Part shown: positions 1-64,000 of the stretch, piece after piece
How positions within the stretch are numbered: position 1 is the first letter of the stretch
Layout: every line of letters starts with the position of its first letter
DNA from: a virus
Taxonomy: Duplodnaviria; Caudoviricetes
Length of the DNA: 64,000 bases
Virus record (IMG/VR): IMGVR_UViG_3300028628_000004
Strand: one strand, 5' to 3'
Program-made: the position numbers and the translations under genes
The notes under the pieces: model-generated
Database searches by the model: none
What the model saw: the letters and a program-made list of their open reading frames with translations, nothing else
Told to the model about the DNA's origin: nothing

Positions 1-150
1 CATCTGGCGTGGAAGCGTGCCTGGGACCATGCTGACGAACTCAACGAGCAGCATAACGAGGACCATATCTCGTTCTGTGTAGTGAAATACTGCCAGCACT
101 ACTATGTCTTCGACAAGGTTGTGGCTCGCAAGCTGAAACTTATTCCTTGA
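1..150 (+). CDS. partial hypothetical protein (3' end, ...KVVARKLKLIP*)
   Basis: Open frame from base 1 to TGA 148-150, which overlaps the -35 of the next promoter. Confidence 0.6.
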   Translation, partial: HLAWKRAWDHADELNEQHNEDHISFCVVKYCQHYYVFDKVVARKLKLIP

Positions 151-195
151 CTTCCGTCGCCGTCTGATATACTCTACCCAACAAGAAAGAAACCC

Positions 196-420
196 ATGTC
201 CCCCTTCGTCCCCATTCTTCTCAACCGTGGCTTCTGCATGGGCGCTTCTGGGCGCTTCTTCAACTCCGATGCTCTCCGCACCGACAGCGGCATCACGGTC
301 GAGCTTCGTGACGAGGGGGCTGTGGTGTCTGTGGTGTTCAATGGCGACCTGAAGATGAACATGACCTTCCCCGACACCCCCGAGGGCGTGCAGGAGTTCC
401 GAGCGGTTCTTCCCGCTTGA
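196..420 (+). CDS. hypothetical early protein
   Basis: Own promoter (147-173), GAAAGAAA leader, GC3-biased codons. Confidence 0.75.
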   Translation: MSPFVPILLNRGFCMGASGRFFNSDALRTDSGITVELRDEGAVVSVVFNGDLKMNMTFPDTPEGVQEFRAVLPA

Positions 421-466
421 CTTTCGCCGCCAGCCCATACAATCAACCTCACAAGGAAACAAACAC

Positions 467-655
467 ATGAAGGTTCTCGCTGCTCTCTTTCTCATCGTCC
501 TCCTGCTGGGTGTCGTCTTCGGCATCTCCTGCTGGGTGATGATCGTCGGCTGGGGCGTCACTCCCGCTTCCTGGGGTGTCATCATCGGCGGCTTCCTGCT
601 CAACCTGTTCGTGATGACTGGTGTGGAACTCGTCAAGAGCGCCATCAAGAACTGA
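467..655 (+). CDS. small two-TM membrane protein
   Basis: Two hydrophobic segments; AAGGA RBS; own promoter. Confidence 0.75.
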   Translation: MKVLAALFLIVLLLGVVFGISCWVMIVGWGVTPASWGVIIGGFLLNLFVMTGVELVKSAIKN

Positions 656-658
656 ACC

Positions 659-919
659 ATGCGACACTACCTCATCCAAGTCGGCTCCCACACGCTCTTC
701 GTTGACCGCATCGACGGCTACGGGAAGATCGCTCCTGCCATGATGAGCCAAGAAGAGAAGCGGTTTCGTTTCCCCCTCTACCTGACCAATGGCACGCAGC
801 TTCATGTCGAGGGGACCGAGGCTCAGTGTGTCGAGGAACAGGCGATGCTGCTGGAGCGGCTGGAGAGCATCTCCGATCCCGAGACTGACGAGAGCCACCC
901 ACAAGGCATGAGCGGCTAA
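659..919 (+). CDS. hypothetical protein
   Basis: Tight operon packing, codon bias. Confidence 0.65.
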   Translation: MRHYLIQVGSHTLFVDRIDGYGKIAPAMMSQEEKRFRFPLYLTNGTQLHVEGTEAQCVEEQAMLLERLESISDPETDESHPQGMSG

Positions 920-922
920 GCC

Positions 923-1150
923 ATGCACTACCGCAAGCTGTATCTCTGGCGTGTCAAGGTCCGTGGCATGCTTTTCTGGTGCCATGAAGCGACCCAGGAG
1001 GCTGCTCTGGTCAATCTGGAGAAGCAGACCGATGCCCCCTTGCGCGAATGGTGCCTGGAGTGGAGCATCAAGAACCTTGACGGCTCCGACATTCCCGAGG
1101 ACGAGTTGATCCACATCTGCTTCGACGGGAAGCTGGACAAAGGGGATTGA
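923..1150 (+). CDS. hypothetical protein
   Basis: Tight operon packing. Confidence 0.65.
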   Translation: MHYRKLYLWRVKVRGMLFWCHEATQEAALVNLEKQTDAPLREWCLEWSIKNLDGSDIPEDELIHICFDGKLDKGD

Positions 1151-1151
1151 C

Positions 1152-1340
1152 ATGAACATTTTGTCTGGACTTCTCTGCGCCCTGCTCTCAATCCCCGCCT
1201 GTATCTTGGCAGCGGCTCTGATCGTCTTTCTGTTCGCCCTGGTGATTGCGATTACTTCTGCGATTCTTCTTGTTGCGCTGGCAGTGGGCATCGTAGCAGT
1301 TCCCATTGTCATTCTGTGGGTTGGGCTGACAACGGATTAG
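1152..1340 (+). CDS. very hydrophobic small membrane protein
   Basis: ~55 consecutive hydrophobic residues; abuts previous stop. Confidence 0.6.
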   Translation: MNILSGLLCALLSIPACILAAALIVFLFALVIAITSAILLVALAVGIVAVPIVILWVGLTTD

Positions 1341-1377
1341 CATTTGACATTGGCGGGAAGTCGCTACACTTACCAGC

Positions 1378-1632
1378 ATGAGCAACGACCTACCCCTCAT
1401 CCTCTCCAACGCCATCTTCTCGGGTGACATGCGCCCCCTGCGCGAGCGGGTCAGTGCTGACCCCTCGCTCAAGTCGCTTTCCTTCACCTACTCCTATACC
1501 CAGGAGTTAGGCAGCGATGGCTGCTGGGATCGCACCGTGACCGAAACTGCGACCATCGACAAGTTCCTGAAGGCTGGCATCAAGAACTCTGGCAACCGCT
1601 GCTACAACTACTATCTTGTAAAGGTTGGCTGA
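1378..1632 (+). CDS. hypothetical early protein (leaderless)
   Basis: ATG 7 nt after -10 TACACT. Confidence 0.75.
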   Translation: MSNDLPLILSNAIFSGDMRPLRERVSADPSLKSLSFTYSYTQELGSDGCWDRTVTETATIDKFLKAGIKNSGNRCYNYYLVKVG

Positions 1633-1635
1633 GTC

Positions 1636-1827
1636 ATGAGCGAACCAACCAACGAAACCAAGCTGTTTCATGTGCTGTGGAATGTCGCTCGCCAGGAGCT
1701 TTGCACGAAAGCCCACAAAAAGGACGCCAAGTGCATCGTGTTGGTCACGGAGCCTGACTTCAAGCAAGTTGCGGCTGCCCTACTCCAAAACGACGAGTTC
1801 ATGGAACTCATCAAAACTCTCTCTTGA
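1636..1827 (+). CDS. hypothetical protein
   Basis: Operon packing; stop inside next -35. Confidence 0.65.
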   Translation: MSEPTNETKLFHVLWNVARQELCTKAHKKDAKCIVLVTEPDFKQVAAALLQNDEFMELIKTLS

Positions 1828-1858
1828 CATTGGCTCCCCAACTCCTACAATGACCCAC

Positions 1859-2122
1859 ATGAGCAACATCAAGCCCCTCTCCGCTGGCACCCTCACCGAG
1901 TCGATGATCTGCGGCAAGCGTCTGCCCATCAAGATCCTGAGTGCCAAGCTCCCAGCCGATCCCCGCAGCTTCATGGGCAACGAGTACGAGTGCGCCTATG
2001 TCGGCACCGAGAAGGTCTGCCTGGACTTCGGGCAGAACTGGTACGCCAGCCCTGGCGACAAGTTCACGGTCCACCAGCGCAACATCGACTCTGCTGCCGA
2101 GTGGAAGGCAAAGGGCTATTGA
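1859..2122 (+). CDS. hypothetical early protein (leaderless, MSNIKPL...)
   Basis: ATG 7 nt after TACAAT; start shortened from track ORF 1670..2122. Confidence 0.75.
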   Translation: MSNIKPLSAGTLTESMICGKRLPIKILSAKLPADPRSFMGNEYECAYVGTEKVCLDFGQNWYASPGDKFTVHQRNIDSAAEWKAKGY

Positions 2123-2164
2123 CAATCGGTTGAAAGCCATATACTCCACACAACGAAAGAAACC

Positions 2165-2647
2165 ATGAGCAACAACCCCGAATCCTATGCCCGTCTTCCC
2201 GTCACCAAGCTCGCCAGCATGATCAACGGGCTGTATAAGCGTATCGTGCGTGTCAGCCACGCCAATACGCTGAATAAGCTGATGAGATACTACGAGGTCT
2301 ATCGCAAGTCATTCATGCTGCGCCTGCGAGTACGCCTGTTCGGCGGAACTCCCCTTGATTTCCACGCATGGGTCAAGGAAAGGAAGCAGGAGCATCGCAA
2401 CGCTGGCATCTTCGATACTACGATCTTTTGGCGCTGCTTCGATGACCGAACCTATGCCACGCTCATCGGCAACATGGAGAACCTCGTCAAGTATTCGGAC
2501 GAGTATGTCCTTCTGGCTGACACTGATCTGGCGTGCCTGACTGACGCAATCGCCAAGGGCGAGAAGCTCAAGGAAGCCGACGAGTATCTGGCGAAGATGG
2601 AAGCCGAGTATCCTGGCATCTACGACACGCTCACGAAGAATGATTGA
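2165..2647 (+). CDS. hypothetical early protein
   Basis: Own promoter, GAAAGAAACC leader. Confidence 0.75.
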   Translation: MSNNPESYARLPVTKLASMINGLYKRIVRVSHANTLNKLMRYYEVYRKSFMLRLRVRLFGGTPLDFHAWVKERKQEHRNAGIFDTTIFWRCFDDRTYATLIGNMENLVKYSDEYVLLADTDLACLTDAIAKGEKLKEADEYLAKMEAEYPGIYDTLTKND

Positions 2648-2677
2648 CATGCGGCTGAAAGTCGCTATACTGCGAGC

Positions 2678-2959
2678 ATGAACACCGAAGCCATCACCCG
2701 CCGAGTCGCTTCCGAGAAAACCGAGGACGGCGATCTGCTGCTCACCTGGGAAGTCCGAGCCAAGGGCTTCGATTCCGCCCGCAAGTGGATGCAGGAGGCG
2801 GATCGCTGGATCGAAACTTGGACCGCCTGTGGCGATGGCTGGCTCGTCGCTCGCTACTGCGTCCTCGTGGATGGCGCTGAAGTCGCCATAGAAGCCCACA
2901 ACGATGAATGGGCGAGCCGACAGCAAGAGATTGAGGATGCTGGACGGGGCTGCTGGTAA
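2678..2959 (+). CDS. hypothetical early protein (leaderless)
   Basis: ATG 6 nt after TATACT. Confidence 0.75.
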   Translation: MNTEAITRRVASEKTEDGDLLLTWEVRAKGFDSARKWMQEADRWIETWTACGDGWLVARYCVLVDGAEVAIEAHNDEWASRQQEIEDAGRGCW

Positions 2960-3000
2960 TAGTCGCTTGACATTCACTCCCAACCCATACAATCAAACCC

Positions 3001-3333
3001 ATGACCGACATTCAGACCTTTTCCCGCCTGACCCCCACCGAGAAGCGCATCGAAAGCTACGCCACCATGCCCAACGGCATGCGGCTGTCGATGGTCACTC
3101 ACAAGACCTTCGATGGGCTGCTCGTCACCCGCGTATCGGCTGCCCGAGTCGAGGACGGCTTCGTCAAGTATGTCATGGGACGGGACTACAATGTTGTCCT
3201 TGAGCGTGCGAAAAAGCGATGCACCAGCAAGAATGTTCAGGAGCAGCATGACTTCCACCTGAAGGACTTCCCGATCCTGATGGAAGCGGCGACCAAGTAT
3301 TACGGCGTGACCATCGTTCAGATTGGCGCTTGA
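3001..3333 (+). CDS. hypothetical early protein (leaderless)
   Basis: ATG 7 nt after TACAAT; ends GCT-TGA in next -35. Confidence 0.75.
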   Translation: MTDIQTFSRLTPTEKRIESYATMPNGMRLSMVTHKTFDGLLVTRVSAARVEDGFVKYVMGRDYNVVLERAKKRCTSKNVQEQHDFHLKDFPILMEAATKYYGVTIVQIGA

Positions 3334-3363
3334 CAACGGCTCCCGAGCCATACAATCAAGCCC

Positions 3364-3501
3364 ATGAGAAAAGAACTCGCTGACGCTGCCAAGAAGCTCG
3401 ACGCTGCTCGTCAGGCGCTTGCCGACAACCCCAAGAGCAACAAGGCGCTGGAAGCCTTGGTCGATGCCGAGCAGGCTTACCGAGAGGCTGCGAGTCGGTG
3501 A
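3364..3501 (+). CDS. 45-aa helical protein MRKELADAAKK... (leaderless)
   Basis: Below track cutoff; ATG 7 nt after TACAAT. Confidence 0.65.
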   Translation: MRKELADAAKKLDAARQALADNPKSNKALEALVDAEQAYREAASR

Positions 3502-3545
3502 GTCACACAGCAAGCGCGCCCGTCTCACACACCTGAAAGAAACTT

Positions 3546-3743
3546 ATGAGCAACAAGATCACCCGCTACACCTGCTCCGAGTGCGATGAGGGCAACGGCA
3601 TGTTTGCCGACATGGTTGAGAGTTCGTATGGCTCCTATGTCAGCATCTACGACCTCCAGAACAAGCTGAAGCATATGCTTGAGGATGCGTGTGATCCAGG
3701 CGAGAAGGACGCGATCAACAAGATGCTTGACTTGCTGAAATAG
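3546..3743 (+). CDS. small CxxC protein
   Basis: GAAAGAAA leader; CSEC motif. Confidence 0.65.
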   Translation: MSNKITRYTCSECDEGNGMFADMVESSYGSYVSIYDLQNKLKHMLEDACDPGEKDAINKMLDLLK

Positions 3744-3759
3744 GTGTTATGATTACACT

Positions 3760-4117
3760 CGTCAAGGGGCGGGGCAGAGTAGAAGCCGAAATGTCCGTAA
3801 GTCCCCTTGACATATGTTGGGTGCCAATAGCGAATAGAGGACGGAAGTCATGACTCCGCTCCTGAACTGGGGGTAAGAACCCCAGCCCGACACCAAACGA
3901 GAGACGAGTCCGGCGGACCAGAGGACTGGGACGTAATACGCCTGCACTCTCGCTAATAAAAAGCAGGACGTTATGGGGTGAGGACGCTAGTAGGAGAGGG
4001 GTAGTGATCCTCTTCGGGCGCGTCAAAGAACACGGGAGTCACTTCCCGTAAGCTTGTAGCCAACCAAGCCCATCCCAGTATCTCGAAACTCCTGGGCAAA
4101 TGCCTGGGAGTTTTTTG
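3760..4117 (+). ncRNA. unclassified ~350-nt structured RNA
   Basis: Promoter TTGACT 3727 / TATGAT 3748; no credible + ORF; several nested stems; ends in an intrinsic terminator. Confidence 0.75.
4086..4117 (+). terminator. intrinsic terminator
   Basis: AAACTCCTGGGC-AAAT-GCCTGGGAGTTT hairpin followed by T-tract. Confidence 0.8.
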
Positions 4118-4152
4118 TTTGACTTCTCCTGCCGCTTCATATACTCACACAC

Positions 4153-4386
4153 ATGAACATCGCGCTCGAAATCCCCCGATCTGTCACCGTCAGCGACATC
4201 GGCACCTACGATGGTGTCGAGTGGTTCCGCACCTTCGTTCCTGACCTGGGCTACGACACCTACAAGGCGCTGCCCCGCGTCGTGAGCTACAAGGGCAAGT
4301 CCTTTGTCAAGATGAGCTACAACACTGACAACGGCAGTGTGTCATACAAGGCATCAACCGCTTACGCGGTGGAGGCTTCCAAGTGA
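4153..4386 (+). CDS. hypothetical early protein (leaderless)
   Basis: ATG 7 nt after TATACT. Confidence 0.75.
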   Translation: MNIALEIPRSVTVSDIGTYDGVEWFRTFVPDLGYDTYKALPRVVSYKGKSFVKMSYNTDNGSVSYKASTAYAVEASK

Positions 4387-4646
4387 CCAACATTCTCAAA
4401 TCTGGCGACCAAGTAATCGCCTCGCGCACCGTCCTCAAGCCTGAGCATGTTCGCAATAACGGCGAGGTAATCCCCGAGCGGCTCAAGACCACCATTCGCG
4501 AGGGTAGGCTGCTTCATCGTGCCAAGGGTGGCTGGATCGTGGAATGGCGTGGAGCATCTCGTAGGAGCTACACCGAGCATTTCTTCGACCACGAGATTAC
4601 CAAGGTCGGTACTAACCCCCTGCTACTGGAAGCCAGCGATAAATAA
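4383..4646 (+). CDS. hypothetical protein
   Basis: GTGA overlap coupling. Confidence 0.6.
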   Translation: MTNILKSGDQVIASRTVLKPEHVRNNGEVIPERLKTTIREGRLLHRAKGGWIVEWRGASRRSYTEHFFDHEITKVGTNPLLLEASDK

Positions 4647-4701
4647 TAATGATTGCCTAACGCAATCTTTATCATATACTAACAGAACAAGGAGAACACA
4701 A

Positions 4702-4884
4702 GTGTCGAAGAGTTGGAAAATGGGCGCGGACAAGTTCGCTCGCGCAGCCAAGAAGCAAATCAAAGTCAAGCGCAACCACCTAGAGTGGGATGACGAGGAT
4801 GACAATGATGACTACTCTAGCAGCGTCAAGCGAAACACTGAGCCAGTCGAAAGCGACAGCCCAGAAGCCACTTCGCATCGCTGA
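4702..4884 (+). CDS. small basic/acidic protein MSKSWKMG...
   Basis: AGGAG RBS, GTG start, promoter at ~4653. Confidence 0.6.
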   Translation: MSKSWKMGADKFARAAKKQIKVKRNHLEWDDEDDNDDYSSSVKRNTEPVESDSPEATSHR

Positions 4885-5029
4885 TCCGTTCGCTGAAACT
4901 GACATCTTGGATGCAGTGGAAGTCGAGCCAATAGAGCTTGACAAGCGACTTCCGTTCTTCAAGCATCTTGACGGCATGGTGTCTCTCCGTAGGCAATGGA
5001 GCAAGTTCTGGCGCTATACAGACACTTGA
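4790..5029 (+). CDS. hypothetical protein overlapping previous ORF
   Basis: Stop falls in next -35, as typical for the array; start uncertain. Confidence 0.45.
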   Translation: MTRMTMMTTLAASSETLSQSKATAQKPLRIADPFAETDILDAVEVEPIELDKRLPFFKHLDGMVSLRRQWSKFWRYTDT

Positions 5030-5059
5030 CATTGGCTCCCTGTTGATATACTACGAAGC

Positions 5060-5194
5060 ATGAAGCACAAGCACGAAACCACCGACCAGCAAGCTGCCCG
5101 CGCCAATCGGCGCTGGATGCCTCCCCCGAAGCGCGTGTTCAAGGACAAGAACCGCTACGACCGCAAGGTGATGAAGCGGGAGTCGTTCGAGTGA
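5060..5194 (+). CDS. 44-aa basic peptide (…PKRVFKDKNRYDRK…), weak ArfA-like resemblance
   Basis: Leaderless start 7 nt after TATACT; below track cutoff. Confidence 0.6.
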   Translation: MKHKHETTDQQAARANRRWMPPPKRVFKDKNRYDRKVMKRESFE

Positions 5195-5340
5195 CCGTCC
5201 TCTACTTCCTCATCGGATTTCTGGCTCTCATCGGGCTGCTCGCCATCTGTTTCGTCATTCGTCGCTTTCTGGCGACCATCAAGTACATTCTTGATACGCC
5301 AAAGGTGATTGACGAGTTTATCAACGGCAAGAGGCACTGA
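5191..5340 (+). CDS. small single-TM protein
   Basis: GTGA overlap; hydrophobic N-terminus. Confidence 0.5.
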   Translation: MTVLYFLIGFLALIGLLAICFVIRRFLATIKYILDTPKVIDEFINGKRH

Positions 5341-5403
5341 CCAGACTCTCCTTGATTTTCGCTTCCTGCTTCATACAATCATCATAGAAAAGGAGTCTAA
5401 GCC

Positions 5404-5607
5404 ATGTTCATGGTCAAGAATACCCACAACGAGTTTTTGAGCGTCGAGCCGAGGAAGTTCACCAACGTTCCTGCTGTCGTGGCTCGCTTCGTCAATGAGA
5501 CGAGCATGCGGAGCTACATCAAGGACAACCATCCCGAGGTTGCTGCTGGCACCAAGCTGGAAATGGTCGATATGGACTCTGGTCGCATCACCGAGGTCGT
5601 GCTGTGA
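5404..5607 (+). CDS. hypothetical protein
   Basis: AAGGAG RBS; own promoter. Confidence 0.7.
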   Translation: MFMVKNTHNEFLSVEPRKFTNVPAVVARFVNETSMRSYIKDNHPEVAAGTKLEMVDMDSGRITEVVL

Positions 5608-5990
5608 GCCTGGAGAGCTACTGGAACCGAGTTCGCGGCTTTTTGACCCGACATGGTGGCGTACAGGATCAAAGTGACCATAACCGCACGCGGCAGGGCG
5701 AGCATTGGGAGCTTCCTGTAGTCGCTCATGGGCGAGCGGGAAAGCTGCTCATCAGTTTCCATCCCGAGTGCCAGAGTCGAGCGATTTACCAGTGCTTCGA
5801 CAGCGGCTTGGGGCGACACATTGCAATGGAAAATGACTTCCGTACCAATGGTGTGTCATACAAGGGTTTAGTCTTTTCTCCTTTTTCGTATAAATGGAAC
5901 CTGTTGGCGAGTCGCGATGTTGACCTGAACAGGTGGGAAAGTGCGCTGCTGGAAGTGGTGCCGAAGAAGTCGCTCGCTGCTGTCGCTTGA
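5604..5990 (+). CDS. hypothetical protein
   Basis: GTGA overlap; ends LAAVA in next -35. Confidence 0.65.
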   Translation: MSLESYWNRVRGFLTRHGGVQDQSDHNRTRQGEHWELPVVAHGRAGKLLISFHPECQSRAIYQCFDSGLGRHIAMENDFRTNGVSYKGLVFSPFSYKWNLLASRDVDLNRWESALLEVVPKKSLAAVA

Positions 5991-6020
5991 CTTCCCTCCC
6001 CGAGTGATACAATCACTTCC

Positions 6021-6239
6021 ATGAGAAACTCATACACCGTCAATGTCCCACCCACCCGTGACCAGGGTGCCAGTGCCTTCTACGCTGCTGCGAGCTATAT
6101 GCAGACCATGCGGAAGGATGCACTTGACACTTATAATCGCATGCGGGCGCACGATGGGCAACCTCCGTTAGAAAAAATGCCAAACGGAACCAAGTATATC
6201 CGCAACAAGCGGGCGACCATCGTTCACAACGCTCCTTGA
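6021..6239 (+). CDS. hypothetical early protein (leaderless)
   Basis: ATG 7 nt after TACAAT. Confidence 0.7.
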   Translation: MRNSYTVNVPPTRDQGASAFYAAASYMQTMRKDALDTYNRMRAHDGQPPLEKMPNGTKYIRNKRATIVHNAP

Positions 6240-6290
6240 CTTCCCCTTCACAATCCCTACAATACAAGCGTAAGGAAAGGAGAAAGCCAC

Positions 6291-6560
6291 ATGAGCATCG
6301 ACCGCATGAAAATCGCAAGCTGCTGGAAGCTGCGCCATAAGCCTCTGTGGCGTAGCCTGATACGAGCCTACATCGGCAACGAGAAGGGTGGCGGGCGGGT
6401 TGCTCTAAAAGACATGCCCAACGAAGTTGCGAAATACTGGAAGCACAACGATGATTATGTCATCGGTCCTGGGCTGAGTCACTACCTCAAACTGATGCTG
6501 ATGGACACCAACCTCGACCGACTCCTGACTCTGGGTGTCAAGATAAATCTGGAGGCTTAG
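6291..6560 (+). CDS. hypothetical protein
   Basis: AAGGAG RBS; own promoter. Confidence 0.65.
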   Translation: MSIDRMKIASCWKLRHKPLWRSLIRAYIGNEKGGGRVALKDMPNEVAKYWKHNDDYVIGPGLSHYLKLMLMDTNLDRLLTLGVKINLEA

Positions 6561-7306
6561 AAGGTGTCCAAGTCAGCCTGTGGCACTTCACGGTTCGCTG
6601 CCTGACTCTTGACAAGCTCCTGACCGATTGGGTTCTTGGGAGTGCCAGAGAAAAACTTATTGACTTTCTCAACCATGTAGTCAACGTCCAGCTTGCCTGG
6701 GTTGTTATCGACTACGATGCAGTTCTCACCGAATAGTTGGTGATACTTGGGTATATTGTCCTGAACCTGCTTCCAGATTTCTTCAACACTTCCCGAGCCA
6801 TGTGCAGGCAACTTGCGGTCACGCTTTGCATTGCGCTCCTGGGCGACATCCAGCGAGGTAGAAACAACAAGTATCATGGTGTCGTAGCCGAGGCTTTCAA
6901 GCTTCTCTTTGCGAATAACCATGTTCTTGTAGTTCTTGCCAGTGCCGTCTATAAGTATTGGAAGATAGGAGTTGAGGTAGTTTTTGAGGAACTGCTTGAT
7001 ACTCTCCAGTGCCTTATTGCGTATGTCAAGCTGCTTGGTGCGTAAATCCTTCTCTTCTGGACTTGGCGCGTTCTCTGGTGGAATGACTTGGGGCAGATTA
7101 GCGACTTGGAGCTTCTTGACGAATAGCTTGTCGCTATCAACGACCTTTGGCTGTGGATAGACATTATCCATGAGCTTCTTGACAACGTAGCTCTTGCCGC
7201 TGCCAGGACCGCCACATAATAAGATGGCTCGTAGTTGTCCTGCATCTGTAATAGCCTCATCAACAAGTCCAAGGGCTTCCAGCATCTTTGCGCGAATAGG
7301 GTCCAT
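6557..7306 (-). CDS. P-loop kinase, zeta-toxin/AAA_33-like
   Basis: Walker A GGPGSGKS, VDSD, LIDGTG, AQERNAKRDR; AGGAG RBS and TATAAATA upstream. Confidence 0.85.
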   Translation of the reverse strand: MDPIRAKMLEALGLVDEAITDAGQLRAILLCGGPGSGKSYVVKKLMDNVYPQPKVVDSDKLFVKKLQVANLPQVIPPENAPSPEEKDLRTKQLDIRNKALESIKQFLKNYLNSYLPILIDGTGKNYKNMVIRKEKLESLGYDTMILVVSTSLDVAQERNAKRDRKLPAHGSGSVEEIWKQVQDNIPKYHQLFGENCIVVDNNPGKLDVDYMVEKVNKFFSGTPKNPIGQELVKSQAANREVPQADLDTF

Positions 7307-7325
7307 AAGTATCTCCTGACTTGGT

Positions 7326-7333
7326 TATTTATA
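7326..7333 (-). promoter_or_regulatory. T4-type late promoter TATAAATA
   Basis: Perfect motif ~20 nt upstream of the kinase ATG. Confidence 0.75.
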
Positions 7334-7371
7334 GGGACTTGACTTTGCTTGGGAGTTGCTATGATGCTGGT

Positions 7372-7548
7372 ATGAGCGAACCATCGAAGGAATATGTCGA
7401 GGGGCAGACCCAGGCGATGGAAGATGACTTCCACGGTGTCTCACCCAGTCCATTCACCAACCCCTACGATCCTTGGTTCCCCACCCGAGCGGCTGAGTGG
7501 GAGCAGGGCTACCGTGATGCGATGAAAAAGATAAAGGCAACAGCATGA
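7372..7548 (+). CDS. Rmf/CrpP-like small protein (leaderless)
   Basis: EG..A...G....NPY.....R..EWEQGYRDA resembles the Rmf CPY...WL.GW motif; ATG 6 nt after TATGAT. Confidence 0.5.
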   Translation: MSEPSKEYVEGQTQAMEDDFHGVSPSPFTNPYDPWFPTRAAEWEQGYRDAMKKIKATA

Positions 7549-7886
7549 GCAATACTCTCCATCCATGTCTTGATACGCCATACCTCAACAAGTGCATCGA
7601 CCAAGTGTTCGGTCCACCCCTCGCCACCGAGGCAGAGGCAGATGCGGCTCGACAGGAACTTGCCTACCTCAAGCAATGCGTCAGAGACATGAAGGACCAG
7701 ATGGAGCGATCCAGCAAGGCGCTGGGTGAAGTGTCTGCTGAGCGAATGAAGTCCGTGGATAAGCTGTGTGACATACGGGACACTCTCAAGCCACACCTGA
7801 TGCCTTTGGGCGAGTGGACTTCGGGCGCTGAGTGTGCGATCCGTGAAGTGCTGGGCAAGCACTTTGGTGTTGACATCTCCAAGTGA
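7545..7886 (+). CDS. hypothetical coiled-coil protein
   Basis: ATGA overlap. Confidence 0.65.
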   Translation: MSNTLHPCLDTPYLNKCIDQVFGPPLATEAEADAARQELAYLKQCVRDMKDQMERSSKALGEVSAERMKSVDKLCDIRDTLKPHLMPLGEWTSGAECAIREVLGKHFGVDISK

Positions 7887-7903
7887 CTCCTATAATAACA
7901 CGC

Positions 7904-8233
7904 ATGATCACCTACCACACCCTCCAAGACCTCGTATTCGGCAATGGTGGGATCGCCAATGTGACCTTCATTGTTCCCACCCGACCGATTCGTGTTTGCG
8001 GTCCAATCGCATATTCTACTTCCAGTGACAAGGAAGTTCCCGTCGAGATGCAGATTGAGGACAAGCCCGAGGATGACCTTGACAGCATCCACGGCACCTA
8101 CAAGGTGCGCCTGATTCCTACCGACCCGAAGCTCCGTGCTGTGTTTGGCTACGAGCGGTTCTACCAGAGTGATCTTATGGGGATGATACGGGATGGGGTA
8201 ATCAAGGTCAAGATTGGCGAAATGGTCGCTTGA
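7904..8233 (+). CDS. hypothetical early protein (leaderless)
   Basis: ATG 7 nt after TATAAT. Confidence 0.75.
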   Translation: MITYHTLQDLVFGNGGIANVTFIVPTRPIRVCGPIAYSTSSDKEVPVEMQIEDKPEDDLDSIHGTYKVRLIPTDPKLRAVFGYERFYQSDLMGMIRDGVIKVKIGEMVA

Positions 8234-8263
8234 CATTGCTTCCCGACTCCTATAATAACCCCC

Positions 8264-8443
8264 ATGAGCCAAGACAACGACCCCACCTACACTGAGCTTC
8301 TGAACAAGAAGGTCGAGCTTCTCACGGTCATTCACGGCGCTCCCCTGGACGGTGAGGGCGCTTTCAACGCCTTCATGGCGAAGCTGGAACTGATGAATGT
8401 GGCGAAGGCGCTGAAGTCGCTCGAAGCAACCCTCCCTTTCTGA
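8264..8443 (+). CDS. 59-aa hypothetical protein (leaderless)
   Basis: ATG 7 nt after TATAAT; below track cutoff. Confidence 0.7.
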   Translation: MSQDNDPTYTELLNKKVELLTVIHGAPLDGEGAFNAFMAKLELMNVAKALKSLEATLPF

Positions 8444-8452
8444 AAGAAAAAC

Positions 8453-8698
8453 ATGAGCAAGCGCATCACCACCCCCGGTCGTATCGAGTCCTTCCAACGC
8501 ATCAAGCTCCAGGGCAACCCGTGGGAGAACGACCACTTGCAGTTTGCCCGCCTGCTGGGTGAGATGGTCGCCTGTGTTGATCTGACCCACGATCAACTCA
8601 TGGCGCTCTCTGAGAGCATGGATCTACCCATCGAAGAAATCCACAACCTCATGGACCGCGCTCAGAACGCTTGGGACGATGTGAAGGAACGAATCTGA
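8453..8698 (+). CDS. hypothetical protein
   Basis: GAAAGAAA leader. Confidence 0.7.
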   Translation: MSKRITTPGRIESFQRIKLQGNPWENDHLQFARLLGEMVACVDLTHDQLMALSESMDLPIEEIHNLMDRAQNAWDDVKERI

Positions 8699-8735
8699 CG
8701 CTTGACATTGGCTCCCAGCCGCTACAATCATACGC

Positions 8736-8957
8736 ATGAGCAACTACGACACCCCCGACACCATCGACCTCCCCTTTGAGGACGATGCCTACGAGATGGC
8801 GCTCGACAACGCCGATCTGGATCACATGGAGCAGATGGACTGCGAGCAGGACCAGTTCATGACCGATGCCGAGGCTGACGAGGACGCCATGACCTCTGCT
8901 GGTATGGGCGAGAATGAGAGTTATGGCGGTTGGAGTGATGACGGGGGCGACTGGTGA
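8736..8957 (+). CDS. extremely acidic 73-aa protein (DNA-mimic candidate)
   Basis: 24 D/E, no K/R; leaderless. Confidence 0.7.
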   Translation: MSNYDTPDTIDLPFEDDAYEMALDNADLDHMEQMDCEQDQFMTDAEADEDAMTSAGMGENESYGGWSDDGGDW

Positions 8958-9208
8958 TCGCTCCCCTCACGATCAACGGCAAGACCTTCCGAGTCACTCG
9001 TCAAGTCACTGGGGGCGACTCCAGGGACCGCATTTACTGGCGAGCAACTTCCGAGCATCCCATCACGCTACATGACGCGGCTGATGTCCAGATGACGTGC
9101 GGCTACAACACTGCTGGCTATGGTTTCTATTCCTTCGTTTGCCGAGCGACTGACAAGGGCTTCCAGGCAACTTGGCATTGCCAAGCAAGCTGCGATTTAG
9201 GGGCTTGA
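8954..9208 (+). CDS. hypothetical protein
   Basis: GTGA overlap; ends GCT-TGA in next -35. Confidence 0.65.
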   Translation: MIAPLTINGKTFRVTRQVTGGDSRDRIYWRATSEHPITLHDAADVQMTCGYNTAGYGFYSFVCRATDKGFQATWHCQASCDLGA

Positions 9209-9239
9209 CTTCTCTTCCCAGTCGCTATACTCCACTCAT

Positions 9240-9374
9240 ATGAGCAAGATCAAGACCTTCCTCAACCTCTTCTGGGCGACCCACTTCATGGACGGACTGA
9301 AGGCGCAGGGCAAGACCTCCTGGGTTTCCTATGACAGCATCCTTGAGATGCATGTTGTGGAGTGGGTGGACTGA
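9240..9374 (+). CDS. 44-aa hypothetical protein
   Basis: ATG 8 nt after TATACT. Confidence 0.6.
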   Translation: MSKIKTFLNLFWATHFMDGLKAQGKTSWVSYDSILEMHVVEWVD

Positions 9375-9376
9375 CC

Positions 9377-9778
9377 ATGCCTACCTTCTACGACACTTTC
9401 ATGGTGAACGGCGGGCGTGTGTTCGCCACGCATGTGCCGATCAACGCCTTCGTCACTGACGGCAAGGTCAAGCCGACCAACTCCTACTACGGCAACTCCC
9501 AGGTATATCGCCCGACCTACGAGGCGGCTGTGATCCCGAAGGGGACTCCCCTGCTGGCTTGCCCTGGTGGCATGTGGTTCGTGATGGGCGGCAAGCTGCT
9601 GGGGTTCTCGCTGGATGATCGTGACCCTGGCGAAGTGGGTGCTTTCGAGAAGCATCACGACCCGACCAATGCTCGGCTCATGCGCCTCTACGAGAAGGGT
9701 GATGTCCAGTTCATCGATGAGGGACTGCCAAGCGACTTCCAGCGCATGTACGACGAATGGCTCAAGTTAAGGGCTTGA
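9377..9778 (+). CDS. hypothetical protein
   Basis: Follows previous stop; codon bias. Confidence 0.7.
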   Translation: MPTFYDTFMVNGGRVFATHVPINAFVTDGKVKPTNSYYGNSQVYRPTYEAAVIPKGTPLLACPGGMWFVMGGKLLGFSLDDRDPGEVGAFEKHHDPTNARLMRLYEKGDVQFIDEGLPSDFQRMYDEWLKLRA

Positions 9779-9830
9779 CATTCGCTGCCACCCGATACAC
9801 TCAACCCAACAACCAACCAAGGAACCTCCC

Positions 9831-10040
9831 ATGCCCAGCAACATCAAGTCCGTTCTGCGTGTGTTCGATGCCGCTGGCATCCCCGTTGTCACCCAGAAGC
9901 GCGAGGGCGTGACCCTGCGCCGTGGCGACCGGATCGAAGTGAACAGCAACGGCGTCTGGGTGTTCGAGGGCAAGTTCCTGTCCATGGATGCGGCGGTCCA
10001 GTCGCGGCTGCTCGCCGGGAAGCGTGTGGTGCCTGCGTGA
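9831..10040 (+). CDS. hypothetical protein
   Basis: AAGGA RBS; own promoter. Confidence 0.7.
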   Translation: MPSNIKSVLRVFDAAGIPVVTQKREGVTLRRGDRIEVNSNGVWVFEGKFLSMDAAVQSRLLAGKRVVPA

Positions 10041-10213
10041 GCGGCTTCATCATTCCCATTCCGGGGCTGAATAAACCCTTTGTCGTTCCTTCGATTCCAG
10101 ACCTCGACATGACCTGGGGCAAGGGTGACGGCAAGATCAAGAACGAGAAGCGGCTCAAGCGGCAAGCCGAGAAGAAGCGGAAGAAGCTTCACCGCAAGCA
10201 AGGGAGACACTAA
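10037..10213 (+). CDS. 58-aa protein with very basic C-terminus
   Basis: GTGA overlap. Confidence 0.55.
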   Translation: MSGFIIPIPGLNKPFVVPSIPDLDMTWGKGDGKIKNEKRLKRQAEKKRKKLHRKQGRH

Positions 10214-10342
10214 TGTCTGACATCCATGACCGTGAGCGGCTGGCTACTTGACGGCAAGCTGATAGATGCGGTCAATATAAACACCATACGAGCAGAATAG
10301 TGGCTTGATTTATTTTCGGCTACTCGTATCATAAATAGAGGT

Positions 10343-10840
10343 ATGGGTAGCCTTGTCTGCATCAACGAGGAAAACTGCTACAAGGCGCTCCGAGCCGTTG
10401 AGAGGCGCTTCCAGCGTTCATCGGCTCCCGAGCGGCTCAAGCAAGTCGCCAGAACCATCAATCCTTTAGTGTTTGTATGTGGTAGAAGGGGAAATACCCT
10501 TGGACAAGCCGTAGGAGTAAGCCTGCGGTCTTTTGACTCATTACGCACAAGATACAACTTGCGTGAAAGCGTCCACCCCAGCACCAAGATTGGCAACCGA
10601 CGCTACTTCATGATCATCGAAATCAACCCACTTGCGTTCAGCAAGCTGCGTATGACACGCTGGAAGTATCTGTGTCGTGTTTTTGGACACGAATATGCCC
10701 ATTTAATAGACACAGTGTATAGAAAGCAGGCATGGGGCGGAACCACCGACTCAGACCCCGAAACTGACCACGATGAGCATTGGCAGAAGATAAGTCTCTG
10801 GTGCGGTGGCAATACGGACCCTATCATCAGCCCAAGTTAG
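10343..10840 (+). CDS. SprT-like zinc metalloprotease
   Basis: HEYAH plus downstream H..HW...C.G. Confidence 0.75.
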   Translation: MGSLVCINEENCYKALRAVERRFQRSSAPERLKQVARTINPLVFVCGRRGNTLGQAVGVSLRSFDSLRTRYNLRESVHPSTKIGNRRYFMIIEINPLAFSKLRMTRWKYLCRVFGHEYAHLIDTVYRKQAWGGTTDSDPETDHDEHWQKISLWCGGNTDPIISPS

Positions 10841-10876
10841 GCATTGACTTCCTCTGGGAGTCTCTATACTGCTGGC

Positions 10877-11305
10877 ATGCCCTACATACTCGAAGCCTAC
10901 GCCCCCGTTGAAGTGATCCTCAAGCGCAAGGATCCTGATAGTCGTGCATGGGTCGCTCGTCCAGAAACCCCCGACAATGAGTTTTGGATCGGCACCATGC
11001 ATGTGTATGACACAGAGGAAGCCTGCATCCGAGGCAATGCCCATACGCTGGAAAGCGGCATCAAGCAGATGGAATACGAAGCCAAGCAGAACATGAAGCG
11101 TGTGGAAGCGGCTAAAAAGCTGCTCCACAGCGTCTCACCGGAGGCTCGCATTAAGAAGCTGGAAGGGCTGCTCATTGCGCTGCATCACAACCTCAACACT
11201 ATCAAGTATTCTTGTGGAGAAGATGGTTGCACGGCTGGCAAGAACCTTGCCCACGAGTGTATGGACTGGATCGAAAGCCACAACATTCCCAACCTTGACA
11301 CGTAG
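10877..11305 (+). CDS. hypothetical early protein (leaderless)
   Basis: ATG 6 nt after TATACT. Confidence 0.7.
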   Translation: MPYILEAYAPVEVILKRKDPDSRAWVARPETPDNEFWIGTMHVYDTEEACIRGNAHTLESGIKQMEYEAKQNMKRVEAAKKLLHSVSPEARIKKLEGLLIALHHNLNTIKYSCGEDGCTAGKNLAHECMDWIESHNIPNLDT

Positions 11306-11328
11306 GCGGAAGGCATTAGGATACTGAC

Positions 11329-11511
11329 ATGACCCACAACATCCTCAACGCTCTGTGTAGCGGCTTGACTACCACTTGTGACAAGAAGTCACTCAAGGAG
11401 CTGCTTCTGTCCACTGGTGGCTGGACTATGGCACAGGGGCGATCCTGCGACATTTGCACCAAGCATCTTGCGGCTGGGGTCTATAAGGTGTGGTTGGAAG
11501 CGAGGCGGTAA
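11329..11511 (+). CDS. hypothetical early protein (leaderless)
   Basis: ATG 6 nt after TAGGAT. Confidence 0.65.
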   Translation: MTHNILNALCSGLTTTCDKKSLKELLLSTGGWTMAQGRSCDICTKHLAAGVYKVWLEARR

Positions 11512-11551
11512 AGTCGCTTGACTTCCTCTGGAAGTCTCTATACTCACGCTC

Positions 11552-11773
11552 ATGAACATCAACGAAATCCCCACCGAGCAACTGGAAGCCGAAATCAAGC
11601 GGCGGAATGCTGCCAAGAGCCTCAAGTCGCTCTACCCCAAGAACCTCAAGGGCGCTAAGGCGCTGCTGGGCGCGATCCTTGAGTCCTACGAAAACAGCGA
11701 TCCCTACGAGCGGAGCATCGACTACGACCTGATTGAGTATGCCAACGAGTATCTGGCGGAGAAGGTGAAGTGA
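11552..11773 (+). CDS. hypothetical early protein (leaderless)
   Basis: ATG 7 nt after TATACT. Confidence 0.7.
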   Translation: MNINEIPTEQLEAEIKRRNAAKSLKSLYPKNLKGAKALLGAILESYENSDPYERSIDYDLIEYANEYLAEKVK

Positions 11774-11988
11774 CCGACCTACCTGCCGACTTCCAGAAAA
11801 ACATTGACACCATCAACAGCATGTCCCGAGAGGAAATCGGGCGGCTGATGCGCTTTCATCCCTGCGGCGAGCCTCACCCCTACTTCGACAGCACGCTTCC
11901 CTACTGGAAGTACCTGAACGCTCGCTTTCAGGAGCTTGGCGGCTGGGACGCTGCTTTGAGCAAGCATATCGGCTGGGATAGGGCTTGA
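11770..11988 (+). CDS. hypothetical protein
   Basis: GTGA overlap; RF.ELGG....SK.IGW. Confidence 0.65.
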   Translation: MTDLPADFQKNIDTINSMSREEIGRLMRFHPCGEPHPYFDSTLPYWKYLNARFQELGGWDAALSKHIGWDRA

Positions 11989-12017
11989 CATTGCTTCCCA
12001 ACGCCTACAATACCAAC

Positions 12018-12236
12018 ATGAACATCAACGCCCTTGCCTCCCTCCTGAAGATCACTCAGGACAGCGATGTAGATGCTCGTGTGTCACTCGGCTGGGTGAC
12101 GCTTGCCCACATTGAGGAAGAGGACGGCTTCTGGTTCGTTCGCCTCAAGGGCGAGTCGGCACCGATCAGCATGCGCGGCTCCAAGAGTGTCGAAGAGGCT
12201 GTCGAGGCGCTGGTCAAGTACCTGACGCCCGAATAG
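12018..12236 (+). CDS. hypothetical early protein (leaderless)
   Basis: ATG 6 nt after TACAAT. Confidence 0.7.
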   Translation: MNINALASLLKITQDSDVDARVSLGWVTLAHIEEEDGFWFVRLKGESAPISMRGSKSVEEAVEALVKYLTPE

Positions 12237-12274
12237 TCACTTGACAGCGGCTCCCCGCTTGATACGATACGAGC

Positions 12275-12589
12275 ATGAAGAACGGCATCAACCTCTGGCT
12301 GGACGACAAGCGCAAGATGCCCGAGGGCTACGATCTGCATGTGTTCACCGCACAGGCTGCTATCGCTGCTCTGGAGACTGGCACGGTCGAGAAGGTGAGC
12401 CTGGATCACGATCTTGGTCCCGAGTGGGAGACTGGCAACGGCTACATGGTCGCCAAGTGGATTGAGGAAGCGGCTTACCTGGGCAAGATCCCGAAGCTGG
12501 AGTGGCATATCCACAGCCAGAATAGCGTCGGGGTGGCGAGCATGAAGGCTGCTCTGACCAACGCTGACCGCTACTGGGAAGGGGCTTGA
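12275..12589 (+). CDS. cyclic-phosphate-processing receiver-domain protein (cREC)
   Basis: LWLDDKR.P, VSLDHDLG, GY.VAKWIEE, HSQN.VG motifs. Confidence 0.85.
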   Translation: MKNGINLWLDDKRKMPEGYDLHVFTAQAAIAALETGTVEKVSLDHDLGPEWETGNGYMVAKWIEEAAYLGKIPKLEWHIHSQNSVGVASMKAALTNADRYWEGA

Positions 12590-12590
12590 C

Positions 12591-12806
12591 ATGCTCGAAG
12601 ACGCTCCCATCCTGAGAAAGCAACTTGAAGAGATTGCCGATGTCTTCAACGGGGCTGACATGTCGGGCTATATGAAGCTCTACCAACTACTTGGAGCCAT
12701 GCATGAGAAGCATATGGCTGGCGACAAGGATGCTGGGAAGATCCTACTGATGGTCACACGCTTCCACTCTGTCATCAAGGCGGCGAAGAATCAGAAAGTC
12801 GCTTGA
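12591..12806 (+). CDS. hypothetical protein
   Basis: Ends QKVA in next -35. Confidence 0.6.
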   Translation: MLEDAPILRKQLEEIADVFNGADMSGYMKLYQLLGAMHEKHMAGDKDAGKILLMVTRFHSVIKAAKNQKVA

Positions 12807-12836
12807 CATTCGCTCCCTGCTCCTATACTCACACAC

Positions 12837-13022
12837 ATGAGCATCAAGAACCTCTCCAAGTCTGTCCCCGCTGACCTCAAGCGGGAAATCCGCAAGGAGT
12901 TCAACGGACCCAACCACGCTGCTGTCTATGGCAAGCTCGAAGCCTTCCTGGGTGAAGAGTTCTGCGTCTACGAGGACGGCACCATCTATGCGGTTGCCAA
13001 GAGCATCGCTGGAGTCTGCTAA
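12837..13022 (+). CDS. hypothetical protein, copy 1 of duplicated cassette
   Basis: Near-identical to 14524..14709; leaderless. Confidence 0.8.
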   Translation: MSIKNLSKSVPADLKREIRKEFNGPNHAAVYGKLEAFLGEEFCVYEDGTIYAVAKSIAGVC

Positions 13023-13023
13023 C

Positions 13024-13239
13024 ATGGCAACGATCAGCATCAACGCCCACAAGCGCATCAACTGGACGCTGGAGGACAACAACGGCAAGGTTGCCCTGGA
13101 AGCCACTGACTCCGCTGGCACCTTCGATGGCTTCAACATCTCCGCCAGGGAGTCTGGTAGCGTGGGACCGACTTGGCTGAGCCTGGAGGAAGCCAAGAGT
13201 CTGCGGGATTGGCTCAACAAGGCGCTTGACAACGGCTGA
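13024..13239 (+). CDS. hypothetical protein (MATISINAHK...)
   Basis: Starts right after previous stop. Confidence 0.65.
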   Translation: MATISINAHKRINWTLEDNNGKVALEATDSAGTFDGFNISARESGSVGPTWLSLEEAKSLRDWLNKALDNG

Positions 13240-13258
13240 AAGGCTCTATACTACGAGC

Positions 13259-13576
13259 ATGACAACAGTATTTCATGTCACTCCCAAGAGAAACATTCCG
13301 AGTATCTTGAAAGGTGGATTGAAACCGAGAGTCGGTCCACGGAGCAAGTCAGCAAAAGAAAAAATACCCCGTGTCTATGTTTTCCCTGATATGGTTTCCC
13401 TAGAAGATGCTCTGTCAAACTGGCTGGGCGATGAGTTTGTCCAGCGGCTAAGTATCTTGCAACTGGAAGTCCCTGACGAGTGGCTTGTAAGTGACACTGT
13501 GCGATGGGAAGCAACCATTGATAGGATAATCCCACCCACCCATATCAAGGTACTGGTGGAAGATATTGACGCTTGA
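13259..13576 (+). CDS. ADP-ribosyltransferase-fold protein, Tpt1/KptA C-domain-like
   Basis: FHVT..NIPSILKGGLKP and RVYVF motifs; leaderless. Confidence 0.65.
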   Translation: MTTVFHVTPKRNIPSILKGGLKPRVGPRSKSAKEKIPRVYVFPDMVSLEDALSNWLGDEFVQRLSILQLEVPDEWLVSDTVRWEATIDRIIPPTHIKVLVEDIDA

Positions 13577-13605
13577 CATTCGCTCCCACCTGATATACTA
13601 CGAGC

Positions 13606-13944
13606 ATGAGCAACGAAGTCATCTCTGCCTCCCTGATGAGCATCCTGACCGAGCATGTGAACGCTCACGGCAAGGTCGATGACGCTGCCATCTGTCGGTC
13701 GATTGCCGACTACATCAACGGCATTCCCTTCACCATCTACTACGCTGATGCTCTCTACGACTTCATTCGGGAGTACGGCGAGGACTACGACGAGTCCTAC
13801 CTGGGTCGGGATGCTGACGGTGAGAAGCAGTACATCATCTTCAACAAGGAAACCAACTGGCACGACCGGATCCGCAAGGAACTGATTGCCTTGGGCTACT
13901 ACAAGGCATACGACGAGTGGGCTGCCGAGCAGAAAGTCGCTTGA
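13606..13944 (+). CDS. hypothetical early protein (leaderless)
   Basis: ATG 6 nt after TATACT; ends QKVA. Confidence 0.75.
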   Translation: MSNEVISASLMSILTEHVNAHGKVDDAAICRSIADYINGIPFTIYYADALYDFIREYGEDYDESYLGRDADGEKQYIIFNKETNWHDRIRKELIALGYYKAYDEWAAEQKVA

Positions 13945-13989
13945 CAGCGGCTCCCATTGCCTATACTAAGCCCAACAAGAAAGAAACAC

Positions 13990-14265
13990 ATGAGCAACTC
14001 CCCTTCCCATCCGTGTGCGATGTGTCTGGTCGAAGGGCGGGCAGTCCTCGCTACCGACGAGTTCAATGGCATGCATCTGTGTGCTGATTGCACCGAATGG
14101 GAGCGGAAGAACGCTGACCCGTATGAAGCGGCTGAACAGCGTGAAGCGCAGCGGGAAGCGGTCGAGGCTGGGCATGTATCAGAGGCACGGCGACTGGTCG
14201 AGAAGCTCGACACCATCGTGCGAGACAGCATTCCCGAGGACATCTGGATCTGGATTCGCGCTTGA
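13990..14265 (+). CDS. small Zn-finger protein (CxxC...CxxC)
   Basis: CAMC/CADC; GAAAGAAA leader. Confidence 0.65.
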   Translation: MSNSPSHPCAMCLVEGRAVLATDEFNGMHLCADCTEWERKNADPYEAAEQREAQREAVEAGHVSEARRLVEKLDTIVRDSIPEDIWIWIRA

Positions 14266-14295
14266 CTTCCTCCGTAAGCCACTACAATCAAGCAC

Positions 14296-14493
14296 ATGAA
14301 GAACGACAGCATCTCCGTTGCTCTCTGCGGCATCACCAAAAAGTATGGCGGCGAGGGCTGGTTCGCTGGTGTCACTGCATATGGTCGGGATCGTGTAGTC
14401 CTCTACTACAAGGATAAGAAGAACGTCCCACATGGCAACGGGCGATTCAGCAAGTTCGCTGGAGTCCATGTGAAGTGGCAGAAAGTCGCTTGA
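14296..14493 (+). CDS. hypothetical early protein flanked by 38-bp direct repeats
   Basis: Leaderless; ends QKVA. Confidence 0.7.
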   Translation: MKNDSISVALCGITKKYGGEGWFAGVTAYGRDRVVLYYKDKKNVPHGNGRFSKFAGVHVKWQKVA

Positions 14494-14523
14494 CTTCCTC
14501 TGGAAGCCACTACAATCAAGCAC

Positions 14524-14709
14524 ATGAGCATCAGCAACTACGCCAAGTCCGTCCCCTCTGACCTCAAGCGTGAGGTTCGCAAGGAGTTCAACGGACCCAA
14601 CCACGCCGCTGTCTATGAGAAGCTGGAAGCCTTCCTGGGCGAAGAGTTCTGCGTCTACGAGGACGGCACCATCTATGCGGTCGCCAAGCGGATCGCTGGA
14701 GTCGCCTAA
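14524..14709 (+). CDS. hypothetical protein, copy 2 of duplicated cassette
   Basis: Near-identical to 12837..13022. Confidence 0.8.
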   Translation: MSISNYAKSVPSDLKREVRKEFNGPNHAAVYEKLEAFLGEEFCVYEDGTIYAVAKRIAGVA

Positions 14710-14768
14710 TAGGGGCTTGACAGTGGCTTGAATCTGATTATACTCTGCTCATCAACCAAGGACAACCA

Positions 14769-15077
14769 ATGACCGACTTCAACGCTGCTCTCGACGCCTT
14801 CACCAATGCCTACCAGAAGGTTCTGGACGCTCAGAACGGCAGCTTCAAGCACTACGGCAAGGTCAAGCTGATGGTCGGCTCCAAGTTCATCCGTGTGGTC
14901 CGCACCAACGGCAACGACGAGGGCGGCTCAGTCGCTTGCTTCGTCTGCAAGGCGACTGGAGGCATCTTCAAGGCTGCTGGCTGGGCGGCTCCTGCGAAGG
15001 GCGAGCGGGCGAGCATCTTCAACGCTGAGAGCTATGCGAAGATGGACGCTTTCGGTGGGTGGCTCTATAGCCGCTGA
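14769..15077 (+). CDS. conserved phage hypothetical protein
   Basis: G.KFIRVV...SV.CFV...TG.IFKAA.W.APAKG.R pattern recalled from T4-like phages. Confidence 0.75.
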   Translation: MTDFNAALDAFTNAYQKVLDAQNGSFKHYGKVKLMVGSKFIRVVRTNGNDEGGSVACFVCKATGGIFKAAGWAAPAKGERASIFNAESYAKMDAFGGWLYSR

Positions 15078-15119
15078 ATAGGGGCTTGACAGAGGCTCCC
15101 GACGCATATACTCTCCAGC

Positions 15120-15269
15120 ATGACCCACCAAGAGAAAGCAAGCGGCTGGAAGTCCTACGATGCCATCGACTGCAAGAGCGCCCGCAAGTCGCTCCGGTGG
15201 TACAAGAAGAAGGCGCACAAGAAGCTGCGCCAGGAAGTCAAAAAGGATTTGACTCTGGACGCTGACTGA
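15120..15269 (+). CDS. 49-aa basic protein (leaderless)
   Basis: ATG 7 nt after TATACT; WYKKKAHKKLRQ. Confidence 0.6.
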   Translation: MTHQEKASGWKSYDAIDCKSARKSLRWYKKKAHKKLRQEVKKDLTLDAD

Positions 15270-15299
15270 TATACTCTGAGCATCACCCAAGGACAAGAC

Positions 15300-15614
15300 A
15301 TGCCGACCCCCGAAGAGAAGCAGATCGCCACCGCCATCCGTGACCAGATCGGCACCAACACGCTGATGTGCATCGGGGCGCACGAGTTGGGCATCGTCCC
15401 AGCGACCGACAAGATCCTGGGTGGGCTGGCGTTCAAGCTGGGGCGCAACCCGAAGATGAAGCAGGGTGGCAATGTGATGATCACGCTCCTGCCGAGTGAC
15501 ACCTACCGAGTCTGCATCATGTCGAGCCGAGGCAAGATGATGCTGGAGCAGGAGGATGTGTATTGCGACCAGTTGGGCGGTCCTGAAGGCATCATCGAAC
15601 AGGTGACGGGCTAA
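15300..15614 (+). CDS. conserved phage hypothetical protein
   Basis: IA.AI.DQIG...SDTY.V...DVYCDQL...IE..TG. Confidence 0.75.
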   Translation: MPTPEEKQIATAIRDQIGTNTLMCIGAHELGIVPATDKILGGLAFKLGRNPKMKQGGNVMITLLPSDTYRVCIMSSRGKMMLEQEDVYCDQLGGPEGIIEQVTG

Positions 15615-15696
15615 GGGGCTAAGAGGGGCTGGGAAGGGGGCTTGACAACGCCAGGAAGGCGTTATACTCTACCCATCAACCAAGGACAAGCCTCCC

Positions 15697-16041
15697 ATGC
15701 GTATCTCCAACATCAACTCCAACCTCGCCTTCAACACCGTCATGGCTCGCTTCGCGCCCAATCACGGCAAGCGGGCGGTGCGCTACGAGCCGGACGGCAA
15801 TGTGACCCTGATGGTGCTGGACGAGTGCGACCACTGCGGCGATGAGTGCGAGGGTGCCAACTCCGTGGTGCTGGTCAAGCCCGCTAAGTTCGTGATGGAG
15901 CGGCTGGAGTCGCTGGTGCGGCTGGGCAATCTGGTCAAGACGGAAGTGTGCCAGGAAAGCGGCTGCAACGATGATGGGGATTGCGTCTGCCCCTCCTGCT
16001 ACTCCGAGGGGCTGGAAGAGGCTCGTCGGATGGGGGCTTGA
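15697..16041 (+). CDS. Cys-rich hypothetical protein
   Basis: AAGGA RBS; several CxxC. Confidence 0.7.
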   Translation: MRISNINSNLAFNTVMARFAPNHGKRAVRYEPDGNVTLMVLDECDHCGDECEGANSVVLVKPAKFVMERLESLVRLGNLVKTEVCQESGCNDDGDCVCPSCYSEGLEEARRMGA

Positions 16042-16065
16042 TAGGGGCTTGATAGGGGCTTGACA
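16033..16065 (+). repeat. 3x tandem GGGGCTTGA[TC]A promoter-junction repeat
   Basis: ggggcttgata ggggcttgata ggggcttgaca. Confidence 0.85.
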
Positions 16066-16092
16066 TGGGATTGGAGTTGCTATAATAGAGGC

Positions 16093-16215
16093 ATGAGCAA
16101 CAAAAGCCCCTCCAAGCCCGTCGCCCCTGTCGCTAAGGTCAAGAAGGATAACATCTCACCAGCATATCGGCTGGTCCTGAAGCAAAACAAGGGGATCGTC
16201 TTTTCAGGCTGGTGA
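16093..16215 (+). CDS. 40-aa hypothetical protein (leaderless)
   Basis: ATG 6 nt after TATAAT. Confidence 0.5.
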   Translation: MSNKSPSKPVAPVAKVKKDNISPAYRLVLKQNKGIVFSGW

Positions 16216-16402
16216 AGGCGGCGAATAGGCTCAAAAGGCAGGCATTTAGCCACCCTCCAGAGGGCATTTTTACGGGTAAAACGGCGGGTATTTTACTGCC
16301 TTTTGGGGGTATATGGGGGGTATTTTTATACCCACCTAGAATATAAACACGGGGTTTTTTGATTTTCTAGGAATTTTATATAATAAACCCCTACCTTTTT
16401 TT
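16216..16402. other. homopolymer-rich non-coding element, left half (origin/terminus candidate)
   Basis: G/T/C runs, ATTTTTACGGG, no ORF; marks the GC-content boundary. Confidence 0.4.
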
Positions 16403-16410
16403 TATAAATA
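16403..16410 (+). promoter_or_regulatory. T4-type late promoter TATAAATA
   Basis: Upstream of HNH gene. Confidence 0.7.
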
Positions 16411-16441
16411 CTGGTATAATAAACATTACGAAGGAGTTACT

Positions 16442-17392
16442 ATGGAAGAATCTTTATTAGGCACCGAAAACCAGAGAAGCATCTTACAGCTTCGTGGGTA
16501 TACTCTTGTAGAATATACTACATGTGAAGGACCAGTCACTATAAAGCTTCCTAACGGCAACCTAAAGCACTTTACAAATCTTTCTCGTGTATTACACCGC
16601 ATAAGGAAGACTCAAGATGCTTTTATAGAAAAACAGAAGAAGCGTGAAGAAGCTCTTATAGTAGCTCAAGAGAAGCTGGCAAGAAGCCCAAAGCATAAAA
16701 TACTTACTTTTATCAAAGAGCAAAATCTTATTCTGGAAGAACCTTATACGATACTTGATAAGTCATATCATATTACCTGTAAGAAACATAATAAGACAAT
16801 AGAAAGAAATTTGAGTTCAATAACTCCCGATACAAGGAAAATAAAAGAGTTATGTCCAGAATGCAGGAGAGAAGCAATAGTAGCTCAATATAACAAGAGT
16901 GGCATATGTCCCAACCTTATTATAACAAACGCCTTTATGGATGAAATAAACCACCATAAGAGACTCAAGTGTACATGTAAGTTCTGTGGTCATGAATTTG
17001 ATAGACTTATGGATGTTGTCAAAAGCGGGGGAACAGATTGCCCCAAATGTGGAATATACCGAAAAAAAAATAAGCCACATCTTTACGAACAATATGATAC
17101 CTATAGGAAAGAATGCGACGATATAACCCAAAAGAACCTTCTTCGTTTCTCTTCTATACTTGACATAAAGGAAGGAATGACTATTGACCACAAGTTCTCC
17201 TGCCGCAACGGGTACGATAATCATATACCACCTTGGATAGTGGCGATGCCTTACAACTTGGAATGGATGTCTATGACGGAGAATCACGAGAAGCATAAGC
17301 GTAACTCTTTATCGCTAACAGAGTTACTCGTAAGTCTCGGTAAGTTTCTTTCGGAGTATCCTTGGTATGGTGAGTCTTTTGATAAAAGCTAA
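16442..17392 (+). CDS. HNH endonuclease with Zn-ribbons (homing-endonuclease-like)
   Basis: CPEC, CKFC, CPKC; C-terminal IDHKF...NLEW....N..K; AAGGAG RBS. Confidence 0.7.
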   Translation: MEESLLGTENQRSILQLRGYTLVEYTTCEGPVTIKLPNGNLKHFTNLSRVLHRIRKTQDAFIEKQKKREEALIVAQEKLARSPKHKILTFIKEQNLILEEPYTILDKSYHITCKKHNKTIERNLSSITPDTRKIKELCPECRREAIVAQYNKSGICPNLIITNAFMDEINHHKRLKCTCKFCGHEFDRLMDVVKSGGTDCPKCGIYRKKNKPHLYEQYDTYRKECDDITQKNLLRFSSILDIKEGMTIDHKFSCRNGYDNHIPPWIVAMPYNLEWMSMTENHEKHKRNSLSLTELLVSLGKFLSEYPWYGESFDKS

Positions 17393-17540
17393 TCTGCTCT
17401 CAAGTAACTCTTATGTCGCTTTAGCTGCTCTCAAGGGCATAATAAAGCCCCCCACCCCCTGTTTCCCCTACCTGAAAAAAATTTTACGGGGGATTTTTTT
17501 GGCTCTCCAGGGATTTGAGGTATATTAACCTATATTAACC
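17393..17540. other. homopolymer-rich non-coding element, right half
   Basis: CTGCTCTCAAG x2, C-runs, AAAAAAATTTTACGGGGGATTTTTTT, TATATTAACC x2. Confidence 0.4.
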
Positions 17541-17589
17541 CTTGACTTCCTCTTACGGCTCCTAGAATGGGCTGTATAAGGAACTCTCC

Positions 17590-17955
17590 ATGCGCTTCAT
17601 TCTCATGCTTCTCTGTATGTCCACCTGTCTTATGGCAGAAGATTCCTTTGCTGATAAGTGGCTCAAGGTGCAGATAGTCAAGGATTATGTTGCTCAGAAG
17701 CTTCGTTCGTATGAAGCTGAGCTTGCTGCTGTCAGGCAACAGACTGCTAACGCTGCTCAACATCTGACCAATGTAGCTGCTGCCAAGAACATCTTTATTC
17801 GGAACGGGGATCGTGAGAAAGAAATTCAGTATAACATGAAGCGGTTTCAGAAGATATATGATGCTGTCATGAAGGAAGAAGCCGCTATGAGAGATGCTCT
17901 TATTGTGGAATACATGAAGAAGCTGGACATTGTTGTGGAAGTGGAGAAGAGGTAG
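17590..17955 (+). CDS. secreted/periplasmic helical protein
   Basis: Signal-peptide-like N-terminus; 15-bp-spacer promoter at 17542. Confidence 0.7.
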   Translation: MRFILMLLCMSTCLMAEDSFADKWLKVQIVKDYVAQKLRSYEAELAAVRQQTANAAQHLTNVAAAKNIFIRNGDREKEIQYNMKRFQKIYDAVMKEEAAMRDALIVEYMKKLDIVVEVEKR

Positions 17956-18167
17956 TGTTCTGCGACATTGACCAAGTTACTATGAAAGCTGCTGCCGAGA
18001 AGGTCTATGGACCTGGGGTTCAGCTTGGTTTGCCTATGTATATAGACACTATTAGTCAGACGGTATGTGTTTCTGTAACTCCTTTTGAGCGAAGGAGTTT
18101 CAATGCTCGTTTCTATTACCTTAAAGGGTCTTTTGATGCTAAAGATCCAGACTTGACTTCCGCTTAA
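17955..18167 (+). CDS. hypothetical protein
   Basis: Overlap coupling. Confidence 0.5.
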   Translation: MFCDIDQVTMKAAAEKVYGPGVQLGLPMYIDTISQTVCVSVTPFERRSFNARFYYLKGSFDAKDPDLTSA

Positions 18168-18197
18168 AGTTGCTTATAATATATCTAAGGAAACCAT

Positions 18198-18428
18198 ATG
18201 ACCAAAATCGAACTACTCAAGTTGCTTGAAGGCATCCCCGACGATGCTCTTATTGTCGTTAATGGGCATTCTGATGGTAGTGGTTTTAATAACATTACCA
18301 ATGTTGATGCTTTCCAAGTAGTTTCTCAGAAACCCGATTGGGAAGGTGAGTATTTGGATTATGAAGAATATAAGGAACAATATGACCGTGAGGGTAAGAT
18401 TCCTCTAACTGTGTATAGGATTCACTGA
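18198..18428 (+). CDS. hypothetical protein
   Basis: Promoter at 18153, AAGGA RBS. Confidence 0.7.
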   Translation: MTKIELLKLLEGIPDDALIVVNGHSDGSGFNNITNVDAFQVVSQKPDWEGEYLDYEEYKEQYDREGKIPLTVYRIH

Positions 18429-18934
18429 TGAAAACCGACAAATATTTCTTCTTCTGGAAGCACCGTCTCAGCCAGTGGCATATAGTTGACTTCAAGTGTG
18501 AAAGTTATACCTACAACTGTTGTGAACAGTATATGATGCATCGTAAGGCTCTACTCATGGAGGACTTCAAATCAGCCGATATAATTATGGAAGAAAAGAA
18601 TCCAGCCAATCATCAGAAACTTGGTAGACAAATAAAGAATTTCAACCAAGAGGTTTGGGATATGAATAAGTATGTAATAGTATTGGCTGGAAACCTTGCT
18701 AGGTTTATGCAGAGTAGGAAGTGTCGCGAGTTACTACTTGCTACTGGTGATAAGATACTTGTGGAGGCATCTCCGTATGATAAAGTGTGGGGTGTTGGGT
18801 TGTCAGAGGACAATCCAGACATTCTTGATGAAACCAAGTGGAGGGGTGAAAACCTTCTTGGTAAAGTATTGACCCAAGTTAGGGAAACAATAAAGCAGGA
18901 TATTCTCTCTGGAAGTTACTATGGAGAACGATAA
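18428..18934 (+). CDS. NADAR family protein (YbiA/RibX-like)
   Basis: LSQW, EQYMM.KA, KLGR, LLATG...LVEASPYDKVWGVG, G.NLLG. Confidence 0.95.
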   Translation: MKTDKYFFFWKHRLSQWHIVDFKCESYTYNCCEQYMMHRKALLMEDFKSADIIMEEKNPANHQKLGRQIKNFNQEVWDMNKYVIVLAGNLARFMQSRKCRELLLATGDKILVEASPYDKVWGVGLSEDNPDILDETKWRGENLLGKVLTQVRETIKQDILSGSYYGER

Positions 18935-19155
18935 TGAGTAAGGTTACAGTTTCCTTTGAGATGCTTGAGAAGATAGACCCCGAGGCGGTTAGGGAAATGA
19001 GGGAATGAAATGAGTTACACTTCAATGAAAAGAGAATTTACAGAAGAAATAATAAAAGTATCTACATGTAAAGATACGAATAAAAATAGAATAAAATTCT
19101 ATTCAGATACTTTAAAATACAACATTAAAATTAACTTTGAGAATAAGAGATAACC

Positions 19156-19338
19156 ATGTCTGATTACGATACCTATCTTTACAACTTGTCTATTGCTGAA
19201 ATAGGACGAGCAGCAACCGACGCTATGCTTCGTGGAGAACCATATAAGCATCTGATTAAACCAGACGATGTTAAGCGTAAAGAAATACAAGACAATATCA
19301 AAGAATACGGCTACTATAAGGTTCATGGGGATAACTAA
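19156..19338 (+). CDS. hypothetical protein
   Basis: Operon packing. Confidence 0.5.
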   Translation: MSDYDTYLYNLSIAEIGRAATDAMLRGEPYKHLIKPDDVKRKEIQDNIKEYGYYKVHGDN

Positions 19339-19340
19339 CC

Positions 19341-19535
19341 ATGATGGTATATCGTAAAGCAACATGGGTGAACGGGAAAAAGAAGCTCACGGGCAAGTGG
19401 GCTTATGAATGGGCTAGTGAACGATTCATCATATTCCTTGATTCAACTGATCCTGTTACGGGAGCAGCCAGGAAAGTCGTTACCGGTGGTGATCATCCAG
19501 AATGGGGCAACTGGAAGAAAGTGGAAGAAACTTAA
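19341..19535 (+). CDS. hypothetical protein
   Basis: Operon packing. Confidence 0.55.
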   Translation: MMVYRKATWVNGKKKLTGKWAYEWASERFIIFLDSTDPVTGAARKVVTGGDHPEWGNWKKVEET

Positions 19536-19537
19536 AG

Positions 19538-19945
19538 ATGCCGACGATTGAATCTCTTTACAAGCAAATGATGGAGCTACATGTAAAGATAGCTCCGGAA
19601 TCTTATACGCTTGAAAGAAACTATAAAAAAATCGTTATGGATAAGCTGATTGATAGCTTCTTATATGAATATAAGATTGATGGAGAGCTTGTGGGAATGG
19701 CAATGTATTATCTACATAAGACTCCTAAAAGAAAAACTTTTGTCATAACTGATTTGGTTGTTGATGAAGCTTGTCGCGGTCGGGGTCATGGGTCGAAGAT
19801 GCTTTACGAACTCCACGCTATAGCAAAGAAAAAGAAATGCAACCAGATACAACTTATGGTTGCAAATAAGAATATACCCGCTAAGACATTATATGAATCG
19901 TATGGATATAAACCGTCTGCTGTAAGAATGTATAAGGAGATTTAA
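19538..19945 (+). CDS. GNAT acetyltransferase
   Basis: LVVDEACRGRGHGSKM, N.PA..LYESYGY. Confidence 0.9.
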   Translation: MPTIESLYKQMMELHVKIAPESYTLERNYKKIVMDKLIDSFLYEYKIDGELVGMAMYYLHKTPKRKTFVITDLVVDEACRGRGHGSKMLYELHAIAKKKKCNQIQLMVANKNIPAKTLYESYGYKPSAVRMYKEI

Positions 19946-19989
19946 AGAAGTAACTTGACTTCTCCTTCTTGCTTCTATAATGGTGACAT

Positions 19990-21183
19990 ATGCCTACGAA
20001 AGAAACTTTAGTCAAGATACTGACGGCACTTGAGAGTGCTGGCGGGGAAGTCTTTGTGGTCGGTGGACCCGTGCGTGACCGCATGCTGTCCAAGACGCCA
20101 AAAGACATAGACTTTCTGGTTCGTAAGCTGACGCTGGAGCAGATAGCCGTTGCTATTCGTGTCCTGGGTTCGGCTGATGAAGTGGGCAAGTCGTTCGGCG
20201 TTGTCAAGGGAACGATAGAAGGCGAAGTGTTCGACTTTGCCATACCCCGGATCCGGGAAGTGAAGACGGGTGTCTCACACACCGACTTTGCGGTTGAAAC
20301 GGACCCTATGGTTTCTGTCGAGAGTGACTTGGGTCGTAGAGACTTCACGATCAACGCCATGGCTATTCCGCTGCGGAGTTTCTTGGCTGATAGCTCTGAG
20401 GGGCTTATAGACCCGTTTGGTGGCATGGAAGACCTGAAGGCTGGCGTCCTGCGAGCCGTTGGTGATCCTGTGGCTCGCTTTACGGAAGACCCTCTGCGTA
20501 TGCTGCGTGGGCTGCAATTTTCTGTGAGAATGGGCTTCAAGATGGAGGTAGAGACGGCAGTAGCTATTCTCAACATGCGAGACAGCCTGAAGACGGTTTC
20601 AGGTGAGCGTATTCTGGAGGAATTCAAAAAGGCTTGGCTCAAGGGTCCAGCCGATTCGGGTGACTTTGCGGCGGTCCTGAAGCTGTCGGGTGTCGGTGAG
20701 ACGCTGTTTGGTAGAGACTTCAAGCCACTGAAAGTGAGTCTCGGGGGGTTGCATGATGAAAGCCGTGTGTTGGGTATGCTGATAGCCTTTTTCCTGCGAG
20801 GCGGCAATGTTGCTGCTATGAAGCCGGAAGCGGTTCATGTCAAGTTTCTGGAAGTAGCCCGTAAAGCTGCTTTCAGTTTCGAGATGCCCCATACCTTCAT
20901 AGGCAATGTAAAGCCTCTGCTGCCAGTTCTGCTGGCAGTTGCCCGTGAGATAGAAGGAGACGGCTTCCGTGGATTCGCGGCTAAAGTCGAGAAGATGATA
21001 GCCACGCCACTGACTGCAAAAGAACTTGATGTCACTGGAGAGGAACTTATAGTTGCTCTGGATATCAAGTCGCCCAAGGATGGCAAGCGGATAGGAGAGG
21101 CTCAGAGGGCGATGCTGTCGGCTCTGTGGGCTGGAACGCTGGTCAATGAAAAAGAAAAGTTACTGGCGAGCATCCGTCAGTAA
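19990..21183 (+). CDS. cca: class II tRNA nucleotidyltransferase (CCA-adding/poly(A) polymerase family)
   Basis: VGGPVRD, DIDF, DLGRRDFTINAMA, DPFGG..DL, RF.EDPLRMLR, VSGERI. Confidence 0.92.
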   Translation: MPTKETLVKILTALESAGGEVFVVGGPVRDRMLSKTPKDIDFLVRKLTLEQIAVAIRVLGSADEVGKSFGVVKGTIEGEVFDFAIPRIREVKTGVSHTDFAVETDPMVSVESDLGRRDFTINAMAIPLRSFLADSSEGLIDPFGGMEDLKAGVLRAVGDPVARFTEDPLRMLRGLQFSVRMGFKMEVETAVAILNMRDSLKTVSGERILEEFKKAWLKGPADSGDFAAVLKLSGVGETLFGRDFKPLKVSLGGLHDESRVLGMLIAFFLRGGNVAAMKPEAVHVKFLEVARKAAFSFEMPHTFIGNVKPLLPVLLAVAREIEGDGFRGFAAKVEKMIATPLTAKELDVTGEELIVALDIKSPKDGKRIGEAQRAMLSALWAGTLVNEKEKLLASIRQ

Positions 21184-21238
21184 CTTGTTGCTTGACTTTA
21201 CTTACCCATTCATAGAATGACACCATAAGGAACACCAA

Positions 21239-21517
21239 ATGACCGAGCTTCGCCAATTCATCGGATACATGGACACCGTTGAGAATATTGTCAAGGAACA
21301 TGAGCATATCATGAGAAGTGACTACGATACTACGGAAGAATTTCTCCAATGCTCAGTTTACACCCGGGTTGAGGATGTTATGTCCACCCTTGAAGCTTTC
21401 AAGTTGGCTCCAACGGGCGGCGACGAGCAATTCACCAACGGGTGGAATCAGGCTATGACGAAGATCCGTGTCTATTCTGACGGCACCCGAGACATGATTC
21501 CAATGGAGAAGCCATGA
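21239..21517 (+). CDS. hypothetical protein
   Basis: Promoter at 21192, AAGGA RBS. Confidence 0.65.
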   Translation: MTELRQFIGYMDTVENIVKEHEHIMRSDYDTTEEFLQCSVYTRVEDVMSTLEAFKLAPTGGDEQFTNGWNQAMTKIRVYSDGTRDMIPMEKP

Positions 21518-21777
21518 ATGACCTCGAAGGTTATAATCTTTACTACGTTATCAACAAGAATCAAAGAGGATTCTCCAAGATCATTGGTGGCATGGTTGTT
21601 GACCAGTGTGAATTGCTGAATAAGGAAAATAAGGTATTTGAAAATTACCATCAAGTTGGTGCTTGTTTCTTTCAGATGAAGAGCGAGGCTGAAGAATTTA
21701 AGGGTTGGCTGGAAAAGAAGGGACTTCCCAATCTTGAGGTAAGGTGCTACGAAGTTCCTTATGAAGCAGATGTATGA
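21514..21777 (+). CDS. hypothetical protein
   Basis: ATGA overlap. Confidence 0.6.
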   Translation: MNDLEGYNLYYVINKNQRGFSKIIGGMVVDQCELLNKENKVFENYHQVGACFFQMKSEAEEFKGWLEKKGLPNLEVRCYEVPYEADV

Positions 21778-22379
21778 AAGAATATTTCAGTGCCAAAGTA
21801 GACGAAGAATTCTCGAATCTCCCCATACTCAGTTATTATCCGTATGGGGAAAAAGAGGTATATGCTAACACCATGGGTGGAAGTGATAACCTTAAGAACC
21901 TACATCTATCAGATTGGAACAAGGGTAAGACGGCGAATGATTATGCCTTAGAAATCCTGAGAGAATCGGGGAATGCCATGCATTACCTGACTCGACACAG
22001 AGAATTTAACCCAACTGATACACAAACCATAAGAGCGTTTGGTATGTGGGAATTGTTTAATCATGGCGTCGTTGGTTGGAATAAGGAAATAACCGAGGGA
22101 AAGTCTCTTGATGAGATTATCAAGTTGGAAAAGCTACACACCAAGAGAAACAGTATGATACGGTATGGTTATGTTGGCGGGAAGGATCCTAACGAACCAA
22201 CTGATAAAGATTACAAAAGTATTGTCCGTAGAAGCACAATAGTCAACCGAGAGAAATATGGTGTGTATATAGTTAAACATTATCCGCTTTTAAGTGATGT
22301 TGGGACTATACTTTACACAAAACAAGAACTTGCTGCTATTTTGTTCATGGTGATTGACGAGTTCGAGAACCTCTGCTAA
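21774..22379 (+). CDS. hypothetical protein
   Basis: ATGA overlap. Confidence 0.65.
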   Translation: MKEYFSAKVDEEFSNLPILSYYPYGEKEVYANTMGGSDNLKNLHLSDWNKGKTANDYALEILRESGNAMHYLTRHREFNPTDTQTIRAFGMWELFNHGVVGWNKEITEGKSLDEIIKLEKLHTKRNSMIRYGYVGGKDPNEPTDKDYKSIVRRSTIVNREKYGVYIVKHYPLLSDVGTILYTKQELAAILFMVIDEFENLC

Positions 22380-22382
22380 AAC

Positions 22383-22390
22383 TATAAATA
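22383..22390 (+). promoter_or_regulatory. T4-type late promoter TATAAATA
   Basis: Perfect motif upstream of 22405 ATG. Confidence 0.7.
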
Positions 22391-22404
22391 GCATTGGGGT
22401 ATAT

Positions 22405-22703
22405 ATGGACAAGCAACTAAAGCAACTTCAAGAGTCTTGGAAGAAAATCTTAGAGAAAGAAAAAATAAGTGGCGGTAAGGCTGACGGAAAGACACTTCAG
22501 GATATTGCAGCACATCATGCTGGAAATTCAACAGGAAGAAAGTATACAACTTTATATTACATTCTCAAGCATCAATTCGAAATGGGGCTGGAAGTAGAGA
22601 AGAGCATACTGATGACCCCACCAAGGCAAGAGAGATAGCCCTGGATCACTTATGGGAGGATCCGGAATATTACACCAAACTGGCAACTATTCATAAGGAT
22701 TAA
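22405..22703 (+). pseudogene. DUF5661-like protein split by a 1-nt frameshift near 22601
   Basis: MGLEVEK in frame 0 continues as EHTDDPTKAREIALDHLWEDPEYYTKL in the -1 frame. Confidence 0.7.
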
Positions 22704-22706
22704 TTT

Positions 22707-23138
22707 ATGAAGAAACTAAAAAAGATTTCTAATTATCTTCTCATGATTGGTGGAATACTGACGGCTCTTAGTGGTATTGTTAATACGACTATGGATATTG
22801 TCGGGAATTTCAAGAAAGAAGATAAGAAAGAAGAAGTTATGCCTGTTCCTGTAGCGACGATTGAGCAAAAGATTCAAGGAGCGCCCGGAGTTCGTATAAG
22901 CAAGACAGTTGAGATTCCTTCAGCGGAAGACATCCCCGAAAAGCCAATGGACGTTGCTGCTTCTGCTCCAGCCCCAACAGAACCAGAACAGCCAACTATG
23001 GAATCACCACTTAAAGAAACAAAGAATACTCTATGGTGGGTACTTGCCACTATAATCGGTTCGTTCGTAGCATCTGTTTGCTGGTACATTCATGTAAGAC
23101 TACATGTGTCTTTGGATGTAAAGAAAAAAGATGAGTAA
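22707..23138 (+). CDS. two-TM membrane protein with Pro/Glu-rich linker
   Basis: N- and C-terminal hydrophobic helices. Confidence 0.7.
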   Translation: MKKLKKISNYLLMIGGILTALSGIVNTTMDIVGNFKKEDKKEEVMPVPVATIEQKIQGAPGVRISKTVEIPSAEDIPEKPMDVAASAPAPTEPEQPTMESPLKETKNTLWWVLATIIGSFVASVCWYIHVRLHVSLDVKKKDE

Positions 23139-23145
23139 GATATAA

Positions 23146-23661
23146 ATGTCAGACGGAAAGACCCACGATTTCATAACATATGTCACGGTCATACCGTTGG
23201 CATCTTTGGTTGGTTATCTGTTTGGTAGTCAAATTGCCGTTACTTTTGCAGTTGCTTATTTGTTTTCGGGACTTATGTTTAATGGCGACCTTGATATTGA
23301 AAGCACACCGTATCATCGTTGGAATATATTAAAATGGATATGGTTGCCATATAGGAAGTTTGGACATAGGTCCAAGTGGACTCATGGGTTTATACGAGGA
23401 ACTGCTACAAGGCTATTATGGGTAAGTCCACTGATATTGGGATTTATTTTGTTTATAGCATTTACTATTGGAATTGGGGTCATCACAGCGTTTACTGTAA
23501 AGTATTGGATTCATATCATTGTTTTCATCATAGGATTAGAAGCTGGCAGCATGTCACACACTCTGGCTGATATATCGTCCTCCGCATGGAAGAAATTCAT
23601 ATACAAAGTATTTGGAATTAGGCTTGTTCCTGGGTTTGTCAAGAAGAAATATAAGTCTTGA
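23146..23661 (+). CDS. DUF2227-like membrane metal-binding protein
   Basis: M..GKTHD.IT, DLD..S, W.PYR...HRS..THG, H..AD. Confidence 0.8.
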   Translation: MSDGKTHDFITYVTVIPLASLVGYLFGSQIAVTFAVAYLFSGLMFNGDLDIESTPYHRWNILKWIWLPYRKFGHRSKWTHGFIRGTATRLLWVSPLILGFILFIAFTIGIGVITAFTVKYWIHIIVFIIGLEAGSMSHTLADISSSAWKKFIYKVFGIRLVPGFVKKKYKS

Positions 23662-23701
23662 CTTTTAATACATATATCTAGAATATGGCGAAGGAGACAT
23701 T

Positions 23702-23956
23702 ATGCGTAAGTGTCGTTCATGTCAGTCAGAGGTTGAGGTTGATAGGGTCGAGCTACTGGATTCCCATGTATGCTCCAAGTGTGCGGCTAAAGGCATTGAC
23801 CAGCCCGGGGACATTCGTGGTTTCATGGTATATGATCACAAGACTGCGCCCGAAATCTGCATCATGACTCCTGGCGAGTTCAAGTATGCCAAGGAGATGA
23901 CTGATAGGGTCGGTCAAGAGTCTATCCTTAACAAGATAGTCCACGATGTTCCATGA
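23702..23956 (+). CDS. Zn-finger protein (DksA/TraR-C4-like)
   Basis: CRSC...R.E.....CSKC, HKTAPEI. Confidence 0.6.
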   Translation: MRKCRSCQSEVEVDRVELLDSHVCSKCAAKGIDQPGDIRGFMVYDHKTAPEICIMTPGEFKYAKEMTDRVGQESILNKIVHDVP

Positions 23957-24291
23957 GCGTCCCTGACAAAGACTGGAGTATTGTAAAGCCAAAGCCTCTT
24001 ACAAAAGAGAGGATAATACTCGCATGTCTTGAAGAGACTATTAAGCAGTTACCGCTAATTCAACATAGGTTAAAACAATTGTCAACTAAATTTAATCGAC
24101 TATATCCAACCATATCTCCAGAGTCTATTGAGTATCATCATAAAAATTTTAGCGAAGAGCAAACGATACTGTCTATGGAATATGCCGAGGCTATGGAAGC
24201 TAAGAGAGAAATGGCTGAAAGAGTGAATCAGCAGTGGGCTGATTATATTCATAATCAGGCTACTCTTGAGTTCTATTCCCAACTAAAATAA
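23953..24291 (+). CDS. hypothetical protein
   Basis: ATGA overlap. Confidence 0.6.
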   Translation: MSVPDKDWSIVKPKPLTKERIILACLEETIKQLPLIQHRLKQLSTKFNRLYPTISPESIEYHHKNFSEEQTILSMEYAEAMEAKREMAERVNQQWADYIHNQATLEFYSQLK

Positions 24292-24346
24292 AACTTGCTT
24301 TCTTGCCGTCTTGGATATGATAGTAATATAACTTAGGAGATATGAC

Positions 24347-25435
24347 ATGGCTTTCTTTGGAGTAACTATTGAAGAGATAGGTTCAATCGAACCTATCGTC
24401 GGCGCTGATCGAATCGTCAAGGCTACCTTGAAGAATGTTGCGTTCTCGTTCGTTGTTGGCAAGGGTCTGTTTGAAGTCGGGCAGAAGTGCCTTTACTTCC
24501 CCATCGACTCTGTTCTTCCCGTTCCTGTTCAGGAGCGTCTTGGAGTTGTTGGCAAGCTGGCTGGAAACGCCAAGGACCGTATCAAAACTGTTAAGCTCAA
24601 GGGAGTTCTCAGTCAGGGACTTGTCGGTAACATCACGCTTATTGATGATCCTGATTTTTACGCCCACTGGAAGCTGGAGAAGGGGCTGGAAGTTCCTACC
24701 CCCGAAATGATCACGCAGTTCCTTGGAGTTACCAAGTACGAGCCTCCTGTCATTCCCGACAAGGCTGGTAACTTGAAGCAGCTTCCATGTGACCTTAGTG
24801 TTTACGACATTGAGGGTTGCGAGCGTTTCTATGTTCCTCTTGAGAAGCTCATGGACCAGAAGGTTTGGGTTCTTGAGAAGGTCGAGGGAAGCAACGGGTC
24901 AGTTTCTTTCAACCCTGCTACTGGTGAGACTTTCGTCAACCAGCGCAGACACACCATTGAAGAGATTGATGGACATGAGCATGCTTGGTGGGCTATTGCT
25001 CGCAAGCAGAAGTTCATTGACTTTGTAAAGACCATCGGCAGTCTCTACGGCGAAGTCGCTACCCTCTACTTCGAGGTAGCTGGTCCCGCAATCCAGGGCA
25101 ACATCTATAAGCTGACCGAACCTACTGGTTTCATCTTCGACCTGAAGATTGGAAGCAAGTTTGTCAGCAAGGGTGTCATGTTCTCTCTTCTTGACCAAAA
25201 CTTCGGGGCTGGTAAATACAGTCATGCTCCTATCCTTTCACACGGCAAGACGCTTCGTGAGTGGCTCGACGGCAAGACCATCGTTCAGGCTTCTAACGGA
25301 GAGTCAAAGATTTACAAGACTCTCCGAGAGGGTATTGTTATTTCTCCCGAGATTGAACAAGAGGACGAGACTCTTGGTGGGAGACTTATCTTGAAGCAGC
25401 GTGACCCGATCTACCTCGCCGGAACCGACAACTAA
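24347..25435 (+). CDS. RNA ligase, DRB0094/Rnl5 family
   Basis: PI.GADRI, YF.IDS.LP, KLKGVLSQGL, EKVEGSN, E..GP.IQGN.Y, REGIV, LK. Confidence 0.9.
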   Translation: MAFFGVTIEEIGSIEPIVGADRIVKATLKNVAFSFVVGKGLFEVGQKCLYFPIDSVLPVPVQERLGVVGKLAGNAKDRIKTVKLKGVLSQGLVGNITLIDDPDFYAHWKLEKGLEVPTPEMITQFLGVTKYEPPVIPDKAGNLKQLPCDLSVYDIEGCERFYVPLEKLMDQKVWVLEKVEGSNGSVSFNPATGETFVNQRRHTIEEIDGHEHAWWAIARKQKFIDFVKTIGSLYGEVATLYFEVAGPAIQGNIYKLTEPTGFIFDLKIGSKFVSKGVMFSLLDQNFGAGKYSHAPILSHGKTLREWLDGKTIVQASNGESKIYKTLREGIVISPEIEQEDETLGGRLILKQRDPIYLAGTDN

Positions 25436-25443
25436 GGAATCAC

Positions 25444-25677
25444 ATGAGAAAAACTTTACCCACCAAGCCCACCACCCAACCCGAGCAGATTATAGCCGAT
25501 AAGGATCTTCTCTGGTATGTCAAGGAAATATGTGGGGGAAAGGAAGTATTCTCATTTGATACTCAAGAGGAAACCGTGGCTTTTGGTGAGAGACTTCGTG
25601 ATAATAATATCGGAAACACAGAAGTGAAAATTGAAATATCATATCTTACTGTGAGGGTTTGGGTTAGAGAAGAATAG
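25444..25677 (+). CDS. hypothetical protein
   Basis: AAGGA RBS. Confidence 0.6.
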   Translation: MRKTLPTKPTTQPEQIIADKDLLWYVKEICGGKEVFSFDTQEETVAFGERLRDNNIGNTEVKIEISYLTVRVWVREE

Positions 25678-25707
25678 CTGATAATCTGTCATACTGACAT
25701 AATATAG

Positions 25708-25740
25708 AAAAAAGAGTGTCTTTTTGACACTCTTTTTTTG
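25708..25740. terminator. bidirectional intrinsic terminator / dyad
   Basis: AAAAAAGAGTGTC-TTTTT-GACACTCTTTTTTT. Confidence 0.7.
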
Positions 25741-25759
25741 TTTTCTGGCATATTTTATT

Positions 25760-25774
25760 TGGCACGGCGATTGC
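25760..25774 (+). promoter_or_regulatory. sigma54 (-24/-12) promoter
   Basis: TGGCACG-GCGA-TTGC matches the RpoN consensus; TGTC/GACA dyads upstream. Confidence 0.75.
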
Positions 25775-25842
25775 CTATATGATGTATATGTTTCCCATTG
25801 TGGGAAGCTTAACATCAACCCTATAAAAAGGAGAAAAACAAA

Positions 25843-26295
25843 ATGAGATACTACCCATCACTTATCGAAGAAATCTTTGACGATGTGAATAGAACATTCG
25901 CTGTCATTGACACAGCGTTTCGTGACGTGGAGAATAGACATGGACTAAGAAACGCACTACCATATGTCTCTGTTCCTTCGGTTAAATCGTATAGCAGATA
26001 CGAAGACATTAGAACTTATGACGACGGAACAAAGGTCGAGACATATAAAAATGGTAAAATTCATGGAGAAGTTTCTTATCATGATAAAAAGACTCCATCC
26101 GAGTATTGGATTGAAGGTAAGCAAGTAACTAAAGAAGCTTGGGAAGCTAACATTGCAGAGCAGGAAGATAAGAAAATTCATCTGATTTATATTGACAATA
26201 GACCATATGAAGTAACAGGTAAGCAACTGAAAGAAGTTAAATCTTCTCTTGAATCTGTATTAAAGATTGAAAGTAAACAAAAGAAAAACGAATAG
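25843..26295 (+). CDS. hypothetical protein with MORN-variant-like repeats
   Basis: ETYKNGKIHG...EYWIEGK; AAGGAG RBS. Confidence 0.7.
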   Translation: MRYYPSLIEEIFDDVNRTFAVIDTAFRDVENRHGLRNALPYVSVPSVKSYSRYEDIRTYDDGTKVETYKNGKIHGEVSYHDKKTPSEYWIEGKQVTKEAWEANIAEQEDKKIHLIYIDNRPYEVTGKQLKEVKSSLESVLKIESKQKKNE

Positions 26296-26331
26296 ACAAA
26301 TAAATAATTTAAGTTAGGATAAAATATACCT

Positions 26332-26526
26332 ATGCCATTTTATGACTATCAATGCGAAGAGTGTAAATATATACAAGAAGTGTTACATCCTATGTCTGGT
26401 CCGACAGAAAAAGTAATATGCGAAAAATGCAATAGTCATAAAATGGCAAGGTTGGTTTCTGTTCCGTATGTAAAGTTTGTGGGGGAATGGCAAACAAATC
26501 AAGTTCGTGGTATTGATAAATTATGA
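26332..26526 (+). CDS. FmdB-family zinc ribbon protein
   Basis: MPFYDYQCEEC...CEKC...F.GEW. Confidence 0.85.
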   Translation: MPFYDYQCEECKYIQEVLHPMSGPTEKVICEKCNSHKMARLVSVPYVKFVGEWQTNQVRGIDKL

Positions 26527-26564
26527 TAACCCAATATAATATAATTAGAAGGATGACATAAACA

Positions 26565-26756
26565 ATGAGGGATTTCGAATCTCTGCGTAAGTTAGAAAAA
26601 TTACTTCACTCTATGGACTTGCCTTGGAATAGGAAGAAAGACCTGAACCCAATTAAATTCCGATGGCTCGAAAAAAATCTTGGTGAGAGAAACTCTAGCC
26701 ATAAAGATTATCCAGAAGCCATGGGGCTTATACAGAAACTTATAGCCGATGGCTGA
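26565..26756 (+). CDS. hypothetical protein
   Basis: AGGA RBS. Confidence 0.6.
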   Translation: MRDFESLRKLEKLLHSMDLPWNRKKDLNPIKFRWLEKNLGERNSSHKDYPEAMGLIQKLIADG

Positions 26757-27408
26757 CTTACCTCCACAACCTGCTTCCGATCAGCCTATGTATTCTATTG
26801 ACCCAAATGGCAATAGAACTATGTCAATTAATGGTAATGTGTATCAAGTTTTAGATATTGGATATATTAATGGAAATCCTTATACTGCATGTATAGTATT
26901 ATCCGATGACTCCGTTGTTATTAGTCCAATTGCTGATGCATTTCCGGTGTGTTCAGCGTGCTGGCATCCAGAGGGAATTATCACTGTACCAGATTGGATA
27001 ACATGTGCTGTACCTGTCGGTGGACACGGTTCACTTATCAAGTTTAAAAAGCCATGGGAATGTCACTGTTTAAAATTAATGGGATATCAATCAATAGAAA
27101 CATCTACTATTGATGAAACTTTAACTTTCTCACCAATGTGCGGTGCCCCGAAAGTACCACCCCCTTCAGCGGCACTTGCTTCAGCAGCGGTTGGCGCTGG
27201 GTTGCTCGCAATAGGGGCTGTTGCATTTTTCAATGCTCTCAACAATGGTATATCAAACTACAGTGGGGACATTCCAAACGGGTTTGATTCGAATATCAAT
27301 ATTGGAGAGGAAACTGGGAATATAATCCCATCTAAGTCATGTCCAGAAGATCCCGCTGGTGGTGTATCACACGCTAGTTCATCTGTTAAGAATACAGATT
27401 GTAAATAA
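26749..27408 (+). CDS. Cys-containing protein with hydrophobic segment
   Basis: Long ORF, overlap coupling. Confidence 0.65.
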   Translation: MADLPPQPASDQPMYSIDPNGNRTMSINGNVYQVLDIGYINGNPYTACIVLSDDSVVISPIADAFPVCSACWHPEGIITVPDWITCAVPVGGHGSLIKFKKPWECHCLKLMGYQSIETSTIDETLTFSPMCGAPKVPPPSAALASAAVGAGLLAIGAVAFFNALNNGISNYSGDIPNGFDSNINIGEETGNIIPSKSCPEDPAGGVSHASSSVKNTDCK

Positions 27409-27453
27409 TTTTTCATCCATATACTAGTGTTATAACCAACCAAGGATAACACC

Positions 27454-27819
27454 ATGGCGAAGATTTACGAGTGGACCTACAAGGGCGATAGTGGCAAGAT
27501 CGTTGCCGCCAATACCAAGGAAGCTAAGCGAGAGATTGCCAAGAAGTTCGGCAATGCTATAAAGATTCCAAAGGGGACCATTGTCAAGAAGATTGGTCTT
27601 GCCAAGGCAGAAAAGAAAATCAAGGAAGTCGAGCCATCCAAGCCGCTTCCACAGACCTCCATGGTTACTTCTATTGACGAGTCATATGTTTTGACTAAGG
27701 AGCAGACTTTTACTGGCTGCACTCTCATGGTCAATGGACAGGTCTTTGGTGTTGGCGATGAAACCGAATTCATCGTCCCCAAGGGTTGCCGTATTTCCAA
27801 TGTCAAGCCCATCCGATAA
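27454..27819 (+). CDS. basic hypothetical protein
   Basis: AAGGA RBS; codon bias. Confidence 0.7.
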   Translation: MAKIYEWTYKGDSGKIVAANTKEAKREIAKKFGNAIKIPKGTIVKKIGLAKAEKKIKEVEPSKPLPQTSMVTSIDESYVLTKEQTFTGCTLMVNGQVFGVGDETEFIVPKGCRISNVKPIR

Positions 27820-27893
27820 GATGGCTCTTGACTTATTGAATAAACTCACCATAATAAAGTCTCAGGGACATAACCTCAACAAAGGAGAATACA

Positions 27894-28373
27894 ATGCCCC
27901 GTGTTGCAAAGAATAAGGACGAATCCGCTGTCCAGAATGTAGCGGAACCCAAGAAGCGCATCAATAAGAAGATGGCTCCAGTAGAGTCAGCTAATGTTGA
28001 TACTCCAGTAGAGCCACCGAAGAAGGGATATGTCTTTTATTCGGTATATAGTCGCTCTCGCGGCTGGCTTACCGAATCTCTTGATCCCGACAAGGCATGC
28101 GAAGCACTTGATGAGTGCTACTTCGATTGGCTCCGAAAGGTCAACTACGAAGAAAAGAGGATTGTATTTGATTATTACATCCTCAAGCGCGACACTTCGG
28201 TGAATTCCGCCAGCAGCGAGCCATACAGCTACTACCCCGGATCTTATACCGAGCGCAAGCGCGAAGAAGCCCTTCGTGCCAAGTATGGCGACCGCTATCG
28301 TGAAGACGAGGGCGAGGATTACGACTACTCGCAGTATGCCGAGGAATTCGAGAAGTCAAAGTCGAAGCGATAA
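27894..28373 (+). CDS. hypothetical protein
   Basis: Promoter at 27828, AAGGAG RBS. Confidence 0.7.
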   Translation: MPRVAKNKDESAVQNVAEPKKRINKKMAPVESANVDTPVEPPKKGYVFYSVYSRSRGWLTESLDPDKACEALDECYFDWLRKVNYEEKRIVFDYYILKRDTSVNSASSEPYSYYPGSYTERKREEALRAKYGDRYREDEGEDYDYSQYAEEFEKSKSKR

Positions 28374-28386
28374 ATACAAGTGTTAT

Positions 28387-28496
28387 GGGCACGTAGCTTA
28401 AAGTAAAGCGGAAGTAACTTTGAATGCTCTTTATGACTAAAGCTCTTTCTAATCAAAGTTGTTTCGTTGCAGGATCATACCCTGCCGTGTCCACCA
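28387..28496 (+). ncRNA. 110-nt tRNA-like RNA with Ala identity (G3.U70, A73, encoded CCA) and extended anticodon-replacing stem-loop
   Basis: Acceptor GGGCACG/CGTGTCC-A-CCA; D stem GCTT/AAGC; 13-bp stem GAAGTAACTTTGA/TCAAAGTTGTTTC with 29-nt loop; T stem GCAGG/CCTGC. Confidence 0.8.
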
Positions 28497-28511
28497 CTCT
28501 TAAAGTGTTAT

Positions 28512-28871
28512 ATGTCAGATGATTACACCAAGTCTCTCGAAGAGACTATCGCAAAGCAAGAAGGAGTTATTGAAGACTTCCTCAAGGATAGAGAGAACAT
28601 AACAAAGATGCTTGGGAAAATAATACAAGGAACCCATGATATTTGTAATGATATTGAGTTACTAGCAAATCCCAAGAATCCTTCTGGAAGTGATAAGCAG
28701 CTTGATACAATACGAAGTGTTATAAAAAATAAACTTATCCAAGAACTTAAAAGTTATGCTAATTCGCTTGCTACTGTAAGTAGCTACTCAAATTCAGATC
28801 CTTCTGAATATAGAGTATCTGGAAAACACTGGGCAATTCCAGTCATAAGACCAGTCAAAGATCACTATTGA
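28512..28871 (+). CDS. hypothetical protein with N-terminal zipper motif
   Basis: MSDDYTKSLEETIAKQE. Confidence 0.65.
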   Translation: MSDDYTKSLEETIAKQEGVIEDFLKDRENITKMLGKIIQGTHDICNDIELLANPKNPSGSDKQLDTIRSVIKNKLIQELKSYANSLATVSSYSNSDPSEYRVSGKHWAIPVIRPVKDHY

Positions 28872-28914
28872 CTTCTGGTTATATTCCATATAATGTGGAT
28901 TAAGGAAACACACC

Positions 28915-29253
28915 ATGGCACAGCAAGACTTCGGCACCTATACCATTGAAGATACAAGCGTTGAGACGAAGAACGCAAAGAACTGGAATGTCATCATCCA
29001 TGACTCCGACCAGCATTCGTTCGTCTATGTCACTAAGCTTCTTCGTGAAGTGTTTGCGAAAAACGAGCAAGATGCCGAGCTTCTGACGCTTGAAGTTCAT
29101 CAGATGGGCTTGGCGATTGTCAAGACTTGCTCCAAGGAGCGAGCGGAGCTTTACAAGGAGCAGGTAACTGCTTATGGTGCCGATGAAGTTATGTTCTATA
29201 TGGGAAAGACTTCAAATGGACCCATCGGTTGCTCAATAGAGCCTGCGGAGTAA
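28915..29253 (+). CDS. clpS: ATP-dependent Clp protease adaptor ClpS
   Basis: WNVIIHDSDQHSFVYV..LL.EVF...A..L.LEVH..G.AIV...ERAE. Confidence 0.85.
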   Translation: MAQQDFGTYTIEDTSVETKNAKNWNVIIHDSDQHSFVYVTKLLREVFAKNEQDAELLTLEVHQMGLAIVKTCSKERAELYKEQVTAYGADEVMFYMGKTSNGPIGCSIEPAE

Positions 29254-29255
29254 GC

Positions 29256-29900
29256 ATGACTATCTTTTTCACCAGTGATACGCACTTTCACCATGTTTCA
29301 ATACTCAAGTATTGCAACCGTCCATTTGCCTCCGTAGAGGAAATGAACGAGAAGCTGATTGCCAACTGGAACTCTGTAGTTACGAGCAAGGATGTCGTCT
29401 ATCACATGGGCGACTTCTCTTGGGGCAATGCTGAGAAGATCCGGAGCGTCTTTGATCGTCTGAACGGTCAGAAGCATCTGGTTCTTGGCAACCACGATGA
29501 TATTGATTCTCACAAGAAACTAAAGTGGAACTGGGTCAAGACTGAATATACTCTGAAGGTCAACGATCTTCGTTATGTTCTGTATCACTATCCCCAGCGT
29601 TCATGGAACTATTCGGTCCACGGGGCAAGGCATCTGTTTGGTCATTGTCACGGAACGGCTAAGCCTTGGGGTTATTCGTTCGATGTGGGCACTGACTGTT
29701 GGGATTTTACTCCCGTGTCTATTGAAGTGGTTGAAGCGACCATTGCCAAGATGCAGAGGATGAACCCCGAGTATGATGTCGCTTTCATGCCAAAGGGAGT
29801 CATCTGGAACGGAAAAACTCACGACTACTCCTATCGGGACTTTTTTGTGGGCGATGGGTCGCTTGACAAGGTAGATCCAGACGCTATCAGGGGCGAATAA
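29256..29900 (+). CDS. calcineurin-like metallophosphoesterase
   Basis: FTSDTHF.H, HMGD, GNHD, HYP, GHCH. Confidence 0.9.
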   Translation: MTIFFTSDTHFHHVSILKYCNRPFASVEEMNEKLIANWNSVVTSKDVVYHMGDFSWGNAEKIRSVFDRLNGQKHLVLGNHDDIDSHKKLKWNWVKTEYTLKVNDLRYVLYHYPQRSWNYSVHGARHLFGHCHGTAKPWGYSFDVGTDCWDFTPVSIEVVEATIAKMQRMNPEYDVAFMPKGVIWNGKTHDYSYRDFFVGDGSLDKVDPDAIRGE

Positions 29901-29950
29901 GTAGTTGACTTCCGTACAGTCTCTCTTATCATTAATTTTAAGGAAACTGT

Positions 29951-30568
29951 ATGAAATCGTATCCAAGTATTGAAGGCTCTTCTAAAGCCCCGAATGACCA
30001 ATGCATCGCGTTCTACAAGTACGACGGTTCTAATCTTCGTTTCGAGTGGATTAAGAAACGAGGGTGGCACTTGTTCGGCACCCGCAAGCGTCTATTTGAC
30101 GAGTCGGACCCTGACTTTGGTCCCGCAATCAAGATGTTTCGTGATACTTTGGCAAGCGACCTTGAAGCTATTTTCAAGAAAGAATATCGCGATTCGCAAG
30201 AGGTTGTGGTGTTCTGTGAATATTTTGGCGACCAATCTTTCGCGGGTCAACATAAACCCGACGATGCTACAAAGCGTCTTGTATTGATTGATGTAGATAT
30301 TCATAAGAAGGGATTTGTTAGTCCACGAGAATTCGTCAAAGTATTCTGTAAGGCTCTTGGCAACAGAGCCGCCGAAGTCATATATGAAGGAAACCTTAAT
30401 GCGTCCTTTATTGCCGATGTTAGATCCGGTAAGTATCCAGTTGTAGAGGGCGTTGTCTGTAAAGGTGGATCTGGACATAAGATATGGAGAGCAAAAATTA
30501 AGACTGATGCCTATTTAAAGAGACTCAAGGAAGTATATGCGGATAGTTGGGCAAGCTACTGGGAATAA
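29951..30568 (+). CDS. stand-alone ATP-dependent RNA ligase (nucleotidyltransferase domain)
   Basis: YPSI, KYDGSN (motif I), EYFG, IDV, EGVVCK, KIK. Confidence 0.8.
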   Translation: MKSYPSIEGSSKAPNDQCIAFYKYDGSNLRFEWIKKRGWHLFGTRKRLFDESDPDFGPAIKMFRDTLASDLEAIFKKEYRDSQEVVVFCEYFGDQSFAGQHKPDDATKRLVLIDVDIHKKGFVSPREFVKVFCKALGNRAAEVIYEGNLNASFIADVRSGKYPVVEGVVCKGGSGHKIWRAKIKTDAYLKRLKEVYADSWASYWE

Positions 30569-30606
30569 GTAGTTGACTTCCTCTTATCGGCGGTTATAAT
30601 AAAAAA

Positions 30607-31365
30607 ATGAAGATCCAAGTTCTCTCTGACCTCCATCTGGAGCATCAGCCATACACCCTCAAGCTCCATAACCACGCCGATGTATTGGTGTTGGCTGGGG
30701 ACATCTGCCCACCCAAGCTCATTGGTCGGATGAAGAACATCTTGGGTCGGATCACCCGGAAGGTTCCGGTATTGTATATCACTGGTAATCACGAGTATTA
30801 CGGCAGTGAGTTCCATACCGTCAATGACTTCTGGGAGGACTTCGCCAAGCAGACTCCAAACTTCCACTTTCTCAACAACAAAAACTTTGTTTATGGTGGA
30901 TATCAGTTTGTTGGGTCAACTCTGTGGAGTAACTTCGACCTCGTTCGGTCTTCGGGTCTTCCGCTTGACATCTTTATGTCGCGGCTCCCGTTTGCCATCA
31001 ACGACTTCTTCTCCATCAAGCACGGTGATGGGTGGTTTACTCCGCAACACTGCCTTGACCTCAACTTGGCTGCACGGAAGTTCATCAAGGAATCGGTGGA
31101 AAGCTTCGATGGGAAGTCGGTAGTCATTAGCCACTTCTGCCCACACCCGAAGTCGATCCATGAGAAGTTCATGGGAAGTAAGCTTAACTGCTACTTTACC
31201 TGCGACTGCTCAGAAATCTTCCAGCCAAAGATTCCTTTGTGGATTTTCGGGCACACGCATGAACCAACTGAGTTTACCCTTGGTGACACCCGGTTTGTCT
31301 GCAATCCACGGGGATATCCCCACGAGAAGAGCAACTATGACGGAAAGAAGATCATTGAGATATAA
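30607..31365 (+). CDS. calcineurin-like metallophosphoesterase
   Basis: SDLHLE, LAGDI, GNHEYY, GHTH, NPRGY; leaderless. Confidence 0.9.
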   Translation: MKIQVLSDLHLEHQPYTLKLHNHADVLVLAGDICPPKLIGRMKNILGRITRKVPVLYITGNHEYYGSEFHTVNDFWEDFAKQTPNFHFLNNKNFVYGGYQFVGSTLWSNFDLVRSSGLPLDIFMSRLPFAINDFFSIKHGDGWFTPQHCLDLNLAARKFIKESVESFDGKSVVISHFCPHPKSIHEKFMGSKLNCYFTCDCSEIFQPKIPLWIFGHTHEPTEFTLGDTRFVCNPRGYPHEKSNYDGKKIIEI

Positions 31366-32029
31366 TATCTTTACATTTTGCGTATTTTCTATAAAGACCT
31401 ATTCCATCATATGAGTTGCTATAGAGTAATGTGTCTAGGATTACCAAACTTGGTTTGTTGGTAATCCTGACACACGATGATCTTGTTATTTTTTCATCGA
31501 ACTTTTTTACTTGTCGCCTCTGTATTGTATATTTAATGCCATTAGAGGAAAATATATTTTCTAATACCGACCAGTCTTGATCATGAGTTCCAGCGACACT
31601 AAATTGCTTAGATGTTTTACTTTTATAAAAGCAACCGTCGCCATCAATCCAACCACGTAAAAAGAATCGGTGATATCCTTCGGGTATCTGCTTTAGTATT
31701 TTTGTAGGAGATATTTTTGATTTCTCATTATACCCCATTGAATGAAGATAGTCACATAACATAGAATTATTAGCACAGGCAATAGACTGCTCCCTTCTAT
31801 TTTTTCTCTTTCTTGATGCATGATACCATTTTCCAGTTGCTTCAATGGTTGGTTTTATTGCGTCCATATCATCTTTGACAATCTCAATTCTTATTTCTTT
31901 TCTTTTATACTTATACAGCAAATGACCATCAGCCCACGCAAACCCTAAGATATATGCGTGGTGTGGTGTTGTGCAGTTTATGAATCCATTAGCATCTACA
32001 CCAAGAGTAGTTTGATTTCTATAAGTCAT
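31352..32029 (-). CDS. LAGLIDADG homing endonuclease, free-standing
   Basis: AYILGFAWADGHL and FFLRGWIDGDGCF; TATAAATA just upstream. Confidence 0.88.
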   Translation of the reverse strand: MTYRNQTTLGVDANGFINCTTPHHAYILGFAWADGHLLYKYKRKEIRIEIVKDDMDAIKPTIEATGKWYHASRKRKNRREQSIACANNSMLCDYLHSMGYNEKSKISPTKILKQIPEGYHRFFLRGWIDGDGCFYKSKTSKQFSVAGTHDQDWSVLENIFSSNGIKYTIQRRQVKKFDEKITRSSCVRITNKPSLVILDTLLYSNSYDGIGLYRKYAKCKDIISQ

Positions 32030-32034
32030 ATTAG

Positions 32035-32042
32035 TATTTATA
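32035..32042 (-). promoter_or_regulatory. T4-type late promoter TATAAATA
   Basis: Upstream of LAGLIDADG ATG. Confidence 0.7.
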
Positions 32043-32091
32043 TGGGTAATGCCATGTATCCACAATAAATAAAGGAAGAATGTTGTTATAA

Positions 32092-32099
32092 TATAAATA
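32092..32099 (+). promoter_or_regulatory. T4-type late promoter TATAAATA
   Basis: Upstream of 32122 ORF. Confidence 0.7.
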
Positions 32100-32121
32100 A
32101 CATTGATATAGGAGAAATGTT

Positions 32122-32610
32122 ATGACACTGAATGCCAATAGCTACCGTGAAGTACTTCGCAAGAAGCTCAAAGAATCCGATATGGGTCTTCCACAGCCAG
32201 CAGTTGCTCCGGTTGCCAAGGAAGCTACATATTCTGGTGTATTAGATTCTCTCAGAGAGAAGCTTTTTGGTCCTATTAATGCTCAAGAGAGTTCATGCGG
32301 GGTAGCGACAGAGGACTCCTATCAGGATTCGCCAGAATCCGTTAGTAGCACCGAAGTTATGGGTCCAGAATCAGAAGAAGCTACATTGACCGCCGAGGAT
32401 CTTAACGACCTCGCAACCGATACCATTGCAGAAGTCCTCAACTCTGTTAAGGAACTGCGCGATCAAGTTAAGAAAGAGAACCCAAAGAAAGCAGCACTTG
32501 TTCGTAGAATATACGATCACTTGCTTAAGGGCAAGGATAAGATAACTGCCGAAATTCTCAAGTCACATGAGGAAGAAAAAACACAGACAGTAGAAAAGCC
32601 GTCTGTATAA
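32122..32610 (+). CDS. late hypothetical protein (possible virion internal protein)
   Basis: Late promoter, AGGAG RBS. Confidence 0.7.
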   Translation: MTLNANSYREVLRKKLKESDMGLPQPAVAPVAKEATYSGVLDSLREKLFGPINAQESSCGVATEDSYQDSPESVSSTEVMGPESEEATLTAEDLNDLATDTIAEVLNSVKELRDQVKKENPKKAALVRRIYDHLLKGKDKITAEILKSHEEEKTQTVEKPSV

Positions 32611-32630
32611 TAAGTTTCTTGGAGATATAA

Positions 32631-32954
32631 ATGAAACAAAAAGTTATAGTAGAGTGTGATCTACCTAAAGATTACTGTCTTAATAATGGATTTGCAACTA
32701 CCCAGTTACCAGTTCTTCGTATGGGTGACTTTTATGCAATAACCAAAGAAAAGAAGCTCGTAAAAAAAATATTACAGGAAAATGGATTTTCTTTCGATGA
32801 TATTCCGTCATCAGAATCAGTTGAATTTGACATAAAGCAAAACTTTACTACAGAGATGGGTCTTTGGGAGAGTAGATTTCATGTATCAGTCGTAAATGGA
32901 GATGTCAATAACATTTACGAAGTCTCGACCAATTTGATACAAAAAGATTCTTGA
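32631..32954 (+). CDS. hypothetical protein
   Basis: GGAG RBS. Confidence 0.65.
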   Translation: MKQKVIVECDLPKDYCLNNGFATTQLPVLRMGDFYAITKEKKLVKKILQENGFSFDDIPSSESVEFDIKQNFTTEMGLWESRFHVSVVNGDVNNIYEVSTNLIQKDS

Positions 32955-32983
32955 CTTCTCTGGCACATCTATATGATGTAACC

Positions 32984-34189
32984 ATGTCACTACACGATTA
33001 CCTTTCTAAGTACTTCTCTTCTGGCTCCGTTGGAGAGTTTGAGGGAGTTTCTGTAAACCTTGTTGACCACTTCTTCGAGAAGTTTGGAGTCAACGTTAAG
33101 AACGAGGGCGACCTCTGGCAGTTTAAGTACGACCAGTTGGCAGCCAAGTTCTCGTTCCCGCTCGTCAAGGAGTGTCGTGGGCATATCTGGCGTTATGATG
33201 GGGCTTGGACTCGCGTATGTACGCCTCCCGACAAGTTCTTCAACCAGCATGAGGGATACTGCCCTATCTTCAACGATGATGAGTTTTCTCAGAAGCTTTC
33301 GGCGCTTTCGGCTATTCGCAAGGAAGACGGAACGGCTATTGCTGTCTGGTACGACTCCGTTCGTTCGGTTTGGCGTGCTTCAACGCTGGGCGCAATCACC
33401 CCCTTCAAGGTTGGTGATTACGAGATTACTTTCGATGCGTTGTTCTGGAAGACGCTGGGAGAAGAGAACAAGAACATCCTTGAGTCGCAGGGCGACAAGA
33501 ATGTTACCTACCTCTTTGAGCTTTGCTGCTTAGAGAACCGTATTGTCACCAAGTACATCACGGATCGTGTGTTCCTCTTGACGGCTCGTAACAACAAGAC
33601 GGGCGTCTATGAGACTCCATCGTGGTGGGATATCTTCAAGGCATACAAGCCTGACTTCTTCCTGCTCGCTGGGGAAGATAACATCAAGACGCTTGATGAC
33701 TTGAAGCGTTGGGTCGATAAGCAGTCGGATGACACGGCTGACGCTGTGTATCGTGAAGGCTTTGTGATTTACGATGGGCTTACCCCTATCGCTAAGTTGA
33801 AGACGGCTCGCTACTTGTCTCTCCACGCTGTTGGTGGAGGCGACATGAAGCACACGAGGAATGTAGTCATTGACTCGTTCTTCGCTGGAACGCTGGATGA
33901 CATTTGGGGCGTCTTGCACCCTCAGATGCAGGAGTTTGCCGAGAAGCTCAAGGATAAGGTCATTAAGTTGACCAACGAGGCGCTTGCGGCTTCCAAGAAC
34001 ATTGATCCTTCGACCATAGCTTCCCAGAAGGACTATGCGTTGTGGGTCAAGGCGAATGTTCCTCCGATGTTCGCTGGATTCTTCTTCCAGAACAAGGAAG
34101 CGGTTCTTGCCAAGAAGGGCATAACCGAGGACTTTACTTGGTGGGTGAAAGCCAACTACAAGAAGTTCGAGGGCGTCTGGAAGGACTGA
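32984..34189 (+). CDS. RNA ligase, T4 Rnl1-like
   Basis: ECRG, DKFFN, KEDGT (motif I), FEL...NRIV..Y, EGFV, KLK...Y; leaderless start. Confidence 0.88.
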   Translation: MSLHDYLSKYFSSGSVGEFEGVSVNLVDHFFEKFGVNVKNEGDLWQFKYDQLAAKFSFPLVKECRGHIWRYDGAWTRVCTPPDKFFNQHEGYCPIFNDDEFSQKLSALSAIRKEDGTAIAVWYDSVRSVWRASTLGAITPFKVGDYEITFDALFWKTLGEENKNILESQGDKNVTYLFELCCLENRIVTKYITDRVFLLTARNNKTGVYETPSWWDIFKAYKPDFFLLAGEDNIKTLDDLKRWVDKQSDDTADAVYREGFVIYDGLTPIAKLKTARYLSLHAVGGGDMKHTRNVVIDSFFAGTLDDIWGVLHPQMQEFAEKLKDKVIKLTNEALAASKNIDPSTIASQKDYALWVKANVPPMFAGFFFQNKEAVLAKKGITEDFTWWVKANYKKFEGVWKD

Positions 34190-34210
34190 TATAATACTCC
34201 TACGATTTTA

Positions 34211-34218
34211 TATAAATA
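34211..34218 (+). promoter_or_regulatory. T4-type late promoter TATAAATA
   Basis: Upstream of 34237 ORF. Confidence 0.7.
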
Positions 34219-34236
34219 GTCGTAGGAGTTTTTATT

Positions 34237-35079
34237 ATGGAACCAGATGCCAACTTTAGAGAGATGATACGTTCGAAGCTTCGTGGATCATTTGGATCGG
34301 AAGCTGGCAAGCAAGGTCTAAAGATGATACCCGAGGTTGATCCGCCAGGACAGAATCCACAACAGGGTGGATCTGGAGTCAACCAAGCCAATGTCGAAAA
34401 GTCTGTAAAGGGACTTTTTCTTTCTTTGGGCAATGTCATCAAGACCAACAATCAAATAGGATCCGGAGTTTCAATCGGTCTGAAAGATAGCGACCTGAAG
34501 AAGATGTCCACTGAAGTGGCTACCGCAGTTGTTAAGGGTGATGTAGATGCCTTCAAGAAGAGTATGACTAATGGCGTTGATGCTATTAATAAAAAAGTCC
34601 TTGATTTTGCTAAAAAGCAACAGGCTCCACAACAGGGAGTTAATCAACCACAGCAAAATCAACAGAATCAGGAAGGACAGCCGGGAGCAGGACCAAATCA
34701 ACCACTCAAGGCAGCGGAAGCCCCGGGAAACGATGTCCAGACTCTTGGTGGTGCCAACCCAGCAGTAATAGATCCTCCTGCTGCTTATGAATCTCCTATT
34801 AGAGAGCGTGAGAATCCTATTTCAGTTTCGGCAATGCAGGGCATCTTGAAGTTCGCTACCCCAACCCAGGTTGGTGACGCAATAAAGGCGATGGACTCTG
34901 ACCAGTTTGCTAAGTTTGCATCTGGCTTACAGAAGGACGCTCTTGATGTGCTGTCCGCTGCGGTTAATAACGAAGGAGGCGGCAAGGCTCCTGAAGCTTC
35001 ACGGGGTGGAAAGCCAGCACCAAATCAAGGTGGTGGCGACAACAACGCTGAAGGCAACCTGAAACTTGGAGAACTATAA
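34237..35079 (+). CDS. late Q/N/G-rich protein (possible virion internal protein)
   Basis: Late promoter, AGGAG RBS, low-complexity linkers. Confidence 0.7.
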   Translation: MEPDANFREMIRSKLRGSFGSEAGKQGLKMIPEVDPPGQNPQQGGSGVNQANVEKSVKGLFLSLGNVIKTNNQIGSGVSIGLKDSDLKKMSTEVATAVVKGDVDAFKKSMTNGVDAINKKVLDFAKKQQAPQQGVNQPQQNQQNQEGQPGAGPNQPLKAAEAPGNDVQTLGGANPAVIDPPAAYESPIRERENPISVSAMQGILKFATPTQVGDAIKAMDSDQFAKFASGLQKDALDVLSAAVNNEGGGKAPEASRGGKPAPNQGGGDNNAEGNLKLGEL

Positions 35080-35318
35080 TGTCTGACCATATCAAGATTG
35101 CTAAGGGCTGGAAAAAAATATTCGAAGCTGAAATGGGATTGCCGCCAGAAGAACCCGAGATGGTGAGTGTTTCGTTTACCAAGCAAGAGTTGACAGTTCT
35201 GCGCTCTCTTATACAAACGGCTGTTAGCGAGATGACTTCGGACCCTAACAGTGGCATGAAGGGTGTTCCTAAAGAAATATCCGGCGTCATGCAGAAGCTT
35301 GACACTTTCGGACAGTAA
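35079..35318 (+). CDS. hypothetical protein
   Basis: TAATG overlap. Confidence 0.65.
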   Translation: MSDHIKIAKGWKKIFEAEMGLPPEEPEMVSVSFTKQELTVLRSLIQTAVSEMTSDPNSGMKGVPKEISGVMQKLDTFGQ

Positions 35319-35360
35319 AATAACACTTGCTTTTTGGGTTTCTGTCCTTAGAATGGGGAC

Positions 35361-35810
35361 ATGAAGACCTTATACATATGTGTTGGAATACCCGGGTGTG
35401 GGAAGAGCACTTGGACCGAAAACTTCCTCAAGGATAAGTTGTCGGTAGAAGTTATCAACATGGACAACATCAGGTTTCAGGTAACTGGAAATCACTCGGA
35501 TCAGTCCAAGAATGGATTGGTCGCCGCAAAGGCAATGGAAGCCTTGAAGAAGTCCATGCTGTGTGGAACTAGGGACATTGTATGGGACAACACCACACTT
35601 TCGGTCAAGTACCGCAAGCCGCTGGTAAGTCTTGCCAAGGAGAATGGTTACAATGTCATTGCTGTATTTTTTCAGGTTCCTCTGGAAGTTGCCAAGCAGA
35701 GAAACGCTGCAAGAACCCGCGTAGTTCCCGAGGATGTTCTGGACCGCATGTTCGCAAGCATTGCCCCCCCTTCGCTGGAAGAGGGATTCACCGAGATTAT
35801 AAAGGTCTAA
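35361..35810 (+). CDS. polynucleotide kinase (AAA_33)
   Basis: GIPGCGKST, D.IR, DNT, RN..R.R.VPEDV..RM, P...EGF; leaderless. Confidence 0.88.
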   Translation: MKTLYICVGIPGCGKSTWTENFLKDKLSVEVINMDNIRFQVTGNHSDQSKNGLVAAKAMEALKKSMLCGTRDIVWDNTTLSVKYRKPLVSLAKENGYNVIAVFFQVPLEVAKQRNAARTRVVPEDVLDRMFASIAPPSLEEGFTEIIKV

Positions 35811-35811
35811 T

Positions 35812-36321
35812 ATGGCTATACCTTCCCATTATTTACCTTCCTATTATGCAAATTGTGGGAGCGTAAGACCAAGTATGACAGGAGTTACCAATACAGGCAT
35901 GGACTATATTGCCACCGTCGAGAAAGAAAATGAGTCGCTTCGACAGAAGCTACTTCATTACAACACTCTACGAGATATCATAGCTACTAGAGTAAATATT
36001 GAAAACATAAGCGTCGGGGAAATGGTAGATCCTTCAAGTTTATGTGATTATATGACTAAGTTGGGGTGGACTCTGAACTACGAAAAGATACACGAGCGGT
36101 ATCTGACCAGATCTTATTACTCACCACATAGAGATACGAAGTGCAAGATTTATGTTAGGGATTTGCGTCCGGATCCAAGAGGTAGGAAGTCAGGAATGCA
36201 CGCTAAAATTGTAGATGCTATCAAGCTTTTGGCTCGTCTCCACAAAAAAGGTGAGTTAGAAGTTATTTACGAGACTATCACTGGTGATATAAAGGAGACT
36301 GCATGTGATGAATCGTCGTGA
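35812..36321 (+). CDS. hypothetical protein with zipper motif
   Basis: MDYIATVEKENESLRQKL. Confidence 0.65.
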   Translation: MAIPSHYLPSYYANCGSVRPSMTGVTNTGMDYIATVEKENESLRQKLLHYNTLRDIIATRVNIENISVGEMVDPSSLCDYMTKLGWTLNYEKIHERYLTRSYYSPHRDTKCKIYVRDLRPDPRGRKSGMHAKIVDAIKLLARLHKKGELEVIYETITGDIKETACDESS

Positions 36322-36372
36322 TTGTAATATCGTAAGATTTTATGAATTGAAATATATACAGGAGAAAAAATA

Positions 36373-36738
36373 ATGGGAAGAGTATCTTCTATACATTTCA
36401 ACGCAGCCCCAGGCGTTAAATACATTATAAGAAATACGGAAAATAACCAAGAAAAAGTAGCTAGAACTCTTGGCATTAGAGATTCGCAGTATCAACCAAT
36501 AAGATCAAATAAAGATACTCCGAAAGGAAAAGAATTTTTTAAGATGATGGTGGGTAGCGAATTAGTTACTTTTAATAATAGCTTAAACTTTGATAAGTGT
36601 CTTTCGGTAGATGGAAAGTGGGAGTTTATAGGAAAGCGTCCCGATGGAACAAAAATGAAAAAAAATAGCAAATCCAATTTTCATGATAAAATTGAATTTA
36701 CATCCACAGAATACAAATACATAATGGAGAAAAAATGA
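36373..36738 (+). CDS. hypothetical protein
   Basis: AGGAG RBS. Confidence 0.65.
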   Translation: MGRVSSIHFNAAPGVKYIIRNTENNQEKVARTLGIRDSQYQPIRSNKDTPKGKEFFKMMVGSELVTFNNSLNFDKCLSVDGKWEFIGKRPDGTKMKKNSKSNFHDKIEFTSTEYKYIMEKK

Positions 36739-37169
36739 CTATAACCGAAGAAGATTTTAAAAAGATGTTTGAATTGGTTCGTGAAATACATGTAAATTAT
36801 ACTAAGAATGTAGAAAGGGAAAACGAAGTTCTTAGAAATATGCTTACGGAAGCCCAGCAGAAACTTGATGAGGCTTTGGCTCTGGTGGAAAAGTTGAGAA
36901 AAACCATAGATACCCTGGAAAAAACTAAAAATATTCATGATTTTGTCCGCGATCATCAAGACAATGATTGGACCAAGACTCTGCCAGGATCGGGTCCGTG
37001 GGTTGCGCCAGGACATGGCAGTGGCGTACCAACTTGGCAGATTTATACGACATCAACCTTAACCAATCCAATCTGCACATCAGCTACAAACATGCAGAAT
37101 GAGTATGAAAGGTATATCAAGCATATAAAAGAAGCAAATATGTATAGTAAGGCTGACGAAGATGGATGA
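36735..37169 (+). CDS. coiled-coil protein with zipper motif
   Basis: YTKNVERENEVLRNML. Confidence 0.65.
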   Translation: MTITEEDFKKMFELVREIHVNYTKNVERENEVLRNMLTEAQQKLDEALALVEKLRKTIDTLEKTKNIHDFVRDHQDNDWTKTLPGSGPWVAPGHGSGVPTWQIYTTSTLTNPICTSATNMQNEYERYIKHIKEANMYSKADEDG

Positions 37170-37536
37170 TTTGTATGTAAAATCTCTCGAAGATGAAAAT
37201 GAAAGGTTAAGAGAGAGTCTTTCATTAGTTCGTCTTGAGTTAGATGAGATTAAAGAAAAAGAAAAAAAGAATTTATTTACTGCTACTACTAATAATGTTA
37301 TGAGTAGTATTACGATTGGATCACCAAAAATAATATCCCCAAATCAATGCTATATTTCGAGTCAATATGATAGTGAGTTTTATATATGTGGAATAAAATT
37401 GACAAAAAAAGATATAGAGTATCTTGTAACAAGTCGTGAAATAATTACAGAAGAATTAGCCAAGGCAAACCTATGGAAAACGATATTGATTCTTTGGAGA
37501 TTGCTCGTCACCAAAAAGAGCTTGAAGAAAGAATAG
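37162..37536 (+). CDS. hypothetical protein with zipper motif
   Basis: MDDLYVKSLEDENERLRESL. Confidence 0.65.
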   Translation: MDDLYVKSLEDENERLRESLSLVRLELDEIKEKEKKNLFTATTNNVMSSITIGSPKIISPNQCYISSQYDSEFYICGIKLTKKDIEYLVTSREIITEELAKANLWKTILILWRLLVTKKSLKKE

Positions 37537-37814
37537 AAAACCTCCAGGGTCTTCTAGAAAAAGAGTGCTGTGATCACGTTAAAGACAACAAAAGATATCT
37601 TTTGTTGTTTCATCAGCTTCTTAAGGATTTACAAAAGATAGCAAGAATTGAAGTTATTATTAAAAGAGAATCACACGAAGACGAGCCAACCCAAGGAATG
37701 GTTGCTTTTGACAAAAAAGTGATAGAAGATATTATTAAAGAAATCGGTAGATTTCATGATAAGTATTCTGATAAGTCATATGCCTTTTTAAAAGAAATAA
37801 TTCGCAATGAGTGA
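37473..37814 (+). CDS. coiled-coil hypothetical protein
   Basis: HQKELEERIENLQGLLE. Confidence 0.6.
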   Translation: MENDIDSLEIARHQKELEERIENLQGLLEKECCDHVKDNKRYLLLFHQLLKDLQKIARIEVIIKRESHEDEPTQGMVAFDKKVIEDIIKEIGRFHDKYSDKSYAFLKEIIRNE

Positions 37815-37826
37815 TATAATAAACTC

Positions 37827-38336
37827 ATGCCAATTACATATACTATAACCAAAGATAACACAGTAGATAAGAAGGGAGAATTAGATCCCGAAATCTTTGA
37901 CGAAAATTTTCAAAAAGACACACTTCCTACCATACTTAGCGACCACCCAAATTTTATAAAATGGGTTAATATGCTTTATGGAAGTGGAATAAGCAAGAAA
38001 CCAGAATATAAATTCGCAGATTGTTTTGGAACTTGGCTTGTATTCAAGATAGGCGAAAAGGGAGTATATAGAACATCAGAATTGGCTAATATTTTTGAGT
38101 CACATTATAATGATGAAGCAATAGATTCAGTAATTGGCTTTAATGCGTTGGTTGACTTTCTTCAGCAGGATTGGGATAATGACGAAAAACAATTTATAGA
38201 AACAAACAATATTAGGAATAGCGTAGAGAAGTCAGTGAAGAAGATAAAAAAGATACTTAGAGAAGCCCGAAAGATGAAGAAACAGAAGCTTCCGGATGGC
38301 GAATTCAAAACAAACATCAACAAGGAGAATGCATGA
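37827..38336 (+). CDS. hypothetical protein
   Basis: Long ORF. Confidence 0.65.
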   Translation: MPITYTITKDNTVDKKGELDPEIFDENFQKDTLPTILSDHPNFIKWVNMLYGSGISKKPEYKFADCFGTWLVFKIGEKGVYRTSELANIFESHYNDEAIDSVIGFNALVDFLQQDWDNDEKQFIETNNIRNSVEKSVKKIKKILREARKMKKQKLPDGEFKTNINKENA

Positions 38337-38641
38337 CAATTTGGCTTGCTATAGTTACCCACAACGACGTCAAGAGTTATAACGAATACCATATTAGATA
38401 CGAAGGTCACACTTCTGTTGACGATGCAAAGAAGGAAATCCTTGAGGTTCGCCGTAGATTAATAAAAGACGAAAAGGCTCCCCTTGATTGTTATGTTTAC
38501 GAGGCTTCTGAACCATTGTATGGTTACACACCTTATAACCTTGATGACATTGATTTTAACTTTTATCGCGAACTGACTCCCGAGGAAAAGGCAAGAAAGA
38601 AATCAGTAGAAAAAGAACTAGAAGAAAAGATGAATGTCTAA
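38333..38641 (+). CDS. hypothetical protein
   Basis: AAGGAG RBS, ATGA overlap. Confidence 0.65.
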   Translation: MTIWLAIVTHNDVKSYNEYHIRYEGHTSVDDAKKEILEVRRRLIKDEKAPLDCYVYEASEPLYGYTPYNLDDIDFNFYRELTPEEKARKKSVEKELEEKMNV

Positions 38642-39110
38642 TGACCTCCAAAACTATATTAAAGATATTGAGAAGCAAAACGAAGCTTTGAAGTTATCGT
38701 TAGAGCATTATGCTAAGATAGCAGGAGCATCGTATCAGATATATGTCGTTGACCCGACTATCGACGCAATAGACTTTGCGAAAATAATACAATATTATAT
38801 AGACGCTGGTTGGGAACTAATGCCCAAAAGAAAAGTCGATGAAACAAAAAGGAGATGGGAGTATTTTTGTTTACCTGAGAGACTTCAATCTAAGATAGAA
38901 AACACTAAGCTAAATCCAAGTTCGGTGTATAAGCAACCCTTCAGATTCCCATATAGACCAAGGGGCAAAACTATGTTACAGAAGTATGGGGTTGAATATA
39001 TTGAGGCTATTAATAAGTTTAATATTATGTTAAATACACAAGCCATTATAGAGGGAAGACTTCCGCTTGATATATACGATCAGTGGGTTACAGAATATTC
39101 CTTTGCTTGA
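38634..39110 (+). CDS. hypothetical protein with zipper motif
   Basis: NYIKDIEKQNEALKLSLE. Confidence 0.65.
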   Translation: MSNDLQNYIKDIEKQNEALKLSLEHYAKIAGASYQIYVVDPTIDAIDFAKIIQYYIDAGWELMPKRKVDETKRRWEYFCLPERLQSKIENTKLNPSSVYKQPFRFPYRPRGKTMLQKYGVEYIEAINKFNIMLNTQAIIEGRLPLDIYDQWVTEYSFA

Positions 39111-39151
39111 TTTACAAAATATAATCCGTATAATGGTTTATAGAGGTAACT

Positions 39152-39688
39152 ATGAACTACTTAGCAGGCAAATCCGTGTATCTTGCGGGACCGATGTTCG
39201 CATGTAATGATGATGGTGCGGGGTGGCGAGATACTATAACACCAAAACTTGTCTCTTACGGGATTAGCGTAGAAAATCCAGTAAAGAAGACTTTACCAAA
39301 TGGAATGGGTGAAGTAGAAGACGATAAGAAGTTGTTTATTCAGCTTATTAAAGAAAACAAGTTCGATGAGTTGAAAAAGATATTCGAGCCAATCGGTAGA
39401 AAAGATTTGCGATGTGTTGACAAGGCAGACTTTATTATAGCGTCCTACACAAGCCATGTCCATATGTTTGGGACTATACATGAACTTATTCAAGCTCATG
39501 ATCAGAGAAAGCCAATACTTCTGTATATAGACAAGACATGTGTTGCCGATGGAACTCTGAACCCGTGGCTTACCATTATAACCAAACCTTCCTGCTGGTT
39601 CTTTGATTGGGATGCTCTTCTTCATCATCTTGATTGTGTTGATAAAAAGATACATCCTTATTTCAATGAGAAATATTGGACTATTTAA
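39152..39688 (+). CDS. nucleoside 2-deoxyribosyltransferase-like protein
   Basis: VYLAGPM, GWR, DL..VD.ADFII, GT.HEL..A...KP. Confidence 0.8.
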   Translation: MNYLAGKSVYLAGPMFACNDDGAGWRDTITPKLVSYGISVENPVKKTLPNGMGEVEDDKKLFIQLIKENKFDELKKIFEPIGRKDLRCVDKADFIIASYTSHVHMFGTIHELIQAHDQRKPILLYIDKTCVADGTLNPWLTIITKPSCWFFDWDALLHHLDCVDKKIHPYFNEKYWTI

Positions 39689-39720
39689 AATAATAATCAT
39701 TTACTATTAAAGGAATATTA

Positions 39721-40152
39721 ATGAAAAAAAGCAAAATAGAAGTCACCAAACCAGAGCCATTTAGACAAATAGTAAAAGGATACTTAGTAGTTAAAGACAG
39801 CGGTCCTATATTATTAACTACTGAATCAGATAATGCCGTAGCCTGCTTTAAAAAATGCAAAGAAAAAGATTCCAACGCCTTTATTATGGATTTTACTACA
39901 CATGTTGAAAGATTTAAGGAGATTGGTAAGAATTTATTTAATCCCATTCCACAACAATATACTCATAATTTTTTAGAGTATCGAAATAAGATTATAAAGG
40001 AATGGCAAGATAGTGTTGATAAAATAAGTAAATGTAACCCAAAAATTGTATGGGAAAAAATAGCAGTAAAGTATGATTTACCACATAACTCTGCTACGGA
40101 GTTTAACCAGTGGTCTTTAGACCACCTTAAATATCATAAAAGGATCATTTAA
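39721..40152 (+). CDS. hypothetical protein
   Basis: AAGGA RBS. Confidence 0.6.
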   Translation: MKKSKIEVTKPEPFRQIVKGYLVVKDSGPILLTTESDNAVACFKKCKEKDSNAFIMDFTTHVERFKEIGKNLFNPIPQQYTHNFLEYRNKIIKEWQDSVDKISKCNPKIVWEKIAVKYDLPHNSATEFNQWSLDHLKYHKRII

Positions 40153-40571
40153 TGGCTAGTGCGGAAGCATGGCACCAACATTGGATTGGCTTAGCTATTA
40201 AAACGGCTGAGCTATCAAAAGACCCTTCTACCAAAGTTGGCGCTGTTATTGTTACAAAAAATAACAAGCAATGTTCGGTTGGTTATAATGGTCCACCGAG
40301 TGGGTTTGATGATACTGAAACTGATTGGAACGACCGATCAATAAAATATGAAATGGTAATCCATGCCGAAGAAAATGCTATTTTAAATTGCCCGTTTCCC
40401 AAAGAGGGATGCAGAATATACGTTACTCATAAACCTTGCCACAAATGTATGGTCCGAATTATGCAGGTTGGAATTCGCGAGGTTTACTGGAGGCTAGACT
40501 ATGATAGAATATCGTGCGACAATATATGGCACCGTGTAGCTAATAAACTTGATATCGTTAAGAAGATTTAA
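40152..40571 (+). CDS. dCMP deaminase
   Basis: SKDPSTKVGAVI, GYNG, HAEENA, PCHKC. Confidence 0.93.
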   Translation: MASAEAWHQHWIGLAIKTAELSKDPSTKVGAVIVTKNNKQCSVGYNGPPSGFDDTETDWNDRSIKYEMVIHAEENAILNCPFPKEGCRIYVTHKPCHKCMVRIMQVGIREVYWRLDYDRISCDNIWHRVANKLDIVKKI

Positions 40572-41100
40572 GAAGATTCTTTTTGAACATCCTCTTTAAA
40601 GATTCAAGACTAAAATTAGGAGTTTCCATAGATCCAGATGGAAATAATTTCTGTCGTATCATATCTCTTGTGTTGGCTTGCTCATCGTCAAACTCTCCGC
40701 TATTATACGAATCAAGTAATTGAGTGTAGGTAAAAGATCTATTATCTTTATTTCTTATATCATGGAGGTTGATTCTTGTAAATGGACCCATGTCATCGCC
40801 AAACTTTTTTATAATCTTAGATACTACAAGTGACATGTTTCCGGAAAATTCGCAAGTCCACGAAGAATTAACTATCCTTATACGAACCCACCCTGCATCA
40901 AAAGCCTTATTAAGAAGCACTGCCCTGCTGTCAGTTTTTTTAGTTCCTTGAGGGTTATACGCCTTCTTAGATATTATTGACAAAACTTCTTTTTTTGATA
41001 TACCAAATAATTCTGGTTTATCTATTATAGTCTGACCGTGGTCGCTTGTAACAATTATCTTTCCGCTCTTGCTATTCATCCAATATCCGTTATAATCCAT
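40558..41100 (-). CDS. late hypothetical protein (paralog of 41139..41513)
   Basis: TATAAATA at 41118-41125; GYW...H...PE.F...GWVRIR. Confidence 0.7.
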   Translation of the reverse strand: MDYNGYWMNSKSGKIIVTSDHGQTIIDKPELFGISKKEVLSIISKKAYNPQGTKKTDSRAVLLNKAFDAGWVRIRIVNSSWTCEFSGNMSLVVSKIIKKFGDDMGPFTRINLHDIRNKDNRSFTYTQLLDSYNSGEFDDEQANTRDMIRQKLFPSGSMETPNFSLESLKRMFKKNLLKSS

Positions 41101-41117
41101 GTGTATACCCTCTACAC

Positions 41118-41125
41118 TATTTATA
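41118..41125 (-). promoter_or_regulatory. T4-type late promoter TATAAATA
   Basis: Upstream of 41100 ATG. Confidence 0.7.
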
Positions 41126-41138
41126 GGAAATATACTTT

Positions 41139-41513
41139 ATGCCATTGGGAGACGGTTACTTTTACGATAGAAGGAAAAGAAAGCTAATAAGAATATTTGA
41201 GCATGCAACCGATTCAACGCAAAGACCGGAGGTTTTCAGGTCTAAAAAGGTGGCTCATCTTAATCCAGTTATTAATAGGGACGAAATAGTTATATATACT
41301 CTTAAGCAGGGATTTATACGTATTCGCTACTGGAAAGGTGATCTTGGGTTTCAATTTTGGGGAAATGCCAAAGATGCCAAGAATACTCTTATTTGGTTCG
41401 CCAAGAAAACGGGAGTTGGGGATTATTGTCACGTAACATTTACCAACTTTAAAACAAAGAAATCCTATGAATTTAACTTTAAGGATTTGAACCTTGTCTT
41501 GGGCAGGGTCTAG
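41139..41513 (+). CDS. hypothetical protein (paralog of 40558..41100)
   Basis: GYF...H...PEVF...GFIRIR. Confidence 0.7.
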   Translation: MPLGDGYFYDRRKRKLIRIFEHATDSTQRPEVFRSKKVAHLNPVINRDEIVIYTLKQGFIRIRYWKGDLGFQFWGNAKDAKNTLIWFAKKTGVGDYCHVTFTNFKTKKSYEFNFKDLNLVLGRV

Positions 41514-41527
41514 GATAAATATGTTAT

Positions 41528-41932
41528 ATGAGCGACCTACCTTTAAGTAATAAGGTTTTTCATATTACTGACATAGATGAGTTTATTTCATCTATTAGAA
41601 TGGAATGTGTTAAAGATATTCTTAGCGGATTATCGACTACTTTTTATAAGACACCCGGCAAATTTAAAAAAATACTGGATAAAGATGAAATTGTCGAGTC
41701 TCTTCTTCCATCGTCAGTTATTGAAGCAGAAATAGAAAAATATATATTTTCAACAACATTGCACGAGGATGATGTTTTTATAAGACCGGAGCATATTGAT
41801 ATTATAATAAGGGATGTAACCATAGATACTTTTGATTCTGTGATGATGAAATTAGCGGACTATGGTATTTTGGAAATCTGTTGGTACAAAGAAGATTTTA
41901 TGTGGCGTATAAAACCACTAAAAGCGGTATAA
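41528..41932 (+). CDS. hypothetical protein, winged-helix-like C-terminus
   Basis: KLADYGILEICW...W; similar to 42172..42561. Confidence 0.65.
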   Translation: MSDLPLSNKVFHITDIDEFISSIRMECVKDILSGLSTTFYKTPGKFKKILDKDEIVESLLPSSVIEAEIEKYIFSTTLHEDDVFIRPEHIDIIIRDVTIDTFDSVMMKLADYGILEICWYKEDFMWRIKPLKAV

Positions 41933-41939
41933 TACAAAA

Positions 41940-42182
41940 ATGAAAATAACAAGATCATCAGAAACTCTGGCGGGAACTACTGTATTGGTAGAGGACGACA
42001 CATATTGTCTTACACTATACAAAGTCGGTAACTGTTTTTCTGATTCTATAAGCGAGATAATCATTGAGTTACCAGAATACGACATAGATAATGTTTCTGA
42101 TATCGACGCAGAAAAAATGTTCAATCTTGCTAAGAGACAATATGAAGATATGAAAAGCATTTTAGATTCGGATGAGTTATAG
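41940..42182 (+). CDS. acidic hypothetical protein
   Basis: Operon packing. Confidence 0.55.
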   Translation: MKITRSSETLAGTTVLVEDDTYCLTLYKVGNCFSDSISEIIIELPEYDIDNVSDIDAEKMFNLAKRQYEDMKSILDSDEL

Positions 42183-42561
42183 TATGAATAAATCCGAAGC
42201 AATATTGAAGATAACAGATAAGAGAGCATTTCTCATAGATATTAAGAAAGATGTCATATCGACTTTTTTATCCTCCTTTTCTGAGTCTCAAGATTTTGTT
42301 GGAGTTTATGATGATTCATTATTGACAATGGAGCTAATGGAATTCTGGCTTTCTCATTTTTGTATAATAAGAAACAATGACGAGTTCTATATTTTATTAA
42401 AAGAGAGGGACAGGCTGCGTCTTTGCTTATATAAGGAACTATGCGAAAAGATACTGAATAAGCTGGTTGACGCTGGAATTTTAATGATGATGTGGGATAA
42501 TAAGAAGAAAAGAATATTCTGGAAAAAGAAAGAAATGTCCAAGAGCATTCAAAACGTATAA
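42172..42561 (+). CDS. hypothetical protein, winged-helix-like C-terminus
   Basis: KLVDAGILMMMWD...FW. Confidence 0.65.
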   Translation: MSYSMNKSEAILKITDKRAFLIDIKKDVISTFLSSFSESQDFVGVYDDSLLTMELMEFWLSHFCIIRNNDEFYILLKERDRLRLCLYKELCEKILNKLVDAGILMMMWDNKKKRIFWKKKEMSKSIQNV

Positions 42562-42564
42562 ATA
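42557..42564 (+). promoter_or_regulatory. T4-type late promoter TATAAATA
   Basis: Upstream of 42570 ATG. Confidence 0.65.
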
Positions 42565-42569
42565 GAAGT

Positions 42570-42869
42570 ATGGGATTTAAGAAATTTTATAATAACTGGC
42601 AAGAGTCTTCGCCACAAAAGACAGAGGAACAACTATTCTTTGAGGTTGTGTCTGTTAGAGTCCCTTCGGTTAATTCTTTTATTGCATGGTTAGCCTTGAA
42701 TAAGCATATTAAACCATATATAAAGTATACTAATCGCAAGCCTTTACCAGTATTTGAGCTACCAGAGAATCAGAAAATTCTTTACATTGTTAAAAAGGTG
42801 CCTAAAATAAAAGAACTTGCACAAGAGTTTTCTTTTAAGTTTAAACCACCCGAATACCTAAACGACTAA
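42570..42869 (+). CDS. late hypothetical protein
   Basis: Late promoter; MGFKKF..W.E start. Confidence 0.65.
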   Translation: MGFKKFYNNWQESSPQKTEEQLFFEVVSVRVPSVNSFIAWLALNKHIKPYIKYTNRKPLPVFELPENQKILYIVKKVPKIKELAQEFSFKFKPPEYLND

Positions 42870-42870
42870 A

Positions 42871-43116
42871 ATGCTTATAACAATATTGATATCTTCACTT
42901 GCCGCGCTAATACTAGCCACATTTGCGTGGATTGGTATAGGTCATTATAAGTTATTTAGTGAGGATGAAGATAAAGATAAAACCGCATTTACTCTTAGAT
43001 TTTTCATATCGTTAGTTTTATTGGTTTTATTAGTTTGTAATGCTATAATGGTGTTTAACACAATCACCAAGGATAGTACCAATACCAATGTTCTGGAATC
43101 GGAAGAAAAAAGATAA
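42871..43116 (+). CDS. two-TM membrane protein
   Basis: Two hydrophobic helices. Confidence 0.65.
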   Translation: MLITILISSLAALILATFAWIGIGHYKLFSEDEDKDKTAFTLRFFISLVLLVLLVCNAIMVFNTITKDSTNTNVLESEEKR

Positions 43117-43582
43117 GATAGTCGAAAAGACGCAAAAAGAACTTATACGCGAAAAGTTAGCCAATATAGCGTATACTGCTGATGCGGAAAGGCAGCTAGA
43201 AATAAATGTCCACGATTCATACTCATTAGTATGTTTCGTAAACGAAGATTTTCCCGAAGAGAAACAGGCTTTACATGCCACCGAAGCAGCAAGCGATTTT
43301 ATATACTACGCATCGAATAAAAATGAAACTATTCAATGGATGGATAGGCAAAAGTTGACAGGTAAAAGAGACAAGATAATAATATATAAGATTCCTGCCG
43401 AACATATGCAGGAGTTATATGCTACCCATGTAAAGAGTAGAAGAGAAGGTAAGTTTTCACCATTTAAAACAATATCTGTTATAATACACAACGGAAAGGC
43501 TTATCCAGTTGCATTCTGTCTGGGATTTTTGTGGGGGTCACAGACGGCGAGTTACAATGATTACCCATCAACAAGAATATAG
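43088..43582 (+). CDS. hypothetical protein
   Basis: AAGGA RBS. Confidence 0.65.
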   Translation: MFWNRKKKDKIVEKTQKELIREKLANIAYTADAERQLEINVHDSYSLVCFVNEDFPEEKQALHATEAASDFIYYASNKNETIQWMDRQKLTGKRDKIIIYKIPAEHMQELYATHVKSRREGKFSPFKTISVIIHNGKAYPVAFCLGFLWGSQTASYNDYPSTRI

Positions 43583-43591
43583 GAAAAAAAT

Positions 43592-43813
43592 ATGGCAAAA
43601 TACGGAGAAAATGGTGCTTTTTACACAACCGACGATCTTATTCGCATGTCTAGACTTGAAAGTTTCGGTCAATATAGTGCGATGCTTGAGAGAGTTTTCG
43701 TTAAGTTAAAAGCGTATGAGAGTGAAAATAAGCAGCTAAAAACTCTTGTAAATCAACTCAAGTTAGAACTAGAGGAAAAGACCGAAGGACAGGTTGTTGA
43801 TAAACTTTTGTAA
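43592..43813 (+). CDS. coiled-coil hypothetical protein
   Basis: AYESENKQLK. Confidence 0.6.
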   Translation: MAKYGENGAFYTTDDLIRMSRLESFGQYSAMLERVFVKLKAYESENKQLKTLVNQLKLELEEKTEGQVVDKLL

Positions 43814-43830
43814 GTGGGTATAATAGAGAT

Positions 43831-44922
43831 ATGAGTGTAAGTATAAGCGATTTTCTTAAAGAAATAAAATCTGTTACCAACAATCGTGGGTGTTATCTCT
43901 ACGGCGAGGCGGTGCGGGATATAATAAATAGACAGAAACCAAAGATATTTAATATATTTATTAAATCGTCACCAAGTGAAGATATAGAGATACTAAGAAA
44001 TAGCTTACCAACATATAAAAACATCAAATATACTATTGAACCTAATTTTTGTATACCTGACATATTTACTGTCAACATGTTATATTTGGATGTTAATGAT
44101 ATTCTCAATGGAAGTATTAATATACTTTCCCAGCAGAATGGCTTGAGGGATTTTAATAAATCAAGTATAAAATTTACAAAAGACGCCGCCGAGAATATTA
44201 AACCGGAATATCTTCTTGAAGCTATAAAGCTATCTGTCGTAACCGGGTTTCATTTAGACCCCAAAACCATAACTATTATATTTAACAATAGGGATAAAAT
44301 TAAAGACCTTGATAAAAGAGAAATCTATAGATTCTTGGTTGATTCTGTAAAGTTAAGAGGAACACGTAAAGTCATATCATTTCTTAATACTCTTGGGCTA
44401 TCTAATGCTTTGTTTGGATTTAAGTTGACGGAAACTTCTATTGTTAATCATTTTAATTCATTGGATGTTTTTGAATTTTTTGCTGTGGTATTGTCTGAAG
44501 TCAAGTTTGAAGACCTGAAGCCTATATTGATTGAAAAATGCGGATTTGCTGAAAGAGACACAGAACATGTATTAAAGTTATCGAAGGCTATCAATGAAAT
44601 AGAAGATGAATCAGAAATATCGGCTCGTAAGTTTCTGTCAACAATAGAAAAAAAGAGGATACCTAACGCTGTTAGACTACTTAAGAACTTAGGATACAAG
44701 AACTTAGCTAAGATTATTAAGAAAGAAAAGAGCGCCCCCGTTATATCATCTGAGTTTTGTATTGATGAAAGAATCATTAGGGCAGCTTTTGGTATTGAAA
44801 ACCCGGAAGTAGTTGGTAAGCTGTTGGAGATGGCACATCAGAAGATCATAGATGAGCCTGCGTTCAACAACCAAACTAAGATACTAACCTATCTTAACTA
44901 CGAAAGGAAAAAGTATGTCTAA
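43831..44922 (+). CDS. degenerate CCA/poly(A) polymerase-family protein
   Basis: YLYGEAVRD, FTVN.LY, GLRDF, G..LE.A; catalytic DxD replaced by IFN and RRD absent. Confidence 0.7.
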   Translation: MSVSISDFLKEIKSVTNNRGCYLYGEAVRDIINRQKPKIFNIFIKSSPSEDIEILRNSLPTYKNIKYTIEPNFCIPDIFTVNMLYLDVNDILNGSINILSQQNGLRDFNKSSIKFTKDAAENIKPEYLLEAIKLSVVTGFHLDPKTITIIFNNRDKIKDLDKREIYRFLVDSVKLRGTRKVISFLNTLGLSNALFGFKLTETSIVNHFNSLDVFEFFAVVLSEVKFEDLKPILIEKCGFAERDTEHVLKLSKAINEIEDESEISARKFLSTIEKKRIPNAVRLLKNLGYKNLAKIIKKEKSAPVISSEFCIDERIIRAAFGIENPEVVGKLLEMAHQKIIDEPAFNNQTKILTYLNYERKKYV

Positions 44923-45196
44923 GAAATTAAAAACCGAATCGCTGTCCGTTGGTAGTCGGGTTCGACATGTTACCGATAAGAATCTCACCGAAGGAGTGGT
45001 AGTATGGAAACAGTCTTGTACTAAGGCTGTCGGATCGCGAGATGTTGTGGGGAGGCGGTGGTCGGTTCATTGGTCTAACGGGGATCGTGGAATTTATAGG
45101 AGCGTTGATATTTCTAAAATACCACCAAAGAACTTAAAGAAAATCATTTTAAAAGAAATAGAAAAAGAGGACGAGGAAGTAAATGAAGAAGAGTAA
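44915..45196 (+). CDS. SH3-like small protein
   Basis: VGSRVRH...GVVV...VHWSNG..G.Y. Confidence 0.6.
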   Translation: MSKKLKTESLSVGSRVRHVTDKNLTEGVVVWKQSCTKAVGSRDVVGRRWSVHWSNGDRGIYRSVDISKIPPKNLKKIILKEIEKEDEEVNEEE

Positions 45197-45731
45197 ATCT
45201 ACCAAGAAAACAAAAAAAGTAGAGATAGAAGATGATGATATCATTGGTAAGAAAACCGATGCTTTGAATACAGATATTATTGAAGTTATACCCGATCAGA
45301 TTAATGGAGAAGTTGTTGAAGAAGATGAAGTTACCGTTTATCGCGATATTATGACTATGACGGACGATGAAAGGTTTTCTTCTGATGACCATATGAGTCT
45401 CTCCACTATAAGATTATCGCCGCCACCAGCCCCGGCGTGGTACGATGATGTGTCTAAGTTGAAATTCAAAGTAGGGCAATTAGTTGTCTTTAAAGGATCG
45501 AAAGATTCAACTGTATATTATGTTAGCGGTCCCGATAAGAGAGAAAATTTTTACACCATAGTTCCTGATAAGTCTCTTAAAAGTATAGCGATATCTGGGG
45601 AGCAGATAAAATTGGCTCCTAAAGATTCAAAATGGACGAAATATTGGGATACTGTTCCCGTTATTAAAGCACCATCGTGGAAGGATAAAGACATTAAGAA
45701 CAATGTCAAGAAAATTAATAAAAAGAAGTAA
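45183..45731 (+). CDS. hypothetical protein
   Basis: KFKVGQLVV; GAGG RBS. Confidence 0.65.
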   Translation: MKKSKSTKKTKKVEIEDDDIIGKKTDALNTDIIEVIPDQINGEVVEEDEVTVYRDIMTMTDDERFSSDDHMSLSTIRLSPPPAPAWYDDVSKLKFKVGQLVVFKGSKDSTVYYVSGPDKRENFYTIVPDKSLKSIAISGEQIKLAPKDSKWTKYWDTVPVIKAPSWKDKDIKNNVKKINKKK

Positions 45732-45761
45732 TTTGTCTGTGTGATACACAGATAGACGGGA

Positions 45762-45794
45762 AAGAAACCCGCCCTTGATTGGGGCGGGTTTCTT
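45762..45794. terminator. 13-bp hairpin with a -35 box in its loop
   Basis: AAGAAACCCGCCC-TTGATTG-GGGCGGGTTTCTT. Confidence 0.6.
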
Positions 45795-45820
45795 GTTATA
45801 TTGTTTATAACGAGGAAAAT

Positions 45821-48007
45821 ATGGCTAAACATTCTACTCTTAAGCTTATCATGGGTAACTGCGCTGCTTACCAAAGGAAGCGGGACGGGACTCTTGAGGA
45901 AGTTCCCAGTGTCTATGAAGTCTCGAATGGTCGTGGGAAGTTTGAGGGTAATCGCTTCACCACTGCTCGTTTTTGGAAAAATATATCAACTAGGTATTGG
46001 CAGTTTGATGACTTCAAGTTTCACGGTGCTGCTGCTGCTTCATTTTTGGGTAACGCCCACCGTTTTAAGATTTGGTTCAACCCCCTTGAATCTTACAAGT
46101 TGCTCATGCGAGCCGCTTTGGATCTTCATTCTGACAAGGAAACTGAAAGAGAGATGGGTGGGAATCGTGGTAAGAGGGGAAGGAAACCAGTAGCTAAAGA
46201 CGCTACTCTTCCAAGTGAAGAGGACATTCAGAAGGAAAACGAAAAGGCTGAGAAGGAGTGGGAATCTGTTCTTAACAACACCCATCCCAAGTGCGCTAAG
46301 CTTCAGGCAAATTATGGTTGGAGTCCAAATCTCTATAAGGAACTTGTAGAGTCAGAAAAGACTGGTGAGTGGACTGATCGTGGCTGGGAGTTGTGGTGTG
46401 TCTCTCTTGTTAGTTGTGATTTTCTTTTCACTAACGTTACTGCTATCATGATTCACGAAGAGCAGCACATTATTCTTAACCACTTGAACCGCAACGGTAA
46501 GCGCGACCCGTACCAGATGAATCTGGCGCAGGACTATGCTATCAATCAGGAACTTGATTGGTCAGATGAAGTAAAGAAGGTTCTTATTACCTGCGATAAT
46601 GAAACTTTCTTCCAGCGTTTCATTATTTCTTATGTCAAGTACCTTTTGATCACTGAGAACGACCTTCGTCCAGAGATTGAGGACAAGTTTGGACTGAAGT
46701 TGGTCATGGTCCCTGGTGGGGACGAGCGTGCGAATCTGCAAGCCTTTATTGACAAGGCACTTCCGCAGGTCGATAGGATTTTCGAGAAGTACATGCTTCA
46801 GGGCGACAACTGGAACCATACTGATAAGACCGCAGGAAAGTCATCTGACTTCTATTACCGTGTCCTCATGGAGACTATGATCTTCCAGGGTGGATCCGGA
46901 AATGGTAAGGGCAATGGTAAGGGCAATGGTGGCGTCCGTGGTTATGATGGTCACGGGACTTGGGATGAAATTGCTGACGATGACGGTGAAGACGGAGGGG
47001 GTGAAGGTGGCGGTGAAGAAAAAGATGGCGAAGGCAAGGACGGTAAGGGCAAAGGAAAGGGCAAGGATGGCGAAGACGAGGGGGAAGACTCCGATTTCAA
47101 TAAGATTAAGGGAAAGGCACAGGGGGGTAAGATTGATCAGATTCGCAAAGCACCAAAGGGTAGTAAGGCGAAGAATGGTGGCAACTCCAGCGGTGGAGAG
47201 GGGGAAGGCAAGGAAGGCGGCGAAGGATCTGTCGCGAATGGCTCTCATGTCAAGGACCGAGGTAAGGGCGAGGGAGCGGGTGCCGAGCATGCTGGCTTTG
47301 ATGTAACTACCGCATGTTCCCGTCAGGAAATAAAGGCGTCCGTTCGCGATGCTCTTGAGCGTGCTGGTCTTAACCCAGATGATCCAGAAGAGTTGGCTCG
47401 CGCCCTTGGGCGCATCCCTGGAATGGGCAACCTTGGAACCGTCATTAGCGAGTTCTTTAAGGTTCCCACCAAGAACTGGCAGCAGATTCTTGCTAACTAC
47501 TTGGCTACCTCAATCAATGCCAAGGAAAAGGACTACACCATGTCTCGCGAAAACCGTCGCATTGCTGGGGTATTCCCGGGACAACGCCGTGAGCGCGGGC
47601 TTGATGTTATCATTGCGGTTGACACCAGTGGTTCTATCAACTACAACGACTACAATGATTTCGTTGGGCAGATTGAGAAGATTGTCAAGGACTGTGACTT
47701 GACTAAGGTTCGCCTTATTCAGTGCCACCACACGATTTCCTTTGACAAGGAAGTTATCTTGAGCCGCATCAAGCGAATCCCCATCTGCGAAACTGGCGGA
47801 ACGACCATGCGCGTCGTTTACGAGAAGTTGAAGAAAGAGGGCAACCGTAAGTTGCTTATTCTCTTCACTGATGGTTGCATTGATGATTTCCTCCAGAAAG
47901 ACTACCCAGGATTCAAGAGCATTATGTTCTTGAGCAGGGGCAATGGATGCTATGCCAAGCCTCTGATTGACCGTGGCTTCAAGGTCATCAGTCAGGATCA
48001 GGAGTAA
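45821..48007 (+). CDS. DUF2201-type metallopeptidase + VWA protein (MoxR partner)
   Basis: HEEQH...H..R, N.AQD.AIN, Gly-rich linker, VDTSGS, GGT, FTDG. Confidence 0.88.
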   Translation: MAKHSTLKLIMGNCAAYQRKRDGTLEEVPSVYEVSNGRGKFEGNRFTTARFWKNISTRYWQFDDFKFHGAAAASFLGNAHRFKIWFNPLESYKLLMRAALDLHSDKETEREMGGNRGKRGRKPVAKDATLPSEEDIQKENEKAEKEWESVLNNTHPKCAKLQANYGWSPNLYKELVESEKTGEWTDRGWELWCVSLVSCDFLFTNVTAIMIHEEQHIILNHLNRNGKRDPYQMNLAQDYAINQELDWSDEVKKVLITCDNETFFQRFIISYVKYLLITENDLRPEIEDKFGLKLVMVPGGDERANLQAFIDKALPQVDRIFEKYMLQGDNWNHTDKTAGKSSDFYYRVLMETMIFQGGSGNGKGNGKGNGGVRGYDGHGTWDEIADDDGEDGGGEGGGEEKDGEGKDGKGKGKGKDGEDEGEDSDFNKIKGKAQGGKIDQIRKAPKGSKAKNGGNSSGGEGEGKEGGEGSVANGSHVKDRGKGEGAGAEHAGFDVTTACSRQEIKASVRDALERAGLNPDDPEELARALGRIPGMGNLGTVISEFFKVPTKNWQQILANYLATSINAKEKDYTMSRENRRIAGVFPGQRRERGLDVIIAVDTSGSINYNDYNDFVGQIEKIVKDCDLTKVRLIQCHHTISFDKEVILSRIKRIPICETGGTTMRVVYEKLKKEGNRKLLILFTDGCIDDFLQKDYPGFKSIMFLSRGNGCYAKPLIDRGFKVISQDQE

Positions 48008-48011
48008 TAAT

Positions 48012-48404
48012 ATGAATGACAAGATTTATGTCAAGGACTTGGAGAAGATCATTGCCAAGCAGGAAAGAAAGATACTTAAGCTCGAAAAAGAAAAAATGAG
48101 CAGAGAGCGTGCTGCTGCCGTTTTTGCCGAGTATTTCATTGTTGAAAATGACACAATTCCTGGTGGATTAGCAAGTGATATGCGAGCCGTGCTTAGGCGA
48201 TTTAAATACTATCCCGAAGAAAAGCCAAGCTTTAGCAACTATGTTGCCGAAATGGATTCAAGTGATTATAAGTTACTTGAAAAGGCTGTCAAGAAACTAT
48301 TTTGTGTCGAAATAAAGGATCTTTGGCAGTATGGGTTACATATTGACACTAAACATGATAGTGGTAATATTAGTGACGATGACTCCGGACCTGTTTTTCT
48401 TTAA
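48012..48404 (+). CDS. hypothetical protein with zipper motif
   Basis: MNDKIYVKDLEKIIAKQE. Confidence 0.65.
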   Translation: MNDKIYVKDLEKIIAKQERKILKLEKEKMSRERAAAVFAEYFIVENDTIPGGLASDMRAVLRRFKYYPEEKPSFSNYVAEMDSSDYKLLEKAVKKLFCVEIKDLWQYGLHIDTKHDSGNISDDDSGPVFL

Positions 48405-48496
48405 CTTGTATCACACACTCAAACTAACCTCAGACCACATACCCCTTTCTTTCTCATAAATCCCCTCTACAATAAGCCCCATAAGGAACCAATACC

Positions 48497-49669
48497 ATGG
48501 CTCAACAGGAAATGTCCCGCAAGCAGATTATCGACTGCATCCACTTTGCGGTTAATCACTCTACCGAAAAGATCAAGTTACCAATTGCTATTTGGGGACT
48601 TCATGGTGTCGGTAAGACCCAAACCGTGGAAGAGGTTGCCAAGCAGATGGGGTATAACCTAGTCATTCTCCACCTTGCTACACAGGACGTTGCCGACTTG
48701 ATTGGTATTCCTCGCGACATGGAAGTGAAGGACGGGGACGGAAATATTGTTGACAAGGTTACGATCTGGTCTTGCCCCGATTGGCTCCACACTGCCCGCA
48801 AGTTGTGGAATGAGAAAAAGATCCCCACTATCTTCTTCCTTGACGAGATGAACCGTGGCAACCGTATGGTTCTGGCTGCCATGTTGCCGTTCCTCATCAA
48901 TGGTGTTCTCCACACCCACAGCATTGGACCCAAGGATGCGGTCATGGCGGCTATGAACCCGCCCACCGAGGACTATGAGGTTAACGATTTGATTGACAAG
49001 GCTCTTCTCAACCGTATGGGACATGTTATCATGCGCCCAACTCATGCCGAGTATGTAGACTACCTCAAGAATACTGGCATGGATAAGATAACTCTGTCGG
49101 TTCTCAAGGAAGATCCTGCGTGGACTAAGATTCCAGAGTTCGATCTTCCGTTTACCATTACCCCCTCCCGTCGTTCTATTGACTATGTTATGAAGGTCAT
49201 TGGTAAGATGGGTCGCGGTTGGGTCAAGGAACATGCTTCTCATATTATTGAGTGCTACCTTGGTCAGAATTTCCGTGATGCGTGGATGGAACACTTCTCA
49301 CGGCAGGGACAGTCCATCACCCTTGACATGCTTATCGACTATGATAACAACAAGGAGGAAATCACGGGTATTCTGAAGACCGAGATTGATGGGGAGAAGA
49401 CGGTTAGACTTGATCTTCTCCAGAAGGCAGTAGCATTGATTAAGCAATATATTGAGGATAAGAAGGATAAAATCACCCTGGAAGATGTTAATTGGATGAA
49501 GAAGTTTTTCAACAACCCGATCATTGACGATGAATACGCTGCGAGCGTATTCGAGGCTAACAAGCATATCAAGGAGAAGATGCTTACCGATGTCAACTTT
49601 AATGTTTCGGTCGGAAACTTCTTGCGAGAAAAAAAGATTTGGAACGACGATGGCATTCCTGTGTGGTGA
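48497..49669 (+). CDS. MoxR-like AAA+ ATPase
   Basis: IWGLHGVGKT, DLIGIP, FFLDEMNR, AAMNP, ALLNR. Confidence 0.9.
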   Translation: MAQQEMSRKQIIDCIHFAVNHSTEKIKLPIAIWGLHGVGKTQTVEEVAKQMGYNLVILHLATQDVADLIGIPRDMEVKDGDGNIVDKVTIWSCPDWLHTARKLWNEKKIPTIFFLDEMNRGNRMVLAAMLPFLINGVLHTHSIGPKDAVMAAMNPPTEDYEVNDLIDKALLNRMGHVIMRPTHAEYVDYLKNTGMDKITLSVLKEDPAWTKIPEFDLPFTITPSRRSIDYVMKVIGKMGRGWVKEHASHIIECYLGQNFRDAWMEHFSRQGQSITLDMLIDYDNNKEEITGILKTEIDGEKTVRLDLLQKAVALIKQYIEDKKDKITLEDVNWMKKFFNNPIIDDEYAASVFEANKHIKEKMLTDVNFNVSVGNFLREKKIWNDDGIPVW

Positions 49670-49751
49670 GTGATACACAGCACACAGAAAAACTAAACAT
49701 ATACCTTGAGTAATAAAATTTACACGATAGAATCAAACTAAGGAAACAAAA

Positions 49752-50828
49752 ATGACCGACAACTTTTCTCAAGCCGTTATGACCGCAAGCGAAGTCCTTG
49801 GAGTCAATCATCTTAAGACCGCAGTTATGGGTGGGACTATTATTGATGTGGACGAGGACGCGGGATACACCACAAAGGGCTGGCAGATGTCCGCTCTTAG
49901 GCGTCCAGAACAAGTTGTAGATTGCCCTAATAATGCTCTTCTCATTTATCCTGCTATTGAGCAGGCGGAACGAGAAAATGGCGGCAAGGAAGACATGCGT
50001 GTAATGGGTTCTTTGTGGATTAATGGGTTTATCCCACATTCCCGTGCCTTGGTTGATCCCGATAATGCTACGAGGGCAACCGCAACCACCATGTTTAAGT
50101 TTGGACTGGTTACTGTTGATCAGTTGTTCAAGTCGCGCAGTGATGACATTTTGGCAACGTTCTGCACTTTTTTCAAGTGGTACGGTGGATCAGACGATGA
50201 TAGGATTCTTCCCAAGGAGTTTGCCGATCCTTCGTGTATTGGAAAGAATGTAAGGAGGGGTATGGTATGCTCTAAGTGGGCGATTAAGCCCATCCCTGTG
50301 CGCTATGTTGTAAAGATTCGTGGAGATAGCGGAAGCAGGGATTCGGTATATTTTGTCGGTGGGTCGGATGAACTGATTAGTGATGATATGGATTCGCTAT
50401 CGGCGTCAATTGGAAATATGTATAACACTGCTAGAAATCTCAGAAGTTCGGCTTACAAGGCTGGAAATATCCCCAACGATGTCAAGTACTGTGATGATTT
50501 GTCAAACCCACAAAAGGTGTGGTACGAATATGATGAGGAAGATTTTAGCGATTCTCTGAGGAACCATGACCTGACTAAAGCACGCTTGATGATGAAAAAG
50601 ATCAATCGCACTCTTCAGGGTGTAATCTATATTCGTAACTATTTTCACTATGCCAAGAGATTCCTCAAGGTTAAGAAAGTTGCTGATTTTAATTTGAAGG
50701 TAAGCAGCACTCCAAGGGAAACTGATATTGATGAGATTATCAACAGATATGAGAACATCTATCAGTATATTAGGAACATCTGCCGTGTATATCCTGAGAT
50801 TGGCGAAGGTAAGTTAGAAGATAATTGA
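49752..50828 (+). CDS. hypothetical protein of the MoxR/VWA locus
   Basis: Own 16-bp-spacer promoter, AAGGA RBS. Confidence 0.75.
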   Translation: MTDNFSQAVMTASEVLGVNHLKTAVMGGTIIDVDEDAGYTTKGWQMSALRRPEQVVDCPNNALLIYPAIEQAERENGGKEDMRVMGSLWINGFIPHSRALVDPDNATRATATTMFKFGLVTVDQLFKSRSDDILATFCTFFKWYGGSDDDRILPKEFADPSCIGKNVRRGMVCSKWAIKPIPVRYVVKIRGDSGSRDSVYFVGGSDELISDDMDSLSASIGNMYNTARNLRSSAYKAGNIPNDVKYCDDLSNPQKVWYEYDEEDFSDSLRNHDLTKARLMMKKINRTLQGVIYIRNYFHYAKRFLKVKKVADFNLKVSSTPRETDIDEIINRYENIYQYIRNICRVYPEIGEGKLEDN

Positions 50829-50852
50829 CCTACATTTTTTGTAGATGGTATA

Positions 50853-50883
50853 ATACGGGGGCTTATGGCTCCCGTATTTTTTT
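50853..50883 (+). terminator. intrinsic terminator
   Basis: ATACGGGGGC-TTATG-GCTCCCGTAT then T-tract. Confidence 0.75.
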
Positions 50884-50890
50884 ATAAATA
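50883..50890 (+). promoter_or_regulatory. T4-type late promoter TATAAATA
   Basis: Upstream of 50900 ATG. Confidence 0.7.
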
Positions 50891-50899
50891 GAGGTATAT

Positions 50900-51307
50900 A
50901 TGACTGAAACATGGCTAAATGCTCCTTGGGTAGAAACTTATGAAAACTATGATTATATAGATGAACCTATTAATTTGGGGGACTTGGCGTGGTTTGATGT
51001 AAAAATATCTCTGGGTGAAACAGATAATGAGAAAAAGGAACATATTGAGGCAATGAAGCAACAAGTAAAGTTGGGTATATTGCAACCTAACGGATTGCCA
51101 ACGGGAATGAAGGTTCCAAATGCAACTATTAGTGCGTTTAATGACAATAATAAACTAACTCCGGTTTTTAAGATGCCAACCGCTACAAATAAGCATTTCA
51201 ATCCAATTGGAGTGTCACCGTTTAAGCCTGAAAAAAATATATTTGAAAAGGCGCATACAAAAATGAGTATGCTTGATGAATTAACTAGAGACAGGAGAAA
51301 ATCATGA
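50900..51307 (+). CDS. late hypothetical protein
   Basis: GAGG RBS. Confidence 0.65.
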   Translation: MTETWLNAPWVETYENYDYIDEPINLGDLAWFDVKISLGETDNEKKEHIEAMKQQVKLGILQPNGLPTGMKVPNATISAFNDNNKLTPVFKMPTATNKHFNPIGVSPFKPEKNIFEKAHTKMSMLDELTRDRRKS

Positions 51308-51513
51308 TAGAATCGTCGTACAAGTGTCCACATTGTGGTAAGCAGACCTTTGGGGTTTTGCCTACCCGTACTAATGAGGGAATTATTTGCCCACATTGTC
51401 TGAAAAACGGTCTAAACATAATAATGACAGAAAGAAAAACCCATTCCATTCGTCATATGGGCGACGGAATATATGTAAAGAAAAATATTAACGAATCGTC
51501 TGTTATCATTTGA
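51304..51513 (+). CDS. zinc-ribbon protein
   Basis: CPHC x2; AGGAG RBS. Confidence 0.65.
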   Translation: MIESSYKCPHCGKQTFGVLPTRTNEGIICPHCLKNGLNIIMTERKTHSIRHMGDGIYVKKNINESSVII

Positions 51514-51555
51514 TTAATCCCCCATGACAGCATATAATGCTTACATGGAGGTAAT

Positions 51556-52230
51556 ATGTTAAACGTAATATTTTTATTTGGGCATAGACAACAACACGGT
51601 AAAAATACAGCGGCACTGTTACTTGAAGGGTATCTTAGGGAAAATAATATAAGTTACATATCTACTTATTTTGCTAAAAAACTTAAGATGATATGTGCTG
51701 AAAAGTATGGTCTTGATTTTTCCAGAATGGAAGATAATGAATATAAAATGTCTTGTCCAGACTGGCTGGAAGAAAAGATAATATATTGGGATGTGGAAAA
51801 TAATAGAGAAGTCCCTCAATGGGTTTTTATGGATCCGGGGAAACTTAAAATAGAACAAAGAACGAAAAAAAGAACAGTGCGAGATGTTTTGCTTGAAGAA
51901 GGACAAAGATCGCGAGAGATATGGTACGATATTTGGGCTAGTGGTGTCTACGACGAAATGGCATCTTCAAATAAATCAGTAGGCATTGTTTCTGACTTTA
52001 GATATCCAAACGAATATACCTATTCCCAAAAGAAAAATATATCATGTAAGGTAGTCAAGGTGCTGGTCCATAGACCAAACGGCATATTCAGAGAAGATGG
52101 TGCCGACAATCTTCTACCAGATATTGATAAAAAATATTGGGATCATGTTATAATAAATGAAGAATCGCCACATTGGGAAGATAAAATGAAAACCGAAATA
52201 ATTACAATAGCGAGGGGATATGGCTTATAA
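51556..52230 (+). CDS. deoxynucleoside monophosphate kinase (T4 gp1-like)
   Basis: G....GK.T, FA..LK, T.RDVL..G, SDFRYPNE. Confidence 0.8.
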   Translation: MLNVIFLFGHRQQHGKNTAALLLEGYLRENNISYISTYFAKKLKMICAEKYGLDFSRMEDNEYKMSCPDWLEEKIIYWDVENNREVPQWVFMDPGKLKIEQRTKKRTVRDVLLEEGQRSREIWYDIWASGVYDEMASSNKSVGIVSDFRYPNEYTYSQKKNISCKVVKVLVHRPNGIFREDGADNLLPDIDKKYWDHVIINEESPHWEDKMKTEIITIARGYGL

Positions 52231-52480
52231 AATAGTTAAATTAAATAAGGCTAGATGTAAGGTATGTGGAGATGTGTTGATATCGAAATATGAGGGAAAA
52301 GAAGAAACTTGCTCATGTGGAAAATTGAAAATAGGCGGAGGAAATTCGTGGTTAAAAAGAAGTGGAAAAAGTGGAGTGGATTTTGAGGAACTTGCTATTT
52401 TAAATTTTAGCCAAGTCCCCGATAATGTTATTGGGACTGTGGACGATGACATCAATCAACAGAATCAAACCGAAGGATAA
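52220..52480 (+). CDS. conserved Zn-binding phage protein
   Basis: N.ARC..CGD.L.S......CSCG...IGGG. Confidence 0.7.
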   Translation: MAYKIVKLNKARCKVCGDVLISKYEGKEETCSCGKLKIGGGNSWLKRSGKSGVDFEELAILNFSQVPDNVIGTVDDDINQQNQTEG

Positions 52481-52482
52481 TA

Positions 52483-53208
52483 ATGAAATTAAACTACATA
52501 GACTCCCATAAGTATCTTAGTAAAATAAAAAATAGAAAAATGCAAGACGAGGGCGAAGGGGTAGATGAAGCTGAAGAAAAGCCAGAAGGAAATGACGCCC
52601 AAAATGAGGTACAATTTACCCTTCCGTATAACCTTATAATGCTTAATGGAGAAATTACAGATAAAACCGGAAAAGAAGTATCGGAGTTGCTTTTAGCATT
52701 TGACTTCAAGAATGCCTTAACTAAAATAATGCAACCTATTCACTTAATGATTAATTCTGGTGGTGGATCTGTTACGGCAGCATGGCAGATATGCGACATA
52801 ATGGACTGTATATCAACGCCAGTATATACTATAGGAGTAGGTACAGTTGCTTCCGCTGCACTTGCAATATTTATTAATGGTCAACGGGGACATAGAATAT
52901 TATCAGATAAGACAAGTATCATGTCTCACCAGTATACTTGGGGAATAGAGGGAAAATATAAGGATCTTGTCCATACTCAAGAAGAGTTTGGTAACATATA
53001 TCTTAGACTCGAAAAACATTACAAGAGAAATACGAATCTATCTAGTCAAGTTGTTAGAAAGAAGCTTTTAAGCGATGATTGTTGGTTGACCGCAGAACAG
53101 GCGCAAAAGTTTAAGCTATGTGATCATGTTATTGATTTTAGAAAGTATTCGCCTTTCTTTATTGCGTTGCCACCGAAAAAAGAGAAAACTAAAGGAAATA
53201 AGAAATGA
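52483..53208 (+). CDS. clpP: ClpP-family serine protease
   Basis: INSGGGSV, VYT...G.VASAA (Ser), MSHQ (His), D.WLTAEQA (Asp). Confidence 0.9.
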   Translation: MKLNYIDSHKYLSKIKNRKMQDEGEGVDEAEEKPEGNDAQNEVQFTLPYNLIMLNGEITDKTGKEVSELLLAFDFKNALTKIMQPIHLMINSGGGSVTAAWQICDIMDCISTPVYTIGVGTVASAALAIFINGQRGHRILSDKTSIMSHQYTWGIEGKYKDLVHTQEEFGNIYLRLEKHYKRNTNLSSQVVRKKLLSDDCWLTAEQAQKFKLCDHVIDFRKYSPFFIALPPKKEKTKGNKK

Positions 53209-53945
53209 CAGACAATAAATTAACCGTATTCAATAAGGATTCTATTAACAAGCTTATTGATCAATCAGCAAGTAATGCATTTGAGGTAGCTGACGAGTTA
53301 AATAAAATATCTCTAGTCACACCAGCCGAAGTTGCTATTCTTAAAAAGGCTCAAGTGTTTTTGCTATCAACCTACACGGATGTTCCTGCGTTCAGGTCGT
53401 ATATGGAAAAGTATGTGGGAGTTTTAACAAATTCTAGGTTTCCAACCCCAGACGCAAAATTCTGGCAATGTAAGAAAGAAGCAGAAGTACAGTTTAACGA
53501 ATTATTAAAGGCTATGTTGCGATTTAAAGCCCTAAATGTTGATATAGAAGAATGCTCATATAAAATAAAAGATTTAACTGCAAAAAAAGATACAGCAGAA
53601 CATCCGTTTCTTGTCGAATGTGATATAGCTAGGCTTGAGTTGAAACTTGCAGAAATAAAGCTTCATGTTAAGACAGTAGAAAAGGAAATAAAGTATAGGA
53701 TTGTTGAAATAGGAGATTGGAATGAAATCTCATCAGAATGGGAAACCGAATTAAAGCACAGTCCGAATGTATATGCTCAGCACGAAGTTGAGTCAATGTT
53801 AAAGTATATTTCTTACGAAATTTCTGCGGCTGCCGAAAAGAAGGACGAGAAAAGCGTTAAGATACTTTCATCTCAGCTTGACACATTAAAGTCATTTATA
53901 CAAAAAAGAATGGGAAAGATGTTAGCTAAAAACAATAATAGCTAA
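53205..53945 (+). CDS. coiled-coil hypothetical protein
   Basis: FPTPDAKFWQCKKE. Confidence 0.7.
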   Translation: MTDNKLTVFNKDSINKLIDQSASNAFEVADELNKISLVTPAEVAILKKAQVFLLSTYTDVPAFRSYMEKYVGVLTNSRFPTPDAKFWQCKKEAEVQFNELLKAMLRFKALNVDIEECSYKIKDLTAKKDTAEHPFLVECDIARLELKLAEIKLHVKTVEKEIKYRIVEIGDWNEISSEWETELKHSPNVYAQHEVESMLKYISYEISAAAEKKDEKSVKILSSQLDTLKSFIQKRMGKMLAKNNNS

Positions 53946-55249
53946 ATAACTCCACCATTAACATTCATTAATGTCCAATCGACACTACCGACGAATGGCA
54001 ACTCGGATTTTATTTTAAATCCAGTTGTCTTTTTGTCTGTCCACCATACGTTAATGTTTGATGAGCAACTTAGATTTATAGAATAGTCTGGAGTTTCAGT
54101 TGCGTTTTCGAACAATACTTCATATTCAGTGAAGTCACGATTAAAGTTGACTGTTCCGTGTAATCTAGGTACTTTAGATTTTGGATCTATGTTAAATAAA
54201 ACAGCATCAAGAGTAGATGTTGTCAAGTACTCAGCGCCACCAGAACCGTTGTTTATTTCTATCCCCAAAGTACGCTCATAGTGATTTGGGTGATAATCTA
54301 TGACCCTAAATTGCACCTTGATTAAATGTGAACGATTTTCATATGGTAGCTTCTCCACTACCGGACTGACACAGTTTAGATCGTTATTGACACATTCTAC
54401 TTTTTGACATCCACAATCTGCATTGCAATCTGTGTTGCTCTTTGGCTGTCCCGTGGTGTCAAATCTTCCAGTCGAAGCAAAGCCTGGAAGAGTCCCAAAG
54501 TAATTTAATGAAACAGGGAAAGACACCTTACCACCATTGTTCTGAACAACGGCGGTTCTTGTTAATTCAACTCCGGTAGAAGCATCATAAAGTCTGAATA
54601 GAACTGGTTCTGTTACGTTATATCCAGCGAATGCTATCTTTGACATTATTATTGATGCTTTATATTCTTCTTCGAAAGGTGGGAGGACCAATTCAAGGTT
54701 CTGTATATCCCACCATCTTGGTTCTCCCGTCTGTGGATCTAATGTCTTTTCGAAATTTGAAAGGGATACTAATGTCGCACAATATGGCAAACTATTAAAC
54801 TCAGCAAGAAACTTGTCTATTGACCATGTTCTATTCGGACCAGACGGATCGGACTCGCGTGGAAGATTGGCACATTTACTATGATCTAGGGATGATTTCC
54901 CCATCCACCAGAGCGATCCGTTAGTTAGGTACTTTCTCCAGCTTTGACAGGAATTTATTATTTCTTTAAGGGAATATTCTCTGGAAACAGTCTGGTCCTT
55001 AAAAAATAAGCCAACCCCATCATCAGTTCTCTTAGAGTATATTCCTTTCACTCTTGAGTATATTTCTTGAAAAGTCAAATAATCTTTATTTAATATATCA
55101 GTTATCCATTGATCTTTAAATATGAGATTGCCGTCTTCGTCTGTGAAGATGCCAACATCTACATCTGATATGTCACCAGTTGAGGTTGCCGCAGCATCTC
55201 CTTTAAATACCAGCCCATCTATCTGAAATGCTTTTGTGTTTATAGTCAT
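53942..55249 (-). CDS. virion/tail-associated protein, C-terminal H-lectin/gp53-like domain
   Basis: G.VNF...V.F...YSI.LS...NI.VWW..K.TTGF.I.....VDW. Confidence 0.65.
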   Translation of the reverse strand: MTINTKAFQIDGLVFKGDAAATSTGDISDVDVGIFTDEDGNLIFKDQWITDILNKDYLTFQEIYSRVKGIYSKRTDDGVGLFFKDQTVSREYSLKEIINSCQSWRKYLTNGSLWWMGKSSLDHSKCANLPRESDPSGPNRTWSIDKFLAEFNSLPYCATLVSLSNFEKTLDPQTGEPRWWDIQNLELVLPPFEEEYKASIIMSKIAFAGYNVTEPVLFRLYDASTGVELTRTAVVQNNGGKVSFPVSLNYFGTLPGFASTGRFDTTGQPKSNTDCNADCGCQKVECVNNDLNCVSPVVEKLPYENRSHLIKVQFRVIDYHPNHYERTLGIEINNGSGGAEYLTTSTLDAVLFNIDPKSKVPRLHGTVNFNRDFTEYEVLFENATETPDYSINLSCSSNINVWWTDKKTTGFKIKSELPFVGSVDWTLMNVNGGVI

Positions 55250-55252
55250 AAC

Positions 55253-58200
55253 TTATGCTTCCTCAAATGTATCGTATGTTTTTCTTTCATTTTCCGTTCC
55301 ATCTATTTGATCAACTGGAACATCCGTTATCAAGGTTAGCTTCCAGTCTACAGAACCTTTCCATCCCTCTAATTCTGTATTTATTATAAATGTGGAATCT
55401 GTTTTCTCGCTCCACCATACTTTTATGTTGTCGTTAGGGGTTAGAGATAAGCTATAGTTAGTAATATCAGTTATATAAGATGGCACAGCATCGAAGGTAA
55501 CTGTTACACTTGTTGTACTTCCATCGAAAGTTGCTGTTCCAAATCTTTCAATATTAACTTGCTTAGCTACATCAAATACTATAGCTCCTAGATTTGTATT
55601 ACTTAAGGTGCTATTGCCGTTATCATAGAATGGCGAAATAGTACGTTTCTTGTAATTTGCGTTCAGAGTGTCTTCTGGCATTATTATTGTGCGATTCCAT
55701 TTGAAGGTTGGACCATTTGACATGAATCCCCATGGTCCCTTATTAGATTGCAAGTCCCCGTCTTTGTTGATGGAATATCCGCCACATATAATAGCCTTGT
55801 CAGGATCACCAAAAGCCTTCTGACCGAAGTTATAAGCGGTCAAATCAAAATAATCTTTGTTTGGACCAACTGGAGTATTGAGTATTGGGACGTTTCCTCC
55901 CATACCCACATTATCTTGGAATCTTCTCCACGATGTTCCAACCCATTCTTGATTAGAGACTTCTTCTCTCGTTATTAAACAGTTAGACCCCGGTGAGGAT
56001 ATATCATATCTGTTGAAGTATTTCTCAACATTCGTCTTGTCTTTTATTTCTTCGTCTTTCTTATACTCCTGAATAAAGCTTGTGACCCATTCAGTATACC
56101 CAACGGTTGGATCAACATCTTCAGTAGTTATGTATGTTGCTGGGTTTCCTGAAATGTCGAAGCTATAAACACATGTTGCCCATGTGGACTCAGGAACGAA
56201 TATGGTCGAAGGTGCCTTACAGAAACTTACATTATCAATCTCGGATGGGTTGTTAAGAAGAGCAGTCTGGACAAGTGGAGTGTCAATATAATCGTCCATG
56301 TTGAAATGGAACTCGTCATATCTAACAATTGCTGGTACATTTTCATATACATCGTTTGTTAGATCGTCAACCTTAATAGAAGCGACTATTACCGAGTAAG
56401 AAATTATTCTCCTTGATATATCAACTCTTAGATCAGATGCTTTGTAGTTGAACCAGATTCTTCCTTCTTGGAAGGTGGACCATAGTGACACTCCCCATTT
56501 AGTGTCACATCCAGCAGCAAGCCATGCGTTGAAGTTAGATCTTCCAAATGGACCGTTGCCCCACGATTCTAGATTTCTCGTTACCCATTCATCGTGGATA
56601 TGTTCTGTCCACGGAGGTAGAGTCGATTCATCTGTGCCAAGGCATACATCGCAGTCAATACATTCATTGTCTTTATCTGTTGCTATAACAAATTCTTGAA
56701 CTTTATCCAAGTCCCCGCTTATGTTATTGTACCATGGCAAAACATATACTGTTGGATCTTTAACAATAGCAACTTGCTGATCCATATAGTCGCTGGTATC
56801 AGAGTTATTGGATATGTACTCGAATATCTTTACATATGCTCCGAAAATATTCTGACTGTTCTTTGTATTAATAAGTTCAATGACAGCTTCTCTATTTCTT
56901 GTGGATTTATTATTAGCTAATGTTCCCGAAGTATTAAGCCCATTTGCTTGTGGGTAATTATTAAAAGTGTCTTCAGCAATTCTTCTGTTCTCTTTGGCTA
57001 GTACAAGCTTATTGAACTCCGAAAGGTTATCCAAAGGAACCATAACTATAGTATAGTTGTTGACATAGTAATCTTCGGTTATAGTAGACTTCTTTTTATT
57101 ATAAGTGTCCCCGATTGCTACCCAGTAATTTCCTGATATGTCATACATGTCAACCATGGCAGTTGGTCCATGTGTTCCACCATCAGCAAGAACACACCAT
57201 GGGAAGAAGTTTTTTATAGTGTCATATGAAGGATGAACGATAGTAGAGTTATCAACTGTATAGTCAAATGGTTGACCGCTTATACTGAAAGATTTTCCAA
57301 TATCAAAGAATCCTATTCCACTTGACGATAATCCTGCGGCTACTGCCCTTGTTACATATGTCTTACTTGAAGTTACTTTTGTTTTAACTATTTCTGCGCT
57401 CTCACCGTTGACAAGGCTGCTACCATGAATGAAGAAATTAGTTCCGCTGGTTGTATCTGTATCATATGGTATTGACCACATCCAAACAGGTATACTACCA
57501 GATATACTTGCAGCGACAAACATTCCTTCTGGGGATGGGGAGATGTTAAAGTTTGACTTTGTTATGTCACAAAGATTCTTAAAGGAATAGTTATATGTTT
57601 CGGATGGTATAACTGCCGAATCCTTTGTCCATTCATATGATGTTGTGGTTTTGTACTCTGGACCGCCCGATATCCAAACTTGACTATGGTCGTGGAAGTT
57701 TTTGACATTCCAGAGGTCATATTCAACTTCTCTAAACTTAGAGTTTCTTCCAAATAGAGTAAATGCTCCGCTTATAGAGTCAACTGTTGTTAATGCAATA
57801 TCATCTGACGCTGATTCGTCGTATGTTATATAGTAGTCGAATCTTATATTTCCGTTAGCTAATATATGCCTTATTCTAAATATTTCTCTCCAGAATGAAT
57901 CTGTGTAATTGGAGGCAGAAATGGCTACTAGCCTACCAAGGGAATCTACAAACTCATCTCCAGAGATTGACACCGTATCTGCGAATATACACTCAGCCAA
58001 GTATATACTACCAGAGTCGCCCCATGTCCATGCGTAGGTTCCACTCTGGGCATGATTGTCTGTATTGCCGCATATGAGTTCATTCCATGGGAATAGTGCA
58101 GCCCTGTCACGGATCGAACTTCCAGAAATTCCGTCAACCATCACATTGTTTTCATCATTAAACCACATGCTATGGCTGTCATAGGATCTGATAGGATATG

Positions 58201-61200
58201 CCGAAGTGTTGGCTGAGTAGAACCAGTCAGTAAAGCTAATATAGTCTATTCCGTCTATTTCGAATGTTCCTTTATCGAAAGATATGTCAACTATTTCCGA
58301 TAGAATTTCGGGGAGTGGGTAGTATATTATATTTCCAGTCAATGCTGGGGTCATAAACCTACCTACTGATGTAGTTCCAGAGAAACCAGATATCGAAGAA
58401 GCTTCGACTATTTCGCCGTCCCATAGTGTTGATGCAGTTATATCCGCTATCTTGGTGGAGTAAGGATTGTTCCATTGCTCAATAAAACTATCTTTTCTTT
58501 CGCCATAGAATGCCTGGACCAATCCGCCCCTACTTGGCGTAACGTAGAAAGTATATATGTCACCTGATGTTGGGGTGTTATATGTGTGGAAATCGTCGGC
58601 AGATGTTAATGGGGTAAAGTTGTCTGGGTGGAATAGGTTTTCACCCTTTGTTGGTCGGGACCATAGCCACAAGCCACCAGTTGATGGATGTAAACGATAT
58701 CCAGTTGCAGTGTTATATATAACATTTTCTCTACTTGCTAAAGTAAAATTACCAGTTATACCAACAGTTCCCGTCACATCACATAATACGGAATAATCCT
58801 CGTCATATGTACATGCGGCTGAAATGCTTGGAAGGGTGAAGAAGGTTGGCTCTGATATGACTGTAGTTCCGTCTTTAAATACATTAACTTGTAATTGGTC
58901 GCCGGAAATGGAAGTTGCGAATTGCTTAAAGTGACCTGGGTGATATACTTCAGTTTCCCATCTATCAAAGTAAAACGCATCTGGACTCATTGGGTCCATT
59001 TCATAACCATCGCAGCGGAACGGCTTCCATATCCCGTCTTCAAAGATTCCTAGCAGAGAGCCATATTGGTCGAATTCGTGACAGTTATCATAATAATCTG
59101 GACACAATCCATAAGTCGATCCACCGGAAACAGTCCATACATAACCAATAGAGTTCCAAGTAATATCAAGAGAATCAGTAAATTCTTCCGAATAGTGTGC
59201 CGATATCTTACAAATATCCTTTGGGTTTCCTATCTTAAATAGTATGTTATTATTTGCGTCTGTGATTTCCGTTGCAAAATCCGTGTACCTTATCGAACCG
59301 TCTAGAGAACAGAAGGTATCTCGGTGACATACCCCACCGAATATATTTGCAGTGGCGCACCAGTCATCACAGTCATCAAGTTGGCTCTTGATATTAGCCA
59401 ATTCTAAAGATCCATGTAGACCACCCCAAAATATTGCCCATTTTTCATCACCTACTCCACAGTGGTGTGATACATCTTCCGTAATATCCTGTACACGTGT
59501 CCATGCTATATTGTTCCACTCATAGGCATATTTTATTATGGAATCGTTATTATGATTCCAGTAAGTTGGGTTAAAATATCTATCATAGAGGCTTTCTTTT
59601 ACATTCCCCACACCAACACATCCAGATATTGTTGCAGATGTCTTTCCACCAGTTGCTATTCCATGCGTTGCTGTTCCAACGTAGCAGGTTCCAACAGTTT
59701 TAATTGGGTATCGTTTGTTGTTGTCAACATACGAACACTTGGCTACGAGGGAGTTATAGGGCGATATAGTTGAACTTGGGTTGGCATTTTGCTCAGATAT
59801 CATTTCTTGATTGGACTTAAATTTCTGAACATTTGCATAAGAGAAATAAATGAAATTATAATCTAAGTCATTATCGTTGATATCATAGAAAGAAATATTC
59901 GCTGCCGTTGTTCCGTTAAAGCATATTCCACTTGCATTTTTTAATATAGATAATTTAGTCTCTGTATTTGTTGGATCAAGGAAATTATTTACTGAAGATG
60001 TTGTTGTGAAGCATCCCTCAAGACACTTGTCAATTTTTGAAATGAATTGTTTGCCAAAAGTATCTTCTCCGTCCCCGCTACTATCCTTTATTACTTCAAC
60101 ATACGCAGTTCCGGCAACAGAGTGCTTGGAAACGATAGGATCAAGGGATAATAATGACCATGTGAAATCGTATCCTTCTTCATTGGCAATGTAGAAATTG
60201 GAATTAAGCGATACTACAGACGGTGTTAGTGAGGTTATGCTTGGCTCATTTGCGGAAGAATTGACTCCGGTACTGCATCCCCAGGCTGTTATTGCAAACT
60301 CGCTATTTCCTCCACCTATTCCCAACCCTCTACCCACAGGAACATTATTTCTTAAAGACCAAGCTATTCCGTTCCATGTTTCACTGCTAAGTCTATCTCC
60401 CCACAAATAAAAATCTGGCGTAGATGTCGTTGAGTTTGTGACATTATAGTTAAACCCATTCGCAGCAAATCCATCAAGGTAATTTCCACCAACATAATGG
60501 AACGATCTGTTCTCTACCATAAAGGTAGATAGATAGCTATTTCTGCCGAATTCATTGATTAGTTTGTTTATCCATGACAGGTCGATGCCTTCTCTTGTCA
60601 TGACCTCATCAATACCAGTTGTCCAATGGATTGCATCAACAGTATACAAAACGTCTGGTTTCTTTTCAATATCTTCAATTATCGGGTTTACTCTAAACTG
60701 AGGCATAAGCTCATGAACAACACCATCAACATCACCATCATTCTCGTCACACTTTATTTTGAAATTTGTGTTATCACACTTGTCGATGAATACTTTATTG
60801 CAAGAGGTTTGTTCATCGCATGAAAATTCTGAAGGGGTATTTACACCGGAATCAGATTCGACGGTTCCCAAATCACCAACAAAGTGAGCGACTATAGTAT
60901 TTCCAATAAACCCATTAAGTCCATTTTTAGCGTCGGAGTAATCAAGAATCTTGCCAGTTGCTCTGTCTTTTATTCTAATACCAAAATCGACAATCTTATT
61001 ATCGGAATTTAATTCCCATATACTCGAAGCATATGTCATTAACATATGTACGATTGCTCTTTTTCTGTCTTTTATTTTCTTTGTGCGAATAGCCAAAGAT
61101 GCTTCTTGGTCATAAGCCCATGGATTAAATGCCTCAGAGTGAATAACCTGATCTACAGATATCCAACCACCACTAAGATAATCTTCGCTAACTAAGAACC

Positions 61201-61822
61201 CACTATAAGGAGGGAACTGATCTTTTTTGTCGGTATCTTTATATTTTTCATAAAGCTCGTCTTGATACTTCCTTCTGGCTTGCTCATCATTAATGACTTT
61301 ATCGAAAGATAAAAATCCAATGGTCTTTGCGATATTTGAGCATACAAAAGTGTTGAAGTATTTGTAATCTCCAAAACTTACTTGACGAAACTTGACATCG
61401 AATATAGGACCATAATCAGCTATGCGAGAGAAGCTTGAAAGTATCTCCAAATCCCTTACCATTTCCAGAAGGGTAACTTCATCTGATTGTGGGAATGGGC
61501 ACCCAAGAAGATCGTATTTCGTTAAGGTTTGATCTTTAAAAGTTAAAACGCCATTATTAGTATCATAAATGTATTTTGTCGGGGTCGATCCATCATCGTC
61601 CTCTATGAAATTTTTATCAACATTATAAAGTTCTTCTATATTTGTTTTGCCAACGACGCCTTCTCCATTGAATTTATTAACGCTGTTTGCCCATTCGTCA
61701 GATAAAGTTAGACTAGATGTTGCAGTTATAGCCTGTGAATACACTATTCCATCGGCTTCAATAACACCATCATTATTGCCTTTTATTATATGCGCTTCGT
61801 CTGCGAAGAAAAAATTAGTCAT
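55253..61822 (-). CDS. giant (2189 aa) virion/tail fibre-like protein with Kelch-like blades
   Basis: ETWNGIAWS, YEWNNIAWT, EWVGTSW blades with GG; same C-terminal domain as neighbours. Confidence 0.75.
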   Translation of the reverse strand: MTNFFFADEAHIIKGNNDGVIEADGIVYSQAITATSSLTLSDEWANSVNKFNGEGVVGKTNIEELYNVDKNFIEDDDGSTPTKYIYDTNNGVLTFKDQTLTKYDLLGCPFPQSDEVTLLEMVRDLEILSSFSRIADYGPIFDVKFRQVSFGDYKYFNTFVCSNIAKTIGFLSFDKVINDEQARRKYQDELYEKYKDTDKKDQFPPYSGFLVSEDYLSGGWISVDQVIHSEAFNPWAYDQEASLAIRTKKIKDRKRAIVHMLMTYASSIWELNSDNKIVDFGIRIKDRATGKILDYSDAKNGLNGFIGNTIVAHFVGDLGTVESDSGVNTPSEFSCDEQTSCNKVFIDKCDNTNFKIKCDENDGDVDGVVHELMPQFRVNPIIEDIEKKPDVLYTVDAIHWTTGIDEVMTREGIDLSWINKLINEFGRNSYLSTFMVENRSFHYVGGNYLDGFAANGFNYNVTNSTTSTPDFYLWGDRLSSETWNGIAWSLRNNVPVGRGLGIGGGNSEFAITAWGCSTGVNSSANEPSITSLTPSVVSLNSNFYIANEEGYDFTWSLLSLDPIVSKHSVAGTAYVEVIKDSSGDGEDTFGKQFISKIDKCLEGCFTTTSSVNNFLDPTNTETKLSILKNASGICFNGTTAANISFYDINDNDLDYNFIYFSYANVQKFKSNQEMISEQNANPSSTISPYNSLVAKCSYVDNNKRYPIKTVGTCYVGTATHGIATGGKTSATISGCVGVGNVKESLYDRYFNPTYWNHNNDSIIKYAYEWNNIAWTRVQDITEDVSHHCGVGDEKWAIFWGGLHGSLELANIKSQLDDCDDWCATANIFGGVCHRDTFCSLDGSIRYTDFATEITDANNNILFKIGNPKDICKISAHYSEEFTDSLDITWNSIGYVWTVSGGSTYGLCPDYYDNCHEFDQYGSLLGIFEDGIWKPFRCDGYEMDPMSPDAFYFDRWETEVYHPGHFKQFATSISGDQLQVNVFKDGTTVISEPTFFTLPSISAACTYDEDYSVLCDVTGTVGITGNFTLASRENVIYNTATGYRLHPSTGGLWLWSRPTKGENLFHPDNFTPLTSADDFHTYNTPTSGDIYTFYVTPSRGGLVQAFYGERKDSFIEQWNNPYSTKIADITASTLWDGEIVEASSISGFSGTTSVGRFMTPALTGNIIYYPLPEILSEIVDISFDKGTFEIDGIDYISFTDWFYSANTSAYPIRSYDSHSMWFNDENNVMVDGISGSSIRDRAALFPWNELICGNTDNHAQSGTYAWTWGDSGSIYLAECIFADTVSISGDEFVDSLGRLVAISASNYTDSFWREIFRIRHILANGNIRFDYYITYDESASDDIALTTVDSISGAFTLFGRNSKFREVEYDLWNVKNFHDHSQVWISGGPEYKTTTSYEWTKDSAVIPSETYNYSFKNLCDITKSNFNISPSPEGMFVAASISGSIPVWMWSIPYDTDTTSGTNFFIHGSSLVNGESAEIVKTKVTSSKTYVTRAVAAGLSSSGIGFFDIGKSFSISGQPFDYTVDNSTIVHPSYDTIKNFFPWCVLADGGTHGPTAMVDMYDISGNYWVAIGDTYNKKKSTITEDYYVNNYTIVMVPLDNLSEFNKLVLAKENRRIAEDTFNNYPQANGLNTSGTLANNKSTRNREAVIELINTKNSQNIFGAYVKIFEYISNNSDTSDYMDQQVAIVKDPTVYVLPWYNNISGDLDKVQEFVIATDKDNECIDCDVCLGTDESTLPPWTEHIHDEWVTRNLESWGNGPFGRSNFNAWLAAGCDTKWGVSLWSTFQEGRIWFNYKASDLRVDISRRIISYSVIVASIKVDDLTNDVYENVPAIVRYDEFHFNMDDYIDTPLVQTALLNNPSEIDNVSFCKAPSTIFVPESTWATCVYSFDISGNPATYITTEDVDPTVGYTEWVTSFIQEYKKDEEIKDKTNVEKYFNRYDISSPGSNCLITREEVSNQEWVGTSWRRFQDNVGMGGNVPILNTPVGPNKDYFDLTAYNFGQKAFGDPDKAIICGGYSINKDGDLQSNKGPWGFMSNGPTFKWNRTIIMPEDTLNANYKKRTISPFYDNGNSTLSNTNLGAIVFDVAKQVNIERFGTATFDGSTTSVTVTFDAVPSYITDITNYSLSLTPNDNIKVWWSEKTDSTFIINTELEGWKGSVDWKLTLITDVPVDQIDGTENERKTYDTFEEA

Positions 61823-61824
61823 GC

Positions 61825-63159
61825 TTAAACGTTACTCTCATAATTAAATATGTTTGGATATGAAGATGGAACTGGGCATTCTATCGCAGGAGTCTCATTT
61901 GGCAAATCCAAAGCATCAATGGCTTGTTTTGGATTAAATGAGTTTCCTAAAGTCCAATTGATAATATAACCATCTTCGCTTGGTATATCAGAAAGAGAGA
62001 CATAAAAGGAACTTGGGGTAACATCAAAAATACCTTGAACAAACAACTGCGATGAGCTTGTTGGAATAGTTAAAGTTATAATTGGTGTTGATGGATCTTC
62101 GAGAATAGGATGGTCTATCTTATAATTCTTATCGACTTGGTTACAAGCAATTTTACCTTGCACGTTGCTGTATATAGGAACTACATTAACATCTTCCCAA
62201 TTCTTATCTACCGGACTACCAGAAATACCGGCGGTCGTAGTGAATACTGACCCATAAGTGAGAATTTCTCTCATAACATAGTTAAATTGATACCATGTAA
62301 TTACATCGTTTCCTTTGAGGTTATCGCGAGTATCAGAAACCTTATGACCAAGGACGCTTGTTGCTGCTACCTTTGTACAGACATTCTTGAAGTCATAAAA
62401 CTCGTTAATATCTAATCCTTCGAGGTTATATGCTTCGACAGTATTACTATATGGAAGACAAAGACCACCAACGAAAACGCGATCTATATGGAGATATCCA
62501 GTATTCAATGTTCTGAAGATTCTGACTTTGACGCTCTTAGTGTCCCTCGCCGCTCTGAATGGAACATAGACGGTGGTCATGTTAGAATCATAACTGACAT
62601 TGGAATAGTAGGGGTGATTTACCCATTCGCCAACATTACGGAATGCCTGAACATCTTCATTTCCACCAAGTATCTGAATGGCTATTGTTTCGCATACTGA
62701 ATTTGATTCGTCCCATCCTACTTCTTCGGTGGATCCGGCTGCTTTAAGGGCGAATACTAAGTTTTGGTCGCGAAGAGTTTCTGGTATCCATATCTCTCGC
62801 TCAATCCACTTAGGGCGATCCACAGTGAGTGGCGATTGTCCCCTGTAAACAACTCTTGAGTTGGTCCTATCCCAAGTTATTTCATCATCATTGGCTATTT
62901 GAAGATCGTTAAGTGCTTTCCATGTATTGGCTTTTTTATATGTGTCTGCTAATCCACCGTTGTATATAACTCTTCTTCCCTCGCCATCATAGTCCCATAA
63001 ATTTCCATAAACACCAGAAAGCAATGCTTTGTTTCCGTTTAGGAAGTTAAGAATATACTTAATGTTCCCATCCATCTCTGAGAGTGGCTTGTTTATATTT
63101 GTATCATTTACAAACTGAGTTGTATTGACTAGATGTATGTTTTCTGTATAGTTAGGCAT
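61825..63159 (-). CDS. virion/tail-associated protein
   Basis: N.PL.E.D.NI start, beta-rich middle, related C-terminal domain. Confidence 0.65.
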   Translation of the reverse strand: MPNYTENIHLVNTTQFVNDTNINKPLSEMDGNIKYILNFLNGNKALLSGVYGNLWDYDGEGRRVIYNGGLADTYKKANTWKALNDLQIANDDEITWDRTNSRVVYRGQSPLTVDRPKWIEREIWIPETLRDQNLVFALKAAGSTEEVGWDESNSVCETIAIQILGGNEDVQAFRNVGEWVNHPYYSNVSYDSNMTTVYVPFRAARDTKSVKVRIFRTLNTGYLHIDRVFVGGLCLPYSNTVEAYNLEGLDINEFYDFKNVCTKVAATSVLGHKVSDTRDNLKGNDVITWYQFNYVMREILTYGSVFTTTAGISGSPVDKNWEDVNVVPIYSNVQGKIACNQVDKNYKIDHPILEDPSTPIITLTIPTSSSQLFVQGIFDVTPSSFYVSLSDIPSEDGYIINWTLGNSFNPKQAIDALDLPNETPAIECPVPSSYPNIFNYESNV

Positions 63160-63174
63160 CGGAGTTTGTTCCTT

Positions 63175-63927
63175 TTATATCTCTTCCCACCAATTTATAC
63201 CAGTTTTTATGAACATATAGTCAATGACACAAGTGGTTGGGTAACTTGTTCCAATCTTAACCCTATCTGTTCCCTTCTCTATCCAATAGTTATTTATATT
63301 AGTGTCAGATGACAGAATAACAGCATAATCGTCAAGATCCATGTCTGTCGTAATCCCATCCTGTGCCAAGTTAGGTTGAATAATCATCTCGTTATTATAC
63401 CATCCGTTGAGATTTGAATCTGAATTTAGTGTTATATCAAGGGTATCTTTGCCAGGAACTAGGGGGAGACTAGCGGTGGTTAATACTCTTTGACCAGCAT
63501 ATATAGATCCTGGGTTTGATATTCCTGTCATAACTGCCATGTTCTTATGAATTGCTATCCAAGATAGTTCTTCACCCATTGTGAAACTTCCGTTGATTAC
63601 AAATTTAAATGTTTTCTTATCGACCCAAAATAAATTAACATTATTATTGGAAGTGAAGAAAACAAAGTATTCATTAGTGGGGAATGGTGTTTTAAACTTA
63701 ACAACTTGAGATGTTTGCGTTGAGCAAAAATTTATAACACCAGACTTAAACAGTCTTTCATTTAGGTCTTTTACCATAACCCAGTCAAAAACAGTTTCCA
63801 GACCAGAAAACGCCCCGTTTAAAGAAAATTTATTGAAGTCGTCTCGCTGATACCAGCAATTTGTGTTTACGCCTGCGGTAGCTACGATTCCGCCATTTAT
63901 TTTAATGCTATCTATTGGATCTGACAT
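63175..63927 (-). CDS. virion/tail-associated protein with two H-lectin/gp53-like repeats
   Basis: SG.INF...V.F.TPF...Y.VF...N.NL.W.DK...F...SWIAI, repeated. Confidence 0.65.
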   Translation of the reverse strand: MSDPIDSIKINGGIVATAGVNTNCWYQRDDFNKFSLNGAFSGLETVFDWVMVKDLNERLFKSGVINFCSTQTSQVVKFKTPFPTNEYFVFFTSNNNVNLFWVDKKTFKFVINGSFTMGEELSWIAIHKNMAVMTGISNPGSIYAGQRVLTTASLPLVPGKDTLDITLNSDSNLNGWYNNEMIIQPNLAQDGITTDMDLDDYAVILSSDTNINNYWIEKGTDRVKIGTSYPTTCVIDYMFIKTGINWWEEI

Positions 63928-64000
63928 TTTTTATCTCCGTTAGATGGATGTGATACCATCTGATGACTTGTGGTTGTTGTTTGATTCAAGCTTGTACGGA

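Follow-up and report, generated by a model that had tools for sequence, protein, structure and literature searches.

In housekeeping promoters of E. coli, a 15-bp distance between the -35 and -10 boxes is a poor spacer. Spacers of 17 bp have been reported to predominate across 49 species (PMC12641261). The 64,000-nucleotide stretch of viral (Caudoviricetes) DNA analysed here (the window) carries dozens of early genes on promoters with spacers of 15 or 16 bp (N15, N16), and hence evokes the question of whether the host polymerase or a phage factor reads this unusual geometry. We consider it an even bet (probability close to 0.5) that the host RNA polymerase, carrying its primary sigma, reads these promoters directly and with no help from the phage. 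The promoters concerned are the following:

147..16086 (+): early-gene array, 38 promoters (29 N15, nine N16) before small ORFs and one ncRNA
147..173 (+): N15 promoter, TTGACT/TATACT
417..443 (+): N15 promoter, TTGACT/TACAAT
1344..1370 (+): N15 promoter, leaderless ATG
1824..1851 (+): N16 promoter, TTGACA/TACAAT
2119..2145 (+): N15 promoter
2644..2671 (+): N16 promoter, TTGACA/TATACT
2967..2993 (+): N15 promoter, leaderless ATG
3330..3356 (+): N15 promoter, leaderless ATG
3727..3753 (+): N15 promoter, then an ORF-free stretch up to the only strong terminator (4085-4114)
4119..4145 (+): N15 promoter, leaderless ATG
4653..4680 (+): N16 promoter, weaker -35, TTGCCT/TATACT
5026..5052 (+): N15 promoter, leaderless ATG
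5352..5379 (+): N16 promoter, weaker -35, TTGATT/TACAAT
5987..6013 (+): N15 promoter, leaderless ATG
6236..6263 (+): N16 promoter, TTGACT/TACAAT
7339..7365 (+): N15 promoter
7870..7896 (+): N15 promoter, leaderless ATG
8230..8256 (+): N15 promoter, TTGACA/TATAAT, leaderless ATG
8702..8728 (+): N15 promoter, leaderless ATG
9205..9231 (+): N15 promoter
9775..9801 (+): N15 promoter, AAGGAA-type leader
10305..10332 (+): N16 promoter, weaker -35, TTGATT/TATCAT
10844..10870 (+): N15 promoter with dyad GACTTCCnnnGGGAGTC
11295..11322 (+): N16 promoter, TTGACA/TAGGAT
11518..11544 (+): N15 promoter with perfect dyad GACTTCCtctGGAAGTC
11985..12011 (+): N15 promoter, leaderless ATG
12241..12268 (+): N16 promoter, TTGACA/TACGAT
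12803..12829 (+): N15 promoter, leaderless ATG
13226..13252 (+): N15 promoter, leaderless ATG
13573..13599 (+): N15 promoter, leaderless ATG
13941..13967 (+): N15 promoter with leader
14262..14288 (+): N15 promoter, leaderless ATG
14490..14516 (+): N15 promoter, leaderless ATG
14717..14744 (+): N16 promoter, TTGACA/TATACT
15086..15112 (+): N15 promoter, leaderless ATG
15249..15275 (+): N15 promoter with leader
15642..15668 (+): N15 promoter with leader
16060..16086 (+): N15 promoter, last in the GC-rich array

The short-spacer array is a genuine feature of this DNA. The pattern TTGACW-N15-TAnnnT is matched 39 times in the window, always on the + strand, where 1.40 ± 1.28 matches are expected (100 shuffles), and 29 of these, including those at 147 and 8230, fall within 147-16086. 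A canonical scan for spacers of 16-18 bp returned nine + strand N16 sites within positions 1-17000 (at 1824, 2644, 4653, 5352, 6236, 10305, 11295, 12241 and 14717), and no convincing + strand N17 site in the same interval. The two scans thus reproduce exactly the 38 promoters that the initial annotation had counted by hand. Its statement that none has a 17-bp spacer also holds: TTGACW-N17-TAnnnT has seven matches in the window, six of which are second readings of N15 sites, by way of TATACTct, TATAATgt or TATATTct, the remaining one being an isolated match at 54147. Its estimate of about 15 more promoters downstream proved somewhat high, as approximately 11 were found, counting a weak one; the expected promoters ahead of the CCA-adding enzyme and ligase genes are present, but the VWA gene at 45779 has no short-spacer promoter ahead of it.

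17542..17568 (+): N15 promoter, TTGACT/TAGAAT, in the AT-richer part
18153..18180 (+): N16 promoter; a NADAR-domain gene (18428-18934, the next ORF of at least 120 aa) lies ~250 nt downstream
19955..19981 (+): N15 promoter ahead of the CCA-adding enzyme gene (19990-21183)
21192..21218 (+): N15 promoter, TTGACT/TAGAAT
23658..23684 (+): N15 promoter, TTGACT/TAGAAT
27828: weak promoter
28868..28894 (+): N15 promoter, TTGACT/TATAAT
29905..29932 (+): N16 promoter ahead of an RNA-ligase-domain gene (29951-30568)
30573..30600 (+): N16 promoter ahead of a metallophosphoesterase gene (30607-31365)
32951..32977 (+): N15 promoter ahead of the gene for an RNA ligase of T4 Rnl1 type, which has a leaderless ATG at 32984
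39107..39134 (+): N16 promoter-like site, TTGATT/TATAAT

Both boxes fit the primary-sigma consensus, as TTGAC(A/T) and TAYAMT. At 28 of 54 sites the second of them is followed 6-7 nt later by an ATG, which identifies it as the -10 element, and approximately half of the array ORFs begin at that distance. In an anchor test that required a -10 box followed at 6-7 nt by the ATG of an ORF with 40 codons or more, leaving the -35 box unselected, TTGAC was present at N15 in 24 of 42 anchors and at N16 in five, and in none of the 42 for any other spacer within 12-21.

The window's record (G000, ~44% complete) belongs to the same deep T4-like clade as two other uncultured phages, G001 (92% complete) and G130, with protein identities of 24-76%. 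These phages display a T4 plan that includes a gp6-like baseplate protein, UvsW, a family-B polymerase, a gp41-like helicase and topoisomerase II, and G001 carries a gp55-like late sigma (phrog_234, E = 2e-25). All three employ N15 and N16 with almost no N17: strong-box counts for N15/N16/N17 are 46/14/1 in G000, 60/48/3 in G001 and 21/25/1 in G130, the three N17 sites of G001 not exceeding the chance level at neighbouring spacers. Geometry is unchanged between G001, at 34% GC, and the early array of G000, at 55%, and the arrays of both have two small early proteins in common. The terminal array of G001 is mostly N15 with TATAAT and its tRNA/middle region (162-278 kb) mostly N16 with TAGAAT or TAAAAT, while G130 mixes N15 and N16 inside one array. 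The same count, summed over 71 other phage loci, gives 8 N15, 16 N16, 215 N17 and 16 N18, against N15/N16/N17 of 18/6/0 for the equivalent region of G001, and the cultured Desulfovibrio T4-like phage 7757 also peaks at N17; recovery of N17 in these controls indicates that the counting method finds this spacer where it is present. Early promoters of T4-type phages, as published, are all N17 (PMC4122927). The initial annotation had also described an upstream extension and suggested that GCTTGA-N17 may be the real element. The 'gc' is indeed marked at N15 sites of the window phage (C 80%, G 59%), but G001 shows no conservation of it; these two bases are thus informative in the window phage alone, and GCTTGA-N17 is not supported, the conserved core common to the two phages being TTGAC(A/T).

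Spacer preferences in bacteria were examined as perfect TTGACW-Nx-TATAAT sites in sampled genomes. Lineages with shorter preferred spacers exist. Chloroflexota peak at N17 in two genomes (G069, G020) and at N16 in three (G005, G014, G063), and Planctomycetota peak at N16, some being also rich in N15 (43 of 180 sites in G166, where the control gave 0; N15/N16/N17 of 8/8/5 in G187). N15-only scans did not rise above the control in the sampled Chloroflexota, Verrucomicrobiota, Patescibacteria, Pseudomonadota, Deinococcota, Bacteroidota and Acidobacteriota. The preferred spacer thus varies among bacteria, but the phage pattern, with N15 at least equal to N16 and N17 near zero, is absent from every sampled bacterial genome, the closest Planctomycetota retaining 15-40% N17.

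In T4-type phages, early genes are transcribed by the unmodified host sigma-70 polymerase. The promoters described here are best explained as the early and delayed-early set of a giant T4-like phage, read directly by the host's own RNA polymerase with a primary sigma of the sigma-70/sigma-A type. In this proposal TTGAC(A/T) would be bound by sigma region 4 and TAYAMT by region 2, and transcription would start approximately 7 nt past the -10 box, in about half of the cases at the A of the start codon, yielding leaderless mRNA. The 15-16 bp spacer would represent the working distance of regions 2 and 4 in the host holoenzyme, a distance that would fall 1-2 bp short of the one in E. coli. A host sigma with altered geometry, one of two possibilities offered by the initial annotation, is the best-supported reading, given the retention of the trait in three deeply diverged phages, the near absence of N17 from G001 and the differing spacer preferences of the sampled bacteria, even if no sampled genome has N15 above N16 with N17 absent.

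The other possibility, that a phage protein, entering with the DNA or expressed from the first transcript, shifts sigma region 4 toward region 2 by about 2 bp, we regard as unlikely. Such sigma appropriation, of the AsiA/MotA kind, would favour N15-16 phage promoters at the expense of those of the host, and is consistent with a spacer distribution unmatched in any sampled bacterium, with a geometry that follows the phage clade despite the GC shift, with the two shared early proteins, and with the window's record being just ~44% complete. However, G001, which is 92% complete, has N17 sites at chance level, leaving nearly the whole genome with no canonical promoter from which to start a phage-made factor, which would thus need to be packaged in the virion; moreover, the boxes are of normal sigma-70 consensus, while known appropriation swaps the -35 for another sequence. 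The search for sigma-like genes advocated in the initial annotation detected no primary-type sigma in the phage sequences examined, a novel or virion-delivered factor being beyond its reach. G001 carries the gp55-like late sigma and one of ECF type, and no other; the latter has no counterpart in G000 or G130 by tblastn, and no sigma-like gene conserved among the three phages was found. Sigma70_r2 has no match in G000, G130 or G129, and no AsiA homologue was found in the incomplete G000. The only Sigma70_r4 match of G000 is weak and located inside an HNH endonuclease ORF.

Three further explanations leave sigma appropriation aside. Relaxed DNA reportedly favours shorter spacers in E. coli, and a host sigma with a 16-bp optimum could act on linear, relaxed injected DNA, whose extra twist would shorten the best spacer by one base, in which case N15 would go with the array expressed first and N16 with later genes. 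The partition seen in G001 and the N16-mode lineages (Planctomycetota, some Chloroflexota) agree with this proposal, which we nevertheless find quite improbable: T4, T5, T7 and the 71 control loci also inject linear DNA, yet show N17 in hosts of N17 optimum, G130 mixes both spacers inside one array, and the topological effect is of uncertain size. An alternative host sigma of group 2 or 3, with a naturally short spacer like sigma-28 or sigma-B types, is very doubtful, even considering that several group-3 sigmas employ spacers of 13-15 bp, since the boxes are of primary-sigma type rather than TAAA/GCCGATAA or GTTTAA/GGGTAT, and it would be unusual for a lytic phage to tie all early genes to a conditional sigma. 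Short spacers of group-3 sigmas are also noted in structural work on S. aureus sigma-B (PMC11156646). Finally, TTGACW could be an activator or repressor site instead of a -35, with the -10 box, partly extended by TGn, driving transcription alone. TGn precedes the -10 box in ~20-30% of N15 sites, and a dyad, GACTTCCnnnGGAAGTC, spans the -35 box in four to six promoters; however, nearly all sites have TTGAC and few the dyad, TGn is missing from most, TTGACW reproduces the primary-sigma -35 consensus exactly, and in G001 it is preceded by A-rich UP-like tracts, all of which renders this role highly improbable.

Among known systems, the array recalls the promoter-early stem-loop (PeSL) cassettes of the T4-type phages RB49/phi1, T4/PST and KVP40/nt-1 (Arbiol 2010, PMC2839356; Comeau 2014, PMC4122927), in that near-consensus early promoters of the sigma-70 type, dozens of them and each before a small gene of unknown function, form clusters of cassette-like repeats within the hyperplastic regions of T4-like genomes. 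All published PeSL are N17 (PMC4122927), unlike the N15/N16 promoters described here. Stem-loops or terminators before promoters are not enriched in the window phage (20, against 14.2 ± 4.2 expected, with one strong), many of its genes are leaderless whereas PeSL genes have a Shine-Dalgarno, and in GC content its early array stands far above the remainder of its genome. In T4 middle promoters, a MotA box at -30, separated from the -10 box by 12 ± 1 bp, is used as AsiA remodels sigma region 4. The distance from the upstream element to the -10 box is likewise shorter here than for a normal -35, and cGCTTGAC of G000 bears a superficial likeness to the Mot box core (tGCTTtA); however, GCTTGA of G000 lies 17 bp and TTGACW 15-16 bp from the -10 box, in addition to the lack of a detected AsiA in G000 and of a conserved GC prefix in G001. 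The canonical promoter, TTGACA-N17(±1)-TATAAT, differs in its spacer, which here is 15 bp in the majority of cases and 16 bp in a minority, with 17 absent, and shares with the promoters described here both hexamers, the occasional TGn, the A-rich upstream tract (in G001) and, as ATG positions imply, a start approximately 7 nt past the -10 box.

The promoters of the early array (147-16086, + strand) carry spacers of 15 or 16 bp between the -35 and -10 boxes (N15 and N16), and those of 17 bp (N17) are absent. Matches to TTGACW-N15-TAnnnT number 39 in the window, all on the + strand, against 1.40 +/- 1.28 in shuffled sequences, and 29 of them fall in the array. The 29 N15 and nine N16 promoters counted there in the initial annotation proved to be an exact tally; a scan with canonical spacers of 16-18 bp adds nine + strand N16 sites and none at N17. 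The seven matches to the N17 pattern in the window consist of six re-readings of N15 sites and one stray. The histogram of TTGAC to TAnnnT distances over the whole record, which had been proposed as a check, peaks at N15 on the + strand (N15 51, N16 15, N17 12) and is flat on the - strand; nearly all of its N17 class are re-readings. The short spacer is independent of selecting sites by their -35 box, since it is also found in a set of 42 sites chosen for a -10-like hexamer with an ATG 6-7 nt further on and an ORF of 40 codons or more, where TTGAC stands at N15 in 24 sites, at N16 in five, and at no other spacer between 12 and 21. Past the array, the "about 15 more" promoters reported previously do share this geometry, but approximately 11 were found, and none precedes the VWA gene, where one had been placed.

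TTGAC(A/T) occurs at 29 + 6 array sites and TTGATT or TTGCCT at three others, which places the -35 hexamer near the TTGACA of primary-sigma promoters, and the -10 hexamers of the N15 sites (TATACT 18, TACAAT 9, TATAAT 7, TATGAT 5) are near TATAAT, keeping its A in the second and its T in the sixth position. In 28 of 54 sites an ATG follows the -10 hexamer at 6-7 nt, and the others have leaders of 17-30 nt that bear an AAGGAA-type ribosome-binding site. These positions identify TAYAMT as the -10 element, with TTGACW at about -33 to -28, and imply a transcription start that would fall approximately 7 nt downstream of the -10 box. The arrays are those of a primary sigma factor in box sequence but not in spacer, whose mode is 15, followed by 16, instead of 17 +/- 1 bp with a mode of 17. 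A -10 box shifted two bases downstream, giving N17, is possible for only six of the 39 sites (TATACTct and similar) and fails at TACAATca, TATACTac and TATAATaa, and the distance to the ATG fits the N15 reading. GCTTGA-N17, suggested initially as the real element, was also rejected, the GC prefix being informative solely in G000, the record that contains the window, and uninformative in the related contig G001.

A dyad, GACTTCCnnnGGAAGTC, covers the -35 box and spacer in four to six TTGACT-type promoters; with up to three mismatches allowed there are 11 matches, where 2.6 would be expected. A dimeric regulator might use it as an operator, or it may simply reflect the duplication of a promoter cassette. 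Separately, one stretch of the array has a product that looks like an early non-coding RNA.

Dyad sites and the stretch with the candidate non-coding RNA (window coordinates)
10846-10862: dyad GACTTCCnnnGGAAGTC
11520-11536: dyad GACTTCCnnnGGAAGTC
14264-14280: dyad GACTTCCnnnGGAAGTC
14492-14508: dyad GACTTCCnnnGGAAGTC
1346: dyad GACTTCCnnnGGAAGTC, weaker
18155: dyad GACTTCCnnnGGAAGTC, weaker
3727-4117: N15 promoter, then about 350 nt without an ORF, then a terminator
4085-4114: that terminator (13-bp stem), the only strong intrinsic one of the array

The window comprises bases 5482-69481 of G000, a linear IMG/VR virus record of 101,570 bp that is ~44% complete according to CheckV. Two phage contigs are related to it: G001 (IMGVR_UViG_3300037851_000141; 331,849 bp, 92% complete), which has a syntenic virion block and 26 proteins in common with G000 at 24-50% identity, and G130 (IMGVR_UViG_3300033559_000026; 68 kb), with 37 proteins in common with G000 and G001 at 30-76% identity. 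G001 encodes a gp6-like baseplate wedge protein, UvsW, a gp41-like helicase, topoisomerase II, a gp55-like late sigma and a family-B DNA polymerase ~31% identical to T4-type polymerases. G000 is a very distant T4-like phage. The G001 polymerase gene contains an intein (L044:6444-9611, + strand), and a TnpB/Cas12f-like gene (L047:1346-2956, + strand) adjoins the tRNA cluster of the same contig. The GC content of the early array, compared to the rest, is 52-55% vs 34-44% in G000 (window 1-16100 vs 16100-64000), 40-43% vs 31-38% in G001 (array in L053-L054) and 51-55% vs 41-47% in G130 (array in L292-L293), while GC at third codon positions in G000 reaches 0.76 in the early genes sampled, compared to 0.33 in the gene for a 2189-aa virion protein. 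Early genes may be tuned to the tRNA pool of a GC-rich host, with later genes dependent on the many tRNAs that the phage itself encodes.

Strong-box counts of N15/N16/N17 are 46/14/1 in G000, 60/48/3 in G001 and 21/25/1 in G130, and the three N17 sites of G001 are not above chance at neighbouring spacers. The terminal array of G001 (282-332 kb) is chiefly N15 with TATAAT, and the promoters of its tRNA and middle region are chiefly N16 with TAGAAT or TAAAAT. Seventy-one other phage loci, reached through homologues of the arrays' RNA ligase and counted by the identical method, served as controls; they sum to N15 8, N16 16, N17 215 and N18 16, whereas the equivalent region of G001 gives N15 18, N16 6, N17 0 and N18 0. 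The closest relatives of the RNA ligase (L400, L401) have no promoter array in the stretches examined. In Desulfovibrio phage 7757, which is cultured and T4-like, the peak is at N17, and the early promoters of T4-type phages published as PeSL cassettes are all N17 (PMC4122927). Viral pattern scans returned chiefly chance-level singletons, with several matches, besides G001, only in G130 and in G129 (L289-L291, IMGVR_UViG_3300036781_000186), a fragment of a giant phage whose kinship to G001 is limited to three weak protein links. G129 was considered as a fourth short-spacer phage and rejected, its invariant box being TAWTAT at N17 or N16, which is canonical. It has ~45 tandem early promoters (TTGACA-N17/N16-TAWTAT, TA often preceding the box), with a start codon ~9 nt past TAWTAT, so that leaders would be just 2-4 nt long. 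The departure from N17 is real, specific and conserved, since counts across the clade are short while the control loci, phage 7757, G129 and the published PeSL cassettes are canonical.

To see whether short spacers could be a host trait, perfect TTGACW-Nx-TATAAT sites were counted in a sample of bacterial genomes; the preferred spacer varies among their lineages. In Chloroflexota, for which the claims rest on genomes other than G046 (marked unpublished), G069 and G020 are sharply N17, and the mode is N16 in G005 (9/15), G014 (15/24) and G063 (14/22). Planctomycetota have their mode at N16, with N15/N16/N17 counts of 5/42/38 in G131 (Thermoguttaceae), 1/22/10 in G236 (Brocadiaceae), 12/21/17 in G152 and, among the matches listed, 9/22/11 in G142. 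N15 is frequent in G166 (43/180, against 0 in the control) and G187 (8/8/5), and in two Planctomycetota genomes it accounts for roughly one quarter to one third of all sites. When N15 alone was scanned for in 60-120 genomes of each phylum, counts did not exceed those of the control in Chloroflexota, Verrucomicrobiota, Patescibacteria, Pseudomonadota, Deinococcota, Bacteroidota or Acidobacteriota; as hosts, Patescibacteria were rejected for lack of signal (~68 N15 matches vs ~53 in the control). Desulfobacterota were suggested by the perfect sites of Desulfospira (N14/15/16/17/18 = 4/8/6/1/2), by the presence of a Desulfovibrio phage in the top polymerase matches, and by ~257 N15 matches phylum-wide vs ~88 in a reversed-pattern control that the Desulfospira analysis showed to be too lenient, underestimating background. 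This candidate was rejected on the N17 peak of phage 7757 and on the intergenic sites of Desulfospira (1.6 Mb, at most one mismatch: N15 13, N16 13, N17 21). A pattern scan of 185,579 species genomes was likewise abandoned as a route to the host, its matches being scattered taxonomically and mostly off gene starts. None of the sampled genomes, the samples being small, combines a lack of N17 with N15 counts that equal or exceed those of N16; Planctomycetota are the closest lineage among those sampled. The existence of short-spacer bacterial lineages makes a host trait plausible. A literature search on lineages with 15-16 bp optima or on Planctomycetes promoters retrieved nothing specific, and no description of lineage-dependent spacer preference was found in the promoter literature searched.

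Genes of the phages themselves were searched for sigma70-like and AsiA-like products, as the initial annotation had proposed. Sigma70_r2 has no match in G000, G130 or G129, the one weak sigma region-4 match in G000 falling in an HNH endonuclease ORF, and AsiA (PF09010) was not found in G000, a record ~44% complete. The gp55-like late sigma of G001 would presumably serve late promoters that have a -10 element alone, as in T4. G001 also encodes one ECF-type sigma (L049:13385-13927, + strand); the ECF family recognizes other boxes, and this protein was rejected as reader of the N15/N16 promoters for its wrong box type and the lack of a counterpart, none being detected by tblastn in G000 or G130. 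An N15 promoter lies ~580 nt downstream of the ECF sigma gene, at 234509 of G001, and behind it is a gene whose 173-aa product shows weak similarity to Mor activators and HTH domains (L049:14563-15084, + strand); elsewhere, G001 encodes a 111-aa protein whose HTH resembles that of sigma region 4 (L044:12430-12765, + strand).

In the weighing of explanations (ALTERNATIVES), the most economical, with a probability of about 0.5, is that the host primary-sigma holoenzyme would read N15 and N16 promoters directly, a reading favoured by the consensus boxes, the sigma and AsiA negatives, the scarcity of N17 in G001 and the T4-like plan. Of the two mechanisms put forward initially, a host sigma with altered geometry is preferred, at even odds, and a phage sigma or activator re-registering sigma region 4 is doubtful. 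Such a phage factor, virion-delivered or first-expressed, would fit the conservation of the geometry across the clade; if made by the phage it would need an N15/N16 promoter of its own or would have to be injected, because G001, at 92% completeness, has only three N17 sites by the strong-box count, a chance level. The searches for Sigma70_r2 (G000, G130, G129) and AsiA (G000) were negative. It is similarly unlikely that the 15-16 bp geometry forms a private channel, in which a phage protein (virion-delivered or first-expressed) or an odd host holoenzyme would bring sigma regions 2 and 4 nearer, so that phage promoters are read and ordinary 16-17 bp host promoters are disfavoured; if true, host shut-off would operate via promoter geometry, not promoter sequence.

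A host optimum of 16 bp, moved to 15 on relaxed injected DNA, seems less probable again; N16 modes do occur among the sampled bacteria. Lower still ranks an alternative host sigma having a short spacer; the boxes are those of a primary sigma. Very improbable is a reading of TTGACW as a regulator site, at promoters for which the -10 box would suffice.

Few features of bacterial promoters are regarded as being as constant as spacer length. A spacer of 17 bp was still predominant in a 2025 cross-phylum study (PMC12641261). Here, three giant phages have otherwise perfect sigma-70 boxes at 15-16 bp, ~40 to 100 per genome, with 17 avoided, while comparable phages hold strictly to 17. Should these promoters be read by the host polymerase, the sigma domains would be spaced differently in the holoenzyme of some bacterial lineage, with consequences for promoter prediction, for predicting the hosts of uncultured phages and for moving genetic parts from one species to another; should a phage factor be required, it would represent a new way to capture the host polymerase. 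A side result is that the preferred spacer is lineage-dependent, being 17 or 16 in Chloroflexota and 16 in Planctomycetota, a few of which have frequent 15.

The arrays were compared with several known promoter systems. Promoters of ECF/group-3 sigmas have boxes like GGAAC/CGT or TAAA/GCCGATAA, unlike the TTGACW and TAYAMT found here. In T4 middle promoters, a Mot box (TGCTTtA) located 12 +/- 1 bp from the -10 box replaces the -35 box; the arrays differ from this MotA/AsiA mode in that what they conserve is TTGACW, 15-16 bp from the -10 box; their GC prefix is particular to G000. The PeSL cassettes of T4-type phages are alike in the T4-like genome (core genes) and in having promoters clustered among small variable ORFs. 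They have, however, a stem-loop/terminator upstream of each promoter, whereas terminator-like sites are not enriched here and only one is strong (4085-4114), and an N17 promoter followed by a Shine-Dalgarno sequence and start codon, whereas here spacers are N15/N16 and about half of the genes are leaderless. The arrays work like PeSL early-promoter cassettes, yet fall outside that class sensu stricto.

Follow-up and report, generated by a model that had tools for sequence, protein, structure and literature searches.

Stop codons inside predicted -35 boxes of a putative early-gene array in an uncultured phage

Many small genes at the beginning of the stretch of 64,000 nucleotides analysed here (the window; Caudoviricetes, IMG/VR record IMGVR_UViG_3300028628_000004) end in the same heptamer, GCTTGAC, which can be read as an alanine codon followed by TGA and also as the -35 box of a promoter for the next gene. 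This raises the question of whether the promoter dictates the end of the protein, and whether the resulting alanine has a function. The initial annotation had listed 14 such ends and proposed a junction module that forces a C-terminal alanine, possibly a turnover tag, onto captured ORFs.

A one-strand array of predicted promoters

Using a sigma70-like pattern (NNTTGAC, 16 nt, TAYAMT) we found 23 promoters with strict and 45 with relaxed settings, all on one strand, while the other strand and a reversed-pattern control gave 0 in the same scan. The predicted promoters follow the consensus ATWGKSGC-TTGACAT, about 15 nt, TAYAMT and form an early-gene array from 582 to 21567 of the genome (window -4899 to 16086), the first 4.9 kb or so lying ahead of the window:

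1–16100, + strand: section of the early-gene promoter array within the window; + strand promoters only, 35 here and 45 in the whole array

The array holds about 55 small ORFs and has a GC content of about 55%, compared to about 40% downstream. An all-vs-all BLASTP showed a single paralogue pair in it, in agreement with the initial description of the ORFs as unrelated, and coding frames could be set by the strong codon bias (8% A at third positions, GC3 about 72%). The window contains 36 copies of GCTTGAC versus 6.9 ± 2.4 in shuffled sequences, with 25 copies on the + strand within 1–16100. The ATG follows the -10 box within 9 nt for 29 of 44 promoters of this genome, mostly at a distance of 6–8 nt (about two thirds), and thus the mRNAs would be leaderless; the gene behind the promoter at 415–443 has a leader with a Shine-Dalgarno (SD) sequence.

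The array resembles the early promoters of T4 and the pre-early and early promoters of T5, which form tandem sigma70-type arrays on one strand of large lytic phages. There, too, a single promoter serves one or a few small early genes that are mostly unknown and evolve fast, the promoters often overlap the 3' end of the gene before them, and the region is situated at a genome end. In contrast to T4 and T5, the TGA of the -35 box is here systematically a stop codon (in the four arrays, at 61 of the 111 junctions that could be classed), leaders are absent from most genes of this genome, and the GC content of the array is far above that of the remaining genome. The spacer between TTGACn and TAYAMT also differs, measuring 15–16 nt and not 17, so that recognition by the unmodified holoenzyme of the host is assumed. 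A literature search found no paper describing the overlap of stop codon and -35 box.

Stop codons in the -35 box

Junctions were grouped into three classes. In class A the TGA within TTGAC is the stop of the upstream gene, in class B the upstream gene has its own stop before the -35 box so that the prefix (NN of NNTTGAC) is untranslated, and in class C the gene reads through the -35 box. An automated frame caller classed 37 of the 45 junctions of this genome, the other 8 being not classable automatically. The junctions in the window are as follows (C-terminal residues in one-letter code, each followed by the stop):

145–173, + strand: class A, prefix CC; upstream ORF ends ..KLIP at 150
415–443, + strand: class A, GCTTGAC; TGA 418–420 stops ORF 196–420 (..VLPA)
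1822–1851, + strand: class A, prefix TC; ORF 1636–1827 ends ..KTLS
2117–2145, + strand: class A, prefix TA; ORF 1859–2122 ends ..KGY
2642–2671, + strand: class A, prefix GA; ORF 2165–2647 ends ..TKND
2965–2993, + strand: class B example; own stop TAA 2957–2959, 5 nt ahead of GCTTGAC, GC untranslated
3328–3356, + strand: class A, GCTTGAC; ORF 3001–3333 ends ..QIGA
5985–6013, + strand: GCTTGAC promoter, class uncertain; frame ..AAVA to 5990, open for 163 codons, low coding score
6234–6263, + strand: class A, prefix CC; ORF 6021–6239 ends ..HNAP
8228–8256, + strand: class A, GCTTGAC; ORF 7904–8233 ends ..EMVA
9203–9231, + strand: class A, GCTTGAC; ORF 8954–9208 ends ..DLGA, weak coding score (0.15 bits per codon)
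9773–9801, + strand: class A, GCTTGAC; ORF 9377–9778 ends ..KLRA
11983–12011, + strand: class A, GCTTGAC; ORF 11770–11988 ends ..WDRA
12584–12593, + strand: remnant junction, GCTTGAC without -10 box; TGA stops the cREC_REC gene 12275–12589 (..WEGA), next ATG at 12591
12792–12829, + strand: class A with the 16-mer CAGAAAGTCGCTTGAC; ORF 12591–12806 ends ..QKVA
13224–13252, + strand: class C example; gene 13024–13239 (..KALDNG) passes through GCTTGAC to a stop in the spacer
13571–13599, + strand: GCTTGAC junction; ORF 13259–13576 ends ..DIDA, second TTGAC 7 nt upstream; atypical codon use, "low" (unscored) in the automated caller, class A assigned by hand
13930–13967, + strand: class A with the 16-mer; ORF 13606–13944 ends ..EQKVA
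14260–14288, + strand: class A, GCTTGAC; ORF 13990–14265 ends ..WIRA
14479–14516, + strand: class A with the 16-mer; ORF 14296–14493 ends ..QKVA, ORFan
16030–16086, + strand: tandem GGGGCTTGATA x2, then GGGGCTTGACA, and the last promoter of the array
1342, 8700, 10842, 11516, 12239, 14715, 15084, 15640, 16058, + strand: other class B junctions
3725, 7868, 11293, 15247, + strand: other class C junctions

All 14 Ala-stop ends listed initially translate as quoted, and 12 of them (420, 3333, 5990, 8233, 9208, 9778, 11988, 12806, 13576, 13944, 14265 and 14493) lie in a complete promoter of GCTTGAC, 16 nt and TAYAMT, with weak coding support for 5990 and 13576 ("low" in the automated caller) and for 9208. 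The other two are not -35 stops of complete promoters: 12589 belongs to the remnant, and ORF 15697–16041 (..RMGA) stops in a first, degenerate copy, GCTTGAT, 17 nt ahead of the real -35 box. The same arrangement with prefixes other than GC had been overlooked and is found at 145 (CC/Pro), 1822 (TC/Ser), 2117 (TA/Tyr), 2642 (GA/Asp) and 6234 (CC/Pro).

The dual use of the junction, in which a -35 box both supplies the upstream stop and forms part of the next gene's predicted promoter, was supported, and its frame bias, suggested initially as a check for GCTTGA, is above chance. In this genome classes A, B and C count 20, 12 and 5, with class B stopping 1–6 nt earlier (A:C = 20:5, p = 2e-6; A:(B+C) = 20:17, p = 0.007 against 1/3). 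The related arrays gave 13/10/2 (G001), 23/7/8 (G002) and 5/6/0 (G003), and pooling all four resulted in A:C = 61:15 (p = 6e-17) and A:(B+C) = 61:50 (p = 2e-6), both against 1/3. Class B stops start mostly 4–5 or 8–9 nt ahead of the prefix and thus abut the promoter. Together, class A and B stops within about 30–40 nt of the next ATG make up about 86% of the classed junctions.

We consider it likely that this is the early region of an uncultured giant phage from wastewater and activated-sludge samples, read by the host RNA polymerase, and that the overlap, used by about half of the array genes and common to related phages, is a matter of compaction. Nearly every small gene would have its own sigma70-like promoter, with the ATG at the expected transcription start in about two thirds, and essentially no intergenic DNA would remain, as nothing but the roughly 36 nt from the -35 box to the start separates two genes. 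Such a promoter would be fitted most economically behind the preceding gene by laying TTGAC over its TGA stop, since this requires only that the last codon have T in its wobble position and that C follow the stop, which would explain why this phase is strongly over-represented; the other two frames would need a separate stop or would force Leu-Asp or Leu-Thr and a tail encoded by the spacer. The ATGA and TGATG stop/start overlaps of translationally coupled compact operons are comparable in that the same nucleotides carry two signals and intergenic DNA is removed, but here the stop overlaps a transcription signal instead of a start codon, and the genes would lie on separate primary transcripts. 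Stop/start overlaps are also present within the array, for example GTGA at 8954 and 11770.

Terminal alanine, orthologues and repeated junctions

A C-terminal alanine is found in 20 of 64 array genes and in 3 of 91 late genes; among array genes not stopping in a -35 box a hand tally gave about 5 of 48, with an alanine content of 9.2%. That the junction forces this residue, as had been proposed, does not hold, since the stop is used with any prefix (across all four arrays, 30 of the 61 class A genes have Ser, Pro, Thr, Asp, Tyr, His or Gly as last residue) and G(-37)C(-36) is preferred equally where it is untranslated. With class B and C junctions as the untranslated set, the GC prefix is present in 11/20 translated versus 9/17 untranslated -35 boxes of this genome (p = 1.0) and in 31/61 versus 19/50 over four arrays (CMH p = 0.21; p = 0.16 with stricter promoter calls), and the upstream consensus is alike in both classes (C(-36) in 17/20 vs 18/23, G(-37) in 13/20 vs 14/23). 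Terminal alanine thus seems to result incidentally from the promoter sequence and not to be a built-in degradation tag: as the promoters of this lineage favour G(-37)C(-36), translated or not, the last codon would usually be NCT and most often GCT. The GC trend at translated -35 boxes is positive in all four arrays, non-significant except in the smallest one (G003, 4/5 vs 0/6, p = 0.015), and therefore there may be a modest preference for alanine as last residue.

Orthologues were compared for the proposed divergence of C-termini at the junction, which applies only to some of them. Mostly the C-terminus is retained while the promoter sits on, beside or away from the stop, as in the KGY, PFI, VTG and xxAA families; ORF 1859–2122, for example, has an orthologue in G001 ending in ..KGY at TGAC-ATG without a promoter. 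Several orthologue sets therefore have a native terminal residue onto which the promoter slides, contrary to a junction that imposes the tail. Remodelled ends are QIGA versus VKM (the G001 orthologue of ORF 3001–3333 ends with TAA and is shorter by two residues), WEGA/WAGA versus ..GEE/..QDE (the G001 orthologue of the cREC_REC gene, ..WAGA, ends in a complete GCTTGAC promoter) and KKP versus KVPA. Two further G001 orthologues have no promoter, those of ORF 196–420 (..VLAV with TGA) and of gene 13024–13239 (..KSLPA). In three of the families with informative relatives alanine is present only with the overlap and absent when the promoter is absent. The QKVA tail is native to the 13606 family, whose relatives end in KAA, EAA, KKAA or VPA with TAA or TAG stops and without a promoter, and [V/A]-A is kept in 13 of 14 of them even without overlap. 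In terms of compaction, the promoter would sometimes have been fitted onto a native stop, leaving the protein end unchanged, and sometimes the end would have been remodelled by 1–3 residues.

Junction copies with a few upstream codons, such as CAGAAAGTC, may also have spread locally by recombination between promoters, with whole cassettes moving too. The idea of captured ORFs was borne out, as cassettes have been gained and lost at these promoters: DNA homology between this genome (G000) and G001 stops at 12591, immediately behind GCTTGACA, a contig from wastewater has 12255 fused to 14510, from one spacer to another, two runs have loose ends at 15082, and L084 is without two cassettes between the homologues of w12018 and w12837. 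It is conceivable, though rather doubtful, that the tails are mostly copied instead of selected, with recombination or gene conversion between promoter repeats bringing along upstream codons, so that sub-families such as CAGAAAGTC-GCTTGAC and GGG-GCTTGAC overwrite neighbouring 3' ends and the excess of alanine is mostly junction descent; this would complement compaction and not exclude it. The breakpoints within or adjoining promoters fit such copying, as does the 16-mer, which was indeed found exactly three times (0.04 expected) and supplies QKVA behind unrelated genes that share no similarity beyond it; the 13606 family has these codons natively, which suggests a source. Furthermore, G002 and G003 contain neither GTCGCTTGAC nor GGGGCTTGAC, which number 8 and 6 copies and are confined to this genome and its near relatives. 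However, the same upstream words stand at class B promoters, where they are noncoding and may thus be promoter-proximal signals, and two of the three QKVA genes gave no informative relatives that would show the direction of copying: for ORF 14296–14493 no homologue besides the protein itself was found, and for ORF 12591–12806 the search covered local comparisons with fetched loci.

Translation and turnover of the early proteins

The overlap could also be kept mainly for translation, with a fixed stop-to-AUG distance of about 30 nt that lets terminating 70S ribosomes re-initiate at the next leaderless-type AUG. Scanning and re-initiation by 70S ribosomes across short distances are established in E. 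coli, and with only one strong terminator in 17 kb, and a count of terminator-like sequences not above shuffles in the same 17 kb, read-through transcripts would carry many genes without Shine-Dalgarno sequences. The leaderless-type ATGs and the 30–40 nt between stop and ATG at class A and B junctions agree with this proposal from sequence, which we nevertheless regard as improbable: G002 array genes mostly have SD leaders (51/63) with an equally strong frame bias (23 A vs 8 C), so the overlap does not depend on leaderless starts, and of 56 pairs of a stop and the next ATG 21 share a frame, close to the 1/3 expected by chance.

A timed clearance of early proteins through a C-terminal alanine tag read by host or phage Clp or by Tsp is unsupported and very unlikely. 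Besides the excess of terminal alanine and the weak GC trend, it could draw on five window tails in -VA (QKVA x3, EMVA, AAVA), on one gene upstream of the window ending in -FFAA and on the conserved end of the 13606 family. In the structure model, however, this end closes a helix (H98-111, pLDDT about 83–89) instead of forming a free tail, and since relatives outside the overlap end alike, it does not speak for a tag added by the junction. Equal GC frequencies in untranslated prefixes, the half of class A genes without alanine and the absence of alanine without the promoter in three families likewise argue against it. Genes of both the ClpP and ClpS families are present, as had been noted:

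52483–53208 (window coordinates): ClpP-family gene
about 28972–29175 (window coordinates): ClpS-family gene

ClpS is an N-degron adaptor that reads N-termini and Tsp is periplasmic, and both points speak against the tag. The phage ClpP has its best matches among head-maturation proteases and thus looks, by sequence, like a prohead protease, and a search of the 101.6-kb fragment gave no clpX gene, which also counts against this reading. In E. coli, tails of the LVA and AA types act as strong ClpXP degrons (top screen tag FKLVA), Gly, Ser and Arg are depleted close to the C-terminus, and Ala-Ala alone is insufficient, a hydrophobic residue (Leu) being wanted at the third-last position (PMC10862746). 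The window tails share with such ssrA-like degrons (C-motif 1; ..LAA, ..LVA) the alanine end and, in a few cases, -VA, but none has Ala-Ala at the end or Leu at the third-last position, and most have the disfavoured Gly, Arg, Asp or Pro before the alanine (GA, RA, DA, PA), a misfit to the ClpXP rules (PMC10862746). In contrast to these degrons, the alanine codon is here accounted for by bases of the promoter whose conservation is just as strong where they are untranslated.

Promoter array and related records

The IMG/VR record from which the window is taken (its bases 5482-69481) comprises 101,570 bp, and as it is estimated to be just 44% complete its source is a giant phage. Wastewater and activated-sludge runs, most of them probably of DNA, contain fragments of this phage or of close relatives in the form of contigs, and a megablast search of the window against a phage collection gave no match. 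Over its initial 16.1 kb the window has a GC content of ~55%, over the remainder ~35-49%. Within this GC-rich block and the 4.9 kb before the window the pattern NNTTGAC, 16 nt, TAnnnT matches 45 times, always on the + strand and never on the opposite one, and a stricter promoter pattern gave 23 forward hits, none in reverse and none in a reversed-pattern control. TTGAC, invariant by definition of the search, is followed by A or T and thus close to the TTGACA of sigma70-type promoters, and the -10 box is TATACT, TACAAT or TATAAT, matching five to six of the six positions of TATAAT in almost all promoters. Since the -10 box begins 23 nt (sometimes 24 nt) after the two-base prefix NN at -37 and -36, the spacer after TTGACn is 15 nt (16 nt). 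The 15-nt class lies outside the 17 +/- 1 bp expected for sigma70, and a standard promoter scan, which requires 16-18 nt, picks up only the 16-nt array promoters. In 29 of 44 predicted promoters an ATG follows not more than 9 nt past the -10 box (mostly 6-8 nt), and in the remaining ones it follows a 20-29-nt leader with AAGGA. The array genes are small (40-165 aa) and mutually unrelated except for one paralogue pair, and terminator-like sites in the array are not in excess over shuffled sequences. Features needed below are the following.

4085-4114: the one strong terminator of the array
12275-12589: gene for a cREC_REC (cyclic-phosphate processing receiver) protein, Pfam E=2e-24, the only one of 10 array proteins with a domain in a Pfam scan; its relatives occur in phages outside promoter arrays
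13606-13944: gene for a 112-aa early protein ending in QKVA, with 13 database relatives
14296-14493: gene ending in QKVA, for which no homologue besides the protein itself was found

A pattern scan of viral contigs followed by promoter counting revealed arrays of this kind in three more records, G001 (55 kb, with a near-identical second copy), G002 (331,849 bp, 92% complete, with ~70 promoters across the last 52 kb of the contig) and G003 (23.5 kb). The own genome (G000) and G001 have 11 of 64 array proteins in common, their order being partly shuffled, and the locus L084 is a closer relative sharing more array proteins than G001. In G001 the array is located at the contig start and in G002 in the last 52 kb, and at window position ~16100 the GC content falls from ~55-58% in the array to ~35-45% downstream. 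The position of the related arrays at contig ends together with this drop suggests that this genome end enters first and has a distinct composition. In three large phage contigs (G004, G006 and L051; IMG/VR 3300037842_000445, 3300007960_000050 and 3300037808_000364) the arrays belong to another promoter family, TTGACAATGACGATAA...TATAAT, whose spacer has the canonical length of 17 nt and a conserved CGATAA motif; these contigs were left out of the statistics.

Stop codons inside the -35 box

The initial annotation had read GCT-TGA-C as Ala-stop for at least 14 ORFs, and all 14 quoted ends do translate as written. GCTTGAC is five-fold over-represented in the window (36 copies vs 6.9 expected), and 12 of the 14 ends are true overlaps with a complete predicted promoter. 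As to the other two, the end at 12589 has GCTTGAC without a -10 box and with the next ATG directly after it, and is a promoter that has lost its -10, and the end at 16041 is a GCTTGAT, a tandem copy 17 nt ahead of the true -35. Coding support is weak for the ORFs ending at 5990 and 13576, which the automated caller rates as low, and for the one ending at 9208. Stops at the TGA of TTGAC are also found behind prefixes other than GC, with Pro (145, 6234), Ser (1822), Tyr (2117) or Asp (2642) as last residue, and the overlap of stop and -35 is therefore more general than GCT-TGA.

In order to assign the junctions we determined the frame entering each promoter from the preceding 120 nt, by a codon log-odds model trained on promoter-led ORFs. 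The codon bias of the array is strong (third-position A 8%, GC3 ~72%), and the model replaced a calling by ORF length only, which was too ambiguous in the GC-rich array (20 of 45 junctions). A class A gene terminates at the TGA of TTGAC, a class B gene has its own stop just upstream of the promoter, and a class C gene continues through TTGAC to a stop in the spacer. The stops of class B adjoin the promoter, as most of them begin 4-5 or 8-9 nt ahead of the prefix.

Junction classes in the four promoter arrays
G000 (own genome): A 20, B 12, C 5; 8 unscored
G001: A 13, B 10, C 2
G002: A 23, B 7, C 8
G003: A 5, B 6, C 0

The test for a frame bias proposed with the initial annotation gave a clear answer. 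Pooled over the four arrays, class A outnumbers read-through by 61:15 (binomial against 1/3, p=6e-17; p<0.005 in each genome), and A:(B+C) is 61:50 (p=2e-6). As the excess of class A is seen in all four arrays, the bias is real and a property of the clade, and because G002 is mostly SD-led (51 of 63 genes) it is independent of leaderless starts.

Two other readings of the TGA were tried and rejected. A use as sense codon (codes 4 or 25) is contradicted by orthologues that have TAA or TAG after the same last residue, and a tRNA search of the window found no suppressor tRNA and no tRNA of any kind. Of the 20 class A junctions of the own genome, 11 have the following ATG in the frame of the -35 TGA without an intervening stop (for example at 3328, 5985, 8228, 12801 and 14488), so that UGA read-through would fuse the neighbouring genes there. 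A read-through fusion was nevertheless dismissed, as this in-frame excess is absent in the relatives (21 of 56 in frame overall, ~1/3).

Origin of the terminal alanine

If alanine were selected, the GC prefix encoding it should be enriched where the -35 box is translated. In the own genome GC is present in 11 of 20 class A junctions vs 9 of 17 in B+C (p=1.0), and over the four arrays in 31 of 61 vs 19 of 50 (Cochran-Mantel-Haenszel p=0.21); stricter promoter calls with all non-A promoters as comparison gave p=0.16. All four arrays show a positive trend, which is significant only in the smallest one (G003, 4/5 vs 0/6), and GC may thus be modestly enriched at translated -35 boxes. Both junction classes prefer identical bases at -43 to -36 (A, T, W, G, K, S, G, C), with C(-36) in 17/20 vs 18/23 and G(-37) in 13/20 vs 14/23. 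Together with the T at -35 the C at -36 makes NCT the last codon, and class A genes therefore end mostly in Ala, followed by Ser, Pro and Thr. Of 64 array genes 20 end in Ala, as do ~5 of 48 array genes without a -35 box at their end (by a hand tally), which equals the Ala content of 9.2%, and 3 of 91 late genes. An alanine forced through the GC prefix, as originally proposed, or selected through it is not borne out by these numbers.

Homologous C-termini, whose alignment the initial annotation had suggested, differ for some genes and agree for others.

C-terminal ends of orthologous genes with and without promoter overlap
..KGY: TATTGAC promoter in the own genome, TGAC-ATG without promoter in G001; C-terminus unchanged
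..PFI: class B in the own genome, class A with ATTTGAC in G002, without promoter in G003; C-terminus unchanged
..VTG: class B in the own genome and L084, class A with GGTTGAC in the related locus L086; C-terminus unchanged
..VLPA vs ..VLAV: equal length, counted with the unchanged ends; G001 without promoter
..VQIGA vs ..VKM: remodelled end
cREC_REC family: ..WEGA/..WAGA in arrays, ..SRGEE, ..GGQDE, ..DDGE elsewhere; remodelled end
..KKP (CCTTGAC) vs ..KVPA (GCTTGAC): remodelled end
Gene 13024-13239: ..KALDNG, reading through GCTTGAC, orthologues ..KSLPA without promoter; remodelled end

The ends of VQIGA, cREC_REC, KKP and 13024-13239 are indeed remodelled, and those of KGY, PFI and VTG stay the same with or without the overlap. 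The end of 13024-13239 would fit a promoter arising or decaying via point changes inside the coding end.

The 16-mer encoding QKVA and the stop (ends at 12806, 13944 and 14493) is present in exactly three copies, as had been noted. We took the DNA contexts of the relatives of gene 13606-13944 from metagenomes (L083-L092). A C-terminal [V/A]-Ala is found in 13 of 14 family members. With promoter overlap they end in ..REVA, ..QKAA or ..HKAA, all with GCTTGAC, and without a promoter in ..QKAA with GCG-TAG, in ..EAEAA and ..KKAA with GCT-TAA and in ..VPA or ..VTA with GCA-TAA. Because the alanine is kept with TAA or TAG and without a promoter, it is native to this family and the promoter has been superimposed on it. 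The flagship case of an imposed tail is thereby lost, through the very observation that the initial annotation had named as speaking against it. The GTCGCTTGAC and GGGGCTTGAC sub-families occur only in the own genome and its near relatives. The remaining two QKVA genes are ORFans, unrelated and alike in the 16-mer alone, and tail plus promoter may have been copied to them.

Regarding the degron proposed for these tails, about 1% of C-terminal pentapeptides act as degrons in an E. coli screen, Ala-Ala ends 91% of the top 100 tags and is insufficient alone, the consensus is [L/F/Y/W]-[L/A/R]-L-A-A with FKLVA as top tag, and Gly and Ser everywhere, Arg in the last two positions and Pro, His or Gly third-last are depleted (PMC10862746). 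The 14 window tails end in VA (5), GA (4), RA (3), DA (1) and PA (1) and never in AA. In the third-last position they have L, I, A, M, L, L, D, E, K, K, K, I, I and M, and a Leu or Ile there is always followed by P, G, R or D; as a set the 14 tails follow the ssrA-like C-motif 1 neither by a terminal AA/VA nor by a third-last Leu. In the predicted model of the one protein examined for accessibility of the tail, that of 13606-13944 (mean pLDDT 89.5), the tail is the end of helix 98-111 (pLDDT ~83-89) and would be a helix end rather than a free tail.

Genes of the ClpP and ClpS families are present in the window as reported. The phage ClpP matches Pfam CLP_protease, and its best PHROG is a head maturation protease (9e-29 vs 8e-15 for an ATP-dependent protease). 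The 101.6-kb fragment (44% complete) yielded no clpX, and with no partner unfoldase (ClpX/ClpA) found there and a best match other than cellular ClpP this protein does not have the features of a regulatory ATP-dependent protease. ClpS serves as adaptor for N-degrons, and Tsp resides in the periplasm. With tails off the E. coli rules, a prohead-like ClpP, no clpX found in the fragment, and ClpS and Tsp acting elsewhere, the degron reading is unsupported. If true, it would provide a built-in timer for early proteins; present evidence does not favour it. The family of 13606-13944 is the prime candidate for a tag, as its [V/A]-Ala is kept in nearly all members including those with TAA or TAG and no promoter. 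We nevertheless consider it improbable that a subset of early proteins with -VA/-AA tails, above all this family, carries a genuine turnover or recognition tag, that the preferred GCTTGAC -35 grew from such Ala-TGA ends and that promoter and tail co-evolved and spread together to neighbouring cassettes.

Proposed compaction, cassettes and flanking elements

We consider most likely a compaction overlap, in which the promoter would be packed onto the end of the preceding gene. A TGA stop followed by C would already supply four of the six -35 bases, and a T in the last wobble position would complete TTGAC, which most proteins would tolerate without cost. In either of the remaining frames a separate stop would be needed, or fixed residues and a tail encoded by the spacer, and the G(-37)C(-36) preference of the lineage would account for Ala as the most frequent last residue. 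What we infer here are promoter activity, leaderless starts and the selective force. Tandem early promoters and promoters reaching into the preceding gene are well known in large phages; a literature search gave no description of a systematic use of the -35 TGA as stop codon. The array thus offers a measured case of transcription and translation signals on the same bases, where a regulatory consensus imprints protein termini (Ala/Ser/Pro/Thr at the C-terminus, Met-Ser at the N-terminus), and cautions against taking a marked excess of a single terminal residue as proof of a function at the protein level. It also yields an annotation rule for early regions of giant phages, a gene extending from the ATG fixed by the -10 to the stop fixed by the next -35, which helps to call dozens of tiny ORFan genes missed or mis-ended by gene finders.

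The idea of modular captured cassettes is supported by recombination breakpoints in or at promoters. DNA homology between the own genome and G001 ends directly after GCTTGACA at 12591. One wastewater-run contig joins 12255 to 14510 (2254 nt skipped, 5 other letters between), that is the spacer of promoter 12239 to that of promoter 14488, and two runs share one foreign sequence reaching to 15082, two bases ahead of GCTTGAC. In L084 a 12018 homologue is followed directly by a 12837/14524-type gene. Strain variants hence differ by whole cassettes.

Leaderless genes start with Met-Ser in 11 of 29 cases in the own genome (for example 1378, 1859, 2165, 8736, 13606, 13990 and 16093) and in 15 of 24 in G001, and Met-Ser-Asn starts (mostly ATGAGCAAC) occur in unrelated genes, five in the own genome and eight in G001. 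The start region seems to constrain N-termini as the -35 constrains C-termini. At 16030-16064, just ahead of the last array promoter, GGGGCTTGATA is present twice in tandem followed by GGGGCTTGACA, and at 15620-15646 G-rich GGGGCT repeats lie ahead of promoter 15640; both resemble copies of the -35 region produced by slippage.

The G001 array contains six copies of an AT-rich hairpin element (CCTGCTATAATA...TATTAGCAGG; loci L010-L012, at ~1252, 3327, 6967, 13055, 15681 and 18398), directly after gene ends. In the own genome the element also occurs, at window -1270 to -1077, beside an insert of HNH type, likewise AT-rich, that precedes the window. It could represent a mobile element or else a terminator. 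Downstream of the array an enzyme cluster (19990-21183, 24347-25435, 29951-30568, 30607-31365 and 32951-34189) encodes a CCA-adding/poly(A) polymerase-type enzyme, three RNA-ligase-family proteins and a metallophosphoesterase, and looks like a tRNA/RNA repair module.

Follow-up and report, generated by a model that had tools for sequence, protein, structure and literature searches.

Two explanations are commonly given for the tRNA genes of phages, namely that they act as codon supplements or that they replace tRNAs which host defences have cut. We know of only one published phage example of the more general idea of an RNA that retains an alanine-accepting end but no anticodon, namely the tmRNA-derived, TLD-only tmRNA of mycobacteriophage DS6A. 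Such TLD-only ("CDS-less") tmRNAs are found in DS6A, in jakobid mitochondria and in some plastids, and a DS6A-like molecule strongly inhibits tmRNA, perhaps via SmpB titration (PMC4131195; PMC11915505). Here, we analyzed a 64,000-nucleotide stretch of Caudoviricetes DNA (the window; IMG/VR record IMGVR_UViG_3300028628_000004), which encodes an RNA whose closest published relative is the DS6A molecule. Both are small phage RNAs with G3:U70, A73 and a CCA-type end, in which a closed helix replaces the anticodon arm and there is no tag template, and both are presumably read by alanyl-tRNA synthetase (AlaRS) while being unable to decode. However, the DS6A RNA (L075:2979-3061, 34.7 bits) and a further TLD-only RNA from a second phage lineage, L034 (68.2 bits), match the tmRNA model, for which they served as positive controls, and have a stemless D-analogue and a canonical T loop, whereas the window RNA matches the tRNA model, its D stem is a true one of 4 bp, its T loop is non-canonical and its stalk is far longer. 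By these features, the window RNA descends from a tRNA rather than a tmRNA, and the end state of the DS6A RNA would have been reached here from a true tRNA. Its alanine-accepting identity is kept while the anticodon is lost, which fits neither of the usual explanations for phage tRNAs and points to aminoacylation, tmRNA or EF-Tu machinery being used outside decoding. The parts of the RNA are as follows.

28387-28496, plus strand: mimic RNA gene (cloverleaf read from the letters, minimum free energy (MFE) fold and Rfam tRNA match)
28387-28393, plus strand: 5' strand of the acceptor stem, G1 G2 G3 C4 A5 C6 G7 (letters, Rfam and MFE fold)
28396-28409, plus strand: D arm GCUU-AAAGUA-AAGC, with 4 bp in the stem and 6 nt in the loop, which lacks G18G19
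28411-28423, plus strand: 5' strand of a 13-bp stalk in place of the anticodon stem (fold and covariation)
28424-28452, plus strand: 29-nt apical loop with two GCUCUUU motifs (letters)
28453-28465, plus strand: 3' strand of the stalk (fold and covariation)
28469-28485, plus strand: T arm GCAGG-AUCAUAC-CCUGC with a non-canonical T loop (letters and fold)
28486-28496, plus strand: 3' strand of the acceptor stem, CGUGUCC, followed by discriminator A73 and encoded CCA (letters and Rfam)

Direct reading pairs GGGCACG (28387-28393) with CGUGUCC (28486-28492) as G1-C72, G2-C71, G3:U70, C4-G69, A5-U68, C6-G67 and G7-C66, and places A73 at 28493 and CCA at 28494-28496. Thus, the AlaRS identity set of G3:U70, A73 and G2-C71 is present in the sequence together with the CCA end, indicating that the RNA can probably carry alanine. 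The variable region is merely 3 nt, and the tRNA-type core positions U8/A14 and A15/U48 are present. The MFE fold is the cloverleaf (-31.1 kcal/mol; z = -2.99 versus shuffles), and the Rfam tRNA model (RF00005) matches end-to-end over model positions 1-71 with 36.1 bits (E 3e-6; cut-off 29), placing a 48-nt insertion within the anticodon arm. This model also wins the clan competition among Rfam models. ARAGORN made no call at 28387-28496 with its intron option either on or off. The 5-bp anticodon stem and 7-nt loop of a decoding tRNA (with U33, an anticodon and purine 37) are absent, as are the elbow elements, the D-loop G18G19 being replaced by AAAGUA and the T-loop U54-psi55-C56...A58 by AUCAUAC. 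An earlier sequence-only reading had perceived an alanine-identity tRNA mimic that is unable to decode, and in this it was right at its core: the cloverleaf, G3:U70, A73 and CCA are all there and the anticodon arm is not. Its readings of G1-C72 and G2-C71, of T loop ATCATAC, and of a 13-bp helix with a 29-nt loop in place of the anticodon arm likewise agree with ours. It had also listed a D arm without GG, which is indeed present, but this is a weak criterion and no sign of mimicry by itself, since the same arm occurs in ordinary 73 to 75-nt phage tRNAs. One of these, the tRNA-Ala(UGC) at L058:9930-10002, shares the UAGCUUAAAGUAAAGCG D-arm region, G3:U70, A73 and CCA with the window RNA, whereas its anticodon stem has 5 bp and its 7-nt loop is CUUGCAC, in contrast to the 13-bp stalk, 29-nt loop and lack of a conserved anticodon in the window. 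Judging from these shared parts, the window RNA probably arose from an ordinary tRNA-Ala of this kind.

At the syntenic site in related phage contigs, after a 159-aa protein homologue and before clpS, we found eight distinct homologues, although this synteny is not independent evidence, because all of them come from one related phage group with the same gene order. G3:U70, G1-C72, G2-C71 and A73 are each present in all eight, while CCA is encoded in 7/8, the exception being L072 with ACAA. Among the five close sequences, both bases have changed in six pairs, no pair has a change in one base alone, and the paired fraction of cells is 97.9%. For all eight sequences, in an alignment that was fitted to the structural model, 12 pairs have changed on both sides and 98.2% of cells are paired versus 37 to 49% for slid partners; two further pairs are altered on one side alone, and both remain standard pairs. 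Since eight diverged homologues keep the fold via compensatory changes, the element is beyond chance, and we take it to be a real conserved gene for a tRNA-shaped RNA. The homologue covariation that had been suggested as a check is thus present. The distribution of changes differs among the parts. Except for pair 6:67, which varies as C-G, U-A and A-U, the acceptor stem is invariant across the family, and as a consequence the comparison does not single out G3:U70. The D stem GCUU/AAGC is the same in 8/8 homologues, and the first 24 nt of the RNA are nearly invariant. Of the 13 stalk pairs, eight have two-sided changes within the family, while the five close relatives all share an unchanged proximal AAGUAAC/GUUGUUU that includes tandem G:U and U:G. 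Three of five T-stem pairs covary, and T loops close to canonical (UUCAAAC, UUCAACC and UUUGAGU) are found in the distant homologues. Stalk length ranges from 7 to 13 bp and the loop from 3 nt in L072 to ~45 nt in L037, and L072 simply has a plain 8-bp hairpin with an AAA triloop where the anticodon arm would be. Constraint is limited to the acceptor, D and T parts together with the stalk base, whereas stalk length and tip vary freely. It should be noted that L071 lacks the RNA yet keeps the flanking genes, indicating that the RNA is dispensable at that site. We left L046:12022-12098 out of the family; although it shares the 5' half, its third pair is G3-C70, its anticodon loop has 11 nt and it is part of a tRNA array. 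Searches of IMG/VR, the INPHARED phage collection and GTDB genomes identified no close relatives of the RNA, and a looser 5' pattern search returned ordinary tRNAs only.

Inspection of the surrounding genes revealed three RNA ligases, two phosphoesterases, ClpS and a CCA-adding enzyme, as follows.

19990-21183, plus strand: nucleotidyltransferase of the CCA-adding enzyme / poly(A) polymerase family (Pfam PolyA_pol, E 9e-22, and PolyA_pol_RNAbd)
24347-25435, plus strand: RNA ligase with PHA02142 OB and RNA_ligase domains, at the upstream edge of the conserved block
27894-28373, plus strand: 159-aa protein, family not assigned; the upstream syntenic marker used for finding homologues
28369-28376, plus strand: GATAAATA, a variant of a late-promoter-like motif, overlapping the stop codon at the end of the preceding gene, with its 3' end 10 nt before G1
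28512-28871, plus strand: 119-aa protein, family not assigned, starting 15 nt past the CCA
28915-29253, plus strand: ClpS-like adaptor gene (Pfam ClpS, E 1.6e-16)
29229-29900, plus strand: metallophosphoesterase (Pfam/PHROG)
29951-30568, plus strand: RNA-ligase-domain protein (Pfam/PHROG)
30607-31365, plus strand: second metallophosphoesterase (Pfam/PHROG)
32951-34189, plus strand: T4 Rnl1-type RNA ligase (Pfam RNA_lig_T4_1, E 1.1e-10; phrog_562, E 2e-39)

The RNA occupies a fixed place by clpS, within the RNA-repair block of related large phages, and its tip ranges from a triloop to 45 nt. The clpS gene lies downstream of it in every relative whose contig extends that far, and the RNA ligase at 24347-25435 is kept in L036, L037, L071 and L072, while the 119-aa protein is missing in the distant relatives L037 and L072. 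GATAAATA is a variant of TATAAATA, which occurs 22 times versus ~9 expected, mostly just 5' of a ribosome binding site (RBS) and ATG, and GATAAATA precedes the RNA in 7/8 homologues. The 159-aa protein, whose homologues share 46 to 86% identity, has no Pfam or PHROG match. Its AlphaFold model (mean pLDDT 69) has a basic disordered N-terminus of 40 residues and a small alpha/beta domain, and comparison of the model with the PDB found no fold at E < 0.05, the strongest of the weak matches being ERH-like. We had considered this protein as an SmpB analogue, but its predicted fold does not appear SmpB-like. Likewise, a Cys-rich 219-aa neighbour was considered as a transferase and set aside, having no Pfam, PHROG or PDB sequence match even as a profile, and the ESM Atlas offered no usable lead for either protein. 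No SmpB, L/F-transferase, FemAB, NFACT, AlaRS or Ro/TROVE gene was found in the 101-kb contig, which represents ~44% of the genome. Elsewhere, the same phage encodes a full-length tmRNA, with a tag that we read as ending in YAMAA, and a tRNA array in which other tRNAs have 22 to 115-nt anticodon-loop inserts containing an internal NCCA.

From these results, the explanation that we favor, and consider reasonably probable, is a tRNA-Ala-derived, non-decoding RNA that works through the half that accepts alanine, whether as decoy, as ligand or as carrier of that amino acid. The RNA would be transcribed either from GATAAATA, which may serve as its late-type promoter, or together with the flanking genes. 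RNase P would then cut the 5' end at G1, the 3' end would be trimmed to CCA, and where CCA is not encoded the CCA-adding enzyme of the phage could supply it. AlaRS reads the acceptor stem only, and the host enzyme would be expected to load the RNA with alanine. Having no anticodon and a stalk of variable length, the RNA would neither read codons nor have a conserved fit into the 30S A site, and it would therefore have to act through its acceptor half. It might do so by binding, as a decoy or ligand, a factor that recognizes acceptor ends of the tRNA-Ala or tmRNA type; candidate targets are the SmpB/tmRNA machinery, EF-Tu and a host defence toxin specific for the acceptor stem. Alternatively, the alanine might be carried for codon-independent transfer. 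A decoy or ligand presenting an alanine-type acceptor end fits all of the observations, a decoy having been among the three readings that the sequence-only reading put forward, and we lean towards it over an alanine donor, as about twice as plausible, because no aminoacyl-tRNA transferase was found nearby. Among the candidate targets, SmpB would be an odd choice for a phage with its own full-length tmRNA, and the RNA also has no tmRNA D-loop motif.

The best surviving rival holds that the element acts in cis as a tRNA-like part of the clpS/phosphoesterase/ligase mRNA, serving as RNase P or 3'-processing punctuation or as a 5' stabilizer, and having no role as a free, charged RNA. Consistent with this, the element always lies 5' of the clpS operon, there is no terminator-like site between it and the 119-aa gene that begins 15 nt past the CCA, and leader/trailer complementarity covaries in three homologues (AGAUGA/UCAUCU, GAGUA/UACUC and ACCUAA/UUAGGU). 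However, a processing signal has no need of G3:U70, A73 or an encoded CCA, which are nevertheless kept in 8/8, 8/8 and 7/8 homologues, and the D arm and stalk are irrelevant to RNase P, yet they are conserved or covarying. L071 also has the same operon without the element. For these reasons, we regard the cis-acting role as unlikely.

A little less likely still is a Y-RNA-like scaffold or bait that recruits or regulates the neighbouring ligases and phosphoesterases, the alanine identity being a relic of its origin. Its appeal lies in the location of the RNA within a cluster of three RNA ligases and two phosphoesterases and in the precedent of Ro with Y RNA/YrlA, a repair platform with a tRNA-like partner that is known from bacteria and some jumbo phages; YrlA, like the window RNA, is a tRNA-mimicking non-coding RNA among RNA-repair genes (PMC7824862). 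The lack of a Ro/TROVE gene in the 101-kb contig argues against it, as does the Rfam search, in which no Y-RNA model matched and tRNA was the sole match. Furthermore, in the YrlA RNA examined by Chen et al. in 2014, the 5' and 3' ends reportedly form the Ro-binding stem, and the acceptor-like stem is closed. The topology in the window is the opposite, because a closed stalk is combined with a free acceptor end that has CCA. A bait would most naturally sit in the apical part, but this is not conserved and is reduced to a bare triloop in L072.

We also considered a more specific form of the alanine carrier, in which codon-independent alanine transfer by the charged RNA is coupled to the control of proteolysis, such as the tagging or untagging of proteins for Clp via the phage ClpS. 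An alanine-acceptor RNA does occur beside a Clp component in two unrelated designs, the tRNA-type mimic with ClpS and the TLD-only tmRNA of L034, which adjoins ClpP as well as a phosphoesterase. We consider this coupling improbable, but if true, the pairing would point to a new way in which phages steer the protein quality control of their hosts.

Two further readings are very improbable. In one of them, also raised by the sequence-only reading, the element is an intron-containing tRNA, which would become a decoding tRNA once the phage ligases had joined the two halves left by removal of the stalk and loop. RNA ligases are indeed adjacent and array tRNAs of the same phage bear anticodon-loop inserts of their own, but the window insert has no internal NCCA, unlike those in the array, and its 48 nt are too short for a group I intron, the core of which is 200 nt or more. 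No bulge-helix-bulge is present, and pairing runs uninterrupted through all 13 bp of the helix. The sole cut that would leave a 7-nt loop produces A33 and U37 and an "anticodon" of CUU, CGU, CAU or CAC depending upon the homologue, since those bases covary as stem pairs, while the L072 triloop leaves no room for an anticodon at all. In the other, the element is a functionless, decayed tRNA-Ala pseudogene, which would accommodate the lack of an ARAGORN call, the non-canonical T loop and the absence of the RNA from L071. This alternative is countered by the 12 compensatory pairs and 98% of cells paired among homologues whose neighbouring protein is only 46 to 86% identical, as well as by the nearly invariant 5' 24 nt and the promoter-like motif conserved upstream.

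Least credible of all is the miniature tmRNA suggested by the sequence-only reading, which would enter stalled ribosomes, give its alanine and then template the short tag A-L-Y-D. Phage TLD-only tmRNAs exist, tmRNA and the window RNA have G3:U70, A73 and CCA in common, and both have a long helix after the D region; nevertheless, the tmRNA models RF00023, RF02544 and RF04321 (tmRNA, mt-tmRNA and tmRNA_permuted) did not list the window RNA at E up to 10 in a search of the whole contig, the D region is a tRNA-type stem-loop rather than a stemless D-analogue of the GG.UUCGAC type, the T loop departs from the canonical form, pseudoknots and a resume-codon context are lacking, a complete tmRNA is encoded elsewhere by the phage, and no SmpB was found in the 101-kb contig. 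The open reading frame GCT CTT TAT GAC TAA is present at 28426-28440 of the apical loop, as had been claimed, but it is not conserved: A-L-Y-D-stop was found in the window RNA only, while L047 extends the frame to A-L-Y-D-E-G-S-F-stop, L038 runs through the loop without a stop, the frame of L040 is just A-L-stop, GCU is missing from the corresponding site of L036 and the 3-nt loop of L072 has no room for a frame. Thus, an unconserved frame, the lack of a conserved anticodon upon excision and the full-length tmRNA of the phage itself together lead us to reject both the tag-encoding and the intron readings.

Two stable RNAs of phage T4, RNAs C and D (species 1 and 2 of the T4 tRNA cluster), are similar in having tRNA-like pieces within 119 to 139 nt, and rnaC has a GGGUUCGAAUCCC T arm; we rejected them as relatives, as they lack both a G3:U70/A73/CCA acceptor and a cloverleaf and do not resemble the window RNA in sequence. 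A search of the phage contig for an antisense target of the 29-nt loop gave nothing beyond chance, the longest complementary matches being 10 nt and as frequent as expected at random. Anti-Shine-Dalgarno mimicry by the GCUCUUU motifs was likewise rejected, as the RBS words of the phage are AAGGA and AGGAG. Upstream of starts in the phage contig, AAAGAGC does not occur, while AAAGAG occurs three times versus one expected.

The 110-nt cloverleaf read at window 28387-28496 (+) agrees to the base with the structure described in the sequence-only reading, including GCT CTT TAT GAC TAA at 28426-28440. Its parts are as follows:

Acceptor stem, 7 bp: GGGCACG/CGUGUCC, with G3:U70, discriminator A73 and an encoded CCA
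U8-A9: between the acceptor stem and D arm
D arm: GCUU-AAAGUA-AAGC, followed by a single G
28411-28423 with 28453-28465: stalk helix replacing the anticodon stem, 13 bp, all paired, capped by a 29-nt loop
Variable region, 3 nt: GUU
T arm: GCAGG-AUCAUAC-CCUGC

Minimum-energy folding gives precisely this cloverleaf (-31.1 kcal/mol; z = -2.99 against dinucleotide shuffles). The Rfam tRNA model aligns over the full length of the element at 36.1 bits (cut-off 29), taking 48 nt in the anticodon arm as inserted, a match not recovered under whole-window filter settings, and ARAGORN did not call the element with introns on or off. The window belongs to a 101,570-bp IMG/VR phage contig, estimated to be 44% complete and fitted by the standard genetic code. 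The neighbouring genes listed are all on the + strand:

19990-21183 (+): CCA-adding-enzyme family protein
24347-25435 (+): RNA ligase with PHA02142 OB domain
Between this ligase and the 159-aa gene (+): several small proteins, family unassigned
27894-28373 (+): 159-aa protein, no family, directly 5' of the element
28512-28871 (+): 119-aa protein, no family, directly 3' of the element
28915-29253 (+): ClpS
29229-29900 (+): metallophosphoesterase
29951-30568 (+): RNA-ligase-domain protein
30607-31365 (+): second metallophosphoesterase
32951-34189 (+): T4 Rnl1-type ligase

No close relatives of the RNA were found in IMG/VR, the GenBank phage collection or GTDB genomes. The 159-aa protein has homologues at 46-86% identity in metagenome assemblies and more distant ones via profile search, and their contigs keep the gene order: ligase, 159-aa homologue, gap, (119-aa protein), ClpS, phosphoesterase, Rnl1. 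In the gap lie seven more distinct versions of the RNA, which with that of the window make eight:

L047:727-837
L038:1265-1377
L040:924-1031
L036:4032-4136
L037:9732-9847
L045:492-586 (-)
L072:5457-5533

This family is small (n=8), with all members from related phages. In one relative (L071), the RNA is missing and 18 nt separate the two flanking genes.

In alignment A2 of the five close sequences, pairing holds at 97.9% over 29 pairs, six of which have changes in both partners and none in one partner alone, compared with 37-48% pairing for slid partners; the A2 values were reached by no shuffle. With all eight sequences (A6), 12 pairs show changes in both partners, with pairing in 98.2% of cells (slid controls, 37-49%), this alignment leaning towards R1, the structure model of the family, because it was aligned to that model. 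Each of the eight also folds by itself into the same cloverleaf. G1-C72, G2-C71, G3:U70, C4-G69, A5-U68, G7-C66 and A73 do not differ among the eight, G3:U70 being kept along with almost the entire acceptor stem, and pair 6:67 is C-G, U-A or A-U. The D stem shows no variation (n=8), while the covarying pairs lie in the T stem (three) and stalk (eight). We regard what varies as decisive: the stalk ranges from 7 to 13 bp, and its tip from 29 nt in the window and 19 nt in L045 to a ~45-nt two-hairpin junction in L037 and only AAA in L072, whose entire RNA is 77 nt with CCA not encoded. The five close relatives carry two GCUCUUU motifs in the tip and an invariant stalk base, AAGUAAC/GUUGUUU, with tandem G:U and U:G; the distant relatives have neither. 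A 24-nt 5' half common to the mimic was also seen in a 77-nt tRNA of another phage's tRNA array (L046:12022-12098, -), which has G3-C70, a U6-U67 mismatch, an 11-nt anticodon loop and a CCT end, and which ARAGORN calls Asn GUU with a 4-nt intron; that contig also has a tmRNA with the tag ANDAFGAVALAA.

The proposal of a mini-tmRNA did not hold, as the tmRNA, mt-tmRNA and tmRNA_permuted models do not find the element at E up to 10. The tmRNA model does find true TLD-only forms, namely an 80-nt RNA of a different phage (L034:7713-7792, 68.2 bits) and the DS6A RNA already published (L075:2979-3061, 34.7 bits). The element's D stem is of the tRNA type rather than the tmRNA D-analogue, and its D arm is identical to that of an ordinary phage tRNA-Ala(UGC) (L058). 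The element thus descends from a tRNA. Compensatory changes, together with 24 nt at the 5' end that hardly vary, argue against a decayed tRNA or pseudogene. An intron-containing tRNA is likewise disfavoured: the helix is bulge-free, the sole cut leaving seven loop bases takes covarying stem bases, the would-be anticodons after excision are CUU, CGU, CAU or CAC, and L072 has nothing to splice. A tag template in the loop is contradicted by its varying ORF, which reads A-L-Y-D-stop in the window, A-L-Y-D-E-G-S-F-stop in L047 and A-L-stop in L040. In L038 no stop closes the frame within the loop, L036 lacks the ORF, and L072 leaves no room for one.

Most likely, then, the element derives from tRNA-Ala and no longer decodes. 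It retains the acceptor and T arms, the parts that RNase P, the CCA-adding enzyme, AlaRS and EF-Tu recognise, and since the D arm and stalk base are also kept, one more partner touching the inner corner of the L shape is suggested. AlaRS requires only G3:U70 in the acceptor helix, helped by A73 and G2-C71, and it is therefore reasonable to predict that the element is charged with alanine. The stalk differs in length between versions and in most of them greatly exceeds an anticodon arm. It is thus unlikely to fit the 30S decoding site in a conserved way, and the RNA is expected to work away from the decoding centre. It might do so as a decoy or ligand for a reader of tRNA-Ala/tmRNA-type acceptor ends, or as an alanine carrier in codon-independent transfer. 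The former has a published precedent, since strong inhibition of tmRNA, possibly through titration of SmpB, is exerted by a molecule resembling the DS6A TLD-only tmRNA (PMC4131195; PMC11915505), and a preprint describes defence toxins that choose tRNAs by acceptor stem (bioRxiv 10.1101/2024.07.05.602228). For the latter, no L/F-transferase, FemAB or NFACT was found in the 101,570-bp contig, and no fold or family was obtained for the unassigned neighbours; as less than half of the genome is on this contig, missing partners may be encoded on the rest of it or by the host.

The clpS adjacency is constant, but in one phage group only. It gains some weight because the TLD-only tmRNA of L034 (IMGVR_UViG_3300025864_000003), a new example of the DS6A kind with a ~9-bp P2 stub and ~12-nt loop, lies directly 3' of genes for ClpP (L034:6544-7314) and a metallophosphoesterase (L034:5977-6525). 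Among jumbo phages, ClpP or ClpS genes and sets for RNA repair are known (PMC7824862). The literature searched gave no account of phage RNAs that are tRNA-type, alanine-marked and anticodon-less, the nearest published kind being the CDS-less tmRNA. The structure and family of the element are solid; its proposed roles stay predictions from sequence.

The mimic's leader and trailer are complementary (window 28377-28386 with 28497-28511), as are the same flanks in L038, L040 and L036. This pairing covaries (L038 AGAUGA/UCAUCU, L040 GAGUA/UACUC, L036 ACCUAA/UUAGGU) and is weak in the window (AGUG/CACU); the L036 trailer half overlies the RBS of the next gene. A second conserved hairpin occupies the mimic-clpS interval of distant relatives (L037:9848-9920 and the matching L045 stretch, - strand, just 3' of 492-586). 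Covariation is seen in the outer stem (ACACCCCCA...UGGGGGUGU versus ACACCCUCA...UGAGGGUGU), the inner GUCGCCGCUUGAU is kept and a U-rich run follows, and it may be a terminator or regulatory element. No terminator-like sites were found in window 27800-29400. The word TATAAATA, known from T4-type late promoters, occurs 22 times against ~9 expected, window-wide and contig-wide (e.g., window 16403, 22383, 32092, 34211 and 50883), nearly always 10-30 nt 5' of an RBS and ATG. A variant, GATAAATA, overlaps the 159-aa gene's stop codon and ends 10 nt 5' of G1.

Elsewhere in the window, every relative of the block encodes a conserved 219-aa Cys-rich protein (26749-27408, +) with invariant C68, C71, H73, C86, C105, C107, C131 and C198 and no match in Pfam, PHROG or PDB sequences. 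A VWA/DUF2201 protein with a metallopeptidase-like N-terminal domain is paired with a MoxR-like AAA_5 ATPase (45779-48007 and 48497-49669, +), and a weak PHROG match marks a possible second tRNA nucleotidyltransferase (43831-44922).

The far contig end holds an array of >20 tRNA genes, some with anticodon-loop inserts of 22, 46 and ~115 nt in ARAGORN intron mode. These lie outside the window:

G000:C1:95495-95593 (-): tRNA with the 22-nt insert
G000:C1:96552-96669 (-): tRNA with the 46-nt insert
G000:C1:98524-98711 (-): tRNA with the ~115-nt insert

A T-arm-like GGTTCAAGTCC lies in the 46-nt insert, whose end reads ...GCCAG; the element's anticodon-arm region is without an internal CCA of this kind. 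Also within the array and outside the window is a standard full-length tmRNA (G000:C1:92013-92387, -; L059:1501-1875, -; Rfam 108.7 bits), not called by ARAGORN, whose putative tag we read as ending ...YAMAA. One array tRNA outside the window (G000:C1:97309-97379, -; L007:1501-1571, -; Rfam 55 bits) combines G3:U70 and A73 with a 6-nt anticodon loop, AGUUAA, and lacks an encoded CCA. ARAGORN reports it as tRNA-??? with a two-base anticodon, and it may be a second alanine-marked tRNA of this phage, oddly decoding or non-decoding.
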